A DNA stretch of 63,483 bases, counting the filler, from Chrysochromulina tobinii (taxonomy: Eukaryota): NCBI GenBank assembly GCA_001275005.1. It is 7 parts of 7 records of this genome, joined end to end, with 100 filler letters (N's around TTAATTAATTAA, not from the genome) between each part and the next. Parts side by side here need not be neighbours in the genome. Positions count along the whole stretch, not along the records: positions 1 to 12,124 come from JWZX01000406.1; positions 12,225 to 20,929 come from JWZX01000407.1; positions 21,030 to 27,694 come from JWZX01000411.1; positions 27,795 to 37,280 come from JWZX01000412.1; positions 37,381 to 51,832 come from JWZX01000413.1; 2 more parts are not named here. One strand, given 5' to 3'. The stretch's first letter is position 1. Each line of letters starts with the position of its first letter. A program made the translations under genes and the position numbers. Below the pieces are notes generated by a model, which saw nothing but the letters and a program-made list of their open reading frames with translations, was not told the DNA's origin and made no database searches. Shown here in pieces: positions 1 to 63,483 of this stretch.

Positions 1-20
1 CCAGGGCCCGAGAGAGGCGC

Positions 21-3000
21 ATGAACGAGGGGAGCCATGATCGGGCTCCCCATTTTCACGCGACGACCCTCCCTCTCCCAGCCCCTTGGACACGCGCAAG
101 GGAAGGGACGCGCGCGCCGCTCCCCAAAATCCTCCTGGTGCCAGCCAGAGTCAGCAAGCTTTCCGAAAGCTCCCCGACAATGCCGAGCAGAGCCCCGACG
201 CCCGTGCGGTCGCCCGATGAGGATCACAGCTCGTCCGATCGCAGCTCGGCTAGTGGGCATGCTGAGGCCGCACTGTTGTTTGCCAAGGACGCCTTGGAGC
301 CGACTGCGATGCTAACCGAACCGCCTGCGCCTAGGAGCTCCATCACCGCTCGCAAGGTCGACGTAAACGTCGACGCATCGATGATAGCAAGCGCCGATGA
401 TGCTGAATCGGTCACCGAGGAGGCTCCCCGGACGCCACCGCCGCCGAAGGTGTTCGCGTCAGTGTTCGCGTCGCTCCCACAGCCCGCGTCGTTCCCACAG
501 CCTGCCATAGCTCCTCCTCCCAGCGCCGTGGCCGAGGGAGCAGGACGCGAGCCGCTCCTGGGCAACTCTCGCCAGCGCAAGCCATCTTCCTCGTGCTGTG
601 GCGGCTGCGGGTGCGGGTGCTGGTTGTTCTTCACGTGCGCCGCGCTCACTCTTGTCTGCTTCGGCACACCCGCAACCTTCTTGCTGCTCGATCTCGAGCT
701 GCCGTCGCCGAGGCCGCTAGCACCGTCACCGCCGCCGCTCGCTCCCTCTGCGCCGTGCGCGGGCGTCCGTGTCGGAGCTCAGTGCTGGACGCTCGGCCCA
801 CCTGGACAGGCCTGCCTCGAAGCTTGTGCCACCCACGACGCATTCGTGGACGCACGGGGGACTCTCTCTCAAGGCGGCAGCGCGCGCGTGCAGGCAGAAC
901 TTGCGACGCACTACCGGCTCGAACCGCGAAGCTCCGCGGAGATCCCATCTCGGACCGCGGAGATCCCATCTCGGACCGCGGAGATCCCATCTCGGACGGA
1001 GGCCTTTCCGATTCGCAACGGCTCCGAGGCACAGCTGCTGCATGCGCGCTGCAGCACCCTGCGGCCACCCGCCCCACCTCCAGTGAGCTCGCTGTGGCAA
1101 GGGGGGTTGTGGCAAGGGCTGCTGGCTGCATTGCTGGCGAGCGCGACGGCGATCATGGGCATGGAGGAGGCGCTTCTGTGGCCGCTTCTTCACAACGGCG
1201 ACCACGATGAGGGTATTCCCAGACCCCAAGAGCCGCCTCGAGCGTCCTCGCCCTCGCCGCCCCTTCCCTCAGGACCTGCATGGCCATCCTGGCCGCCGCC
1301 GCCACTCTTGCCTCCAAGTGCTCAACTAGATCGCGCGGGCAGCGCGGCCATGTCCATGGGCACGTCGGGGCTCGCGTTGGCCAGCGTGTACGATGTACTG
1401 GCGGGAGAGTGGGTGTGCGTCGATGGCCTCCATAGCCTCGGGCACGCCTCAGCGCGCCACCGCGTCCCTTGTGTCTGCGAAGCGCCACCGCCGCCGCTGT
1501 GGCGATGGAAGCTCGCGCTCGCTGCCCCCATCGGCATGCTTCTCGCGCTGCTGACTGTACTTCTGGGCTACGGCGCAGATGTGCTCTGGCGCTGGCAGAG
1601 CCTAACTATCGAGAGCGGCGAGGCAGGGGGGCGTTTCAGGCGATGCGTGCGCCGGCACGGAGGCCGCGCTCTCATGCATAGGCTGCGCCGCGCGTGGCGA
1701 GGCAGCGCGACGGTGCGGTACGTGCGCGACTCGCTGCATCAAAGCTGGCAGCAGCACCTGCAGCCACTCTGGGTCAACGGCCGTGGCGCCGACTTTGTCG
1801 CCGTCGTGACCGACGTTCTGCCGCCCTCGCCGCAGCGGTTGCCTCCGCCCACGCTCCATTCGAGGTCGCCTCCATCGGGCGCCTCGCGACGAGGCGTGTC
1901 GTCCGCGTTGCCGCCAGGTAGGCGTGCTGGCAGGGGCGGGGGGCGCGCGACGACGCCCCGAAAGGTGCCGGCGCTCAGCACGGCGCTCAACTCGGCGCTC
2001 AGCTTGGCCTCGAAGAGCGCCCACCCTTTGTCGACAGACGAGACCGCGGGAGTCGGTGATCTGAGCAGCGAGAGCGCGAGCGAGGACGAGGACGAGGGCG
2101 AGGACGAGCTGATGCTGACTCCCGCCGCGAAGGCCGCCGCCGCCGCTGCTTCTGCTGCAAGTCCATCAGCCCCACTCGAACCGCCGCCCGTGCTCGAGGC
2201 TTCCATGGGTCTCCTGCGGCGTGCGCAGCTGCTTCTCTTCGCCGTTCTCCTGCCGCTGCGAGAGGTGGGTTCTGACGGCCTACTGCTCCACGCGGCCATC
2301 GGCGAGCATGCGTGGGCAGATGCCATGCTGCTTGCCATCTGCTTGGTGTTTGGCGGCTTGTGCAACGGGCTCGCGGCGGCGGGCGAGCTGATACCCGACA
2401 CCCCGGGGCTCAACTTGAGCGCGGGCGCCTCGTGCAACGAAGAGGAGGGCAGCGACGTGCTCCGGGAGCAGCAGAGGCGCCATCGTCGCGAGCCCCCCTC
2501 CTTCCGAATGGGCTTGTACGTAGTTGAGCTTCCGCGCCGAGTCGTCTTTCTGATGGGTGTGGCGGGTCTCGCGATGCCGCTGCAGGCAGTCCACGACGCG
2601 TGGCAAGGTGTCGAGACTATCAATCTCGTTGAGCTCCGGCTACGCTGGTCGCTCCTCTTCTCGGCGCCGATGCTCTACGCTAAGGTCGCCATCATCGCCA
2701 CCAACGGCGGGCCAGGCCTCACGCTCCTCACGCAGCCCTTGCTGCTCGAGTCGGCGTGCCTGTCTGCCCTCGTCGCCACGCTCGGGCTGGCTGCACTCTG
2801 GACAAGTCACACGGTGGCGCCGGATCGTCGAGTGTACGGCGGCGTCCTGCGCCGGTGCATCGTCATCGTCAGCTGCTTCTCGTTTGGGCTGTCTGACCTG
2901 GCCCTCAGAGCCCTGACCATCGCGGTCGTCGCGCATAGCGGCGTGATGGTTGCCACGGTGCCGAGTGCGCTGCTGCTTGTACTCCTCTGCTGGGTGGCTG

Positions 3001-5110
3001 TCTTCAACGTCGACCGCGCGGCAGCAGGCGCCCACTTGCGCCCTCGCCTCGGCTTCGCGCTCACGGCGGCGCTTCAGCTCCTCGGCCCGCATGCGGGCGG
3101 CCTTGTGACCCCGAGCTTCCTTGCCCTCGATGCTTGCACCTCGACGCTGCTGAGCTTGCTCCTCATCCTTGGTGCGACTGCCGTCTCGCTCCCGTCCCTT
3201 GCGGGTGAGCTCGCCGAGTTGCTGCGGCAGGGGCAGAAGCACCCCGCTCATCTGCCATCCCCTCCCAATACGGCGCTCTGCACCGCCACCGAGGCGATCA
3301 GCGTCGCCATCGGTCTCGCCGTCTACAAGCTTACGCTGCTCATCGTGAGCGTGTGGCCACTGCGCGTGGGCGGGCTGGCGATTGGCATGCGGTCCAACCC
3401 GTATGCTATCGACGAGATCGACGGACTCACGGCCTTGCATCACGCAGCGGCTTGCGGCTCGCCTTGGTTCACCTGGTACTGCCTGCAGCAGCAACCGACC
3501 GGCGTGAAGGACGGGCGAACGAGGATCGATCTGAGGAGTGTCGTCGATCTCGTGGATCGTCAAGGGCGCACCGCCCTGTTGCTTGCATGCAATGCTGGGC
3601 ACGAGCAGCCCGTGAAGCTGCTGCTTGCTAGGGGTGCTCGGCTCGAGCATCGCGACGCATGCGGATGGACGCCGCTGCTATATGCGTGTGCCAAGGGGCA
3701 CGAGCTCCTCGTTCGCGAGCTGCTGCGCCGAGACGCCATGTTGCATCAATGCGACAACAGGCATGCAACCGCGCTGCTCCTGGCGTGTGCCAACGGGCAC
3801 GAGAGCACGGCGAGCTTGCTGCTCGAGAGCGGCGCGTGCATCGAGAGTACGGATGCCGACGGAGGCACCGCCTTGCAGTGCGCCTGCGCAAACGGCCACG
3901 GGCGTACCGCCGAGATGCTCTTGAACAGGGGGGCGGCAATCGAGCATCAAGACTACGAAGGGCGCACCGCCTTGACTTGGGCATGCGCGTCAGGACATGA
4001 GGCTGTCGGCAGGATGCTGCTTCAGCGCGGCGCCAACATGGAGCACCTCACTCTTTCTGGCCACTCGCCTCTCTTCCGGGCGTGTGCGAATGGGCACATG
4101 AGCACGGTGAGAGGGATGCATGCTGCATCCCTGGCGTGCATGCTGATGACGTCTGATGACGTCTGATGACGTCTGATGACGTCTGATGACGTCTGATGAC
4201 GTCTGATGACGTCTGATTGCCCTGGCGTGCATACTGAGAGCAGCTGATGGCCTCCCTCATCAGGCGAGGGCGCCCTCTGAGAGGATCTCCGACCGATTGC
4301 GTCTGATTGCGTTTCTGAGTGCATGCTGATGGCCTGCCTCATCAGGCGAGGGCCCTCCTCGAGCATGGCGCTAGCCTCGTGCACACGACGCGCTCGGGCG
4401 CGAATGCCATGCAGCACGCCTGCTACCACGGCCAGACAGAGGTAGCAGAGGTCCTCTTGGCGCGCGGCGCGGAGCTCGAGCACCAGACGAAGCAGCGCTG
4501 GACTGCCCTGCTTCTGGCGGCGAGTGAGGGGCATGAGACAACAGTTCGAATGCTGCTCGGGCGCGGCGCGTCGGTTCAACATGCCGATCAGGATGGGCAC
4601 ACGAGTCTGATGCATGCTTGCGACGGCGACCACACGAGCACGGCCAAGTTGCTTCTCGAGCACCGCGCAAGCGTTGAGTCCATCGACTCGGATGGTTGCT
4701 CGGCCTTACACTGGGCATGCATGCGGGGGCACGTGGGCTGCGCTCAGCTACTCCTCGCACACGGCGCTCTGCTTGAGCTCGCGAGCTTTGACGGGCGCAC
4801 GCCGCTCATGTGGGCATGCGCGAGCGACCAAGTGCCCATGGTGCAGTTTTTACTGTCGCAAGGCGCAGCGCAGCGCCACACGGATTGCGAAGGCGACACT
4901 GCCCTCTCGATCGCCGAACGACGGGGATTCGACGGCACCGCCGAGATCCTACGCACATACGGTACCGAGTGGTGGCGATCGCGCCAGCTGCTGATTCTCG
5001 CCTCGAGGGAGCTGATGATGATGCGAGAGTTCCCTCTGTGGGCCCCTGAAGCTCGTAGCTCAAGCGAGGCCAAGCAAACATCAGATGATGACGCGAGCCT
5101 CGACGCCTGA
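21..5110 (+). CDS. Multi-pass membrane protein (possibly XK-related-like TM region) with a long C-terminal ankyrin-repeat array; exons 21-4106 and 4346-5110
   Basis: Many GxTALxxAxxxGH ankyrin repeats. Splicing GT4107..AG4345 joins ANGHMST|ARALLEHGAS in frame and completes an ankyrin repeat. The start codon is uncertain (21 or 180). Confidence 0.85.
934..996 (+). repeat. 3 x 21-nt in-frame tandem repeat (CCGCGGAGATCCCATCTCGGA; AEIPSRT)
   Basis: Read directly. Each unit contains a GAGAT-ccc-ATCTC mini-palindrome. Confidence 0.9.
4107..4345 (+). other. Cassette-A intron with a (GTCTGATGAC)n array and two stacked acceptors (4263, 4345)
   Basis: GT..AG restores the frame. Both CTCATCAG acceptors are followed by GCGAGGGC. 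Confidence 0.85.
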
Positions 5111-5724
5111 ACTTCAGTGAAGTACCACGTGCATGAAGATAGTCTAGAAGGTCTAGGAACGGACGGACGCTAAAGTACAGAAAGTCTCGCATCTTGTTTA
5201 CAGCATACAGTCGGAAACAGCCCAAAATACAGCCGTTTACGTAGTAGCCCTTACACGGACCACGGAGTAAAAATGACTACAGGTCTCAACTCTGAAGCGT
5301 CTACTCTCTACTCTGCTGTAAACGGGTGTCGTGGTACCCACCTCCCACGCTACTCCCACGCCAGGGCCCAGGCGACAGACACAGAGCCGCGAGCTCGGAG
5401 GGGAAAGAACGAACGACTCGAAACTAAAAAACAACCGGGTCAACGCGTGTCCGGTCGACTCGTGGCTACTACGGTGAACGGTCCAGATACGTAGTACTAC
5501 AGCCGTTCACGTGGACAATCGATAAGCGGCCAATTGTACCCCGTTACCGCTGTCCACAGCACACGGCTCACACGAGCTAGTTACTCCCTCAGTGACGAGC
5601 TCCAAGCACGAGAGGGGTCGGGTGCGGTGCATGTCTCCAGGCTACTCTAAGTCTGACATACCGATTGTAAGGTGTGGCTGAGGTTGTACTGGTATCCCCT
5701 GATCTGATGTCTTGGTGCGCGCTC

Positions 5725-7792
5725 TCACAAACCCCAAACGCTCGCGTTCTTTTTGGCCCAGGCGTTTGCCTCAGCCTCGGTCAGGTCGACCTTTCCAGTC
5801 AGCGCAGACACCCTGCCCGATGGCGTCACCTTGTTCAAGATGAGGTCGACCACGTGATTCACGCAGCGCGGCACTGGCTGTGTTTTAGGCTCATCTCCCC
5901 AAATCGTATGGCCAGATACCATCATCTTCTGGAACGCTTCCTCGTCGTTCAGGCGCAACTTAGCAAAGTACTGGAATGCGTTTGTGCATTCGTACTCTGC
6001 AATCTGCTGGTCGGTAGGCAGCGCCTTGAGCATGGAGATACGCACGAGCCCTTCCAGAAAGCCTTCGAACGGCAGCGTGGACTCCTTGCGGCGGCCCGTC
6101 TTCGTGCACTCATCGATGACGCACATGCGGCTCCAGGCAAAGCTCATCGCAGCTTCTCGCTCGGTCACGTCGACGCCGACGATGTCACATAACCGAAGTA
6201 CGCCAATAAACTCGTGTATTAACATGTGCTTCGCCTTCAGTCCCGCCCCTCCCGTGGTGCAAACGGATGTGAAGAGGTTGCGCAACGACGCCTCCTGGGG
6301 CTTGAGGACATCATCAATCTCGCGGCGGTAACAGTACTTTTTGCGGAACTTGTTCGGATCTACGAAGATCTTAGGGCTGAGCAGCGGCTTGATGTCTTGC
6401 ACCAGTAGTCTCTTGATTGCAGGGGCCACGTCCGTCAGCATGCCGGAGAGAACGTACCGATTGATCGCGATGTGAACCAAGCAAACGAGGAATTCAACGC
6501 GGCCCAGTTTCTTCTTCTGAAGATCGTCATGGTCCGCGCCGGTGATGCGATCCGCGAACGCGTCACCGGCGTTCTTCTTAAGTTCTTGAGAGTTCTTGAC
6601 AGCTTCTTGTATGGCCTGCTGCGTCATTGCGGCCTTGGTATCGACTGCGATGAAGAGGCGGTCCAAATCGCTCTTCTTCAGGAACTTGGATTTGTTGTCT
6701 GAAATTTTGCAATCCTCGACGAACTGAATCCATTGGTTCAGGTACCAGAACATGAGGTCATTGCCGGTGCTCGCATAGTACATAAAGACGACAAAGTAGA
6801 GGTTCCGCAGTTCGCACAGAACCTTTTCGACCTCTTTCAGCTCCTTAGGTAGCTCGACGCCTTCCTCAAGTAGATCGGCACCCCTGCCCCTGCTACTTCC
6901 TGCGTCCTCATGCGCGATCAGCTTCATCAAGCCCATCGAGCACGCGCGTCGCCAGTCGTTCACGACTCGCTGATTCTCGACTGCCTCGCTATCTAGGAGG
7001 TCCTTGCTGTCGCACCATTCCGCACGGGGAGCCCAAATAGACTCGGTCCAAGTGAACTTTTTCTTTTCAGGCTTGGCCGGGTCCTCCTTCTTCTTGCGCT
7101 TCTTCTTCTCTGGCTCTGGCTCCGGCTCCTTTGGCTTAGGCGCGGCCTTTGGCTCCGGTGGAGGCGGCGCTTCCTTCTCTACTGTGACTGGTTTGGCCTT
7201 TGGCTCCGGCTCCTTAGGCTTAGGCGGCGGGGCCTTTGGTTCCGGCGGCAGCGCCTCTTCCTTGGGTGGCGGAGCAGCCTTTTTCACCTTCACCTCGGGC
7301 ACTGGCTCTGTGGGCGCTTGCAAGGGCTCCTTGTGTGTCGGAGCGGCCTTTTTCGGCGGTAGCGGCCTTGGGCGGCGGAGCGACCTTCGGGGTGGCAGCC
7401 GCCTTTGGAGCCTCAGACACGGGCTCCGGCTCGGGCTCAGGCTCGGGCTCGGGCTCGACGGGTTGGACGGGCACAGGAGCAGCCTTGGCGGCTGGAGCGG
7501 CGGGCCCAGGGCCCGGACCCGGCTTAGCAGCGGGTGCACCCGGTGCGGCCTTGGCAGCGGCGGCTGATCTGGGCGCCGCTTTGGGGGCCGCCTTGGGCGC
7601 TTCGGGAACTGGTTCTGGCTCCGGCTCCGGCTCCGGCTCCGACTCGGATTCGAGCTCTGGCTCTGGCTCTCGCTCTGGCTGTTTGGCTTGGATCGGGGCG
7701 GGCCGAGCCGCGACGACCGCCTTTGGGTTGACGACGACGGGCTCCGGAGCTGCTATAAGTTCAGCCTCAGGCGGCGGTGGCGGCGGTGCCTC

Positions 7793-7833
<41 letters not shown>

Positions 7834-9073
7834 ACTCCGAGGAGACGTACGACGAGACGTATGAATCCTCGGACTCCTCCTCGGATTCGTATTCAGAAGA
7901 TGACTCGCTCTCCGGCCGATGCCCGTCTCGCAATCCCCAAGTCTCTTTCGGCTGGCTGACGTACTCATCCTCCTCCACCTCCTCAGGCGGAGGGACCACG
8001 TACCGATTCCGTAGCAGCTGCACGTGCGAGTACGCGAACGCCGCCTGCCGGGCATCCGAGCGATTCCTGTTGAGTGCGAGCTCCTCGTTCAGCGCATTAA
8101 AGACTCGGGAAGCCCGATGGGCGTGGCCGACATGTGTCCGGTCGAACTTCACGATTTTCTCCTCCACTGAAGCGGGCATCATCCACCAGGCTGGAGCGGA
8201 ATTCTTGAGACTCCAACCTTCGAACGTAAAATTGAGCGGCACGAAGTGCGTTCGCGAGCGCGCCGAAGGGTCACCCGTTGGGCTGGGCGTGCGCGAGTTC
8301 CAGCTGGGCGCGACTTCCATGACAAAGCCGTCCCGCTCGCCAAGCTCGCGGGCCAGGTCCGGGGAAGGATCACGAGTCTCAGGACGCGAGTCGACGTCAA
8401 CGTGCGACGCGAGGTCCTCTGAAGGCATCTCATCTGCTGTCTTGTGCTCCGTCTCTTGGGCCGACGCGTGAGCCGCTGGTCGAGGAGGGCGAGGTCTCCT
8501 CGTGACAACCAAGACGCCTTCGGGCCGTTCGCCTTTGCTTGTTCGTAAGTGGCGCAAACTCGTCCCCCAAGGGTTCCCAATCTCATAGCTCATGAGGTTG
8601 TGGGCACTTTGCGGCCTCGCGAGTCTCAATCCCTTTGGCGGCGGCTGGAAGGCGACGAGCTTTGGGCGTGGTCGCTCTGACGGACTGGGCGCCCTCACAC
8701 GGCTGGCCACGCTGGAGTTTTGCGGCAAGCGATCGAGGTGCAGCTGGCGGCTATGCGGCGGCCGCTCGTTGGGATCTCCGCTCTCGCCAAAGTGGGGCTC
8801 AGCATGCGTGTGAGCAGGGACCCTCGGGATGCCACCCTCCTGGAGCGGTGGCCTTGGCGGGGTAGACTCGAGAGCGAGTCGGGCCATCTTGGTCGCGGAT
8901 GGCTGCGGTGGCAAGGGTCCACCGTAAGAGACCATCCTCCGGTAGAACATGAGGTTAGCATGACCGTACGCATCACCGGCTGCCGGTTGCAATGATTTCC
9001 GGTTGCGCACGGAGGGCAACGACCTCGGTGGTAGGGAGTAAGCGCTTCGACGATCCTCTTTCAGGATCGTCAT
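5725..9073 (-). CDS. Large uncharacterised protein: Pro/Glu/Lys-rich linker plus a conserved-looking helical (EF-hand-like) C-terminal domain; single frameshift near 7360
   Basis: ORFs 7220..9073 and 5725..7539 carry the same PEPEP/KAAP low-complexity sequence in different frames. Confidence 0.65.
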
Positions 9074-9425
9074 GCACCCGCGGGCCGCGGCTCCCGGCGA
9101 CCGTCACACAGCACACGCCGGAGTATTCAGCCGACGGTGTTTTGCAGGCCCGCGCGACTCGCGTCTGCACACACGAGGGGAAAAGCAAGAACTGGCTTTC
9201 AGGAACCGCTCCCCCGAGGTGACGGGGTAGGCGGAAACATAAACATGAAACGACCACAACTGAAACCCACGGGACTACGACACTACCCTCACGGCGCGTG
9301 CAGGAGCACAGGGTTCAAGATGAAAAGCCAAGTGTAGGGAGCGCTTGGGACGGCGCGCGACCTGGCACATCGGATCATGGTAAAACGAGTAGGCCTGGGC
9401 TGCATCAATCGCCGCATCGTTCGGA

Positions 9426-10406
9426 ATGGATCCGATTCTGCTGTCGCTGAATGCACGGCGTACCCTCGAGCTGCGCATTCCCGCGACCGACAAGCGCGTC
9501 AATTGTTCAAACACCGTCGAAACGCTCTCGGGCCTTGAGGCAGCGGCCGCAGCGCTTCGCCGTGCGGTGTGTGCGCGCGCTGCAGCCGGGCGGAACGGCA
9601 CCATTGGCAGTGATGACGAGGACCTGCTCGAAGACGACGATGACGACGATGGACTGCACGCCCACTGCCTCATCCGTGTGCAGACCTTGCCTGTCGCTCA
9701 GTCGATTGGAGGCAAGCTCTGGGACGCATCTCTGCTGATGAGCGCGTGGCTCGCTGGCTCAGTAGTAGATCTGGTTCCACCCGCATCAGCCGCTGGAGCT
9801 CGCCGGCCGCTCGTGCTCGAGGTGGGCGCCGGCCTCGGCGTAGTCGGTTTGGCGCTCGCCAAGCAGTGCCCGTGGCTCCACGTGACCTTGAGCGACTACG
9901 ACACTGAGATCGTCGAGAACCTCGAGCGCAACGCTGCGCTCAACTTTGCATCGCCGCGGCCGGAGCACACGCTCGATGTGGCAGCCCTCGACTTTCGCGA
10001 CTTCACGCCAGCATCGATAGACAAGGCGCCGCTCCCGCAGTGCCTGCAGCAGCACGCTGACGCTGGCCTCTACGGACAGGTTGACCTGTTGCTGGGCGCA
10101 GACGTCGTGTATGAGAAGACGCATTGCCAGCTAGCTCACGTGTGCCTCGCTCTCCTGGCCCCGCACACGGACGAGCGCCGGCCACCGCCGTGCGCCGTCT
10201 TCTTCTCGAATATCAGCCGGCCATACATTCGCGACTTCGTCGAGGGATTAGATGCGGCGGGGCTCAGCTGCCGCATCGAGCGTGTGACGCCCTCAGAGGC
10301 TCTGGCGCGTCGACTACGCCGAACCCACGAAGGCTGGGGCGTCGGCGCGATTTTTTGCATGTTTCATGTCACGCGGCGCCCGCCCGTCGCTGTTGAGGTG
10401 GATTGA
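9426..10406 (+). CDS. SAM-dependent protein-lysine methyltransferase, Methyltransf_16 (METTL21/EFM-like) family
   Basis: Motifs GGKLWDAS, VLEVGAGLG, LSDY and LLGADVVYE. Confidence 0.9.
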   Translation: MDPILLSLNARRTLELRIPATDKRVNCSNTVETLSGLEAAAAALRRAVCARAAAGRNGTIGSDDEDLLEDDDDDDGLHAHCLIRVQTLPVAQSIGGKLWDASLLMSAWLAGSVVDLVPPASAAGARRPLVLEVGAGLGVVGLALAKQCPWLHVTLSDYDTEIVENLERNAALNFASPRPEHTLDVAALDFRDFTPASIDKAPLPQCLQQHADAGLYGQVDLLLGADVVYEKTHCQLAHVCLALLAPHTDERRPPPCAVFFSNISRPYIRDFVEGLDAAGLSCRIERVTPSEALARRLRRTHEGWGVGAIFCMFHVTRRPPVAVEVD

Positions 10407-10711
10407 AATTTGTCGGAACGCTCGGATCACTGGGATGAAAACTTTTCCCGCGATGCGCCGGAAGCGCGATCGCTCCTTCGCTCGCTCCAGTCGACCGGTC
10501 GCAGCGTCGCACTCTCGCGCACCGCACCGCCAGACCGGACGGCACACCCCCGCCGTCCCCTTCTTTTTTTCCCCGGCTTCGCTTCTGCGTTCACGTGATT
10601 ATAAATTGTTTTTTCTCGGCTCGCCCCCTCCTGTCGAAAGACCCCCCTTCTTCCTTCCCACTTGAACTTGAACTTGGGGTGAGACTTCGGGAAAGTCCCA
10701 AGTTCTCTCCA

Positions 10712-11812
10712 ATGCTCTGCAAGTGTCTTTCTTCTTCTCTCGTCGCCACGTCGGTAATCCTCATGACCGTTTCCGCGTCAGACGCCGGAGGCGCGGTCGC
10801 AGCCGCCCCAGATGCCGGAGGCGCAGTCACAGCCGCCTCTCCGCCGCCAGCCGCCTCGCTGAAGGATCTGTGCCAACAGTGGAGGAGTGACCGCAATGCT
10901 TGCGCGCTGGCGGCACCTCTGATGCTCGTATCCTGCGCTGGCGTGTGCAGTGCGCACGAGGTGAGCTGCAGCAGACCGCCACCAGCGGACTACGAGCACG
11001 AGCTCTGCGCCAAACTCGCTGCGCGCGGTGAGTGCTGGTCACGACCTCCCTCGTTTCTCGCTCAGTGCTTTCGAGCATGCGCGATGGACGACCCAGAAAA
11101 GGTGCTCGAGACGCTGCTGGCCGAGAGCGCAGAGAGCATCGCCTTCCCGACGGACGGCCCCACGCGCGCCGCCGCACATCTTGGTGCCGCCGTGCCGATC
11201 ACTGCGGACGGTCACACGCTCTCGGCCGAGTTGTTGCACGCCGAGCCCCGGGTGCTTATGCTCCGCGACGTGATCACGGACGACGAGGCGCGTGCGATCA
11301 TCCGGCTGGCCAAACCGCTGCTCTCGGCCTCGCCGACCCACACGGGCGAGGGCTACCGCCCCACGACCCGCTCCTCCTCGAGTGCTGTGCTTCTTGACGA
11401 CGCTCAGCCGCCGCTGCGCGCGGTGCGTCTACGGCTCGCGAATCTGACAGGCTACCCGGAGGCGAACTTCGAGCCGCTCCAGCTAGTACGCTACCTGCCC
11501 GGCCAGGAGTACGAGCCGCACAATGACTGGTTCGACGCATGCGACGTGCGCGAGCACCTGCGAGGCGGTGAGCGACGCCTGACGATCCTCATTTACCTCA
11601 ATGCCATCGCTTCAGGGGGCGGCGGTGCGACCAACTTCCCTGAGCTGGAGGTGCGTGTGCCGCCGACCAAGAGGGGCGCCGTGCTGTTCGAGAACTACGC
11701 GCTCAACGCGACGCGCGGCGATGGGCGCTGCCTGCATCAGGGAGAGCCTCCCAGCGCGACGACCAAATTTGCAGCCAACGTGTGGGTACGCGCACGTCGC
11801 TTTAGGTTGTGA
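10712..11812 (+). CDS. Secreted prolyl 4-hydroxylase alpha-like 2OG-Fe(II) oxygenase with an ShK-like Cys module
   Basis: YEPHND (HxD), LTILIYLN, HQGEP and KFAANVW motifs, with a hydrophobic N-terminus. Confidence 0.9.
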   Translation: MLCKCLSSSLVATSVILMTVSASDAGGAVAAAPDAGGAVTAASPPPAASLKDLCQQWRSDRNACALAAPLMLVSCAGVCSAHEVSCSRPPPADYEHELCAKLAARGECWSRPPSFLAQCFRACAMDDPEKVLETLLAESAESIAFPTDGPTRAAAHLGAAVPITADGHTLSAELLHAEPRVLMLRDVITDDEARAIIRLAKPLLSASPTHTGEGYRPTTRSSSSAVLLDDAQPPLRAVRLRLANLTGYPEANFEPLQLVRYLPGQEYEPHNDWFDACDVREHLRGGERRLTILIYLNAIASGGGGATNFPELEVRVPPTKRGAVLFENYALNATRGDGRCLHQGEPPSATTKFAANVWVRARRFRL

Positions 11813-12124
11813 GCGTATAGGGCGTATAGCGACTCGGTTGAGTGATGGGACATGACAGTGTGCGGCCGAGGGCGATTTCGAGACACGACGCTCGACGGAG
11901 AGTTTTTTCACAAACGAGCGCGACCGAGCGGAGGGTCAACGACGATGGCAGTTCAACGGACGGAGGTTTTGATACCTCTTGAGGAGAGAAGATACATGAA
12001 ACAGCCAGTTCACACTTCAAGTTTACTCGTGTGAATCGGAGCGGCGCGCGCGTCCCTTCCCTTGCGCGTGTCGCGGGTCACGCTCAGCGGCGCGCCCGGT
12101 ACGGCGCGAGTCGGGGGGATCGGG

Positions 12125-12224
12125 NNNNNNNNNNNNNNNNNNNNNNNNNNNNNNNNNNNNNNNNNNNNTTAATTAATTAANNNNNNNNNNNNNNNNNNNN
12201 NNNNNNNNNNNNNNNNNNNNNNNN
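12125..12224. other. Artificial contig-joining linker (44N-TTAATTAATTAA-44N)
   Basis: The identical 100-nt structure recurs six times. Confidence 0.97.
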
Positions 12225-14765
12225 GAGCGGCACCGCCGCCGACACGCTCACCGCCGACGCGTTGAAGTACGCGAAGCGAAATCCACTGTCTGTGACCCTC
12301 TTGTTGTGACGCTCTCCGTTGAGAGAGATCTCGAAGGGCACACTGGCGCTGATGTTGATTGCTGGCGCGATGCAGCGCGCCGACGTGCTATTGTCCACCG
12401 AGGCGACGGCGGCGACCTCTCCAAACAAGCACGCCGCGGGCAGTGAAGCGAAGCCAACGCCCTGCACACGCACGAGCGTGCCCCCCACTAGTGGCCCTCC
12501 GAGAGGTGCCCTCCTCGAGAGGTGCACGGCGCCTATGTCGAAGAGCGTGATCTGGAGGCTCGTGCGCACAAACGTGGCGCCGTCGGCGGAGAAGGCGAGT
12601 GGCTCGACCCCTCCCGAGCTCACGGCTGGTGTCACGCACGTGACGTTGCGTCCGTCGCTGCTCACGCGCGCTTGCACGGAGCCATAACGGCCAAAGCGCA
12701 CGCGAGCGTCGCCAAGATCAGCCAACCCGGAGCCAAAGAGCGTGAGCGGCGTCCCGCCCGCCACCGGCGCGCCGAGCGGAGAGATCGCACTGACCACCAG
12801 CTCGGCGTATGCCTGTCCATAAAAGGTGAACGGGAGCCCATCGTTCGTCTTCGTCGCGCGGTCGCCGTTCAAGAGGAACTCGATCCTCGAAGGCTGGGCA
12901 GGATGCATCGGGACCGTGGGCGAGCGGCAGCGCGCCTCGGCAGGCCCGAGGATGGTCGCGGGCGTGAGGACCTCCATCAGTTCTCCATGGAGGCGCGGCG
13001 GCCGATTGTGATCGCCATCAAGCGGATCGACCGGTAGGTCGCTGCGCGCGCTGCGCCGCTCCCCAAAGGCGCAGCTCGGCCCGCCGAGATCGCGAAACCC
13101 ATGCCCGATGAGCGTGAGCATCGTACCTCCGCTGTGGACCGCGCCCTGCGGCATCACCTCGGACACGTGCAACTGCTCCTCAGAATAGACTCTATACGTG
13201 GGCAAGCCGACGACGAGGTCGGAATAGAAAGGCGAGAACACGCGGATACCCCCAAGGTTCAAGATGCGCATCGGTGGCGAAGGGCCGTCGTCAGCTCTCG
13301 TCAAGACCAGGGTCACGTAGTTCCCTCGCAGCGGCGGCCCGCTGCCTCCCCCGACTGGCACGCAGTCGAATTCAAACGGGCCACGCGTTGCTGGCACGCT
13401 CAGATTCGGACGCCCGCAGAGCGTCGATGTGCTGGACTGATAGTCGCCTGCAGACTGGCCGACCCACAGCTGGAAGGGCGAGAGCCGATCCCAGCAGCAG
13501 TCGTACCGATTGTAAATGACGATCTGGCTCACCTGCGCTGGCGCGCCATCCGAGTCGGAAGGCAGCTGCACGGACAGCCACGGCGTCAGCTCAGGCTCGG
13601 TGTGGCACATGTTCGTGATCATGTCCTCGTCGATGCAATTAGCGGCCACGTGCGACGTGCGAAGGGCAGTCGAGCTCTGGACGGCGCTCAGGCGCGGCAG
13701 CTCATACAATGTTCCGAATCTCGACGCCGTCTGCGCCGCCGGAGCGCGCACGTCGCCGTTGAGTGTGACTGCGAGCGCGTGCACGCCTTCGCTCGCGTTG
13801 CTCGGCACGAAGGCCATCAGAACGCTCTCATTCAGAGGGAAGGTTGGCAACCGTTGCGCTTCCGAACCATTCCCTAGGAGGACCGCAAGGCCGCCGTAGT
13901 CGGCCAAGCCGGCGCCAGAGAGGTAGATGGCGCCGCCGCCGCGCGAGGGGCCGCCCAGCGGCATGACGGCGCTCAGCCGCGGCGCGCGTGTGTCGTAGAA
14001 GGTGAAGTTCAGCGGAAGCGTCCAGGCGACGCCGTCGTCGGGCGTCACCTCAAGCCACACTTGGCGAGGCTCGTCCACACGGGGGCTGACGCAGTGCAGG
14101 GTGGTCGCGTCGACGTACGTGGCGACCACCGTGTAGAAGCCGAACCGGCAGCGCAGTGCGCGGCCGCCGTATCCGACGCCGCGCACCACCACCGCAGTGC
14201 CGCCATCCACTGGGCCGCCGCGTGGATGCACCGAGTGCAAACCCATCGCGTCGAGGTCGAGAAAGTACTCAAAGTCGGCGAGCGTGTCGAGGAGCGCGCC
14301 GGCGCTCTCGTTGCAGCTCCGGCCGAAGGAGAGCAGAAGGTCGTCCGTGTGCGTGTACCCCGGAATCTGCTCGGGCGAGCGGCAGACGACGTGAAAATCA
14401 TCGAGCGCCTCGGCAGCCGTCTCGAAGTCCGAGATGCCGTCGCCGCCGATGACGACCGTGGTGGACCGGTTCGGAAACGTAGTGGGCGATCCTATGATCT
14501 GCGAGGGCGCGTAGCCCGGATGATGGTCCCAGCAGCAGCGCACGCTCGCCGGGTCCGTGCCGTTGAAGGTGAAGCCCGCGCCGAAGACAGTGACCGCCGT
14601 GCCGCCCTGATGGTGGCCGCGCAGCGGCCCGACTGGGCCGAGCGATGGCAGGCGTGCATCAACCGTCCAGCGCGGCTGCGCAGGGTGCTGCTGCTGCCGA
14701 GTCGCCACCGCCACAAGCAGCACGGCCTGCACGCTCACGCTGAGGCGGCGGAGAGGTTGCGCCAT
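12225..14765 (-). CDS. Secreted/surface protein with tandem IPT/TIG domains and an F5/8-fucolectin-like domain; 3' end truncated by the contig end
   Basis: Repeated PxGGPxxGGTxVxVxGxGF...CxFG...CxSP motifs, plus IVIYNRYDCCWDRL. Confidence 0.85.
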
Positions 14766-14929
14766 TGGAACTTGACTCCCGCCGCGCTTCAACGGTTACA
14801 TCCGCTTGCAAAAATAAATATGAATATTTATATTTGTGGCACTGACGCTCTTCAAGAGTTCACAGCACTTTCACACGTCTCCGCGAAAGGCGGAGTCCTC
14901 TGTCGCGACTAGGCGGCGGCGCTGGCGTG

Positions 14930-15554
14930 ATGCCTAAGGAAGACTTCCTACCCGGCCAGACGAAGGAGCTCGACCCTAATGCTGCGGACACCGAGGCGCT
15001 CACGAACTTCTATCAGTCCTTGCTGAGGCAGCGGCCAGAGAGCGAGATGGCGCAACGATGGCTGCTGCAGTACGGGCTGCTGCCAGGCGGCGAGGACGAG
15101 GCGAAGGCGATGATCAAGAAGCTGGGCAAGTCGGCACCGTCTTCAAAGCCCACGGCGGCCAAGAAGCCCAGCAAACCCGCCGCGAACGACGACGACTTTG
15201 AGAGCAAGCCCAAGAGCAAGGCACCAGCAAAGAAGCCGCCACCGTCCAAGTCAAAGGCCACCATCGCCAAGGAAGACTCGAGTGACGAGGAGTTTGAGGA
15301 GAAGAAGAAGCCCGCCGCCACCAAGAAGCCCGCCGCCAGCAGCAAGCCTCCAGCCAAGAGGCCAGGTACCGCCTGCCGCTTTCCGTCTCGTCACGCCAGT
15401 GCGCGCGGCGACAAGCTTGCCGGGCGACCCTGCTCGCCTTGCCCGCGCCGCCTCTGTCTGACGTGCGCCGTGCTCGCCTTGCCCGCGTCGCCTCGCAGTC
15501 GACGAAAATTCGTCAGATGAGGATGTGCCGATTACTAAGAAGGCGAAGAAATGA
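14930..15554 (+). CDS. Small Lys-rich conserved-type protein; exons 14930-15365 and 15499-15554 (conventional intron)
   Basis: Core FYQSLLRQRPESEMAQRWLLQYGLL. GT15366..AG15498 gives ...RP|VDENSSDEDVPITKKAKK*. Confidence 0.7.
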
Positions 15555-15887
15555 GAGGGGGCGCTTCGGAGACGCTTCGCGATGTGTCCTGTTACGTGCT
15601 GTGAGTTCGCCCGGCGCGACACGGCGAATGTCCTAGAAACTCGCTGCAGGTAGTATGAGACTCATATGAGACGCATGCGTGCTTACATGGGACCCATTTT
15701 ACGGCTTCGGAGAGCTGCAGACATTTCATTGGATTCTCCGTAAATGGGCGCCCATGTACAATGTAAACACGCATCGCAACTACCACATGAAATGTCTTAC
15801 GGCTTCACAACAGCTAATATTCTCTTGGAGGCCTACACCACTCCTCAACACCTCAAGGCTCGAGTATTTACAGCCAATTCACAGCCG

Positions 15888-18800
15888 ATGGTTCACAGAT
15901 CCAAAACCGACCGGTGGAGGCAGTGCGGCAGTCCATTGCCGACGCCACCGCGCATGTGGTCGCTCGAGCCGACGCTCCCAAGGCAGCAACAGGAGCCCGA
16001 GGATTATTGGCCGCTGCGGCCGCGGCCGGCGGCCGGTTCGCCGCCTCGAACGCGTGATGCTGTCGTCGATCTGATGGTGCAGCCGTCGCCCGCAGACAGG
16101 AGCCGCTACCCCTCCGCCCCTCCCCGAAGGCCTTCCTCGTCCGCGTCGGCCGCTCCAGCTGCAGCCGTGGGGTCACTACGGCGCTCGCAGTCGGCGAGTG
16201 GCGGTATCCTCCGGCGCTCTCCGAAGCGGGCGCCCGCGGCGCCGGGCAGCATGGCGGGCAGCGTGGCGCAGGTGGAAGGGCTGCTGCGTCGGCTGGGCGA
16301 GCTCGAGGAGACGGTGATGTTGCAGCAGGTGTCCGACGACCGGCTCAAGGAGGCCAACATCGCGCTCATGGAACGGCTGAGTGAGTTCCAGCGCGTGAAT
16401 GAGTCCAACGTCACGCAGGCGGAGGAGGAGCTCGCGAGGATCCACTGCGCGCTGCAAGAGGAGCGGGCGGCGCGCGCGGCGGCCGAGCAGGCGATAGCCG
16501 AGCAGCAGACCTACACGGTGCAGCAGCGCGGCGCGGTCGCGAGCGCGAGCGAGACGGCACAGACCGAGGGCGCTCGCGCGGCCGCTCTCTCCGAGCAGCT
16601 CAGGCTGCTGATGGTCGAGCAAGCCTTCACTGCACGCACCGCAGCCCTGGGTGCACGCGCCCTCACTCGCAAGTACCTGCGGCTGCTGCACGAGCGCGCG
16701 TGCCGGCAGCGGCGGCTCCGTGGGCTGCAGGGCAGCGTGCTCGCCGGCGCGCTCCTCCGCTCCGTGCGCCGTGCGTACCTACGTGTCTCTTTAGGGCATT
16801 GGAAGCGCCTGAGGTCGGCTGAGCAGCTCGCGCGTCGCGTGCTTCGGGCGGCGACGATTGCATGCGCGCGCCGATGCCTGGCGCACTGGGCACGCTGGCG
16901 CCAGGTAGGGCGCATGGCGCGCCGCGCGCAGCACGTGCGCCTCCAGCGACTCCAGCGCCAATGGATGCGCGCCCTCGTGAGCGCTCACGAGAGCGCGCGC
17001 CGGCTCGCTGCTGGGCTGGAGAGGGTGAGCGCGAGCGCGCGCACGCGCACGCGAGCGCGGCTGCTGCGCGCGTGGCGGCGGGCGGTGCACGCGATGCACG
17101 AGCGCGAGGAGCACGCCGCCCGGCACGGCGCGCGCCTTGAGCCGCGCTTGTGCGTACTGGCCGGGCTGCGCCGTTGGGCTCGGTGGATCGCTAGCTTGCG
17201 AAGGGAGCGCGTGATCGACTCTCAGAGGGGGGCGGCGGCGCGGCTGCACTGGCTCGAGGCTGCGGTGGAGCGATGGCGGCGCGCGGCGCGCTATCTAGCC
17301 ACGATGGGGCTTGGCGGCGGCGGGGCGACAGGCGCTGTGATGGGCGCCTTCGGGCAGCGCCGCACGCGCCGTGCCGGGCGATCGGAGCTGTGGAAGGCCG
17401 CGGGGAAGGCTAGCAGCGCCGTACCGGCAGCCATTCACAGCGCCGTACCGGCAGCCATTCACACAGGCGGCGGTGCCGGAGGCGGCGGAGGCTACGTGGC
17501 CACTCGCCGCGTGGCGCTGCTGCAGGCGCTGCAGGGCAACTCGCTCTACTTGCGAGCTCGCGGCTGCCTCATGCGATGGCGCGCCGCCACGCGTTCGCGC
17601 CGCGTCCTGGCCAAGTGGCTCACGGAGGCCTCTCTCCATGCCCTGGCGCTTGGCGCGGCGGCGGCGCTCTACTGGTGGCGGCGGCTCACTCGTCGTCATC
17701 GTGGCGCGCGCCGGCGACGCCATCGGGCCGACCGTTACTTTGAGCGCCGTCTCGAGCAGCGCGTGTGGCGCGGCTGGCTGCGGCTGGTGCAGCTCGGCCG
17801 GCGACGCCGGGACGATGAGGCTCGCAAGAGCTGGGAGGCCGCGCATGCAGGGTTCGTCAAATGGGCGTCGGTGCTCGAGACGGCGCGAGCGGCTGTGAAA
17901 CGCCGACGCGCGGCGATGGCGCACTTGCGTCGCGGCCGCCTCGCGCGCGGTACGGCCGCCTTCCGATCGCCACTGATGACCTGCCTTTGCATGCAAGTGC
18001 TCATCGCAGCGCGTGCGCCTGGCAGGTACGGCCGCCTTCCGCTCGCGTGCCGCATCTCGTGTGGCGTCGCAACTGGCGCGAGCGCAGGCGACGGCTCGAC
18101 GGCGCCTCGAACCTAATATGGACCTGCCCCTCGCATGCAAGTGCTCACCACGGCGCCCGCCCCTCTTTCCCCACAGGCGACGGCTCGACGGCGGATGGCC
18201 TCTCGACGGTTATGCGCGGCGGGCCTCGCGCGTTGGGCGCTCGCGTGCGCGTCGCTCATGCGCCGCAGCCGGCAAGCCGTTACCTCGGAGCTCGACCTCT
18301 GATGGCCTCTGATGACTTCTGATGACTTCTGATGACCTCCGATTGCCTCCCTCATCAGGCAAGCCGTTACCTCGGAGCTCGACCTCTGATGGCCTCTGAT
18401 GACTTCTGATGACCTCTGATGACCTCCGATTGCCTCCCCCATCAGGCAAGCCGTTACCTCGGAGCTCGAGCTCTGATGACCTCTGATGACCTCTGATGAC
18501 CTCTGATGACCTCCGATTGCCTCCCTCATCAGGCAAGCCGTTACTTCGGAGCTCGAGCTCCGCTCCGAGCTGCTTGCCCAGTCGCGCGCGGCCGCCGGTG
18601 CTGTGGAGTCCGAGAATGACGACTTCCGCGCGCGCGTCGAGTCGCTCGAGACGGACATCGCGGTGCTGCAGCAGGTGTGCGACGATGGGCACGCTCTTGG
18701 CCACTGACGGCCACTGTGGCCACTTTGATGGCCACTTGATGGCACGTTGTTGGCCATCAAGCACGTTGATGGCCACTTGAGCGTCGCTGACCGACCCTGA

Positions 18801-20839
18801 TCGACCCCTTTCCCACACCAATCGACCCCTTTTCCCCACAGGTGCTCGAGGAGCATCGTCGCGCCGCCGCCGAGACCACCGGCATGCAAGCGCTCACCAC
18901 GGCGCCGTGTCCCTTCCCCACAGGTGCTCGAGGAGCATCGTCGCGCCGCCGCCGAGACCACCGGCTCTCTGCGCGCGCTCGAGGCGGACCGCGACGAGTC
19001 CGAAGCCGCGCGGGACGAGATGGCCCTCGAGCTCGAGGAGGCCAAGGCGGCGGCCGCGAGCTGGCGCGAGCAGTTCGAGCAGCTGCGCCAGATGCATCGA
19101 GATCAGAGCCAGATGCATCGAGATCAGACCGTCGCTCAGGAGGCCGCGCTCTCAACGGCCACGCGCCGTGTCGAGCAGCTCACCGCCGAGGCGGCCAAGC
19201 GAGATCAGCTGCTGGGCGCTGCACAGGCTGCTCTCGAGCAATCGGGTGGGCGGCTCAGCGCGGCGACGGCCGACCGCGACGATAAGCTGCGGGCGGCGCT
19301 CGAGGTGAGCCAGGGCGCGAGTCTGATGGCCTCGGATGGCCTCTGATTGCCGCCCTCATCAGCGCTCGACGTGAGCCAGGGCTTGCCCTCGGCTTCGTCT
19401 GAGTGCCTTTCTCATCATCCCGGATGACCTCGGTGTGCCTTCGGATGGCCACCCATGGACTGTCCACGTGGCACTCACCGCGTCTGATTGCCTCCCTCAT
19501 CAGTCACCCATGGACTGTCCACGTGGCACTAGCCGCGTCTGATTGCCTCCCTCATCAGCCACCCATGGACTGTCCACGTGGCACTCACCGCGTCTGATTG
19601 CCTCCCTCATCAGTCACCCATGGACTGTCCACGTGGCACTCACCGCGTCTGATTGCGTCCCTCATCAGTCACCCATGGACTGTCCACGTGGCACTGACCG
19701 CGTCTGATTGCCTCCCTCATCAGGTGAGCGCCTCACTCCGATCGGTCATCGCCCAAAAAGAGGACCTACTCCAAGCGGCGGCGGCGCGCGAGCGGAGATT
19801 GGGCGAGATTGCGCGCAAGCTCGAGTCGCGAGCTCTCTCGAGCCACGCCCAGCTCACCCAGCTTCGGGAGGCCGAGGGGGAGCGCGCGGCCGAGTTGCAG
19901 CAGCTGCGGGGCGCCCTCAAGCGCGCCGAGGCGAAGGCAGCTGCCCTCGAGGAGGCGGTGCGTCTCAGCCCTTGATTGCGTCTGATTGCGTCTGATTGCG
20001 TCTGATTGCGAAGGCAGCTGCCCTCGAGGAGGCGGTGCGTCTCAGCCCTCTCATCGCCCTCTATGAGTGCCCTCTCATGGGCTTCTCATCGCCCACTCCT
20101 TGCCGTCACTAGTGCTCTCTGAGTGCCCGCTTGAGTGCCCTCTTGAGTGCCGCTAAGTCTCCTCTGAGACTCACTGATGACCACTGATGACCACTGATTG
20201 CCTCCCTCATCAGGTGCGCGCGAGCCACGCCGCCTTCGACGCGGCTCGCACCGAGATACTCTCGCTACGCGCGGGAATGGGCGGCGCCGTCGTGGGCACC
20301 CTGCCCCGAGGCTGGGTTGCCTCAGCACCTCCCTGGGCTGCCTCAGCTGCGCCTCCCTGGGCTGCCTCAGCACCTCCCTCAGCTGCCTCAGCACCTCCCT
20401 GGGCTGCCTCAGCTGCGCCTCCCTCAGCTGCCCCAGCGCCTCCCTCAGCTGCCTCAGCGCCTCCCTCGGCTGCCTCAGCGCCGGTCGGTGCAGGCGGCGC
20501 CAGAAGATCTGGGCGCGCCGTACCGAGCACTGGTCCCACGATCGGAGGCTCCGCCCCCGCCCCCGCCCCCGCCCCCGCCCCTGCGGCAGCCCCCGCAGCA
20601 GCCCCCGCAGCCGCCCATTTCGTACACAAGCCCGCGGAAGCCATGCCGTCGGAACGAAGCCGAGCGCCGAGCGCCGTCTCGAGCGCCCGCAGCGGCGCCG
20701 TGCCGAGCGCCGTCTCGAGCGCGGTGGATGCGATGGCGCAGATCCGTGCGTTACAGGCGGAGCTCGCGCAGGCTTCGGCCGCGGCGCAGCTCGCGCAGGC
20801 GCCGCTGCCGCTCCTGCCTGTGGCTCCTCGACGACAGGA

Positions 20840-20870
<31 letters not shown>

Positions 20871-20929
20871 TACGCCTCTGAGGACGGCGGTGGCGACGGC
20901 GGCGGTGGCGACGGCGGCGGTGGTGACGG
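15888..20929 (+). CDS. Coiled-coil protein with Sfi1-like (centrin-binding) Trp/Arg repeats; 6 introns (17950-18025, 18088-18176, 18272-18532, 18675-18923, 19305-19723, 19958-20213); 3' truncated
   Basis: Recurring LxxW(R/K) motifs. All exon phases were checked and join into one frame. The start codon is uncertain. Confidence 0.75.
17950..18025 (+). other. Hybrid A/B cassette intron beginning with a 21-nt copy (1 mismatch) of the next exon
   Basis: GTACGGCCGCCTTCCG(A/C)TCGC occurs at 17950 and 18026. Confidence 0.85.
18088..18176 (+). other. Cassette-B GC-AG intron with an exon duplication
   Basis: CAG|GCGACGGCTCGACGGCG occurs at both junctions, and the frame is restored. Confidence 0.8.
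18272..18532 (+). repeat. Three tandem 87-nt cassette-A intron units (GC donor)
   Basis: Acceptors at 18358, 18445 and 18532, each followed by GCAAGCCGTTAC. Confidence 0.9.
18675..18923 (+). other. Compound intron; the distal unit 18842-18923 is a 42-nt exon copy plus cassette B
   Basis: 18842-18883 is identical to 18924-18965. Confidence 0.88.
19450..19723 (+). repeat. 5 x 55-nt tandem repeat, each ending in the cassette-A acceptor, inside intron 19305-19723
   Basis: Units start at 19450, 19505, 19560, 19615 and 19670. Confidence 0.9.
19958..20213 (+). other. Cassette-A intron containing a 42-nt copy of the upstream exon end plus donor
   Basis: 19931-19972 is repeated at 20008-20049. The intron ends CTGATTGCCTCCCTCATCAG. 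Confidence 0.82.
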
Positions 20930-21029
20930 NNNNNNNNNNNNNNNNNNNNNNNNNNNNNNNNNNNNNNNNNNNNTTAATTAATTAANNNNNNNNNNNNNNN
21001 NNNNNNNNNNNNNNNNNNNNNNNNNNNNN
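20930..21029. other. Artificial contig-joining linker
   Basis: 44N-TTAATTAATTAA-44N. Confidence 0.97.
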
Positions 21030-22687
21030 AGCCGGAGAATGTGCTCATCGGGCCGCTCGACGTGCCGTGGATCACCGACTTTGGGCTCTCCACCTCTGCC
21101 AACATGACCTCCATGTCTCAGTCGACTGCGGGCGGGCGCGGCACGCTGCCCTTCAAGGCGCCCGAGCTCTTCGCTCATCCACCGCACGTGGGGCCCGAAG
21201 CCGACGTCTACGCCTTTGCCATCCTCGCGTGGATCGTCGTCTGTGGCGAGCAGCCGTACACGAACATGCTGGCCGCGGCGACGTCGTTGCCGCAGGCGGT
21301 GGCCCAGGGCGTGCGGCCGACGCTCGCAGACCCTAACGAGGAGTGGCAGGACAAGACCACTCCGCCAATGGTGAGGCTGATCGAGGGCTGCTGGCACGCC
21401 GATTCTGCGCAGCGCCCAACCTTTGGCAGCGGCAGCGCTCCCCTCGACGGAAGCGGCGAGGGCGGAGAGGGCGCGGAAGATGGAGGCAAGGGGGCGGGGA
21501 GTCGTGTCGTCGCGATGCTCGAGAAGATGGAGTACTCACTCTCAAAGAGCTCCGAGCTGGAGGCGTCGCAGCTGGCGCTGGCGATGCGGCTGATCTCGAC
21601 CAAATCTGAGGCGGAGACGCTGAGCCTCTCCCTCGTGCAGATTGGCGCGGCACAGGGTGATGCGACGACGACGGCGGCGGAGCAGACCGAACTGGCGGAG
21701 GAGAAGGCAGCCTTGGAGACGTCACAGGGCCTGCTGCGCCAGCATGCCTCTGCCGTGCTCTCGCAGATGCCCGGCGGTACCGGCGGCGAGCTCGCGAGCG
21801 CGCTGAGTGCGATGCTGCAGCAGCAGTCGGACATGTTCCGACAGGCGATGCAGGAGACCGAAGCCAGGATGCAGAGTTTTGAGCGCAGCCTCAGCCGACT
21901 CGCCGAGGGCGAGCTCGACTGCCCCCGCCTCTTTGTGCTCCTGCCGATGGAGGCCTCGAGCTCGAAGCTCATGCAGCTCGTCAAGAGGGAGTTTGTCAAG
22001 GACAAGTACCGCCTCGTCTTCCTCGACCCGGTGAGCGGCTGCGCGGTGCGCTGCGGCCCCGACGGCGACGGCTACAAGCTGGAAGTGCCCAAGAAGTGGC
22101 TGGTTGAGAACCGCAAGATTATCTCGGCCGCCCTTCACATCGTGAAGAGCTGCGCCATGGCAGGCCGCCTTGCGGGGCTGCCACTGCCGTCGGCTGCCGG
22201 ACTGCCAACGGAGGCGGTGTCGAAGGCGGAGGTCGAGGCGCTCAAGACCTTTGAGGCTGTGTATTCGGGCGAGGGCGTTCTCGGAGACGATGCAAGCAGC
22301 ACGTCGTCCTCGGCCTCGCAGTCCGCCGCCAAGGCGGTCAAGGCGGCGACGGGCCAGGCGTACAAGCAGCTGCGCAAGATGCTCAAGGAGCAGTGCAAGG
22401 ACGAGTACCTAGTGCACTGTGAGATGACCAAGGAGAAGGCGCGCGACGGCTCGATCGAGTTCGTGAGCGCCGGCAGCAAGGAACGCTTCCTCCACTTTGG
22501 CCAGCAGGCCCTCATCTGGAACGACGAGACGCTCAAGCAAAAGGCGGCGGCCAAGGCGGCGGCGCTCAAGGCAGTCGAGGCGAGGGCCGCTACAACCGTT
22601 GAGAAGGCGGCTTCATTCATGAGTCCTGGATCAGGGGCCCTGAACGGTGTGATCGACGAAGAGACCATCGAGACTATCGATGCGTGA
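21030..22687 (+). CDS. Protein kinase (TKL-like; C-lobe only, 5' truncated) followed by a coiled coil and a C-terminal CPRLF-containing domain
   Basis: Motifs DFGLS, GTLPFKAPE, DVYAFAI, GVRP and CWH...RPTF. Confidence 0.85.
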
Positions 22688-22705
22688 TCGACAAAGAGAC
22701 CATCG

Positions 22706-23296
22706 ATGAACCTTGACAGCCGCTACTTGCACCGCATGCTCACCAAGTCGCAACTCGCGAGACGTCCCATCGAGCATCGATGTGTGGTTCATCGGTTCGA
22801 GGAGGATGACACCAAGGAGTACACCGCAGAGGCATGCGCAGAGGACATCTCGAGGTTGCGCCACATCCTGATCAACGACAGCCGTGACAAGGCGCACAAA
22901 AAGGCGCACAAGTTTGCCACATGCGGCTCGAGCATGATGTTTGGGACGAGTGAGGGGAATCAGATCTGCATCGGGCTCCCGCGCGAGGTCAAGAAGGCGC
23001 TCAAGCTCAAGACACTGCCCGAGCGCTTCGACACGCTGTCCGCGCTCACGTACGCCATCAAGGAGTATGTCTTCTGGATGAACGACAACGAGTGCTGGGA
23101 GTCAGGGGCGGAGCTCGAGACTGCGATGAAGGTGCTTGCCAAGGCGTGGTGAGACCTGCTCAAGTGCAGCGACGCCGAGCTTGGCATCGACGCGGAGTTT
23201 ACGCGCCCGGGCATCGAGGCGCTCCTCGAGCAACTCGAAGACGACTTCAAGGGCTGCGAGCCAACGGCCGAAGTCGACTTCGAGTTGCGCGCGTGA
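22706..23296 (+). pseudogene. Uncharacterised protein interrupted by an in-frame TGA (23150-23152)
   Basis: A coding-like frame continues past the stop: LAKAW*DLLKCSDAELGIDAEFTRPGIEALLEQLEDDF...RA*. Confidence 0.55.
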
Positions 23297-23872
23297 GTTT
23301 GAACTGAACGACATCTGAACGGCATCCACTCTCTTTTCGGGTCCGGAGGACACATGCGGAGACCATGCGTGGTTTCACACATCGCGCGGCCACCGGGACG
23401 GTGACGAGATCGGTGGCCTTTACTCAGTCTCCCGTCCGGAGCGCATGGGCTGAGATAAGTGACTGACGATTTAGATTCGAGATTGATATTTTGATTGATG
23501 ACTCCCGGATGTGCGGACCTGACCGCGCCGGACGTGTGTGTAAACTGCACACAATGAGAAAGTAAGAAGTGAATTGTATTAATCGCTCTGGTGTACGTAA
23601 GTCAGAGTCGAGTGGCTCGCGATCCTGAGATGCTCGCGAACTCGCTACTCTACGAGGGCATTCACCATGGCATTCACCGACCCTACCGACGACCCGAACG
23701 TCGGACCGTACATGTAGAGTTGTGACACCCACACCGGGCCGACGCACATCCCTGCCCCTCACTGGTCTGCCACGGTGTTCACATGTCCCCGGTCTGCCAC
23801 GGGTGCCCCTGTCCCTCTTCGTTCGGTTCGCCCCCCCGGACAGTCGCGTGCAGGGGCTGGGGCACGAATGCC

Positions 23873-26800
23873 TCAGAGCACGCCCAGCTCCGTCAGCAGG
23901 AAATCAACTTGCTGTGCGAGCGTGCCTTGGCCCTCGATGCCCATGGCCGCATTCGCCTCGGCGACTGCCTTCGCCACCGGCAGCGAAGGGTCGAGTGAGA
24001 GCTCCTCCTTGACGCGCGCCACCTTTTGCGCCATCGTGCGCTCCGCGGTCGGGGAGCCTAGCGGCGCCGTCGTGGGCACGGATTTGGGCGCGGCGCTCGA
24101 CGGTGCCGCCGCGGAGGCGGAGGCGGCGGACGGGGCGGACGGGCGAACCGCACCTCCACCACCACCACCGACGGGGGACATAGCGGCACCGGCGGTGCTG
24201 CTGCTGCTGCTGTCCGTGTCCGACGCACCCCCGGCGGGCGACGAGGCGTGTCGTGCGGTGGTCTGCTGACTGGTCGCCTGATGGACGTTCACTCCCACGG
24301 GCTGACTCGTCGACGGCAGGCGCGCCGCCGTCGAGCCGACGGTCGAGGCGAGGCGCTCGCTCGTGAGCGGCCTGCGATCCGCGCCGTCGTGGGCACGCCT
24401 GGCCGACTCGGTCGCATGCTCGGGCAGCCCGAGGTGCTCATGATGGCGCTTGGGCAGCGGGAGCGGAGGCGCCGTCGCCGCGTCGGCGAGGGCGGCGGAG
24501 GAGGAAGGGGCGGAGGGGGCGGAGGAGGGGGGGGCGGCCCCGTACGGCATCTCTCCTGCCGACACGCCGGCCATCGCATGCGCATGCACTGAGAGCGGCA
24601 AGCCCGTCGTCGTGGGCAGCTCGCCGCCCAGCACGGCGCTCGCGCCCAGCACGGCGGCCGTGAACCCCGCGGTGCCCGCGGACGCGTCGACGGCACCCCC
24701 GAGCACGACGCCGCCCGACACGGCGCCACCAAGGCCGCCCGACACGGCGCCGCCCGACGCGGTGGCGCCGCCGCCTCGAATACTCGTCACTTCCTCGACG
24801 AGCGCGCGCAGCTGGGGCTCGAGCAGGTGCTCGGTTTCGGCAGCTGGGGCGCCCAGCGCGGCGCTCAGGTCGGTGCACGAGCGGCTGCCGAGGACCATCC
24901 CCACACCGCCCCACCAGTCGCGCGGTGACGAAACCTGCGGCTCGAGCGCGATCGAGATCAGAGGTCATCAGAGGTCATCAGAGGTCATCAGAGGTCATCA
25001 GAGGTCATCAGGGGTATGACGAGACCTGCGGCTCGAGCGCGATCGAGATCAGCCGATCGGCCCCCTTGGTGCGCTCGGCGTACTCGAATTGCTTCTTGAG
25101 CGAGTCGTGCCTGATGAGGGAGGCCATCAGCGGTCATCAGAGGTCATCAGCGGCCATCAGAGGCCATCAGAGGCCATCAGAGGCCATCAGAGGCCATCAG
25201 AGGTCATCAGAGGTCATCAGAGCTCATCGAGGCCATCAGAGCTCATCAGAGGCCATCAGAGCTCATCAGAGGCCATCAGAGCTCATCAGAGGCGATCAGA
25301 CGTACGGTCCATCTTTGCCAGCAATCCGATCGAGCGCGCGCGTGCTCACGAAGACGAGCACAAGGTCGGAGTCGTCGATGGCTTCGCATGCCTTCTCGAG
25401 CGAATGGCCCGTTGTAGGCTCGGGCTCGTACCTGATGAGGGAGGCCATCAGAGGTCATCAGAGGTCATCAGAGGTCATCAGAGGTCATCAGAGGTCATCA
25501 GAGGCCATCAGAGGCCACTCTGAGTGGCCCGTAATCAGCCCGTAATCAGCTCGTAATCAGCCCGTACCAGCAGAGGTAGCCCGCAGCTCGTAGCACCTCG
25601 AGCGTGCGCAGCACACGCTCATGCAGCATCCGTCCGCGCGCCGTCCTGAGCACGTCCATGCCCGCCTCGTGCATCAGGAAGAGCTGGCAAGGGCCGTCGC
25701 CCGCCATCCCCGCGGCGAGGCCCGCCCCGAGGGTCGTCGAGAGGGTCGTCGAGAGGGCCGCGGAGGAGGAGGTGCACGCGGACAAGGCGCTGGTCGCGGG
25801 GGAGGCGGCGGCGAGCACGCCCCCCTCCCTGGGTTGGATCGGCAGCGCCTTGGGCACCGTGGACGCAGCTCCCGGCGCGACGGCGCCCGGTACAGCGCGC
25901 GCACCCTCGTGCGGCTCGTCGTCGGTGCAGGACTCGTCAGGCGCGATGCGCAGGTCGGGCGCCTCGACCCACTTGCGCTCGGCCGAGTTCCACACCGACC
26001 AGACGCCACTGATGAGCTCGGGCACCGGAGCGAGCGAGCGCACCTGTGGGGCATTGGGGGGGTGGCGCGGTGGTGAGAACTTGCATGCAGAGGCGTCGCG
26101 CGGGCACTGGAGCGAGGGGCGATGGCGCCGTGGCGAGCACCTGTACCCAGCCCTGGCCAAGCGCCTTCTCGTCGCGCTTGCCCACGTACCAGTACGGCGT
26201 GAGGAACCACACCATCCTTGCCGGGTTGCCCACCTGCTGGTAGCACACGCGGTCGTTGACGAGCTCGCCCTCGCACCTGTGGGGAGAGGCGAGGCGCCGT
26301 GGTGAGCACTTGCATGCACAGGGACCATGCGGTCGTTGACGAGCTCGCCCTCGCACAGTTCATACGTGCCCAGCTTGTCTTGATGACGCTCGCCTGGCGT
26401 TGTACCCGAGAGGATGACGCGCGAGCGCACATGCTCGGTGCAGCCCACGCCGTCAGCCTTGTGCCACACGTTCCCGTCGCCGACTTCCCACACGCCCTTG
26501 ATCGCCTCGGGGATGCGCGCCGAGTCCTGATGAGGGAGGCAATCAAGGGTGTCATCAGAGGCAATCAAGAATGTTATCAGAGGCAATCAAGGGTGTCATC
26601 AGCGCCGAGAGCTCAGTACCTGATGATGGAGGCAATCAAGGGTGTCATCAGAGGCCATCAGTACCTGGCAACGCCAGAAGCCACTCTGCTTGCCGACGGA
26701 GGCCGCTGGCCCGATCCACCAGACGCCCGCCGCGTGCCAGAGCATGGTGTCGCTCTCGGGCCGCTGATAGAACGCGTGGCTGTGCACCTCTTGCCCCTTG

Positions 26801-27647
26801 ACGCGCCGATACGAGCCGAGCTTATCGGCGTACACGGAGCATGCGGGTGGGGTCGGGCCGCTGATGACGACGCGCTCGTTGCCCACGGCGGTGACGCGGA
26901 TGTTCTCGGAGGGGATCCAGCGCTTGTCCACCTGGTTCCAGATCTGCCACACGCCCGTGATCTCCTCGGGCAGCGGCGCCGAGTCGCGCACCTGTGGGGA
27001 AGGGAGCACAACGGGGCGCCGTGGTGAGCACATGCATGCTGAGGGTCTGCTGGTGGGGGGAGGGGCGCGCCGTGGTGAGCACCTGCATCCAGCCCGCTTG
27101 CTTGCCGAGCTCATCGCGCTTGCCCACGTACCAGTAGCCGTTACTGGCCCACACCATGTGGGAGATGGACGGCTCCTTTTCGTACACGGGCTTGCCGTTC
27201 ACCTCGGTGGCCGAGATCATGCGGAACTCGCCCATCTTGTCCTTATGGAGCCCGCTCAGCGGCGCACCGATCACTTGAGCGTGCGAGGCAAAGATCTCAA
27301 TCGTGCGAGCTCCGATGGCCGCGCAGCGCACGTTGGGCGCCTGATTAGGGAGGCAATTAGGGAGGCAATTAGGGAGGCAATTAGGGAGGCAATTAGCGCA
27401 GCGCACGTTGGGCGCCTGATTAGGGAGGCAATTTGGTTATTAGAGGTCATCAAGAGGCAATCATGGCTCATCAGTGTACCTGATGGAGCCGCTCGCCGTC
27501 ACCGACACGCCAGCAGCTCTGCACGAGCTCTGGCGCCGGCGCCGGGTCGCGCACGCAGAGCCACCCCTGCGACTTGCCAAGCTCGTTCTTCTTGCCGAGG
27601 TACCAGTAGCCCGCAGCGTACCAGAGCATGCGGTTATCGTTGCCCAC
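23873..27647 (-). CDS. TIR-domain protein with N-terminal ~95-aa Trp/Gly-rich repeats and a small C-terminal helical domain; 8 cassette introns (27341-27479, 26992-27082, 26527-26664, 26277-26356, 26044-26140, 25432-25567, 25111-25305, 24935-25025); 5' truncated
   Basis: The spliced product reads LFLMHEAG...GYLCWYE...ACEAIDDSDLVLVFVS...LKKQFEYAERTKGADRLISIALEP...WWGGVGMVLGSR, which is TIR_2-like. All exon phases are consistent. Confidence 0.82.
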
Positions 27648-27694
27648 CTGCGGCGCGGCCGAGAAAGGGAGGGAGGGGTGGCGGGGGAGGGAGG

Positions 27695-27794
27695 NNNNNN
27701 NNNNNNNNNNNNNNNNNNNNNNNNNNNNNNNNNNNNNNTTAATTAATTAANNNNNNNNNNNNNNNNNNNNNNNNNNNNNNNNNNNNNNNNNNNN
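27695..27794. other. Artificial contig-joining linker
   Basis: 44N-TTAATTAATTAA-44N. Confidence 0.97.
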
Positions 27795-28341
27795 AAACCG
27801 TGAGTATAACTGTGGTACTGTGAGGGACCTACCGTCCTATAGTAACGTTCTCCCGCAGTACCGTTAGTGCAGTTAGAGTAGAAAGCTCTTCTTACTTGTG
27901 AACACGAAAACACGCCCGTCGTCACACTGAAAACCAATCACCCCCTGAATACTCCACACCGTCTCGACGGACGGCTCCGCTCCCCGTGTCTGTGAATTCA
28001 CCGTCTCAAAGGGCGGCTCCTCTCGCCCCTCGGTCAACACAAGTACTGAGTACTCGCGTCGTCAGGGTGTGGGTGTGGTCGCTAATCTAAGGTAGCTCGT
28101 AAGTCCGGTCTGGGAGTGGAATTGGAAACTGGAGTCTCTCTCGACGCTCTCGCGTCTCGACTCTCTCGGTCTCGCGAGCGGACGGACTTTCTTGTGCACA
28201 TCCGATCCACATGCGTCGCGGTCGTCTCCTGTACACAGCTGATGTATGATCACGCACTCAAACCACGACTGACAAACCTCGTCTCTCTATCGTATCTCGC
28301 CGCTCGAAGCCACGGTCGTCTCCTCGCCCAGAGGTGCCTCC

Positions 28342-29970
28342 TCATCCCTTCCATTCATGGTCAAAGGTCGTCACCGCTGGCAGCAGCCTGTCAACTGCCG
28401 GCTCTGGGAAGGCGCTCTTCGGCCCCTCGCGCAGGTGCCGCTCAGCAATAAGATCCGCGAGATGGTAGATCTCGCGCCAGCTCGCATCCATGGCGGCCTC
28501 GAGCTTGGCAAGATCACGCCCTGCTGAATGCAGCTGGCTCGCGAGTCGCAGGGCGGCAAGTGCCTCCCTCGAGTCTGCCGACATGCCGAGGACCGAGGCG
28601 GCGGCAGAGGCGAGGCCCTGCTTTTTGAGTTGCTTGAGCCGGTCCCTCGCCAGCTTCTGCTGAAGGATGCGTGAATCCCCCTCGGCAAACTTGCAGCAAA
28701 GCAGCATGTCGACGAGCTCGAAGCCGGTGGCATGCATCAAGGCGTACGAGCCCACTTCCTGGCGCAGCGCGTGGCAGCGCTGGATGGCGACGTCGATGCA
28801 CTTGATCTTGGCGATCGCAATCGCGTCGACGAGCTCAGGGCTTGGGATCGTCCCCGCACGAAGGCACTCGTTCAGCCGCTCCTCGACCCCAGAGGTGAAC
28901 GCCTCCATGGAATCGAGCGCGGCATATGATTCATCGAGCACGGCGCGCATCTGCGGCATCGACTCGAGGGTTCGCTCCCCCGAGAGGCCATTGCATACCT
29001 TTTTCGACGCATACGCCTCCGTGCGCATGTGCAGTACACGCGCGCTCACCAGCGCCGCCTCTGCAATCGCCTGACGGCCGGTGAGCAATCTCTGTCCGAT
29101 CACTTCGATTCGCATGCGCTCCTCGCCCACTTGCACGTAGCGCCCCTGCGCGTCGAGATCCGCAAACTTGTTGAGGAGCGCTTTCCTGGGCAGCCGAACC
29201 TTGTCGAACCAGACACGCGCATTGTCGAGGTCGTTTGCAATCGTCTTGTAGCCCATATCCTCGACTCGGATCCCCGGCAACAGCTGGCCGCCCTCGCCAC
29301 GCAGCGTCATCAGAAAGGCGTGCGGGCCGTGGCTCTTGCCGTCGATGCGAAGGTCGGCGATCACAACGCCACGCTCGGCCACAAAGCCCTGGGATATCCA
29401 ATTCTTTGCTGCCGAGTCGCTTGGTGTATGGAGTGTGAAGCTTTCTGTGGCTTGGCACCAGTCGCAAGTCGTCTCCACAATGAGACCGGACAGCACGCCA
29501 GCCTTCTTCTCGGTCAGAAGGAAGCAGCCGAGCGTGCCGTCGCGCTGGAACTCATCGAGGAGTGCAATTTGTTCCTCGCCACCGAGGCCCAAGATTGAGC
29601 CCGCAAAGAGGTTGAACTGGACGGTGAAGCGAACGCCGAAGCCGTTCAGGCCGACACTGGAGAGGAGGCGGTGAGCCAGGAAGAATTTCTCAGGCGCAGC
29701 TCGCATGTCCGTGAACCGCAGGAGCTCAGACTTGACGAGGCGACGGAGCAGCTGACTGCTCTTGGCTGGATCTGTTGCCAAGGGCAGGTCGTTACGCACC
29801 ACGTCAAGGAAGCGCTCGGTGAAGCCAAGCTCGTCGTGGAAGGTGCTCTCAACGTGCAAGTGATGCTCAGTGCTTAGGTAGCGCTTTGTGTTGGTTGTGA
29901 ACATATGTGGTAGGGGAGCCATTCGGGGAGCCACCAGCCGAAGGCGCGGCAGCCGCCGCAGAAGCAGCAT
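28342..29970 (-). CDS. Acyl-CoA oxidase/dehydrogenase family protein with an Arg-rich transit-peptide-like N-terminus
   Basis: Motifs GCFLLTE, FTLHTPSDSAAKNWISQG, GPHAF, DNARVWFDKVRLP and FAEGDSRIL. Confidence 0.9.
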   Translation of the reverse strand: MLLLRRLPRLRLVAPRMAPLPHMFTTNTKRYLSTEHHLHVESTFHDELGFTERFLDVVRNDLPLATDPAKSSQLLRRLVKSELLRFTDMRAAPEKFFLAHRLLSSVGLNGFGVRFTVQFNLFAGSILGLGGEEQIALLDEFQRDGTLGCFLLTEKKAGVLSGLIVETTCDWCQATESFTLHTPSDSAAKNWISQGFVAERGVVIADLRIDGKSHGPHAFLMTLRGEGGQLLPGIRVEDMGYKTIANDLDNARVWFDKVRLPRKALLNKFADLDAQGRYVQVGEERMRIEVIGQRLLTGRQAIAEAALVSARVLHMRTEAYASKKVCNGLSGERTLESMPQMRAVLDESYAALDSMEAFTSGVEERLNECLRAGTIPSPELVDAIAIAKIKCIDVAIQRCHALRQEVGSYALMHATGFELVDMLLCCKFAEGDSRILQQKLARDRLKQLKKQGLASAAASVLGMSADSREALAALRLASQLHSAGRDLAKLEAAMDASWREIYHLADLIAERHLREGPKSAFPEPAVDRLLPAVTTFDHEWKG

Positions 29971-30864
29971 GATTGCGGAGAGAGGAGGCTGAGTGCGCCA
30001 CCCGAAGGAATCCCGATCAACGCTTTGACGAAGCGACGATTCGCTGGCTTTTTCATGTTTGTGATCGCGACCTCACAGTTGGTGATCGGGTCGGCGCGGA
30101 ACATGTTGTTGTGGTGAAAAGTCAGGCTCTCAAGGATTTGAGAATCTCCGCACATCCGGCCGTGAAGCGTGGCGTGAAGCGCGATGCCCCGGCGCCCGCG
30201 GGCTGCAATTTTTGCACACAGAGCGCCATCCGTGAATGCATATCTGTGTGACACGACCTCACACGACTCTCGGTCATGACTACACTAAAGTGATCAATTA
30301 CGAGAAAAGAGCGCGTGATAGAGATACAAGCCAATCATAAGGAGCGAGCCCAGCACAAACCAGGTTGACTTTGGCACGCGAACTGCCTGCGTGACTTGGT
30401 TGAGCTTCTTATTCATGTCGTCTCGCCCTGTATTGTACGACTGCCACAAGCAACGGTCGTGCAAACGGTCGCGGGAATCGGAGCTCTGGTGGATGACAGC
30501 ATCAGGTGCAATTGCGAGCATCAGGTGCATGCGCAGCGCACCGGTTGTCGCTCTCCTCTCTTTCCAGGAGCCTGTTGCACGCTCTTCGGCTCGTATGTTT
30601 CCACGCCAACGCCCATCATCTGCTTGCGTTGCGACATTTAAGATGGCGCCGTGGCGAAAGCCGACTCGCCCCTGGTGTCCTCACGGGGTGGACGCAATTC
30701 TCGAACTTACCGCTTCGTCAAAGGGCGGAAGACGTCTAGTTTGTTATGAGGTTCGGTGTAAAGACACCGGGGGGCGCCGGGACTCACACGGGACACACAC
30801 GGTACGTAACCCGGAGATCTACACGCACCGCCATCTCCACCGTTCACAGTTCAGTTTTCAGTTA

Positions 30865-31145
30865 CTACACATAAACGACAGACGACCTAACGGAAGCCTA
30901 TCGAAAGTGCTCTCGAGGCTAGCAATGGGGGTGAGCTGAGCTGAACTGAACTGAACTGATCTCCACCGCCATCTAAGCCGCCGACGCCCAAACAATGGTA
31001 CAATGCGCCCAAACAATCCAGAATCCTCGACGCCGCGCTGCTCCATATCTCGTAGTCACGTGTGTCGTGTTATTACAATTGTAACGTTCAAGTCAAGTCT
31101 ATACATAAACAACAGATAACCATACGGAAGCCTATCGAATGTGCT
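30865..31145. repeat. Two copies of a 47-nt motif (30865-30911 and 31099-31145; 40/47 identical), each flanked by inverted pentanucleotide microsatellites
   Basis: Direct alignment by eye. Confidence 0.75.
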
Positions 31146-31222
31146 TGACTTGACTTGACTGACTTGACTGTTATCTTTCACACGCAGCCAAAAACTGCGC
31201 GAAGCGATCCGCGAAGCTGTCT

Positions 31223-32671
31223 ATGTGCGACAACCTCGTCGCGCTGCTTCGCGGCCGGCCACCCAACCTCGGCATCGACGGCCTGCCGCGACCTGACTTT
31301 GGTGTTGCCGAACCGTACACAATCCCTTCCGCGCCTGGTCCAGGCGTTGACGACGTTCCACGAGTGGTTTTGTGTTGGCTGCCCGGCGGCATGATGCTCG
31401 CGTGCCCTGTGCCTCAGCTCGCCGCCAGCGAAGTGCGGCAGGAGATTGCTCGTGCATTGCGCGTGCAGGTCGAGGCGCTACGCGAGCACGCGCTGCTTTT
31501 TTGCGACCTGCGCTGGCCCGGCAGCCTAGAGGTGTGGTCAGAGACGACTCCCTTGCCGGACGCCTTTTTTTGTCCTACGTACGGCGTCCGACAATGCTGT
31601 GGCTGCGGGCGACGATCCGCAAGGAATCCGACGTTGCGGCTGTGTCGGCTTCGACCCGGCGGCACGGTGGTGCCGACAGCGATAGCCAGCTCCGAGGCAG
31701 CGCCTTCGCTGGTGCAGCAGCACGGCGCTGCTCGCACGTTCACCGACACGGGCGCGGCGCTAGCCTTCCTCGACAGCGAGGCGGCGCTCGAGGACCTGCG
31801 GCGTGGGGATTCGCCGGCCGATGCGTGCGCGCTGGCGGAGTTGGCGGCGCTCGCATTGCTTCTGGGCACTGGGCTGACGGACGTGCTGCATTCGCAGCGG
31901 CTTCTGCGCCGAACGCTGCCGACGCTCGCGCCGTCGCTACACCCGCGCCGCCGCGAGCTTCTGGCCGCGACGGCCGAAGACGTGCTGCGCAACCACGCCC
32001 AAGCCTCCTCCGAGATAACCTCCGAGTTGGCCGATGGGCCTCTCAGCTCCCCTCTCAGCTCCCTCGCGGCGCGTCGGCGACTGCTCGAGCGACTGCGCGA
32101 AGTGCTGCCGCTCGTGCGGCTCGACGTGTTGCTCGGAGAGGCACCGAGGCAGATAACCTCCGAGATGACCTCCGAGATGGTCGGAGAGGCACCGAGGCAG
32201 AGCATAGACCTTGCACAGTGCCTCACGCTGGCGGGCAGCTTGCGCGGCGGATCGCGCTGGCGTCGACGCCAAAGGAGCATCTTTTTGACGGTAGGCGAGA
32301 ACGGCGTTGCACTGCTCGATCGGCCGGTAGCCACTGGTGCCGTGCAGCCAAGCACGCGCGTCGACGCGCGCCGCCTCGAGCTGAGGCCTCTGGCATGGCT
32401 GCCGTGGCGTGCCATCACCTCATGGCGTACGACGGCCTCGGTGGCCGATGCCATCGAGCTGGTGCTTGTGGCTCCAGCGGAGCTGCCAGGCTTGGGTCCG
32501 CTGCAGCTCTCATTGGGCCACCAACGGCCGGCAGGCCCGAGCACAAAGCTGTGCTTCTACAGCGCACAGGCGGCGCTTGTCGGCTGTCTGCTGACGGCGC
32601 ATGGGGTTGCAGAGGTGACGGCGAGCGCCGCGTCGGAAGCGTCGCTGCCCGCGGTGGCCACGCGCATCTAA
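31223..32671 (+). CDS. Hypothetical protein with a possible C-terminal FERM-C/PH-like domain
   Basis: 482-aa ORF containing IFLTVGENGVALLD...LPWRAITSW. The domain call is weak. Confidence 0.55.
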   Translation: MCDNLVALLRGRPPNLGIDGLPRPDFGVAEPYTIPSAPGPGVDDVPRVVLCWLPGGMMLACPVPQLAASEVRQEIARALRVQVEALREHALLFCDLRWPGSLEVWSETTPLPDAFFCPTYGVRQCCGCGRRSARNPTLRLCRLRPGGTVVPTAIASSEAAPSLVQQHGAARTFTDTGAALAFLDSEAALEDLRRGDSPADACALAELAALALLLGTGLTDVLHSQRLLRRTLPTLAPSLHPRRRELLAATAEDVLRNHAQASSEITSELADGPLSSPLSSLAARRRLLERLREVLPLVRLDVLLGEAPRQITSEMTSEMVGEAPRQSIDLAQCLTLAGSLRGGSRWRRRQRSIFLTVGENGVALLDRPVATGAVQPSTRVDARRLELRPLAWLPWRAITSWRTTASVADAIELVLVAPAELPGLGPLQLSLGHQRPAGPSTKLCFYSAQAALVGCLLTAHGVAEVTASAASEASLPAVATRI

Positions 32672-32943
32672 AGCTCGCACGAGACGTGGGAAGGTCTACA
32701 ACAGAATACATTAATCTAGATCAGATTTAGTATCATATGATATCATGCCAAATATCAAAAATCGATGATATCATCGATGGTCAACACCCTCGAGTGAGAG
32801 TGAGTTATTGAGACACAGACACACCGTGGAACAATAGGGGGTACAGGTCGAGTTACCCACAAAGGTAGTACTGTAGCGACGGACCGCCCGCCGCAACGCG
32901 TTTGGCGCCTTAGCGATCTTTTCAAAAAAAGGTTGTCGTCGTC

Positions 32944-35900
32944 ATGTCCGTCGCTGCCGCTCAGGAGAACATCCAGGTGGCAGTGCGCATCCGGCCAGCC
33001 ACCCTGGCGGAGCGCGTTGGTTCGTTCCGCCACATGGTCAAGAAGGTCGACAGCGGCATCCTCACCTTCGACCCGGAGGAGACGTCCGATGGCCGATGCG
33101 ACCGCAAGAGCATCTTGCCAGACAAGCTGCGCCGAAAACGCATAGGGATGCGCCGCTGCAGGAATCTGAGCTACGCATATGACCATGTCTTCGACGAGGA
33201 CTGCGGCCAGTCGCTCATCTTCGAGCGCACGACGCGCCCGCTCATCGACTTTGTGACGCAGGGCTTCGCCGCGACCGTCTTCGCGTACGGCGCGACTGGG
33301 AGCGGCAAGACGCACACGATGCTCGGCAGCGCGGCGACTGGGCCGGGTGTCATGGTCCTCGCCATCGAGGCCCTCTTCGACGCGATGCACAGCGCCGAGG
33401 AGGAGCATAGCTTTGCGCTGCGCGTCTCCTACCTGGAGGTGTACAATGAGACGATTCGGGACCTGCTCGCGGTGCCCGGCGTGACAGCGCCGCCGGGCGG
33501 GCTTGAGCTGCGGCACGAGCCCACACGCGGCGTTAGCGTGTGCGGCCTCACGGAGCACGAGCCGGAGCATGCCTCTGAGGTGCTCGAGCTGATTGAGCGC
33601 GGCAATAAGGCCCGCTGCGTCGCGGAGACGGCGGCGAACGCGCAGTCGTCGCGCTCGCACGCAGTGCTGCAAATCCGGCTGCGTCGCTCGAGCCGTGCGG
33701 CAGGCGTGAAAGATGAGCTCTCGCTCGGGCAGCTCACGCTCATCGACCTCGCCGGCTCCGAGCGCGCCGCCGTTTCGCTCAACCGCGGCTCGCAGCTCAA
33801 AGAGGGTGCCAACATCAATCGCTCGCTCCTCGCGCTCGGCAACTGCATCAATGCGCTCTCGAGCGGCAAGCGCGGCTGCCACGTGCCGTACCGCGACTCG
33901 AAGCTCACGCGGCTGCTCCAAGACTCGCTCGGCGGCAACTGCCGCACGGTGATGATTGCGACCGTCTCGCCCGCCCCCGCTGCGCACGAGGATACGCACA
34001 ACACGCTCAAGTACGCGCACCGTGCGAAGGAGATCAAGGTGGCGGCGCGTACGCGCACGCAGACGGTCGAGTATGGAGTGTCCAAGTACCAGGAGCTCAT
34101 CGCCAACCTGCAGGATGAGGTGCGCCACTGGAAGCTCAAGTCCGGTCATCGCGACTCGCTCCCTTCGGCGCTCGACGCTCCCCTGCCCGGTGGACTGCTC
34201 CACGCGCCGCTCGCGCCCACACAGGTTTCGTCCACCACCGCGGCCACGAGCGCCGTGGCGGGCATCCACGCGGGCGCCGTGGTGGCCAGCCCAGTGCCGA
34301 GCCATGAGGGCGCCGAGCTCTTTGCGGCCATCGACGCGCTCTACACACGGCGCGCCTCGGCGCAGCAACAGCTGTGGGAGCTGCAGCAGGCGGCTGTCGA
34401 CGATGTGACGACGGACGATGCGCCGCCACCGCCGCCGCCGCCGCCGGATGAGAAGGGTGAGGCAGCAGCGGACCAGGCGACACGTCAGAAGTCGCACGCG
34501 CGCGTGCGCGCGCAGCTCGAGGCTGTGCTCGTCCAGAGCGACGCAGAGGAAGCGGAGGTGCGCGCGTTGCTCGAGGCGGTACGCTCTCCTGAGCGACGCG
34601 CGGTTCTCCATCAGGAGATGCGCTGCCGCCAGCTGCAGCTCGAGAACGCGCAGCTGCAGCAGCGACTGGGCGCCGCCACCGCGACCATCGCCAAGTTCAC
34701 CGCCGAGCGCTCGGCCGCTGCGCGCGCAAAGGAGTTCATCTCGATGGTGAACGCCGCCTCGGTGACGACCGAGACGTCTCTCCTCGAGCTGCATGGGATT
34801 ATACCCGGCTCGCCGGCCGTCAGTGCTGCTGGCACGCCCGCCGCCATCGCCGCCGGGGCCACCACCACCGCCGCGGAGGAGGCAGCGGCCGCCGTCGACG
34901 TGATGATCGAGCTCCTCTCTCCGCCCAAAACCCTCTTTGCTGACTGGCACGCCGCCGGCCGAAGCAGCTTATCCGTCGGCTGGCTCTTCTCGAGCGAGGG
35001 GGCGCCGGCCTCGGAGGCGGCGGCCGTCGCGGCGCCGGCGCCGGCGCCAATGCCGCTGGCGGTACCGCTCGTGCCGTCGACCCCGGCGGTACGGACCAAG
35101 GATGGTTCGTCAAGTTCGTCGGCGGTACGGACCTACGCGTCTGCGCCCGTCGGAGCTGACGCGCCAGTGGCGCCCACGCCGGCACCGACCAAGGATGGTG
35201 GCAGCGCTTGCGCCTCCACCAAGCCAGTTGGCTGGTCGACGGTGGGCGCCTCCAAGGGCAAAGGAGATGCAATCTCCAAGGGCAAGGGCCTCATCTCGCA
35301 GCTGACGAACTTTATGGCGCCCAAGAGCAGCAAGACTGCTAGCCCGACGACGACCTATCCATCCCTCAGAGATGAGGCAACGAGCGAGGTGCTTCTGGTT
35401 GCATCGGTTTCCCTTGCGCCGGCCGTCGCAGCCACCCTGTCGACGAACGCTGCTGACGTCGGCGGCGCTGCGGCGACTGTCGACGATACGGCGCCTTCCG
35501 CCGCCGCCGCACCGCCGCCCTCCGCCGCAGTGCCGCCTGCCGCCCCCGCCCCCCCCAATGCCGCCGCCGGCGACACTGCCCCCGCCGCCGCCGCGGCCTC
35601 TTCTGAGGCCGCCGAGCCGGCGACGACCCAGTCAACGTCTTGGAAGAGCTTCACAGAGATACGGCAGATGGTCGAGGGACGCGCCGAGGCGGCGAAGGCC
35701 AAGGCGGCGGCGGCGCAGGCCGAGGCGGTGCAGGCGCAGGCGCAGGCGAAGGCGGTTGCCGAGGCGAAGAAGGAGGCTCTCGCCGCCCCCGCTCCCGCCC
35801 CCGCTCCCGCTGTCGCCCATGCTGCCGCCCATGCTGCCGCCCATGTTGCTGCCGCCGCCGTCGCCACCCCCGCCGTCCTCCCCGCCGACTCCGCCTCTAG

Positions 35901-36486
35901 CGCCGCCGCTGCGTCCAAGTTTGACGCGGCGGCCGCGGCCAGCGCTGTGATCCCCACACGTCGCAACACGATCGCCGGCTCCGCGTCGCGCCCAAAATGG
36001 AACACGAACACCGCCGTCCCGCCGGCCTTTTCGAGCGCCGCGGCCGTGGCCAAGTTTGAGGCGGCCGCGGCCGAGGCACCTCGGAGCAGCCGCCGGGAGA
36101 CCGTCAACGCTCGCCCGCCGGCCTCGGCGGCGGTGGTGGCAGAGACGCCCCGAAGCAGTCGGCGAGAGACAGTCGGGACGCGTGCCGCGGCCCCTCGCGA
36201 GGTGAAGACAGTCAACGTGAGCCTGACCGGCGAGGCAGCGGCGTCAGCAACCGCGGCCGTGAGTGCAGCGGCGGCGGTGGCCAAGGTGCCGAAGGAGAAC
36301 AAGCCCCCGGACACCTCCGCCTCCAAGCCTCGGTGGAACATGGGCGCTAGCGCGTCGACGGCTGCCAAGGCGGCGATCGGGGCAGCGGCGGCGACAGTGC
36401 CCCGCCGGCTGACGAGCGCTGTCAAGGGCGAGGATACCGCTGGCAAAGACGAGCCAGCCCAAAGGATTGGCATGACCCACATCTGA
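32944..36486 (+). CDS. Kinesin-8 family motor (KIF18/KIF19-like)
   Basis: Motifs YGATGSGKTHTM, SSRSHAV, LIDLAGSER, VPYRDSKLTRLL and DTHNTLKYAHRAKEI. Confidence 0.93.
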   Translation: MSVAAAQENIQVAVRIRPATLAERVGSFRHMVKKVDSGILTFDPEETSDGRCDRKSILPDKLRRKRIGMRRCRNLSYAYDHVFDEDCGQSLIFERTTRPLIDFVTQGFAATVFAYGATGSGKTHTMLGSAATGPGVMVLAIEALFDAMHSAEEEHSFALRVSYLEVYNETIRDLLAVPGVTAPPGGLELRHEPTRGVSVCGLTEHEPEHASEVLELIERGNKARCVAETAANAQSSRSHAVLQIRLRRSSRAAGVKDELSLGQLTLIDLAGSERAAVSLNRGSQLKEGANINRSLLALGNCINALSSGKRGCHVPYRDSKLTRLLQDSLGGNCRTVMIATVSPAPAAHEDTHNTLKYAHRAKEIKVAARTRTQTVEYGVSKYQELIANLQDEVRHWKLKSGHRDSLPSALDAPLPGGLLHAPLAPTQVSSTTAATSAVAGIHAGAVVASPVPSHEGAELFAAIDALYTRRASAQQQLWELQQAAVDDVTTDDAPPPPPPPPDEKGEAAADQATRQKSHARVRAQLEAVLVQSDAEEAEVRALLEAVRSPERRAVLHQEMRCRQLQLENAQLQQRLGAATATIAKFTAERSAAARAKEFISMVNAASVTTETSLLELHGIIPGSPAVSAAGTPAAIAAGATTTAAEEAAAAVDVMIELLSPPKTLFADWHAAGRSSLSVGWLFSSEGAPASEAAAVAAPAPAPMPLAVPLVPSTPAVRTKDGSSSSSAVRTYASAPVGADAPVAPTPAPTKDGGSACASTKPVGWSTVGASKGKGDAISKGKGLISQLTNFMAPKSSKTASPTTTYPSLRDEATSEVLLVASVSLAPAVAATLSTNAADVGGAAATVDDTAPSAAAAPPPSAAVPPAAPAPPNAAAGDTAPAAAAASSEAAEPATTQSTSWKSFTEIRQMVEGRAEAAKAKAAAAQAEAVQAQAQAKAVAEAKKEALAAPAPAPAPAVAHAAAHAAAHVAAAAVATPAVLPADSASSAAAASKFDAAAAASAVIPTRRNTIAGSASRPKWNTNTAVPPAFSSAAAVAKFEAAAAEAPRSSRRETVNARPPASAAVVAETPRSSRRETVGTRAAAPREVKTVNVSLTGEAAASATAAVSAAAAVAKVPKENKPPDTSASKPRWNMGASASTAAKAAIGAAAATVPRRLTSAVKGEDTAGKDEPAQRIGMTHI

Positions 36487-37280
36487 CCTCGACATCTGAC
36501 CCTGAGTAGAGCCTGGGACGGATCTAACTCCATGATGGCAACACGTGCAGTAGCTGTCGGACCGGGTGGTTCAGGGACATGCGCGGCGTGGGGCGAGGCA
36601 GTGGCGAACGGCAAGGCGGGTGGGCAAAGATGACGCGAGCGGCGTGGCGGCACCTTAGAGGTTAGAGAGAAGACAGGAGCGCCAGAGCCGGGATGAAAGA
36701 CTCAGGGCGAGATGCGACGGGCCGTGAGCGCACTTGGGCCGTTGGGCGTCTCCGGTCTCCCGTCTGCGCATTGCGCGCCGTGTTTGACACGATAAGTTTG
36801 ACAGCCACACTAATGCGGTGCGCTGGTGGTAAGCGTCTCATACCTCTCCGCGGATCTGCGCGCCGAGGCGAGGAGGCTGGAAGCCGAGCTCTTCGGTCCG
36901 CGTGTCGCACAGGCCGGACCGGCGAGTCGACGGGCCACTCGTCGCGTGGCGGCGCGGCAGCGACAAGAGCGGGAAAGAGACGTACAGCAATGGCGATCTC
37001 GGCTACGCGACCGTGCGCCCCCGCCCCCTATTGTTGACACCTCCGCTCTTGAGCCGCGGGCGAGCGTTGACTGATGACTTTCATCAGCACCAACACTCGG
37101 CTGCTGAACACCGTACACGCTCTGTATGCCTGGGTATCCCCCTCGCCACGTGTACGTTGCCTGTTGGCGTGTGTTACTTACTTACTTACTTACGCAGTAG
37201 GCAGTAGTGGCTCCCACCCTTCGAGGCTCCCTGGCTCGCCGCGCAACGGTGTGTGCACAAGATGACTGTGCCTAGGCAAA

Positions 37281-37380
37281 NNNNNNNNNNNNNNNNNNNN
37301 NNNNNNNNNNNNNNNNNNNNNNNNTTAATTAATTAANNNNNNNNNNNNNNNNNNNNNNNNNNNNNNNNNNNNNNNNNNNN
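37281..37380. other. Artificial contig-joining linker
   Basis: 44N-TTAATTAATTAA-44N. Confidence 0.97.
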
Positions 37381-37908
37381 GTAATGCGGGTCAAAAATAC
37401 GCAATACGCAAAATGCTGAAAATACGCAAAAACAAAATACGCTGCGTATGGCGTACCTTACACTGATGCGCGGCGCGGGTCAAACAGACGCGAGACGGCT
37501 CTTACCTCTTTGACGCTCGGCTCGCGGTGGGAGCAATTGGAATTGCAAGAGGACCAAGGTCGAAGGTGGGAGTCGGGAGTGCAGAGTCGAGAGTGAGAGT
37601 CGATGTATCTGTATTTACGGCGAGGTGTGCGAGTCAAACCTGACGCATGTCACCAAATGCGCGTGTCGAACGTTACACCTCATTTTGGTCGAGGATCATG
37701 TGGCGAGTTTTCACTGTGAAGTGCGCCCATTCACAGCCAATGTTAATGATTCGACACCCAAGACACCGGTCCGGCGTACATACGTGTGCGGTTACAACTA
37801 GCTCGGGACCCCTGGACCCCCTTCTCACAGCCATAGTTCATACTCGATCATTCACACGATGGAGACCCGCATAGGTGTGGGAGTTCTCCTGGCCGTAGTG
37901 GAGGGGTT

Positions 37909-40447
37909 GTGGCACAGCAACCCCTTATGGGCGCAACGGCCGATCCATTCCTCATGGAGCACGAGCGCGCGGTCAGCCCGTCGGCCGTGCAACGCGCGGC
38001 GCTGCACATCCAGGATGCATTCGACGGCACCGAGCACGTCCATCCACGAGAAGGCCGGGCTCTGCGCCGGCTGTGGCTAGTGCACCTAGCACTGATCGTG
38101 CCGTGCCGCCTCGCCCTCGCTGGACTGGTGCTGCTCTCATTTATCGAGCAGCCACCTTGGGTCTTGGAGGCGCGCCGCCACGTGCCAAACGCCGACATCG
38201 AGACGCATTACCCCACCTTCGGCCTGCCGATGCTGCCGGTGGCGACGTCCTTGGCTGTGGAGGCGGCGCTCCTGCTCATGCTCGTGTTGGATGCGGCGTG
38301 CATGGTGATAGCTCAGGGCGTGCCCGCCGTTCTCAACAGCCGCCTACCCGTCCGCGTCTACTTGTGTGCGCTCGCTCTCGCCATCGTCGACGTCGTCGTT
38401 GCAGCTGCTGGCGAGGCCCGACGGATGGTGGAGGGTTCTGGGTGGCCATGGAAGTCGATGCGTCTCGCGTGGCATCTGCGGCTCACGATGCTCGTCCTGC
38501 GCTCCGATGATCTGCTGAGCGCTTTCGACTTGGTGCGCCGCTCCATCCCGAGGTTTGGTGGCGTCTTCTTCGTCCTCGTCCTGTACGTGCTCATCTACGG
38601 ATGGGCAGCTGTGCTCCTGTTTCGGCGCGCGGAGGAAGGTGTGAGCGACTTCGACACGCTGGCGGAGGCGATTTGGACACTCTTGATCACGCTCACCACC
38701 GCCAACTTCCCGGACGTCATGATGCCCTTCTACGCACGCTCCCGCCTCGTCGTGCTCTTCTTCGCCCCGTACCTCCTCATAGGCCACATCTTCCTTCTCA
38801 ACCTAGTCCTCGCCGTCGTGGTCCATGCGTACTCGGAGAACCGGGCGGCGCTCGCCACTGGTGCCACTGATTGCCATGGATTGCCACTGATTGCCACGGA
38901 TTGCCACGGATTGCCACTGAGTGCCACCCTGAGTGCCTCCCTCATCAGGTGTCGCCGAGCGACGGCGCACCTCGCTGGCACGCGCGTTCCGCGAGCTCGA
39001 CGCGAGCCGCGCTGGTCGGCTCCCGCGGGACGTCGTCACGGGCTTGTACCAAGAGCTACGCCACTACCGTGAGCTCCTCGAGCCCGCCGCGCTCGACACG
39101 GCGCTCTTTTTCGCCGCGCTCGATCGCTCGGGCGACGGCTGGGTCGATGCGGACGAGTTCACACGGCTGTGTGAACTCCTCCAGGTGGGCTTCCAGCGAG
39201 CGCCTCGGCGCACTTGGTTTGAGAGCCTCGCCCCTTCGCTCGCAGCCTCGGCTGGCTGGCGACGTACACGGGAGCTGTTGCTCTCGAGCAGCTTCGAAGA
39301 CGGGATCGACGCATTGCTCTTGATGACTGGGGCGGCCCTCGTCCTCGAAGGAGAGCAGTTCCTCTACAGCGGCGCTCCGGAAGACTTCGACTCGCGCCCC
39401 AATAGCGTGTGGAATGTGCTCGAGCTCCTCTTCGCCGCCGCCTTCGCGCTCGAGATGGCGCTCAAGCTCGCGGCTCTGGGCTGGTCCAAGTACATGGGCT
39501 CGCTCAAGAACACCTTCGACGCCCTTGTCACCGTCGCCACCTGCGTCGTTGCCATCATCGTCTATGTGCCCAACGCCTTCAACGACTCACGCCTCATTCG
39601 CCTCGTCCTGCTCACGCGGCTGCTGCGCCTGCTGCGCCTACTCCACTGGTCAGTGCACGTGCGATCGGTCTCCGTCACCTTTCTGTACGCGTGGCCGCAA
39701 GCGGTCAAATTGGGCAAGATGCTCTTCTGCATGCATTACGCCTTCGGGGCGCTCGGCGTCTTTTGCTTTGGCGGGCTCATCAACACAGACTCGCAGCGGA
39801 CCGAGTTGGAGCTGTTGCAGGCGTCAAGCTTCGGCAAGGCGAACTATTACCCGAACAACTTCAACGACCTCGCCTCGGGGTTCGTGACGTGCTTTGAGCT
39901 ACTCATCGTCAACAATTGGTTCGTCCTGTGCGACGGGATCGTGGCGGCGAGCGGTACCAAGTGGTCGCGCGCCTTTTTCGTCGCTTTCTACGCAACGTCG
40001 GTACTCAGTGCTCACCATGGCGCCAAGCTGCTCGCCACCGAGTGCCACTGAGTGCCGATCCACTGCTTCCCACACTGGGTGCCACCGAGTGTAGATGCCC
40101 ATCCAATGACTCTCACTGCTTGCCACTGCTTCCCACACTGAGTGCAGGTGCTCATCGTCCTCAACGTCGCCACCGCCTTCTGCGTCGAGGCATCCCTCAC
40201 GTACATGATCGAGGCCGCTGCCGAGCGTGCCAAGCAGCGCACGGACGGGACGGGCGGGATCGTACAGCCATCGAAGGGCGCTCACCACGGCGCTCAACAC
40301 GGGTCGGATGTCATGAGTGATGGCACGAGTGATGGCACGAGTGATGGCACGGCGGGCGTCCACGACGACGCTGCTGAGAGCACGGGTGCCCGAATGGACT
40401 TCACAGGCGTCTGGCGCTGGCTTGGGCGCATCACACATGGTGTGTGA
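37909..40447 (+). CDS. TPC1: Two-pore cation channel with an EF-hand linker; exons 37909-38860, 38949-40000 and 40148-40447
   Basis: Filter I LTTANFPDVMMP, EF-hand DRSGDGWVDADEF, S4 RLLRLLRL and filter II FELLIVNNW. Two introns restore the frame. Confidence 0.9.
38861..38948 (+). other. Cassette-A intron with a (TTGCCACTGA)-type array
   Basis: Ends CTGAGTGCCTCCCTCATCAG and restores the TPC frame. Confidence 0.88.
40001..40147 (+). other. Intron carrying a cassette-B core (AGTGCTCACCATGGCGCC)
   Basis: GT..AG restores FYATS|VLIVLNVATAF. Confidence 0.82.
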
Positions 40448-40496
40448 TCGGAGAGCCCTTGGACCTGCTGCGAAATGGGGGTCGCGAGTCGCCCAC

Positions 40497-40575
40497 CTGA
40501 TGAGGGGGGAAATCAGAGGTCATCAGAGGCCATCATCATCAGAGGTCATCATCATCAGGGTCGCGAGTCGCCCAC
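40497..40575 (-). other. Orphan cassette-A intron-like insert with an 18-nt duplication, outside recognised CDS
   Basis: On the minus strand: GTGGGCGACTCGCGACCC...CCCTCATCAG|GTGGGCGACTCGCGACCC. Confidence 0.75.
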
Positions 40576-41141
40576 CCTCGGTGATGAACACCGCAACACC
40601 GGCCACACCGCGTCCAGCTCCACCCGACCGTGACCCGCCGCGCCCGGGCCAGCCGAGCCGACGCGGGCCGGGCCGTAGAGCGTACTGCCCCAGGGCGGCT
40701 GAGCTGCCTCCGAGACGCGAGAGGTCGACGCGAGAGGTGTCAGCGGTGGCCCCGCGACAATTACGTGACAAGGCGCGGTCTCCGCCGGCGCCGCGCCGCG
40801 CGCTGGCCGCGACGTTTGCGATTTTTCACGCGGCCGTTATTTCGCCCCTGAAAACCCGCTAGGTAATTTCGGTTAAAGGGTCCATTACTCCTCGTTCTTC
40901 GCGCCCGCGGCGCGCTGTCATGTCGGACTGCGCAGACTCACTCACTCACCCGGGGGCACCTTTTGCCTTCGCCATCGTCGCTACGCTGCGTCGTGTACTG
41001 GGAGTGCTCGGGGACCGACCGCAGTGAGAGGCGTGTAGCAAACGAAAAGCATACGAAAAGCAAACGACGGAGGAAGAGCACGACAGCACGTCTGTCGTCT
41101 CCAGGCAAGCATGCGTGTAGCATGCGTGTTCTCGGCGGGAA

Positions 41142-41696
41142 TCACGAAAAGGATTTGGAGCTGCCGCTCTCCTGCACGGGCGACCGAGGCAAACGAAGGT
41201 GAGACGATGCATCCATTATTCGTCATTGATGTACAAGGCGCTGGCCAATGGGGGTCGGGCCGTTTGGTAAGGAGCACGTTAAGGGGGCCGGCGCGCGAGA
41301 CGGCGCGCGAGAGGCGGCGGGCGCTTCAGGGCGTGTGCTCGGCCGGTGGGTCAGGTGAGCACCCCACACTGATGTGGCGGGGGCCGGCTGCCAGCTACCG
41401 AGCGTGGTGCTGTGCCAGAGAGTACATGCCGCTTTTGACCAGCAACCCACATCACGGGCGGCTAACGGGCGGCCGGCATTGGACGCTTGAAGACTGAGCT
41501 GTAAATGAGCTGTGGCGAGACAGGTTTCGAGGAGAGTGTTGGCACTCACCTTGCGGGTCTCACGCTTGGCGTCATTCTTCTCCTTCTTCTCAGCGGCTCT
41601 TTCGGGATTCGCCTTGGCCTTGTTCTCCTGCTTGATCTTCTTCTTCTCCGAATCGGTCAGCTTATCAGGAATCTTCTTGATGTCCTTGGGCGCCAT
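41142..41696 (-). CDS. Small basic protein (~58 aa, MAPKDIKKIPDK...RETRK|ESGSSKSFS); exons 41696-41550 and 41171-41142
   Basis: Strong AAG|GTGAGT donor. The acceptor choice (TGCAG at 41172) is inferred. Confidence 0.55.
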
Positions 41697-42496
41697 TGTA
41701 GAAACGAAGAAGGGAAGCTGCGGATAGCGAAAGACTGATGCTCTGTGGCCTTTGTCGATGTTGTCGATGGCGATGCGCGCGCCTGCTTTGTGGGGTATTT
41801 TTCGCGTTTCATAATGACGGGGCCGAATTTTCCCAATTTGTCGACAGTTGCGAGTCCTGGAGTTGCGTCTTCCCACAGGCCCCCCGCGACCACCAAACAC
41901 GGAGATCCCCCCTTCAAGCTACGCTGGCTCAGCAAATTCACAGTCGACAGCGCGTCCTCGGGCGCTCGCACCTCTCGGGCCTGCTCGGCGGGGGGTGCCG
42001 CGCGGGGTGTGCGCGCGGGGGGCCGCGCGGCGCACGCGGCCACGCGGGCCGCGGTGCCGTGAATGTTTTCAAACGTACCGTAGATCAAGGCAAAGAAAAG
42101 CTCTACGAGCTGGGGCCCTCGGGCCGCCTGCTCCCGGCGCCTGGGCCTGTGCGGCTGCGCCTCCCCGGTGAATGACGACACCAGGGTGCAGGGAACACGC
42201 CGCTATGTTTTTCCCCCGCGGAACGTCGTTACGTCCGGCTCACAGTTTAGCTCAAACAGTCACAGAGACGTTTGCATGCCACTCACTCCGCCATGCACGT
42301 GTCCCTCATTCCTAAGAAAATCCCCGCGGCACATGGACGACGCCACACCCTCCTTGTCCACACTCTGCCGGCCTGCCCGGGCATCAAGGGAAAGCTCAAG
42401 ACGGCGCTCAAGCTCCCCCCTGCCCGGGGACCCCCCGTGCGCTTCTGGCCTCTCTCGGCGCGCTCAGGGCAGCGCGCCACGCCGGTCGCGCCGTGC

Positions 42497-45400
42497 TCAG
42501 AGCGCGGGTTCCTTGGCGATCGAGGCGGCGCGCTCGACCCAGGCATCGAGGCTGCTGCGGACCACGGCGCTGATCGCCTCCTCGACGGCCTTCGCATACG
42601 CCATCTCGTGCTGCACTGCGGGGTCGGCCAGCCGCTTCGCCTCGGCTGCCTCGGCCGCCGCGCGCGCCGCGGCGGCCTCTGCATCGGCAGCGGCCCTGGC
42701 AGCTGCCTTGGGCACAGCCTCCTCAGCCTCCTTCTTGAGCGCCTTCTTGAGGTCCTTTTTGCTCATCTTCGCCTTGGCCGCCTCCCACTCGGCAGCCTCG
42801 TGCTCCTCGCGCTCGCGCGCGAGACGCTCAGCGCGCGCCTTGGCTCCAATCTGGGCCGCGTCCCTCGCGGGCTCGTAGGTCTCGGTCTCCCAGCAGTAGC
42901 TCATCGGAACCCCGCGGCGCGTGATCGCGCTCGTCGTGGCGAGCGGCACGGTCGGCATGCCGTAGAGCAAGCGGCAGCGCGCCACCTCGTCGTTCACCTC
43001 GAAGCAGAGCGCCTGCGCCTGCGCCGCCGCCGCGTGCCGCAGCCGCAACGCGCGCGAGAGGTCAGGCGTCGTGGTAGCGGCCCTATGCAGGATCGCCTCG
43101 AGCCGTTGGAGCAGTGGAGCATCACCGAGAGCGCCCAAGCGCTCCTCGAGCTCGAGCACGTCGCCGCTCCACCACAGCTTGCCCGCACAGGCCGCTCGCG
43201 CCCTCGCTAGCAACTCCTCGAGCTCCTCGGCAATCTCCTCCACAGAGTACAGGTCTTCAGGGTAGGCGGCCAGCTGTTGGCGCACAAACTCCTCCTCTGA
43301 GACAACGGCGTCGGCGTTCGCATCGAGCCACGCGAACTGCGCGTCGCCCTGCTCGGCACCAAACACGGCGCGCAGCTCGACAGCGTCGAGCATCCGGTTG
43401 CCGTCCGTGTCGATCGCCTCGAAGATTTGGCACAACAGCGCCGCAAGTTGCGGGTCGATGCCCTCGGGCACGGTGACGGGCCGTTCTGAAGCCATCGAGG
43501 CGACGGCCGGGTCGAGGGAGAGCGAGGCGAGGTCGTCGTACGCGGCGCGCGCGATCGGCTCGGGCAGCTTCTGCGGCGTCGCGTACGACTTGTGGAACGT
43601 ACTCCACGCCGCCGCTCGGCGCGCAATGTTCTCAGCCTCGGGAGTCCCAGCGTAGGTGTTGGCGGCGGGCGGGGGCGGTGGCTTGGGCGGTGGCTTGGGC
43701 GGAAAGGGATAGTCGGACTCGGGGAGGGTGATGGCGAAGACGCCGTTGATCACGTCGCGCAGCACCACGTCCTTGCACGCCTGCCACGTCTTGCGCTCGT
43801 CCATCGTCTGCTCCAGAGTGCGCACCGCCAGCTCGCTCTCCACCACCTTGAGGCCGACGCCGCGAAGGTTGACCGGTGGGGTCGGCTCGGCGATCGGGGG
43901 CGTGAGGTGGAGGATCCAATCTTCGGTGAACATGCCCGCCTTGGACGGCTTGAACAGGAAGGGCACGCTCAGCGTCGTGTCGGGCAGGATCACTCCCGTC
44001 GCCTTGGGCACGAAGAACTGCGCAGCCGCATCGACGCTCGTTGTCGAGCCTAGGCCGGTTGAGACGGGCGCGCGGACCCACTCGTAGTACAGGGCGGTGC
44101 TGCCGTGGTTGGTCATGGTGACCGTCTTCTCGACCGGCGTGCCGACGGAACTCAAGAAGACGTGACGTGTCACGTCGATCCCGAGGCGAGGCCCCCGCCC
44201 GTCGCCCTTTCGCATCGCGATGCGCGCCTGCTTGCGCTTAGGACCGCTCGTGTTGCCGTGCTTGGCCGCAAAGGCAGCCGCGGCGCCCGAGAAGACGTCC
44301 ACCTTCTTGCCGAGCGTGATAAACTCGTCGCAGTCGATGCGCCCGTTGCCGTCGAGGTCGCCTTCGCGGAACAGTCGCAGCATCTCAGCGGCTGAGGCGA
44401 CCAGCCCCATTTTCGCAAACGCGGCGTACAGCTCCTGCTTCGAAACGGATCCCGATTCGTCAGTGTCGATCTCCTTGAAGATGCCCCACAGCGTGCGCTC
44501 GTCGCCGGTCAGGTGCGCGGGCGCTGCGCCCTCGATGTTGTACTTGTCGCGCAGCCGCGCAATCTCCGCCATGTGCGCCTCGTTGATCACGTCAAAGGAC
44601 TCTGGGTCGATGTAGTCATCGTCGCCGTCGGCTCCCTCCGGCGCAGAGGTCACATCGACCGCCCCAGTCTCAAGCTCCCCGTGCGCGTGCGCGTCCTCCT
44701 CGTCGGGACCGAGCGCCTCCGCCGCCGCCATCGCCGCTAGCCTCTCCTCGATGATCTTCGCCTCGAGGGCCGCGAGTGACAGCACCTCGCCCGGCTGGGC
44801 GGCGAGCGCCCCCGCGCGCGCGAGGGCAGCCGCATCGTCCGGCTGCTTGAACGGGCAAAAGAGCCCGTTGGCCGCGTTGCCGATGGCCTCGTAGAAGATG
44901 CCGCTCTCGCGCAGCGTGATCTGCCACGCGCGGTTCCCTCCGTACGGGTGCTGGCGCCGACGCAGTGCCTCGAGGACTTCGCGCTGCTGGATCGCTTTTC
45001 GGTACTCGGCCGTGCGCGCCATCATGAGCTTGTCGGCGGGGATGCCGGTCTCGCGCTCCAGATTGCGCATCTGCATTGCCCAGTTGCGCCGGAACTGCTC
45101 GCCGCGCGTCGCGGCCATCGTCTGGCGCTGCATCGACAGGTCGTTCTTGAGGCGCGCTGTCTCCTCAGCCGCCTCGAGCGCCTCGAGCCGTGGGTGCGCG
45201 GTCGCTCCAAAGGATGGCGCGATGGGCGCCTGCGGCGGCGCGCCTGGGATGGGGCGCGCGCTGAGCGTGGCCCGCTGCTGCTGCGCCAAGAACTCCTCCG
45301 ACGGGCCAAGCACCGAGAAGGACATGAGCATGCCCTCCCTGTCGAAGCGCGGCCCCTGCGGCGGCTGACCGATCATCGACTCGGAGCTCAGGTCGGCGGG

Positions 45401-45697
45401 GCCGTCCTCTTTGATGGTGGCGGTCGCGTTCTGCGCCTTGAGCTTGATGGCCTGCCCTGGTTTGATCCGGTGCGCGAGCAGCACCTTCTTGGTGCCGCCG
45501 TGCGACGTGCCGGTCATGCCCGCCGCCTCCTCCGGGTCTAAGATATCGGAAGCGGACGGCACCGCCTGCAGCGTGCGGCGGAGCAACACCTTCTTGGAGT
45601 CCATCATGGGCGGCGGCGAGGGCGCCGCCGGGAAGCCCTGCTGCCGCCCGATGCTAAACTGCGCCGTGACGCCGAGCTCTGCCTCGAGAGGCTCCAT
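42497..45697 (-). CDS. MYCBP-associated protein-like (MYCBPAP, ciliary) with two EF-hand pairs
   Basis: NHGSTALYYEW...GVILP...FLFKPSKAGMFTEDW, plus EF loops DTDESGSVSKQEL, DLDGNGRIDCDEF and DTDGNRMLDAVEL. The true start lies inside the longer track ORF. Confidence 0.75.
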   Translation of the reverse strand: MEPLEAELGVTAQFSIGRQQGFPAAPSPPPMMDSKKVLLRRTLQAVPSASDILDPEEAAGMTGTSHGGTKKVLLAHRIKPGQAIKLKAQNATATIKEDGPADLSSESMIGQPPQGPRFDREGMLMSFSVLGPSEEFLAQQQRATLSARPIPGAPPQAPIAPSFGATAHPRLEALEAAEETARLKNDLSMQRQTMAATRGEQFRRNWAMQMRNLERETGIPADKLMMARTAEYRKAIQQREVLEALRRRQHPYGGNRAWQITLRESGIFYEAIGNAANGLFCPFKQPDDAAALARAGALAAQPGEVLSLAALEAKIIEERLAAMAAAEALGPDEEDAHAHGELETGAVDVTSAPEGADGDDDYIDPESFDVINEAHMAEIARLRDKYNIEGAAPAHLTGDERTLWGIFKEIDTDESGSVSKQELYAAFAKMGLVASAAEMLRLFREGDLDGNGRIDCDEFITLGKKVDVFSGAAAAFAAKHGNTSGPKRKQARIAMRKGDGRGPRLGIDVTRHVFLSSVGTPVEKTVTMTNHGSTALYYEWVRAPVSTGLGSTTSVDAAAQFFVPKATGVILPDTTLSVPFLFKPSKAGMFTEDWILHLTPPIAEPTPPVNLRGVGLKVVESELAVRTLEQTMDERKTWQACKDVVLRDVINGVFAITLPESDYPFPPKPPPKPPPPPAANTYAGTPEAENIARRAAAWSTFHKSYATPQKLPEPIARAAYDDLASLSLDPAVASMASERPVTVPEGIDPQLAALLCQIFEAIDTDGNRMLDAVELRAVFGAEQGDAQFAWLDANADAVVSEEEFVRQQLAAYPEDLYSVEEIAEELEELLARARAACAGKLWWSGDVLELEERLGALGDAPLLQRLEAILHRAATTTPDLSRALRLRHAAAAQAQALCFEVNDEVARCRLLYGMPTVPLATTSAITRRGVPMSYCWETETYEPARDAAQIGAKARAERLAREREEHEAAEWEAAKAKMSKKDLKKALKKEAEEAVPKAAARAAADAEAAAARAAAEAAEAKRLADPAVQHEMAYAKAVEEAISAVVRSSLDAWVERAASIAKEPAL

Positions 45698-45862
45698 AAG
45701 TGCAACAGCCCACAACAAAGTGCACGATACGACGCGAAGTGTTCGAGTCCAGACGAGGGGTGGGAGAGGGAAGGGCCGATACCTAGTTCTTTGCCAAGGC
45801 TCTGTTTCCTGATTGGGTCGGAGTTCTCTTCGGCACGTGTCGCGAAGTCTCCGGAACACGCA

Positions 45863-47206
45863 ATGCGACGATTGCTGCGCGCCACGCCGACCGCGCTGCC
45901 GCGCGCGCTGCTCGGCCAGCAGTCCTCGAGCGTGGCCTCGTCGCCGCTCACGACAGCCGCGCGCCTTCTCGCCACGTCCGCGACGCATGCGCTTCCGACG
46001 CGCAAGCAGCACTTCAAGGAGCACCTGCACAAGCTCCGCGAGCAGGACCCTGCCCGGTGGAGCGCGCGCGCGCTCTCGCGCCACTTTGGCGTGCCGCTCG
46101 AGAACATCGAGGCCATGCTCACGCTCCAGGCCCTCGAGGCCGAGCGCAAGGAGAGCGGCGGCGCCCTCGATGCCGAGCTCCTCGAGCTCGCCGATGACGC
46201 GGAGGAGTACCTCGAGTCGGAGTTTGCGGAGAGCGCGCCCGCGGCCGAGGAGCTGGCCAAGGGTGCAGGCGCCACCTTGGGTGCGAGCGAGACTCTCTAC
46301 GATGACGACGCGCCGCCAAGCGTGACGCTCGAGCACATGAGTCTCGAGCACGAGCTGGCGCTCGTGGGCGCGGTCGTCGCTCGGTACAGCCAGGGTCGCG
46401 CGGCGCCGGGCGTGGGGCCGGCCGAGGCGCTGGGCGCCGCGCTGGGGGATGCGCTGCGCAGCCTCAGCCTTGACGAGCTGAGTGCTCTCGAGGAACAGGT
46501 ACGCCCGCCTGGCCAAGCGCAGGGCGCCGTCGTGGGCGCGGCGGGCGCGGACGAGGCGGCTCAACGCGCGGCGATCCAACGGTCGATGCTCTCGTCGCTG
46601 TGCGTCGACGTGCCCGCGCCACTCCTCGAGCCGGCCGCGGCCGGACAAGCCCCCCTGCGCCTCTCCGCCATGGCGCTGCCGCCGCTGCCGCCGCGGCGCG
46701 CTGGCGTTGCGCGGCCTCAGGCGGCTGCGCGTGGCGTAACGGTCGGAGACGGGATGGACGACGAGGCGGCGAAGGACGAGTTCTGGGTGGACAGCTCGAG
46801 GCCGAAGCCCGCTATGGCGCCAGTCCGCCGCGCGGTCTCCGACGACGTGATGGCCTCGCCGCTCCGCCGCCCGCACGGATCTCCGACCGGAGATTGGGGG
46901 CAAGCGAGCACCGTCGAGGAGATGCACAGCGTGCGTGCGCCCCTCTTCGCGGACGAGCTCCAGTCCAATATCGAGGCACGAGCGCGCCGCCTTGCGCCGG
47001 ACGCCCAGCACTGGCCGTACCGCAAGACGGGGCGCTTCCTATTCACAGAGCTCACACGCCACTCCAAGAAGGTCCCGATGGCGGCGCGCGTATGGGTGAG
47101 TGAGAAGGACGTGGGCACGCGTGAGCCGTCGGAGCGCGAGGGGCGCGCCGCCGCGGTCCGCGCGCAGCCGCCCATCCTGCAGCCGCGCATCAAGCGCAAC
47201 ATGTGA
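45863..47206 (+). CDS. Mitochondrion-targeted protein, possibly mitoribosomal mS45/Bot1-like
   Basis: Arg/Ala/Ser-rich presequence and HTH-like DPARWSARALSRHFGV...AMLTLQALE. Confidence 0.55.
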   Translation: MRRLLRATPTALPRALLGQQSSSVASSPLTTAARLLATSATHALPTRKQHFKEHLHKLREQDPARWSARALSRHFGVPLENIEAMLTLQALEAERKESGGALDAELLELADDAEEYLESEFAESAPAAEELAKGAGATLGASETLYDDDAPPSVTLEHMSLEHELALVGAVVARYSQGRAAPGVGPAEALGAALGDALRSLSLDELSALEEQVRPPGQAQGAVVGAAGADEAAQRAAIQRSMLSSLCVDVPAPLLEPAAAGQAPLRLSAMALPPLPPRRAGVARPQAAARGVTVGDGMDDEAAKDEFWVDSSRPKPAMAPVRRAVSDDVMASPLRRPHGSPTGDWGQASTVEEMHSVRAPLFADELQSNIEARARRLAPDAQHWPYRKTGRFLFTELTRHSKKVPMAARVWVSEKDVGTREPSEREGRAAAVRAQPPILQPRIKRNM

Positions 47207-47484
47207 GCTGCGCGCAGCAAATGGCAGCCAATGCCCCTCCATGTCGGAAGGCGCTGCCACACGATACTCAACACACACACGCGAGTCAGGGGGTTTGGCT
47301 CCCGGGCCTGCACCCATGGGGGACAGCTGGCAGAGCTTTGGAGCTGTTCAGTTTTGCGGGAGGACAAACGCGGCGTTAAGAAAAAACGTTCGCCACGTGA
47401 AGATGCGTGTTGCGAAACGATCGACCTAAATGGACCCGCACCTCCATCCGCTCGATCAATCGTCCATCGACGCCCCCATCGACC

Positions 47485-49719
47485 ATGACGACAGCGCAAC
47501 ATAAGGTGGCGGAAGACGCATCGCAGCGGTACCGCGAGACAGCCAAGATGGCCAACGAGAGGCTCGACAAGGTGCGGGTCACTGCGGCCGCGCTGCCGCC
47601 GGCCGCGCAGGAGGCATTGGGCTCGCTGCAATGGGTCACGTGCATGCTGCTCAACACGGCGGAGGATGCGCTCAAGGCCAAGACCGCGCTCAACAAGGCG
47701 CACGAGCAGCATGCGGCCGATCAGCTCGAGGCTGCGACTATGCAGCTCGAGCAGGCGCATCAGACTATGGAGGCGGCACTCGCCGAGCGTGACAGCGTGC
47801 AAAAGGAGATGGCGACGCTGGGCAAGCGCATCCGCAAGGACGGGCTGACGGAGCGGCAGCGGCAGGCAAAGGACGCTGCTCGCATCCAGGCGCTCACTGA
47901 GCAGACCACCCAGCTTCAGGCCAACATCCGGCTCTCGGAGTCGGCGTGGGCCGAAGAGCGACGCGCCGAGCAGGCGGCGGCCGCGCAGCGCGAGCGCAAC
48001 TTCCAGCAGGTGATCGTGAAGCTGCAGCAGGAGCTGGACGCGCTGCGCCACGGCGAAGCCACCAACCAGCAGCAGGCCGCGAGCGCGAGCGCGAGCGCCG
48101 ACGCCGCCGAGGTCGAGGGCTACGCGCTGCGTGCGCGGGTGACCGAACTGCAGGAGCAATGTGACCACGGCGTCGCGCTCATCGAACGACTCAAGACGCG
48201 GCTGCAGAAGAGCGAGAAGGAGAAGGATGTGGCCGAGAAGCGCGAGGCGGCGCTTAATTCGAAGCTCACGGGGCTCACCGAGCAGCTTCGCAACACAACG
48301 GCCGAGGCATCGGAGCTGAAGGAGTCCCTCAGGAGCGTGAAGATGAAGATGAAGGAGATGAAGGAAGCGAGGGAGGCGGAGGAGGCGAGGAAGCAGAAGG
48401 GAGGCGACCGGTACAAGGAGCGGTACGACGCGGAGGTGAAACTCCTCAAGTCCGAGCTCGATGACGCGCAGCTGAAGGCCAAGGAGGCTGAGGAGCTTGC
48501 TCATCAGGCTGATGAGCGGGCTCGCACTTCGGCAGTCGCCGCCCTCGGCGCGGCGCACAAGCTGCACGCAGCAGAGGCAGCTTGCAAGGCGGCTGTGCAG
48601 GCGGCCGAGGAGGCGAAAGCGGCGGCCGCGGCACGTGCGGCGGCGGCCGAGGCGCGCGCCCTCGAGGCCGAAGGTCAGCAGCAAGCAGCGACGGAGACGT
48701 CAAGGCGCTCGAGCGCCGGAGCGGTGGCGCTGCTGCGCGCGGCCCTGGCGGAGTCGCAGCGCAAGCTCGATGCGGTCCAGCGGCAGCTCGAGCTGACGCA
48801 ACGCGAGCTGACCGAGCTGCGTGGGCAGCCGCCCTCGGTCGCCTCCGCCCTGTCCTCCGCGGCGAATGGCTCGCGGCCGCAGACGGCGCCCCCGGCGACA
48901 TCGACGGCGCCGTCTTCGGCGCTCACCTCAGCGCTCTCGGATGCGCAACTCATGCCGCCGCCGCCGCCAAGGCCGCCGTCGGCGGCTGGCTCCGCGAACA
49001 GCAGCAGCAGCGGCGGTGGCGGATCGCTGCAGCAGGCGGCGGCGGCGGCGGCGCAAGCCCTCATGCGTGCGCCGGCTGCGGCGGCGCCGCTCGATGCGGA
49101 TGGCGTGGCCGCGGCATTCAGCCTGATCGATGCCAACGGCGACGGCGTTCTCTCGCGTGCCGAGGTGATCAAGGCGTGCCGCGCGAGCGAGAGGGTACGC
49201 ACCCTGCTCGGCCTGCCGAAGACGATCCGCCAAGAGGACGGCACACTCGACGCCTTCGAGGCGGTCTTCCAGCGACTCGATGTCGACGACTCGAAGTCCA
49301 TCACCCTCGACGAGTTTCGTCACTTTTTCGCCACGCGCCGTCCGGCGCAGCCGCCGCTGCAGCCCCTGTGCCCAGGCCAGCTACTGCTCGAGGGCGGTGC
49401 CTCGTATGGGGGTGGCGCGGCTTTGCCGACGCCGTTTGCGACGCCGAAGGTACAGTTCTCAGGCGTCACGCCGAACACCACGCTTCGATTCGGCGGCGCG
49501 AGTGCCTCCACGACTGCGGCGCCGCCGACTGCGGCGCCGCCGACGGCGGCGGCGCCGGCGGCGACGGCGGCACAGCAGACGCCCAGTAGCTTCCCAGCAG
49601 ATGGGGACGATGCGCATAGCATTCGGGGGCTCGGCCGCATGCGCGCGTCCCTTCTCGACTCCCTTCGGGCGGAGCGCTCGAAACTCGAGCGCGAGCGCGC
49701 AATGCTCGGCCGCATGTGA
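47485..49719 (+). CDS. Long coiled-coil protein with a C-terminal EF-hand pair
   Basis: Heptad-rich body, with loops DANGDGVLSRAEV and DVDDSKSITLDEF. Confidence 0.8.
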   Translation: MTTAQHKVAEDASQRYRETAKMANERLDKVRVTAAALPPAAQEALGSLQWVTCMLLNTAEDALKAKTALNKAHEQHAADQLEAATMQLEQAHQTMEAALAERDSVQKEMATLGKRIRKDGLTERQRQAKDAARIQALTEQTTQLQANIRLSESAWAEERRAEQAAAAQRERNFQQVIVKLQQELDALRHGEATNQQQAASASASADAAEVEGYALRARVTELQEQCDHGVALIERLKTRLQKSEKEKDVAEKREAALNSKLTGLTEQLRNTTAEASELKESLRSVKMKMKEMKEAREAEEARKQKGGDRYKERYDAEVKLLKSELDDAQLKAKEAEELAHQADERARTSAVAALGAAHKLHAAEAACKAAVQAAEEAKAAAAARAAAAEARALEAEGQQQAATETSRRSSAGAVALLRAALAESQRKLDAVQRQLELTQRELTELRGQPPSVASALSSAANGSRPQTAPPATSTAPSSALTSALSDAQLMPPPPPRPPSAAGSANSSSSGGGGSLQQAAAAAAQALMRAPAAAAPLDADGVAAAFSLIDANGDGVLSRAEVIKACRASERVRTLLGLPKTIRQEDGTLDAFEAVFQRLDVDDSKSITLDEFRHFFATRRPAQPPLQPLCPGQLLLEGGASYGGGAALPTPFATPKVQFSGVTPNTTLRFGGASASTTAAPPTAAPPTAAAPAATAAQQTPSSFPADGDDAHSIRGLGRMRASLLDSLRAERSKLERERAMLGRM

Positions 49720-50056
49720 CGCGGCCGAGCTCGGGCCAGGCCCGGTCTGAGATGCAAACACCAGGCGGAGAGATGCAAGTGGAGATCTGCTGAATATGGA
49801 CCAGACGGCCCCCGCAGTCGGATGTATGGCTAAGTTTATGGCATGGCTCAGAGGGTAAATTCGTGGTTGCGCGTCGTGTTGGCGTCTTCGCCGTCCACCG
49901 TGGATAACGCAAATGTATCGCAACTCGGGGACCGTCGCGCGCCGTCGCGGAAAAATGTTGAATCGCTCTCCTATGTCGGTACCGTACCGTCGCGCTCTCC
50001 TCACCCCAATTCACAGCCAATGTGACTCGATGTTCACACACGTGGACGTCCGCGCT

Positions 50057-51001
50057 ATGCTCTCATTAGTATCCCTAGCGGCGGCCATCACGCCGTTGTC
50101 AAGCCATAATTTTGGGCTATTTACTCGCATAGGCAATCCTCGGCGGTGCTCCACAATCAATGCTGTCGGGGCCGCTCCAGCAGCCGCTCCACAGGTGCTC
50201 TCCGTCTTTGATCCCAAGACTCGCACCAGGGTCGTGCTCGTCGGCACGATGCACTTCAACCCGCGCTCGATTGCGCTCGCACGCGACGTGGTGAACGCCG
50301 AGGCCGTGAACGGCAAGCTGCGTGTGGTCGCCGTCGAGTCGTGCCCGACCCGCTGGAATGCGACACTGGAGGCTCAGCCAGCGGGCTCCGCGATGCGATG
50401 GATCTGCGATAACGAGATGCAGGCGGCCGCGGAGGCGGGCCAGGCGTTCCCCGACGTGAAGATCGAGCTTGTCGACCAGACTATCGAGGAGACAGGCCGC
50501 CGCGTCGTTCAAATCGTCGCCCTCACGCTCGCCGAGCTCGTCACGTTTCGGTGGGACCGCATCGGGAGCGATCTCAGCATGGCACTGGAGCACGTCAAGG
50601 GCGAGGCTGCGCTGAAGACGCTCGCGCCAACGGCACTGCTCGACCCACGGCTCCTCCTCGGCGCGCCCCTCTCCTTTGTGCGCTATCCGCTCTCCCTTGG
50701 CCTCAAGTCGCCGCTGCTCCTCGGCATCCTTAGTCTGATTGTGCTCGCGGCCAACCAGGACTTCGGCGCAGAGGATACCGCACTGGAGCTCGCCGGGTCT
50801 CTCGCGTTCGCAGCCTTCGAGACGATCGTGCTCGGGCGCGTCCTACTCGTCGCGCTGCTCGAGGAGCGCAACTACGTCCTCGCTCGCAACATCCGCAAGG
50901 CCGCCTTTGGCGCCAAGCCCGACGGGACCATTGTAGCGGTGCTTGGGATGGCGCATTTGAACGGTGTGGCAGCACTCCTTGAGAGCAGCCGCATCGTCTG
51001 A
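50057..51001 (+). CDS. TraB/PrgY (TRABD) family protein with a signal plus transit-like leader (likely plastid)
   Basis: Motifs LVGTMH, VAVESCPTR, EERNYVLARNI and VAVLGMAHLNGV. Confidence 0.85.
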   Translation: MLSLVSLAAAITPLSSHNFGLFTRIGNPRRCSTINAVGAAPAAAPQVLSVFDPKTRTRVVLVGTMHFNPRSIALARDVVNAEAVNGKLRVVAVESCPTRWNATLEAQPAGSAMRWICDNEMQAAAEAGQAFPDVKIELVDQTIEETGRRVVQIVALTLAELVTFRWDRIGSDLSMALEHVKGEAALKTLAPTALLDPRLLLGAPLSFVRYPLSLGLKSPLLLGILSLIVLAANQDFGAEDTALELAGSLAFAAFETIVLGRVLLVALLEERNYVLARNIRKAAFGAKPDGTIVAVLGMAHLNGVAALLESSRIV

Positions 51002-51557
51002 AGAGGAGCTCTTCCTGCGTGCGGCTGTGAGAAGACGAGAGGTTCGCTCGTCAGGTCTGAAGAGGACCTCTTCCTGCGTGGGTCGTACGGGCTGTGAAGG
51101 GAGCAAAGGACCTCATCCTGCCCTCATCCTGCGTCGTAGGGCTGCGGGTCCGACTCATTCCCAAGGGAGGCGACGGCTCCATGCTGGCTCGGTGGGGGAC
51201 CGCGGCTCCCTACATGGTGCTGGTACTGCTGCCAGACTGCTCTCGCTCCGACTGCGCTGTTTAGAGGCATTCTCCATATTTCATGTGGCATTCTCCGCTC
51301 ACACAGGCTCGGAGCGACTCTGCTGTACTTTACAGTCCCTCACGTTTGTGTGACATAGTTTCGCGCATGTACTGACAGTAATTGCCGAGTTCCCAACTTG
51401 GAGCTTTGACACGACCTCGATTCATGTTTCCCACAGCAGAATTTGGGGAAGGCGATTTTTCAGCGCTGGGCTGAGCGTGGCGGCGCCAGTGGCGAAGCGT
51501 GGCGGCGCACAGCGAAGCGTGGCGGCGCACTGGTGTAGCGCTTCGTTCGTCGTCACG

Positions 51558-51832
51558 ATGTCACTGAACCTTCCCACCTCAGAGGAACTCGTCATTGAAG
51601 ATGCCGAGCTTCGCTCTATACCTGCGAAGATCGCAAAGCGATCAGCTGGCGGCCGCGCGGTGAGTGGCCGATACAACAAGCATGACACGGCGCGGCTTCG
51701 CTTCATCCGCAGCATCGCGCTGCCCGGCATCCGCTTCGGCCAGCTCGTTCCCGATGACGACATGCGAATGCTGCGTCTCGGGCCGACGAACGTGCTACAA
51801 GGCGTTGACTGCAGTGTGTGGCTGCAGCACCG
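51558..51832 (+). CDS. 5' fragment of a hypothetical protein truncated by the contig end
   Basis: Open frame from the ATG to the gap with coding-like codon use. Confidence 0.35.
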
Positions 51833-51932
51833 NNNNNNNNNNNNNNNNNNNNNNNNNNNNNNNNNNNNNNNNNNNNTTAATTAATTAANNNNNNNNNNNN
51901 NNNNNNNNNNNNNNNNNNNNNNNNNNNNNNNN
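51833..51932. other. Artificial contig-joining linker
   Basis: 44N-TTAATTAATTAA-44N. Confidence 0.97.
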
Positions 51933-51933
51933 G

Positions 51934-52239
<306 letters not shown>

Positions 52240-52390
52240 CAGTAGGTAGCGCGCATCCAGAGTCACGGTGTGTTAGGGCGTAAACCTCTCTGTGGGTTCA
52301 AACGAGAGAAGCCTACACAGAGTGCTTGCATTTTTTCCAGCTACATGTAAGCAATCAAGCAAGCAAGAAAACATGGCAAGAAGACCATCA

Positions 52391-54484
52391 CTAGTAGATC
52401 ACGGCTCGCTTCTTTATCTCCTTCTTTGGCGGCAACTTCTTCCCTTTCGTCTTGTTGATACGTGCTGGCTCCACGGCTGCAGGCACCTCCTCCTCGTGTG
52501 CTAGTTGCTCGGAATCTGCAGAGTCCTCCTCGGTGGTTGGGGAGCACCGCTCCGGTACCCTCTCCGAGAGCCGACTCGAGAGCCGCTCCCCTTGCGGTTC
52601 CTCAAGATCCTCTTCCTCATCCTCATCGTCTTCATTCGCATCCTCCTCGCTGTCCGTCTTGGCTTGCGCAGCTCGCTTGGACGCCTTGCTCGCTCCACCC
52701 TTGGTGCGCAGCTGCTGCCGAAGCGCCCACATCTCCCGCTCCGCCTTCTCCTCCTTCGCCTCGCGCGTCGCTCGCAGCCAGCGTGCGATGGTCGATGCGA
52801 TGGCGGCCAGCAGCACGATCAGTAAGATCAGCCCAGTCGACCCGCCAAGGAGCACACCCGACGCGCGCCCCCCTCCGGCGTGGGCGTCCAGTGTCCCCTG
52901 AGCGCCCCAAACGGCGCTCACATCCGCGCGCCCCATGATACTGGCACCGCCTACCAAGGTGCCGGCCGCCGCCTCCTCCTCGGCCATCAGGCCAAGATGC
53001 TGGTTTGCCTGCTGGCTTGGGTCTGCTACGGAAGTGAACTCCGATGTGTCCGGCGGCGTGGGTGGTGGCGGTGGCGGCGGAGAGGGCGGTGGTGGTGGCG
53101 TGGGTGGCGGTGGCGGTGGCGGCGAGAGCGGCCGTGGCGTGGGAGGAGGCGGCATCCCGGGCGGCGGCGGCGGCGGCGGTGGCGACGACGGCCGTGGAGG
53201 CGGATGCGGTGGCTCGGGGTTCGGTGGAGGCTCTGGCTCCGGCGGCGGAGGCGACTCCTTATGGGAGATGCGAAGATTGGAGAGCGTGAACGACGCCTCG
53301 GCCACGTCACACCGGGGGCAGTCCCCGTTGAGCCACGAGAGACCATCCACTGGTGCCCATAACGACGCGACGATCGCGAGCTTGCCCTGCGCCGCGGCTA
53401 TCGCCCGCAGTGCTTCGGAAGGCACACCAGTCCCCTGCGGGTTGCCAGCGATGTGCGAGTCGAAGACAACGGCCTGCCGCTCCTCCTGCCGCAGCGTGAC
53501 CGTCAGCGCGCCCGATTCGGCCACCTGGGCGCTGAGCTGGAACGGTTGGCGCGTGTCGATAGTCTTAAATGGGCCGAAGAGCGATTGCATGCTGTTGGGC
53601 GCACTCGGGCTGCCCGCGCGTGCAAAGCAGCCGTGCCGGTTGCATCGGCCGACGCCAAACGCGCCTCCCGATTCGGTGTGGATGGCGGACTGCATCGCGA
53701 GCTCGTTCGCCTCGATCAGGTCCACCTCCGTGCACGGGCCGCCATGCAGACCAGGTCCGACGCTCAAAGCCATGTCGCAGTAGTTGGGCTGATCGTTGCT
53801 TGGGTCCTTCATTGCGACCGCGTAGACGCACGCGAGGCAGCCGCATGGGACCCCGCTCATATCTAGTTCAATCGTGAGTGGGCCGTCGTGCAGGTCGAGT
53901 CTCACGTACTTGTGCCTGTCCCACGTCGTCTGCGTGAAGTCTTCGACTAGGTACGCTCGCGTGTCGCCGCGAAGCGTCACCGTGGAGCCTGCGTCATCTA
54001 AAACAACGGTCCCATGATCGGTCAACCATCCGGCCCGTGGGCCAGCACCGGGAACGGGACCCTTGGCCTTAGATGCTTGTGCCGCCACTCGCTTTGCAGC
54101 CTCTTGAGCTTCGCACGCCATGCATACTGGAGGCTTCGCAACACCCGAAACACACCAGGCCGAGCCATCACAGACCCAGGTGCCGCACCAGCTCGGGCAG
54201 CCGCATGCGCCACAGGCGGGAGGTCGCGCCCCTCCCACGCACCATGCCGAATCGCATTGGAAGCTGTCGCACCAGGTCGGGCATCCATGCGCGGAAGCGA
54301 TGCCGCCGAAGGCGGTGCTAACGGTCTCCGGCTTCGAGAATGGATTCACGAGCCCAAAGCTTGCACCGGCGGCGCTGCTATCAGATTCGGTGTCATCGGA
54401 GGAGGCAGTAGCTTCGATCTTGATGGCCGCTGTGGAGGCAAAGGCGAGCAGCGCTGCGCTGCTGTGGCTCGCAGCGCGCCCCAT
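52391..54484 (-). CDS. Membrane-anchored GH7-like glycoside hydrolase with Cys/Trp N-terminal repeats, a Pro-rich stalk and a TM helix
   Basis: Motifs NYCD, CTEVDLIEAN (ExDxxE), CNRHGC and IDTRQPF. Confidence 0.75.
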   Translation of the reverse strand: MGRAASHSSAALLAFASTAAIKIEATASSDDTESDSSAAGASFGLVNPFSKPETVSTAFGGIASAHGCPTWCDSFQCDSAWCVGGARPPACGACGCPSWCGTWVCDGSAWCVSGVAKPPVCMACEAQEAAKRVAAQASKAKGPVPGAGPRAGWLTDHGTVVLDDAGSTVTLRGDTRAYLVEDFTQTTWDRHKYVRLDLHDGPLTIELDMSGVPCGCLACVYAVAMKDPSNDQPNYCDMALSVGPGLHGGPCTEVDLIEANELAMQSAIHTESGGAFGVGRCNRHGCFARAGSPSAPNSMQSLFGPFKTIDTRQPFQLSAQVAESGALTVTLRQEERQAVVFDSHIAGNPQGTGVPSEALRAIAAAQGKLAIVASLWAPVDGLSWLNGDCPRCDVAEASFTLSNLRISHKESPPPPEPEPPPNPEPPHPPPRPSSPPPPPPPPGMPPPPTPRPLSPPPPPPPTPPPPPSPPPPPPPTPPDTSEFTSVADPSQQANQHLGLMAEEEAAAGTLVGGASIMGRADVSAVWGAQGTLDAHAGGGRASGVLLGGSTGLILLIVLLAAIASTIARWLRATREAKEEKAEREMWALRQQLRTKGGASKASKRAAQAKTDSEEDANEDDEDEEEDLEEPQGERLSSRLSERVPERCSPTTEEDSADSEQLAHEEEVPAAVEPARINKTKGKKLPPKKEIKKRAVIY

Positions 54485-54516
54485 AAGGAAAGTGGCCCTG
54501 GAGCGTCACTCCGTTA

Positions 54517-54756
54517 TAGGAAGGTCCCACACACCAACCCAACGTAACACACCATCCCAACGCGATCGCACAGCGAAAGAAAATTTCGCTCTGCTCTGGA
54601 GCAGAGCGAAATGTGTCGTCGCTCTGCTCGGGGGGAGAGCGAATTGTGTCGTCGCTCTGCTCGAGAGCACAGCGATTTGTGTCATCGCTCTGCTCGGGGG
54701 CAGAGCGTTTCGTTGGGATGGTGTGTTACGTTGGGTTGGTGTGTGGGACCTTCCTA
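54517..54756. mobile_element. MITE (236 bp) with perfect 44-bp TIRs flanked by TA (Tc1/mariner-type)
   Basis: 54517-54562 is the exact reverse complement of 54711-54756. Internal TCGCTCTGCTC subrepeats are present. Confidence 0.88.
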
Positions 54757-55169
54757 ATGTGAACGAGTGTGTGCGTGAATGATGCAGCATTTCCGTGAAA
54801 CGACAAACGGGGGTGAATTAAGAGCGCCTAAGTCTGGCCGAAACGACAAAACGGGGGTGGGGAAACCGGCTGATGCTCTCAAAACTTTATGTTTCGTCAC
54901 CGTCGGCACAGCGGCGTCGACACGCGCGCTGTGATGATCGAAGCACGTTGCATGTCGCGAGCATGAGAATGAAGCGGCTGTGACGTGTGCGAGGTGTTCG
55001 ACCTTCACGCTTGGTGTGAGTTTGGTTTGTGCGTGTTGGTGTGTTGTGAATGATGATCGAAGCACGTTCGCGCAAAAGCACGTGCAAAGCAACTTGCTTT
55101 CCAACATTGCAGGCGTTCCGGCACGGAGCGGTGCCGGGTCAACGGGGTAGATCTCAGAGCACGGGGACG

Positions 55170-57773
55170 ATGAAATCCATCTTCGCGACATTGAGCACGT
55201 TGCTCGCCATCTCGGCCGCGTCACACTTTCAGTGCGCTGACCTCCAGCCAGCTTCGTATTGTGCTGAAGGGGCAGCCCTTGGTTATTGCAATACGTCTTC
55301 GAGTGTCTTCGAGTACATTCTCAACTGTCCGGCCACCTGTGGGATCCCCTGTGCGCAGTGTGTCGACGCTCCCAATGTGACGTGTGCCGCCTACGCAGCC
55401 AATGGGTACTGCGCGCCGTCTTCGCAGTTTTACGCGATCATGACTCGCATCTGTCCGGCCACCTGTGGGCTCACCTGTGGGGAACCGCAGTACTCACACT
55501 ACACGTGCAGCAGCTGCATGGCCGCCCGCGCCTCCAACTGGTGGTGCGCCGCGGGCGCGCTGTGTGCGACTGCGCCGATATCGGCGCTGCTGCCTGGCGA
55601 TCGCATCCTCTGCCCGCACGACGCTTGGACGAACAGCAGCGGCTGCGTGGCCTCGCCTGTCACCGACCCTTACTACGAGACAAACGCCTGGGCGTACACT
55701 CTGATCAACCTGCAGCCCGCGTGGGCAGCGGGCTACACTGGTGCTGGCGTGACGATCAACATCGTCGACAGTGGGACCGATCAGACACACCCCGCATTTT
55801 CGGGCAAGTTTGATGCGTTGGGGTCGTGCCCGCTCCCGTGGCAAACCGACGGCGAACACGGTACCACAACGGCTGCGATCGCGCTTGCGGCCGACAACGG
55901 CCAGTGCTCTCGCGGCGTCGCGTATGGGGCGACGCTCTCCGAGTGCCTCAATCCAGGCTTAGGGCCAGGCAACTTCTTATGGCCTGGTTCTAGCGCTAAC
56001 CCTGACTCTGCAGAACTCGCGTTCATCGGCCACATGGACCGAAACCACATCTCATCCAACTCGTGGGGGTACGACGCGTGCAGAGCCCTCGCTAGCTCCG
56101 GGCGGCGCAAGCTCCGGCAGCGCCAGCTGCAGGGATGCCCCTTCGCGGCCACGGCCGCCACGGGCACCAGCCCGTGCAGCGCTTCCCAGTGCGCCGGGGC
56201 CAGCTGGACGTCGCCGCCAAGCACGTGCGAAACGGTCATCTCGGCATACTGCCAGAACCCCTACAACTATGACGCGGACGGCGAGTGCGCCTCGTGGACG
56301 CACCTCTGGATGACATGCGCGTACACGCACCTGCCCTGGGAGATCAAACGGGTCCTGCAGCGTGGCGTCCTCGAGGGGCGCAGCGGGCGCGGCATCGTGT
56401 ACGTCTTTTCGGCAGGCAACGGTAACGCCGGTGGCATGAACGTCAACTTTGAGATTTACTTGCACTCGCGCTTCACGATCACCGTCGGCGCCACCGACAA
56501 GCTCGGCTTGCACTCGTATTACTCGACTACGGGCTCGTCGCTCTTCATCACCGCGCCGGGCGGCGACATAACTCAGCACAGCAACAACTGGTACGTCGCG
56601 AAAGCAGGCGGCGGCTGTGCCGAGCAGGGGCAGGGAACTTCGTATTCGTGCCCCGTCGTCTCGGGCGTGGTCGCGCTCATGCTCGAAGCCAATCCGCTGC
56701 TCACCTACCGCGACGTGCAGGGGATCCTCGCGGCGACGACGAGCCGAAACGACCCCACGAGCCCCCTCTGGACCACGAACGCGGCTGGCTTCATCCACAA
56801 CATCAGGTACGGCTTCGGCATGGTCGACGCCGGCGCGGCCGTGGCCGCCGCGCTCTCGTGGACCAACTGGGGGATCGAGCGGCGCATTCTTGCGAGCTCG
56901 TCGCAGCAGCTCACCGTCCCGCACGATGGCTCGACGCTGTCGACCAACGTCACGGTCGGCGCGCAGAGCCAGGCGTGGGCAATCGAGTGGATCGAAATCT
57001 TCCTCAACCTCGACCACTCGTCGCGCGGCGATCTGCAGCTCGAGCTCACCTCGCCCTCGGGTACGCACTCCGTCCTGACCCCCGGCCCGCGGCCCGAGAC
57101 GTCCAACCCGCCGGTCGAGGGCTGCTCGGCCGCGGCCGACACGTGCGCCACGAAAAACGATGGAGTTTGCGACAACCCTCTGGATTGCGAGTGTGACTAC
57201 GACGACTGCCTTGCGGCGAACTGGGTGGGCGCGAACGGGCAGCCCTCGCTCTACCTGCCTCGCTTCAATTGGAAGATGACGAGCGTGCGTAGCTGGGGCG
57301 AAAGCCCGGTGGGCACGTGGACGCTCGCAATCCGTGATCGGCGGCTCGCGAACGGTCCGAACGTCAACTCGACGCTCCACAGCTGGAACCTGCTCATCTA
57401 CGGCCACCACGGCACCGCCACCCGCCTGAGCAATCGCAATACCAGCATGACCATCACGGGCACTCCACTCCCCCGAGGTGCCACGCTCCCACCACCATCG
57501 CCGCTGCCGCCACCACCCTCGAGCGTTGCCCTCGGTTTCGGCCTCGGGATCGTCCTCGGGGTCATCCTCCTCGGTGGAGGCCTTGGCATGATTGCGATTT
57601 TGTGCTTCTGCTTCTCCCGCTACCGTGGCCAGGGCAAGGCCCGCAGCCCGGCTCGCGGCCGTGCGCAGATTACCGAGATTGGCATCGGTGGAGCCTCGAC
57701 TGGCACGGGGACTGGCAGCGCGACCCCGCGCGAGCCCTCCGCCGAGATGCAGGACTTCAACAGTCGCCTGTAA
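55170..57773 (+). CDS. Kexin/furin-like S8B protease with N-terminal ShK modules, a P-domain and a TM anchor
   Basis: Catalytic motifs IVDSG, HGT, AGNG and GTSYSCP, plus LTYRDVQ, YGFG, HSSRGDL and WGESPVGTWTL. Confidence 0.92.
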   Translation: MKSIFATLSTLLAISAASHFQCADLQPASYCAEGAALGYCNTSSSVFEYILNCPATCGIPCAQCVDAPNVTCAAYAANGYCAPSSQFYAIMTRICPATCGLTCGEPQYSHYTCSSCMAARASNWWCAAGALCATAPISALLPGDRILCPHDAWTNSSGCVASPVTDPYYETNAWAYTLINLQPAWAAGYTGAGVTINIVDSGTDQTHPAFSGKFDALGSCPLPWQTDGEHGTTTAAIALAADNGQCSRGVAYGATLSECLNPGLGPGNFLWPGSSANPDSAELAFIGHMDRNHISSNSWGYDACRALASSGRRKLRQRQLQGCPFAATAATGTSPCSASQCAGASWTSPPSTCETVISAYCQNPYNYDADGECASWTHLWMTCAYTHLPWEIKRVLQRGVLEGRSGRGIVYVFSAGNGNAGGMNVNFEIYLHSRFTITVGATDKLGLHSYYSTTGSSLFITAPGGDITQHSNNWYVAKAGGGCAEQGQGTSYSCPVVSGVVALMLEANPLLTYRDVQGILAATTSRNDPTSPLWTTNAAGFIHNIRYGFGMVDAGAAVAAALSWTNWGIERRILASSSQQLTVPHDGSTLSTNVTVGAQSQAWAIEWIEIFLNLDHSSRGDLQLELTSPSGTHSVLTPGPRPETSNPPVEGCSAAADTCATKNDGVCDNPLDCECDYDDCLAANWVGANGQPSLYLPRFNWKMTSVRSWGESPVGTWTLAIRDRRLANGPNVNSTLHSWNLLIYGHHGTATRLSNRNTSMTITGTPLPRGATLPPPSPLPPPPSSVALGFGLGIVLGVILLGGGLGMIAILCFCFSRYRGQGKARSPARGRAQITEIGIGGASTGTGTGSATPREPSAEMQDFNSRL

Positions 57774-58379
57774 GTGGTTGCACTTTGAAATGGCCCAGGA
57801 AGTTGTGCGTGGCATAGAGAAGACGGCGGATGGACGAATGGTCGCGTGCAACGGCTTGCACACTTGCCATGGTACTCGGGCGACACCGTCATAGGCACTC
57901 GAAGGATGACGAGTAGTCCTAAAAAGGGTCCCTGTAAGAGCACGGCTCGTGGGGTCCCTTGTGCATGAGTGGCTTGTGGAGGAGCATGCTCCTAAGGGAT
58001 GGGAACGGAAAGGCGGCTCAGGCGTGCGTGCGGGGGCTTGCCCGGGACTGGCACCTGGTGGGGATGTGTATGTGATGCGAGGTGTTGGGCCTCTTAGTTG
58101 GCACGGAAGGATGTTCGGGCGCAGGTTTGGATAGGTTCCTGCTGAGCCTGATGTGTGAAATAGGAGCATGGAAAGGAGCCCGTCTGATGTGGTCGTGAAG
58201 CTCAAAAAGGTGCTGCTAGCCGCCAGACCCGACTGTCGACATGTGCACATGGCCGATCATGCGCGAACAAGGCAAAGGCGCAGCGCGCGCCGCGAGCGAG
58301 CATCAGCATGTGCGAGTCACCGAGTCAGCGAGGAAGAGTGTGATGAGTGGCAACGTAAAACAGTTCTGAACGACCGCTA

Positions 58380-59966
58380 CTATACCAATCCGCTGTGCAC
58401 GTCATCGTCAACAGAATCGACGCGCGACCTCCAATCCACGGACGGCGCGAATGCCATCGCTGGCCATGCCGGCGGCTTGTGTGGCATGTAGGGGACCCAT
58501 CGAGAGGTCGCCGAGAGATTGACGCTGTTCTTCGTGCTGAAGTGATGCGGCGAGAGTGGCCAGGCGAGTGGCGAGGGGCGCACCGGCAGCTGCTCGCAGC
58601 GCGGCGACCAAGTATGGCAAGTTCCGATACAGAAGGCGTCGTACGGCCGGCCGATGAGGCGAGTAGCAGCGCTCGCGACAGCGCTCACATTCGACGGTGC
58701 CTCGAGGCAGAAGACGGGGATTCCCAAGCGGGTCAGGTTGAGGCAGGCCGCCCACCACGACGCCTCTGTGATCGGGCTGTTCTTGAGTCGAGAGCACTCC
58801 GCTCCGGTCGTGCTGCGAAGGAGAGTGTACCCAATGTTGTGCTTGATGACGTCCTTCCCAAACGCGTACTTGAGCCTGGAGGCGAGGAGGCGCGCGCCGC
58901 TCTGGTCCTGCACGATCCGCTCATGGATTTGTGTGCAGCCGGTGCCGTTCGAGGCCGGGTGGGCCGGTTGGCGCGCGACGTTCGAGGCGCACGGTGGTAG
59001 CCGTAGTAACACGCCGTCGGCGTCCTGTCCTCGCTCCGAGCCGTCAGTCCCAAGGAGGGTACGCTCCACCAGCATTGCCGTTCGATTACACTTGAGCTCG
59101 TCGACCGTGTCAAAGTACGCGTGTGCAAGGGTGCGAGGCACGAGAGCGATGTGGTCGTTGAGGAGCGTGCGGCGTGAGACCACCCCCATTGGCACGTGGA
59201 CATATTGGGTCGAAAGCTGCCCCAGCGAGGGCAGCGGCCCGAAGAAGATGAGGTCGGTCCTCAGCCGTAGGATCCAGTCGAAGCGGGCTGCTCGCCCCGT
59301 CTTCTTGAGCCGCTGCTCGTAGTCCGTCACCATCGCGAAAGCACGCTGCACCTTGAGCCACTGCATGGCATCGATCGGGTTGCATATCTTCTCGTCCGGG
59401 CCGACCACTTCGGCATGCGTCGAATATACGAGCTCAGTCGCGCACGAGCGGAGCGCCCACTCGACCACGAATGCATCGGTGATGCCCTCCCATCCCCCAA
59501 CGTGCCAGCGAGCATTCACGCCTTCGTCGCGCGGCCGTTCGTGGACCTCGTCGCAGCGTGCCTGGCTCGATGGCTCGTTCTTGAAGACGCGATCGCCGCA
59601 GCGCTTCAAAGGTGCCGCGAGGAAGTAGAAGGTCGAGACTGTCGCGGACAGGCTCGGAAGGACGGCGTTCTCGAGCGACTTGTGCGTCACGTCCAGGGCG
59701 CGAAACGCGCCAGCAAATACAAGAGCGACGCGGAGTGCTGAATTTGCTGCCTTGGGTGGGCCGTGCAGCGGGCATCTCGGCGTCGCAATGACGGTGCAGC
59801 GTCCCCTGCCGAGCCTGCACACTTCAAAATTGCTGCTGCTGCCATTCTGAGAACGATGCGACACGGAGAAGCCGTCTTCGAGTGAATCGTCGGCGGCGGC
59901 ACTGGATGAGTTGGCGGACGGCGACGCGAACGCTGCGCTGTGTGGATGTGTTTTCATGTCGAACAC
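58380..59966 (-). CDS. Putative glycosyltransferase-like protein
   Basis: RVALVFAGAFR...FDWILRLRTDL...NDHIALVPR pattern. Ends are uncertain. Confidence 0.55.
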   Translation of the reverse strand: MFDMKTHPHSAAFASPSANSSSAAADDSLEDGFSVSHRSQNGSSSNFEVCRLGRGRCTVIATPRCPLHGPPKAANSALRVALVFAGAFRALDVTHKSLENAVLPSLSATVSTFYFLAAPLKRCGDRVFKNEPSSQARCDEVHERPRDEGVNARWHVGGWEGITDAFVVEWALRSCATELVYSTHAEVVGPDEKICNPIDAMQWLKVQRAFAMVTDYEQRLKKTGRAARFDWILRLRTDLIFFGPLPSLGQLSTQYVHVPMGVVSRRTLLNDHIALVPRTLAHAYFDTVDELKCNRTAMLVERTLLGTDGSERGQDADGVLLRLPPCASNVARQPAHPASNGTGCTQIHERIVQDQSGARLLASRLKYAFGKDVIKHNIGYTLLRSTTGAECSRLKNSPITEASWWAACLNLTRLGIPVFCLEAPSNVSAVASAATRLIGRPYDAFCIGTCHTWSPRCEQLPVRPSPLAWPLSPHHFSTKNSVNLSATSRWVPYMPHKPPAWPAMAFAPSVDWRSRVDSVDDDVHSGLV

Positions 59967-60222
59967 GTGCGGGATTTGGCAATTTCATGTTGGTGTTCCG
60001 TCAATTCGTGCAGTCAAGACGAGTGGCTCACATGCATGCAGGTCCTGCGCGTTATTTTACCTTGCCCTGCAACTCTTCTACTTTTAACATTCAGCACACA
60101 TTCCATACGAGGAGACCGTACAAAGAGAAGGGGGGGACTGAGGATCTTACGGAGGGGCCGCCGCCAGGCCACGCCAGCCCTCCTCTGAAAGGATTGTAGA
60201 TTAGGGGAGCCCTGACTATGTA

Positions 60223-61834
60223 CTATGCCAGCTCCGCGTTGGTGGCGCCCGCGCGCTCGGCCTGCAGCAGGATCTCGTACGCGGCGGTCACGTGGTTGCT
60301 CGTGCCCGAGGCGGCGAGGGCGTTGACATGGTGCTGCACGAGCGCCGTCGGGCAGCCCATGGCCTCGAGCTTGGCGGCCACGGCCTCGTCCCACGTCGGC
60401 GCGGGCGAGAGGCCACTCGTGTCAATGGGTGGCTCGGTGGGGCCGGGTGCGAGCCACGGATGGCGGCACGTCTCGTCGATGTCGGCGCGCTGCGAGGCGC
60501 GCACGACCAGCAGCCGGCCGACGAGCTCGAGCGCCGTCTCGGGCGCCTTGAGCGGCTGATCGGGCTTGCCCTTCATGACCTTCTTGCCGAGGCCCTCCAT
60601 CGAGTCTGCCTGGAAGGGGAAGTGGCCTGCGAGCATCGTGTACAGCAGCACGCCGAGCGACCACATGTCGGCGGCGGTGCCCGAGTACTCCTGCTGCGCA
60701 AAGATCTCGGGCGCGGAGTAGTGTGGGGAGCCACAGAGCAACCGTAGCTTACGATTCGTGGGGCCCACGTACTCGGCGAACCCAAAGTCGGCGAGGAGCA
60801 GCCGGCCGTTGGCGTCCAGGAGCAGATTGTCGAGCTTCAGGTCGCGGTGGGCGATGTGCGCCGAGCGATGGCAGTAGTGGAGCGCGCCGCAGAGCTGCTG
60901 CGCGTACGAGCGCGCTCGCCGCTCCGAGAGCGCGCCGTGCTGGTCGAGCACGTCACGCAGCGTGCCGCCCGCGGCGTAGTGCATGCACAGGCAGATGGCG
61001 GCCGGCGAGACGAGCACTTCGTACAGGCGCGCGATGTTGGGATGGTAGAGGCGCGCATGCAGCTTGACCTCAACGGCCGCGCGCTTGCGCAGCTTCTCGT
61101 CCGTCAGCTTGGCGCGCGTGAGCGTCTTGACGGCGACGCGCTGCTTGGTCAGCTTATGGATCGCGAGGCGCACCTCGCCGTACGAGCCCTTGCCGAGCAC
61201 GCCGAGCAACGAGTAGTTGTCCTCGAGCTTCGAGTTCGGGTCGAGCGTCCGGCCGAGCTGCGGGTTCGCCTTCGCCGCCGCCAGTCGCTTGGCCACAGTG
61301 CCCGCCGCCGCGAGCGAAGGCAGCGCCGCGATGGGCGCCAGCTCTCCCAACGGCGGTGCCGAGGCGGCGCTGCCTTCGCCCTCGGCGCTGCCGCTCGCGC
61401 CGTCCTGAGCGCTCGCTCCCGAGGGCGCCTCCTCCCTGGGCGTCGTCGTCGTCGTCGGGAGCGCGCCCGCGTGCCGCGCGAGGGCGATGGGAAGGTCGCT
61501 CGAGCCGCCAGCCGCCGAGACCGGGCGCGCCGTCGCGGGCCGACGCGCACCCACAGCCGGCGCGTCGTGTGAAGAGGTGTGTGAAGAGGTGGGCTGGCCG
61601 TCGTGTGAAGAGGTGTGTGAAGAGGCGGGCTGGTCGGCGGCGGCCGTGGCGGGCCGATGAGCGACCAGCTGCGTGGCCGCGCGCGCGGCCGCCTCGGCGG
61701 TCGCAAGCCTGGCCTCGTGCTTCGCGACGCGTGCTGCCTGCGCCTGCCGCCGCTCAGCCTCGGCCCGCTCAGCCGCCTCCGCCTCCGCCATCTCCGCCTC
61801 CTCGGACTCACGCCGCAGCCCGCGCCCTCCTTGG
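60223..61834 (-). CDS. CAMK-group Ser/Thr kinase (SNF1/MARK-like) with a UBA-like tail; probably 5' truncated
   Basis: Motifs LGKGSYGEV, VAVK, HRDLKLDN, DFG, CGSPHYSAPE and NHVTAAYEIL. Confidence 0.92.
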
Positions 61835-61934
61835 NNNNNNNNNNNNNNNNNNNNNNNNNNNNNNNNNNNNNNNNNNNNTTAATTAATTAANNNNNNNNNN
61901 NNNNNNNNNNNNNNNNNNNNNNNNNNNNNNNNNN
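61835..61934. other. Artificial contig-joining linker
   Basis: 44N-TTAATTAATTAA-44N. Confidence 0.97.
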
Positions 61935-61936
61935 GC

Positions 61937-63483
61937 TTCTCCGCCCTCGACGCACAGGCCGACTGCCTGCAGTGCGTCGGCGCCACGGTGCACCAGCACA
62001 GGCTGGACCGTGCCACTGGCACCGCCACGCTCCCCGCGCACGTCAAGGTCGCGGGCAAGCGGTCGGGCGCACTGCTCAGCCGCGATGGCCGCGCTGACAC
62101 GGCCGCCAACACCGGCGCTGCGCTCGCCGCATCGTGCAACCCTGGCGATCACCCCGCCGCGGCCACGACGACTTCGATCGACGACCGCTCGGGCGAGATG
62201 CGCCTCGACGCTGCGAACGGCAAGCCATACACATTCGACGCCTTCGTCGATTACTATGGAGAACGGGCCTTCGAGGCATGGGACGCGGCGACTCCGGCCG
62301 CCGTCATCGCCTCGAGCCCGCTGCGCTCCTCGTCACCACCGCGCCCGCTCCGGGAGGAGCCGCCACTCCCCGCGAGCCCGAACAAGCGTACCGCTCGGCC
62401 AGCACGCACCCCGACGCCGTCTTCACCGCCCAAGGCCGCCGCGCTCCCTGCCACGGTGGCCGAGGTGTTGAAGATGACCGAGGCCGAGGTGTTGGCCATG
62501 GAGGTCGCGCCGCCCCTCCCCTCCAGCTGGGAGGACGACGAGCTGTCCGCCGACGAGGATCTCGACACTGGTTGCCCACGCGTTCTCGCCACCGCTGTTC
62601 TCACCACTCACCACCGCCGCGACGCCTCCGCTGACGCGTCACCGCCGCGCTCGCCATCCCGCAAAGAGGGCACGCCTGACGCCACGCATGTGCATCGGCC
62701 AGTGCCATCCAAGCAGCAGCAGCATGCGGCGCGCGTCGCGCTCGAGGCCGCCACGCAGCTGGCGGAGGCCGCGGCGCGCCTCGCGCAGAGCCCGCTCGGC
62801 ATGGCCGCTGGCAGCATGGGCGCTGCCTCGGCAACCGCCCCGGGCGCCTTCACCTCCCTCATCTCCGCCCTTCCCGCGCTGGTTATCTTCCTCACCCTCC
62901 TCGCCCTCGTCGCCGCCCTCTTCGGCACCGCACCGCCGTCGCACCGCCGCCCGAGGCGCAGCGCCCGCGCGCCCCCCTGCACCGCCGCTGCCGCTTCGTC
63001 GGGGCACCGAGGCGTCACCGTGCATCCGCTGCACCCGCCTGCACGCCCCGGTACCAGTCCGCCTTTACTGTTCCGTCTTGCGAGTCATATGTTCCCGACC
63101 CGTACTGGTACTCCCAACCCGAGTCGTTGTCAGAGTCAGAATCACTATCCTAATCAGATATGTATTCGTCAGAACCCGATCACCCCGTCGCGCCTCGCGC
63201 CTCCGCCCGCCGTCCCACCCTCCCGCAACACCCGACGCCTCTCTCGCCCTTCGCTCGCACGGCTCCTCGGGACGCTCGCCCTCACCCTCCTGCCCCGCAG
63301 CGCGGATGCCATGCCGCCGCGCGGCACACCCAAGGCGTACAGCCTCTTTGTGCCGCCGGGTTGCTCGCGGCACGGAGCGCCCGTGCCCGCCGGCGTGGGC
63401 GTCTACAACAGCTACACGCTCGCGGTCGCGGATGGCGCCTCCGGCGTGCAAGGCGGCGTCGCGCAGCAAGGCCACGCCAGCTT
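61937..63483 (+). CDS. Open frame running through the whole contig fragment (not in the ORF track); unknown product
   Basis: I found no stop on manual translation. It contains EMRLDAANGKPYTFDAFVDYYGERAFEAWDAA and a hydrophobic segment. Confidence 0.55.

What the first reader, a model, noticed from the sequence alone, without database searches (positions are those of the whole stretch)
4107..40575. Candidate intron-generating system: exon duplication plus a stereotyped branch-point/acceptor cassette
Seen: 17 introns in four unrelated genes (ankyrin, Sfi1-like, TIR, TPC), on both strands, plus one orphan insert, contain cassette A and/or B. In the four genes the cassette is always in the sense orientation, and removal restores each frame exactly. 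Most introns begin with a copy of the start of the next exon: 42 nt at 18842, 28 nt at 26356(-), 24 nt at 18272, 21 nt at 17950, 18 nt at 40575(-), 17 nt at 18088, and 4-8 nt elsewhere. So the donor is co-opted from duplicated exon sequence and the acceptor usually comes from the insert. Established: Introners of Micromonas and Aureococcus are TIR DNA transposons with short fixed target duplications. Inference: variable long duplications, absence of extended TIRs and variable repeat counts point to a different route, such as target-primed or template-switch synthesis from a short RNA/DNA template, or repair-associated insertion.
Basis: partly seen in the sequence, partly recalled or inferred. 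Interest (0 to 1): 0.93.

Follow-up and report, generated by a model that had tools for sequence, protein, structure and literature searches.

The report
Introns copied from neighbouring introns
In a freshwater alga, many short introns are patchworks of a roughly 27-base copy of the neighbouring exon and a piece shared with other introns, sometimes in the same gene, which likely means new introns are pasted from old ones by a transcription-linked copying process that published transposon-intron surveys did not register.

Summary
The observation largely holds. The organism is a freshwater Chrysochromulina. Removing 17 inserts opens four reading frames. RNA contigs support 6 of the 8 junctions in the one gene tested. 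One correction: only 4 of 17 introns start with an exact exon copy of 12 nt or more, and the 18842 copy lies inside a larger intron.

In 126 metagenome loci, 177 of 264 B cores sit between direct repeats, median 27 nt. Cassettes are mostly sense and almost never intergenic. One intron is precisely present or absent between samples.

New here: cassettes are often closest to an intron within 3 kb on the same strand (29 of 116, about 2 expected), and some carry that donor's exon-derived bases. No inverted repeats, A-tail or longer parent element were seen.

Likely mechanism: target-primed copying of existing introns from a sense template. The enzyme is unknown, and RNA versus DNA template is unresolved. 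A 2025 survey lists C. tobinii with 0 introner families. The scan noted one similar intron in another genome (e1-9728496).

The parts
4107..4345 (+). A-type intron in ankyrin gene, with nested duplications
   Evidence: frame restored; Ank Pfam; not RNA-tested
17950..18025 (+). A/B hybrid intron, 16-nt exact exon copy; near-identical cassette in another gene (L041)
18088..18176 (+). B-type intron, 17-nt exon copy, GC donor
18272..18532 (+). three tandem units of exon copy plus A cassette
18675..18923 (+). one intron holding a duplicated acceptor, a 40-nt exon copy starting at 18842, and a B cassette
19305..19723 (+). A-type intron with five 55-nt internal repeats
19958..20213 (+). A-type intron
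27341..27479 (-). A-type intron with internal copy of the next exon start
   Evidence: RNA join in 3 runs
26992..27082 (-). B-type intron, starts inside a B core
   Evidence: RNA join in 3 runs
26527..26664 (-). A-type intron
   Evidence: RNA join
26277..26356 (-). B-type intron with perfect 28-nt exon copy
   Evidence: RNA length match and DNA contigs
26044..26140 (-). B-type intron
   Evidence: RNA length match
25432..25567 (-). A-type intron, 10-mer array
   Evidence: RNA join in X17
25111..25305 (-). A-type intron, long 10-mer array
   Evidence: frame; RNA contig ends only
24935..25025 (-). reverse-polarity intron: acceptor from a copy of the upstream exon end
   Evidence: at least 12 nt left-side match
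38861..38948 (+). A-type intron in two-pore-channel-like gene
40001..40147 (+). intron with truncated B core in the channel gene
40497..40575 (-). orphan A insert with 18-nt duplication, no known coding exon around it (possibly a UTR)

Best explanation
These are spliced introns made of a 17-46-base duplication of the flanking exon and a 40-70-base piece shared with existing introns, likely pasted by a target-primed copying reaction that uses a sense-strand template (most likely pre-mRNA or intron RNA) and an enzyme not identified here. Inferred steps: (1) the antisense strand of a transcribed gene is nicked near G|GT; (2) its 3' end anneals by a few bases to the 3' splice site of an existing intron, sometimes in the same transcript, sometimes elsewhere; (3) synthesis runs back through the pyrimidine tract and the B or A core and stops a few to about 30 bases beyond; (4) it rejoins the target by microhomology about 27 bases downstream, duplicating that stretch. 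Where the duplicate starts with GT or GC, the result splices cleanly and can itself serve as a donor. Other products (donor-carrying inserts, copies that rejoin before AG) come from the same reaction. Tandem units and 10-mer arrays then grow by slippage or unequal crossover.
For: SHOWN.
- Splicing in RNA contigs for 6 of 8 junctions of one gene.
- Direct repeats flank 177 of 264 B cores, median 27 nt, 5-95% range 17-46; 77 of 177 are perfect. 97 rejoin at the AG; in 85 of these 97 the duplicate starts GT and in 80 a G precedes it (26% background).
- Precise presence/absence of an 81-nt intron with a perfect 34-nt repeat: present in L048, absent in L007 and L025. Its cassette differs by one base from the intron 524 nt away.
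- Cis copying: best match is in cis for 29 of 116 introns, about 1.7 expected. Ten or more shared upstream bases in 11 of 371 same-strand pairs within 4 kb, against 54 of 40,669 between loci, 0 of 76 opposite-strand and 0 of 98 farther pairs. A ends show the same trend (3 of 77 against 17 of 5,963 at 25 nt or more).
- Recipients carry donor exon-derived bases with 2-5 nt junction microhomology (L029, L040, L068, L048; read by eye).
- Sense bias: 134 of 149 canonical B and 74 of 80 A, against 93.5% for coding controls and 53.5% for random controls.
- Both flanks non-coding for 1 of 199 B and 1 of 110 A, against 68 of 683 background.
- No TIR (mean 3.3 of 12 bases, n=85) and no A-run (0 of 85).
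INFERRED: nick, strand, template type, enzyme.
Against: - No enzyme was found or excluded: about 1% of a genome was sampled; 8 of 496 coding-like ORFs had an RT-like motif and none was an RT.
- Copies extend past the putative branch site, which a lariat would block, so the template would have to be pre-mRNA, a debranched intron or DNA.
- 65 of 177 events fell outside both clean classes, many rejoining before the AG; 5 of 27 scored non-canonical B cores look strongly antisense.
- Donors lie both upstream (about 4 cases) and downstream (2 cases).
- Most closely similar cassette pairs are in trans, and cis pairs cluster in about 7 loci, so they are not independent.
- Sharing of non-consensus core bases is as high on the opposite strand (13 of 42) as in cis (69 of 236).
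- Site density near a B hit was barely above distal (201 against 141 per Mb), though 2-kb bins are overdispersed (variance/mean 1.7).
- Sense bias and precise ends can be produced by selection alone.
- Only one polymorphic site was found, and loss between direct repeats would look the same.
- The full 25-nt core is kept in 127 of 164 non-exact hits, which a sequence-blind process does not explain.
Confidence: 0.42

Rival explanations
1. Generic DNA break repair (polymerase-theta-like or synthesis-dependent end joining at staggered nicks) makes the duplication and captures a filler from nearby chromosomal DNA. Selection keeps the products that splice, and abundant cassette introns feed the cycle.
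For: Microhomology at both junctions, variable rejoin points (65 of 177), donors on both sides and within 4 kb, nested complex products. Repair-linked intron gain with direct repeats is a recognised route (PMC3443670 passages).
Against: Near absence from non-coding DNA (2 of 309 against about 10%). A-B pairs under 1 kb apart are co-oriented 278 to 7. 89 of 116 non-triplet duplication-plus-insert events carry A or B (though the loci were picked for B). The core is kept whole.
Confidence: 0.3
2. A and B cores are minimal non-autonomous transposons recognised by a dedicated enzyme (Replitron- or Helitron-type HUH, or a non-LTR reverse transcriptase) that carries along parental flank and makes variable target duplications.
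For: Sharp core boundaries. The geometry matches Replitron-1 of Chlamydomonas: oriented dinucleotide target, fuzzy end from the parent, variable TSD; one Replitron protein is reported in C. tobinii (PMC10288648). A recurring subfamily carries its own donor.
Against: No terminal direct or inverted repeat and no tail seen; no shared sequence beyond intron limits; no fold better than shuffles for B. Two unrelated cores share the signature. Copies are confined to genes.
Confidence: 0.22
3. The intron positions are old. Cassettes homogenised their 3' ends by gene conversion, and exon copies arose later by local slippage.
For: 8 of 17 window introns have no real duplication. Three lie at equivalent positions of internal protein repeats. 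Duplicated acceptors occur inside introns (18842). In the seven cross-sample overlaps only one site was seen to differ in presence.
Against: Precise empty allele. Duplicates start exactly at the donor in 92 of 97 (GT or GC). Homologues at 52-57% identity are single ORFs across both channel introns, three of them with contigs of 7.5-24 kb (DNA origin not verified).
Confidence: 0.06

Closest known systems
Introners of Micromonas, Aureococcus, dinoflagellates and marine Chrysochromulina MAGs (PMC9860276 passages and supplement search; PMC12130899 passages and supplement searches; bioRxiv 2020.10.14.339549 parts 1-2 of 4)
   Same: Mass intron gain; one splice site carried and one taken from the target duplication; both polarities occur.
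   Different: Reported TSDs are 3-9 nt and fixed per family, often with TIRs, and families are alike end to end. Here the duplication is 17-46 nt and forms about a third of the intron. The marine Chrysochromulina example has a 4-bp TSD. C. tobinii is listed with 0 families. Small E. huxleyi families (5-6 copies, one with '10bp terminal direct repeats') may be related; their sequences were not seen.
Replitron-1/N1 of Chlamydomonas (PMC10288648, section 9 part 1 and passages)
   Same: Oriented insertion at a dinucleotide, one fixed end, one fuzzy end from the parent's flank, variable TSD.
   Different: Replitrons are 0.9-3.6 kb with terminal direct repeats and a Rep gene, and intron creation is not mentioned in the parts read. 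Here inserts are about 50 nt and gene-restricted.
Target-primed reverse transcription of non-LTR elements and SINEs (recalled)
   Same: Fixed 3' junction, variable 5' junction with microhomology, variable TSD.
   Different: No tail, no small-RNA head, no master copy; donors are host introns.
Intron gain by tandem genomic duplication and by break repair (PMC3443670 passages)
   Same: Exon duplication supplies splice sites; direct repeats flank new introns.
   Different: Described as sporadic, with no filler or unrelated filler. Here the filler is a piece of another intron and the scale is thousands.
Same-gene near-identical introns in Oikopleura and fungi (PMC3879977, PMC3609843 passages)
   Same: Local, same-gene propagation; sense and genic location.
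   Different: Few cases, whole introns, ascribed to reverse splicing, with no long exon duplication described.

Membership tests
Introner (survey definition) | Sequence similarity over the whole intron, both ends | tested here: not met
   The 5' part is a locus-specific exon copy in 123 of 185 canonical B introns; conservation falls off outside the 25-nt core
Introner (survey definition) | Many copies at unrelated gene positions, spliced | tested here: met
Introner (survey definition) | Recent presence/absence polymorphism | tested here: met
   one case, L048 against L007 and L025; direction not polarised
TIR DNA-transposon introner | Terminal inverted repeats | tested here: not met
   mean 3.3 of 12, maximum 6, n=85 B inserts
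TIR DNA-transposon introner | Short fixed TSD (3-9 nt) | tested here: not met
   median 27, 5-95% range 17-46 nt (the score cut-off of 14 hides shorter repeats)
SINE / non-LTR retroposon | Fixed 3' end, variable 5' end, variable TSD | tested here: inconclusive
   97 of 177 events fit; 80 do not
SINE / non-LTR retroposon | Poly(A) or simple-repeat tail; tRNA, 5S or 7SL head | tested here: not met
   0 of 85 with an A-run; no Rfam hit at gathering score in L068, the one locus scanned
SINE / non-LTR retroposon | Partner autonomous element sharing the 3' end | tested here: inconclusive
   none among 8 motif-selected of 496 ORFs in about 1% of a genome
Replitron | Oriented dinucleotide target, parental fuzzy end, variable TSD | tested here: met
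   against PMC10288648
Replitron | Short terminal direct repeats and right-end hairpin | tested here: inconclusive
   no direct repeat noticed, not tested formally; B folds no better than shuffles, A weakly (z about -2)
Replitron | Rep HUH gene in an element with the same ends | not testable with these tools
   no genome held
Reverse-splicing intron transposition | Whole intron inserted without target duplication | tested here: not met
Tandem genomic duplication | Both splice sites from a duplicated AG|GT, no foreign filler | tested here: not met
   a B filler is present in all 177 events; both sites come from the duplicate only in a few (for example L068)

The most novel reading that the evidence does not exclude
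A chain reaction of intron birth with no mobile element. Host machinery primes at a nick in a transcribed gene and copies the 3' end of an intron from pre-mRNA. Every product is a chimera of duplicated exon and older intron and is itself a new template. It would have built a large share of this alga's introns and would be invisible to searches for end-to-end similar introns, so it may be widespread and overlooked.
Probability: 0.33. Interest if true: 0.93.

Novelty: new variant of a known kind. Interest (0 to 1): 0.8.

Why it matters
How new spliceosomal introns arise is a long-open question, and current large surveys attribute most gain to transposons that are alike end to end. Here, 141-180 cassette sites per Mb extrapolate to roughly 8,000-10,000 in a 59-Mb genome reported to have about one intron per gene (PMC4580454), yet a survey scored the species 0. 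Each event records its target, its duplication length and sometimes its donor, and the alga is cultured and polymorphic, so RNA-templated, repair and transposase models can be told apart directly. The signature (intron start equals next-exon start) is easy to screen in other genomes. Gene models in this genus are also likely to mis-splice these introns.

Tried and rejected
- No whole genome was held, so all wider counts rest on 126 loci (688 kb) picked by an exact B match. These loci are enriched for B.
- Viral contigs (B core) and prokaryotic genomes (A core) gave 0 matches.
- RNA was laid on one gene only. The ankyrin, coiled-coil and channel introns rest on frame restoration and, for the channel, on homologue collinearity.
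- Assembly artefact is rejected. Run X6 contigs and assembly L029 (100% over 3,960 nt of the window) agree, and cross-sample pairs share introns. The assembly that lacks the L048 intron keeps a perfect 33-nt repeat elsewhere (L113).
- An snRNA, tRNA or ribozyme origin of the cores found no support in an Rfam scan of L068.
- A hairpin signal in B found no support.
- A test for template read-through into donor exon gave only a weak trend: mean match 2.6 nt for the 28 closest pairs against 1.9 for distant pairs. Not used.
- Paralogue alignments showed no further clean presence/absence.
- A search for full-length channel relatives found none above 57% identity, so no intronless allele (weak).
- I recall that the E. 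huxleyi genome paper reports 10-11-bp tandem repeats in introns; searches did not retrieve it, so this remains a recollection and a possible relative of cassette A.
Full report
SETTING. The window is seven contigs joined by linkers, 64.6% GC. Nine of ten intron-free ORFs are in the protein collection; five of their eight clusters show members named Chrysochromulina parva or C. tobinii. The organism is therefore a freshwater Chrysochromulina. No whole genome was available.

CHECK OF THE OBSERVATION. I delimited 17 introns: 1 in an ankyrin gene, 6 in a coiled-coil-like gene, 8 in a minus-strand repeat gene and 2 in a channel gene. Their removal gives open frames of 493, 1115, 932 and 763 codons, and 12 of 17 have lengths not divisible by three. 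Pfam supports the ankyrin and ion-transport labels but gave nothing for the 'Sfi1' and 'TIR' exon pieces. Exact copies of the next exon at the donor are 12 nt or more in 4 of 17 introns plus the orphan, 4-6 nt in 5, and 3 nt or fewer in 8. The long copy at 18842 follows a duplicated acceptor inside intron 18675-18923.

RNA EVIDENCE. Three RNA runs and one DNA run were laid on 23400-27694. RNA contigs join precisely across four introns, and leave exactly the 112 letters expected for two more. The DNA run carries the inserts. Summed DNA depth at the cassettes is hundreds to thousands of times single-copy depth, with unrelated flanks right after the A acceptor and right before the B core. The other three genes were not RNA-tested. 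Seven channel homologues are collinear across both intron sites (7 of 13 hits aligned; six span the first site without a long gap).

WIDER SAMPLE. An exact scan for the B core returned 131 stretches, stored as 126 loci (688 kb), from 6 of 64 parts of the metagenome collection. From then on I dropped 15 redundant loci. L048 was also dropped and in the density part, and L007 in the pair test. Of 185 canonical B introns with full flanks, 123 begin with a copy of the next exon scoring 12 or more, against none in shuffled pairings. For A ends, 63 of 141 score 15 or more, against 1.9%. A general parse finds direct repeats around 177 of 264 B cores, median 27 nt, with 77 perfect. Of these, 97 rejoin at the AG, 15 take the AG from the duplicate, and 65 fall in neither class; by eye that last group mixes rejoining before the AG, tandem units and diverged ordinary cases. 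In the 97, intron length has median 76 nt, the donor is GT in 85 and GC in 7, and G precedes it in 80. Inserts are 40-72 nt with no terminal inverted repeat and no A-run (n=85). A recurring subfamily carries its own GT donor and an A-type 10-mer before the B core, linking the two cassettes.

WHERE THEY SIT. With a codon model (cross-validated strand accuracy 196 of 233 on 120-nt pieces), 134 of 149 scored canonical B (206 in all) and 74 of 80 scored A (195 in all) are sense. Coding controls gave 93.5% and random controls 53.5%. Non-canonical B cores are less biased (19 of 27). Both flanks look non-coding for 1 of 199 B and 1 of 110 A sites, against 68 of 683 background pairs. Distal density is 141-180 sites per Mb (23 sites in 163 kb; 31 in 172 kb). 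Multiplied by the 59-Mb genome size (PMC4580454, passages) this is roughly 8,000-10,000 sites, a rough extrapolation.

MOBILITY. L048 has an 81-nt B intron with a perfect 34-nt repeat that L007 and L025 lack exactly. It is one case in seven cross-sample overlaps, and gain is not polarised against loss. Unit number and array length also differ between samples (L012/L074, L054/L024, L058/L084), as slippage or unequal crossover predicts.

DONORS. Of 116 B introns with a same-strand neighbour within 3 kb, 29 have their best match in cis, about 1.7 expected. Ten or more identical bases upstream of the core are shared in 11 of 371 same-strand pairs at 250-4,000 nt, 0 of 76 opposite-strand, 0 of 98 farther and 54 of 40,669 between-locus pairs. 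These pairs come from about seven loci and are not independent. In L029, L040 and L068 the shared bases derive from the donor's own duplicated exon, which fixes the direction, and the switch point shows 2-5 nt of microhomology. Donors lie upstream in about four cases and downstream in two (read by eye). Copying between genes also occurs: the window's 17950 cassette matches L041 over 62 nt. No sequence is shared beyond intron limits, so no longer parent element is visible. Against the cis reading, private core variants are shared as often across strands (13 of 42) as in cis (69 of 236), both above trans (17.6%).

MECHANISM. Shown: duplication, fixed and variable ends, parental carry-over, gene restriction, sense bias, splicing. 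Inferred: a nick on the antisense strand primes synthesis on a sense template starting at an intron's 3' end and returns by microhomology about 27 nt on. I favour an RNA template (0.42) because copies are genic, sense and bounded by intron ends, and long shared flanks occur only on the same strand. Generic repair with DNA template switching plus selection (0.30) explains the microhomologies and ragged ends, but not the empty intergenic DNA or the retention of the whole core in 127 of 164 non-exact hits. A dedicated transposase (0.22) explains the sharp core and matches the Replitron-1 signature, but no element or enzyme was seen: 8 of 496 ORFs had an RT-like motif and none was an RT. Old positions with later homogenisation (0.06) may hold for some introns.

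LITERATURE. Nine searches found no description of these cassettes. PMC9860276 (passages; spreadsheet searched, cut when stored; the PDF appendix could not be read) screened C. tobinii and C. parva. In the rows I saw, only marine Chrysochromulina MAGs were listed with introners, and neither core motif was found in the searched text. PMC12130899 (passages; 12 of 14 supplements searched) lists C. tobinii with 0 families. Their method requires similarity at both intron ends, which these chimeras fail. Dinoflagellate classes have TSDs of 3-8 nt (bioRxiv 2020.10.14.339549, parts 1-2 of 4). PMC3443670, PMC3609843, PMC3879977, PMC11282704, PMC12403724 and PMC4580454 were read as passages. Subscription papers (including, from recall, the C. 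parva and E. huxleyi genome papers and Huff et al. 2016) and unseen supplements could hold a prior description.

VERDICT. A real, apparently undescribed, large-scale route to new introns. It works like an introner but fails that family's defining test. The enzyme and template type are open. New variant of a known kind, interest 0.8, with about a one-in-three chance that it is an element-free chain reaction.

Noticed in passing
window 26044-27652 (-): The gene has four internal repeats of about 100 aa; introns 26992-27082, 26527-26664 and 26044-26140 fall at equivalent places in three of them, while the first repeat has none there. They may predate the domain duplication or be repeated hits on CAG|G sites.
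   Followed up: partly
loci L019, L034, L044, L056, L075, L098 and others: Further recurring words: ATTCACAG (60 hits), CTAATTAG (34), GATTGCATGC (72). There may be more cassette families than A and B.
   Followed up: partly
window about 54520-54756: A roughly 240-nt intergenic element with inverted ends of about 44 nt around tandem repeats of about 35 nt; looks MITE-like and unrelated to the cassettes (read).
   Followed up: no
window about 15367-15499 (+), from about 41550 (-), ending about 27648 (-): Apparent introns without A or B cassettes, so ordinary introns coexist.
   Followed up: no
window 25540-25567 (-), 38861-38930 (+), 4140-4220 (+): The 10-mer arrays often absorb local sequence into the repeat unit, as if slippage starts at the exon-cassette junction.
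   Followed up: no
L005, L006, L023, L044, L051, L070: B cores with no acceptor after them, most with a duplication; some may lie in UTRs, introns or in frame in exons.
   Followed up: partly
window 12125, 20930, 27695, 37281, 51833, 61835: Artificial linkers join separate contigs, so gene order across them means nothing.
   Followed up: yes
window 21030-22568 against L005 12900-14462: An 87% identical paralogue of the kinase-like gene, with no cassette difference in the aligned part.
   Followed up: partly
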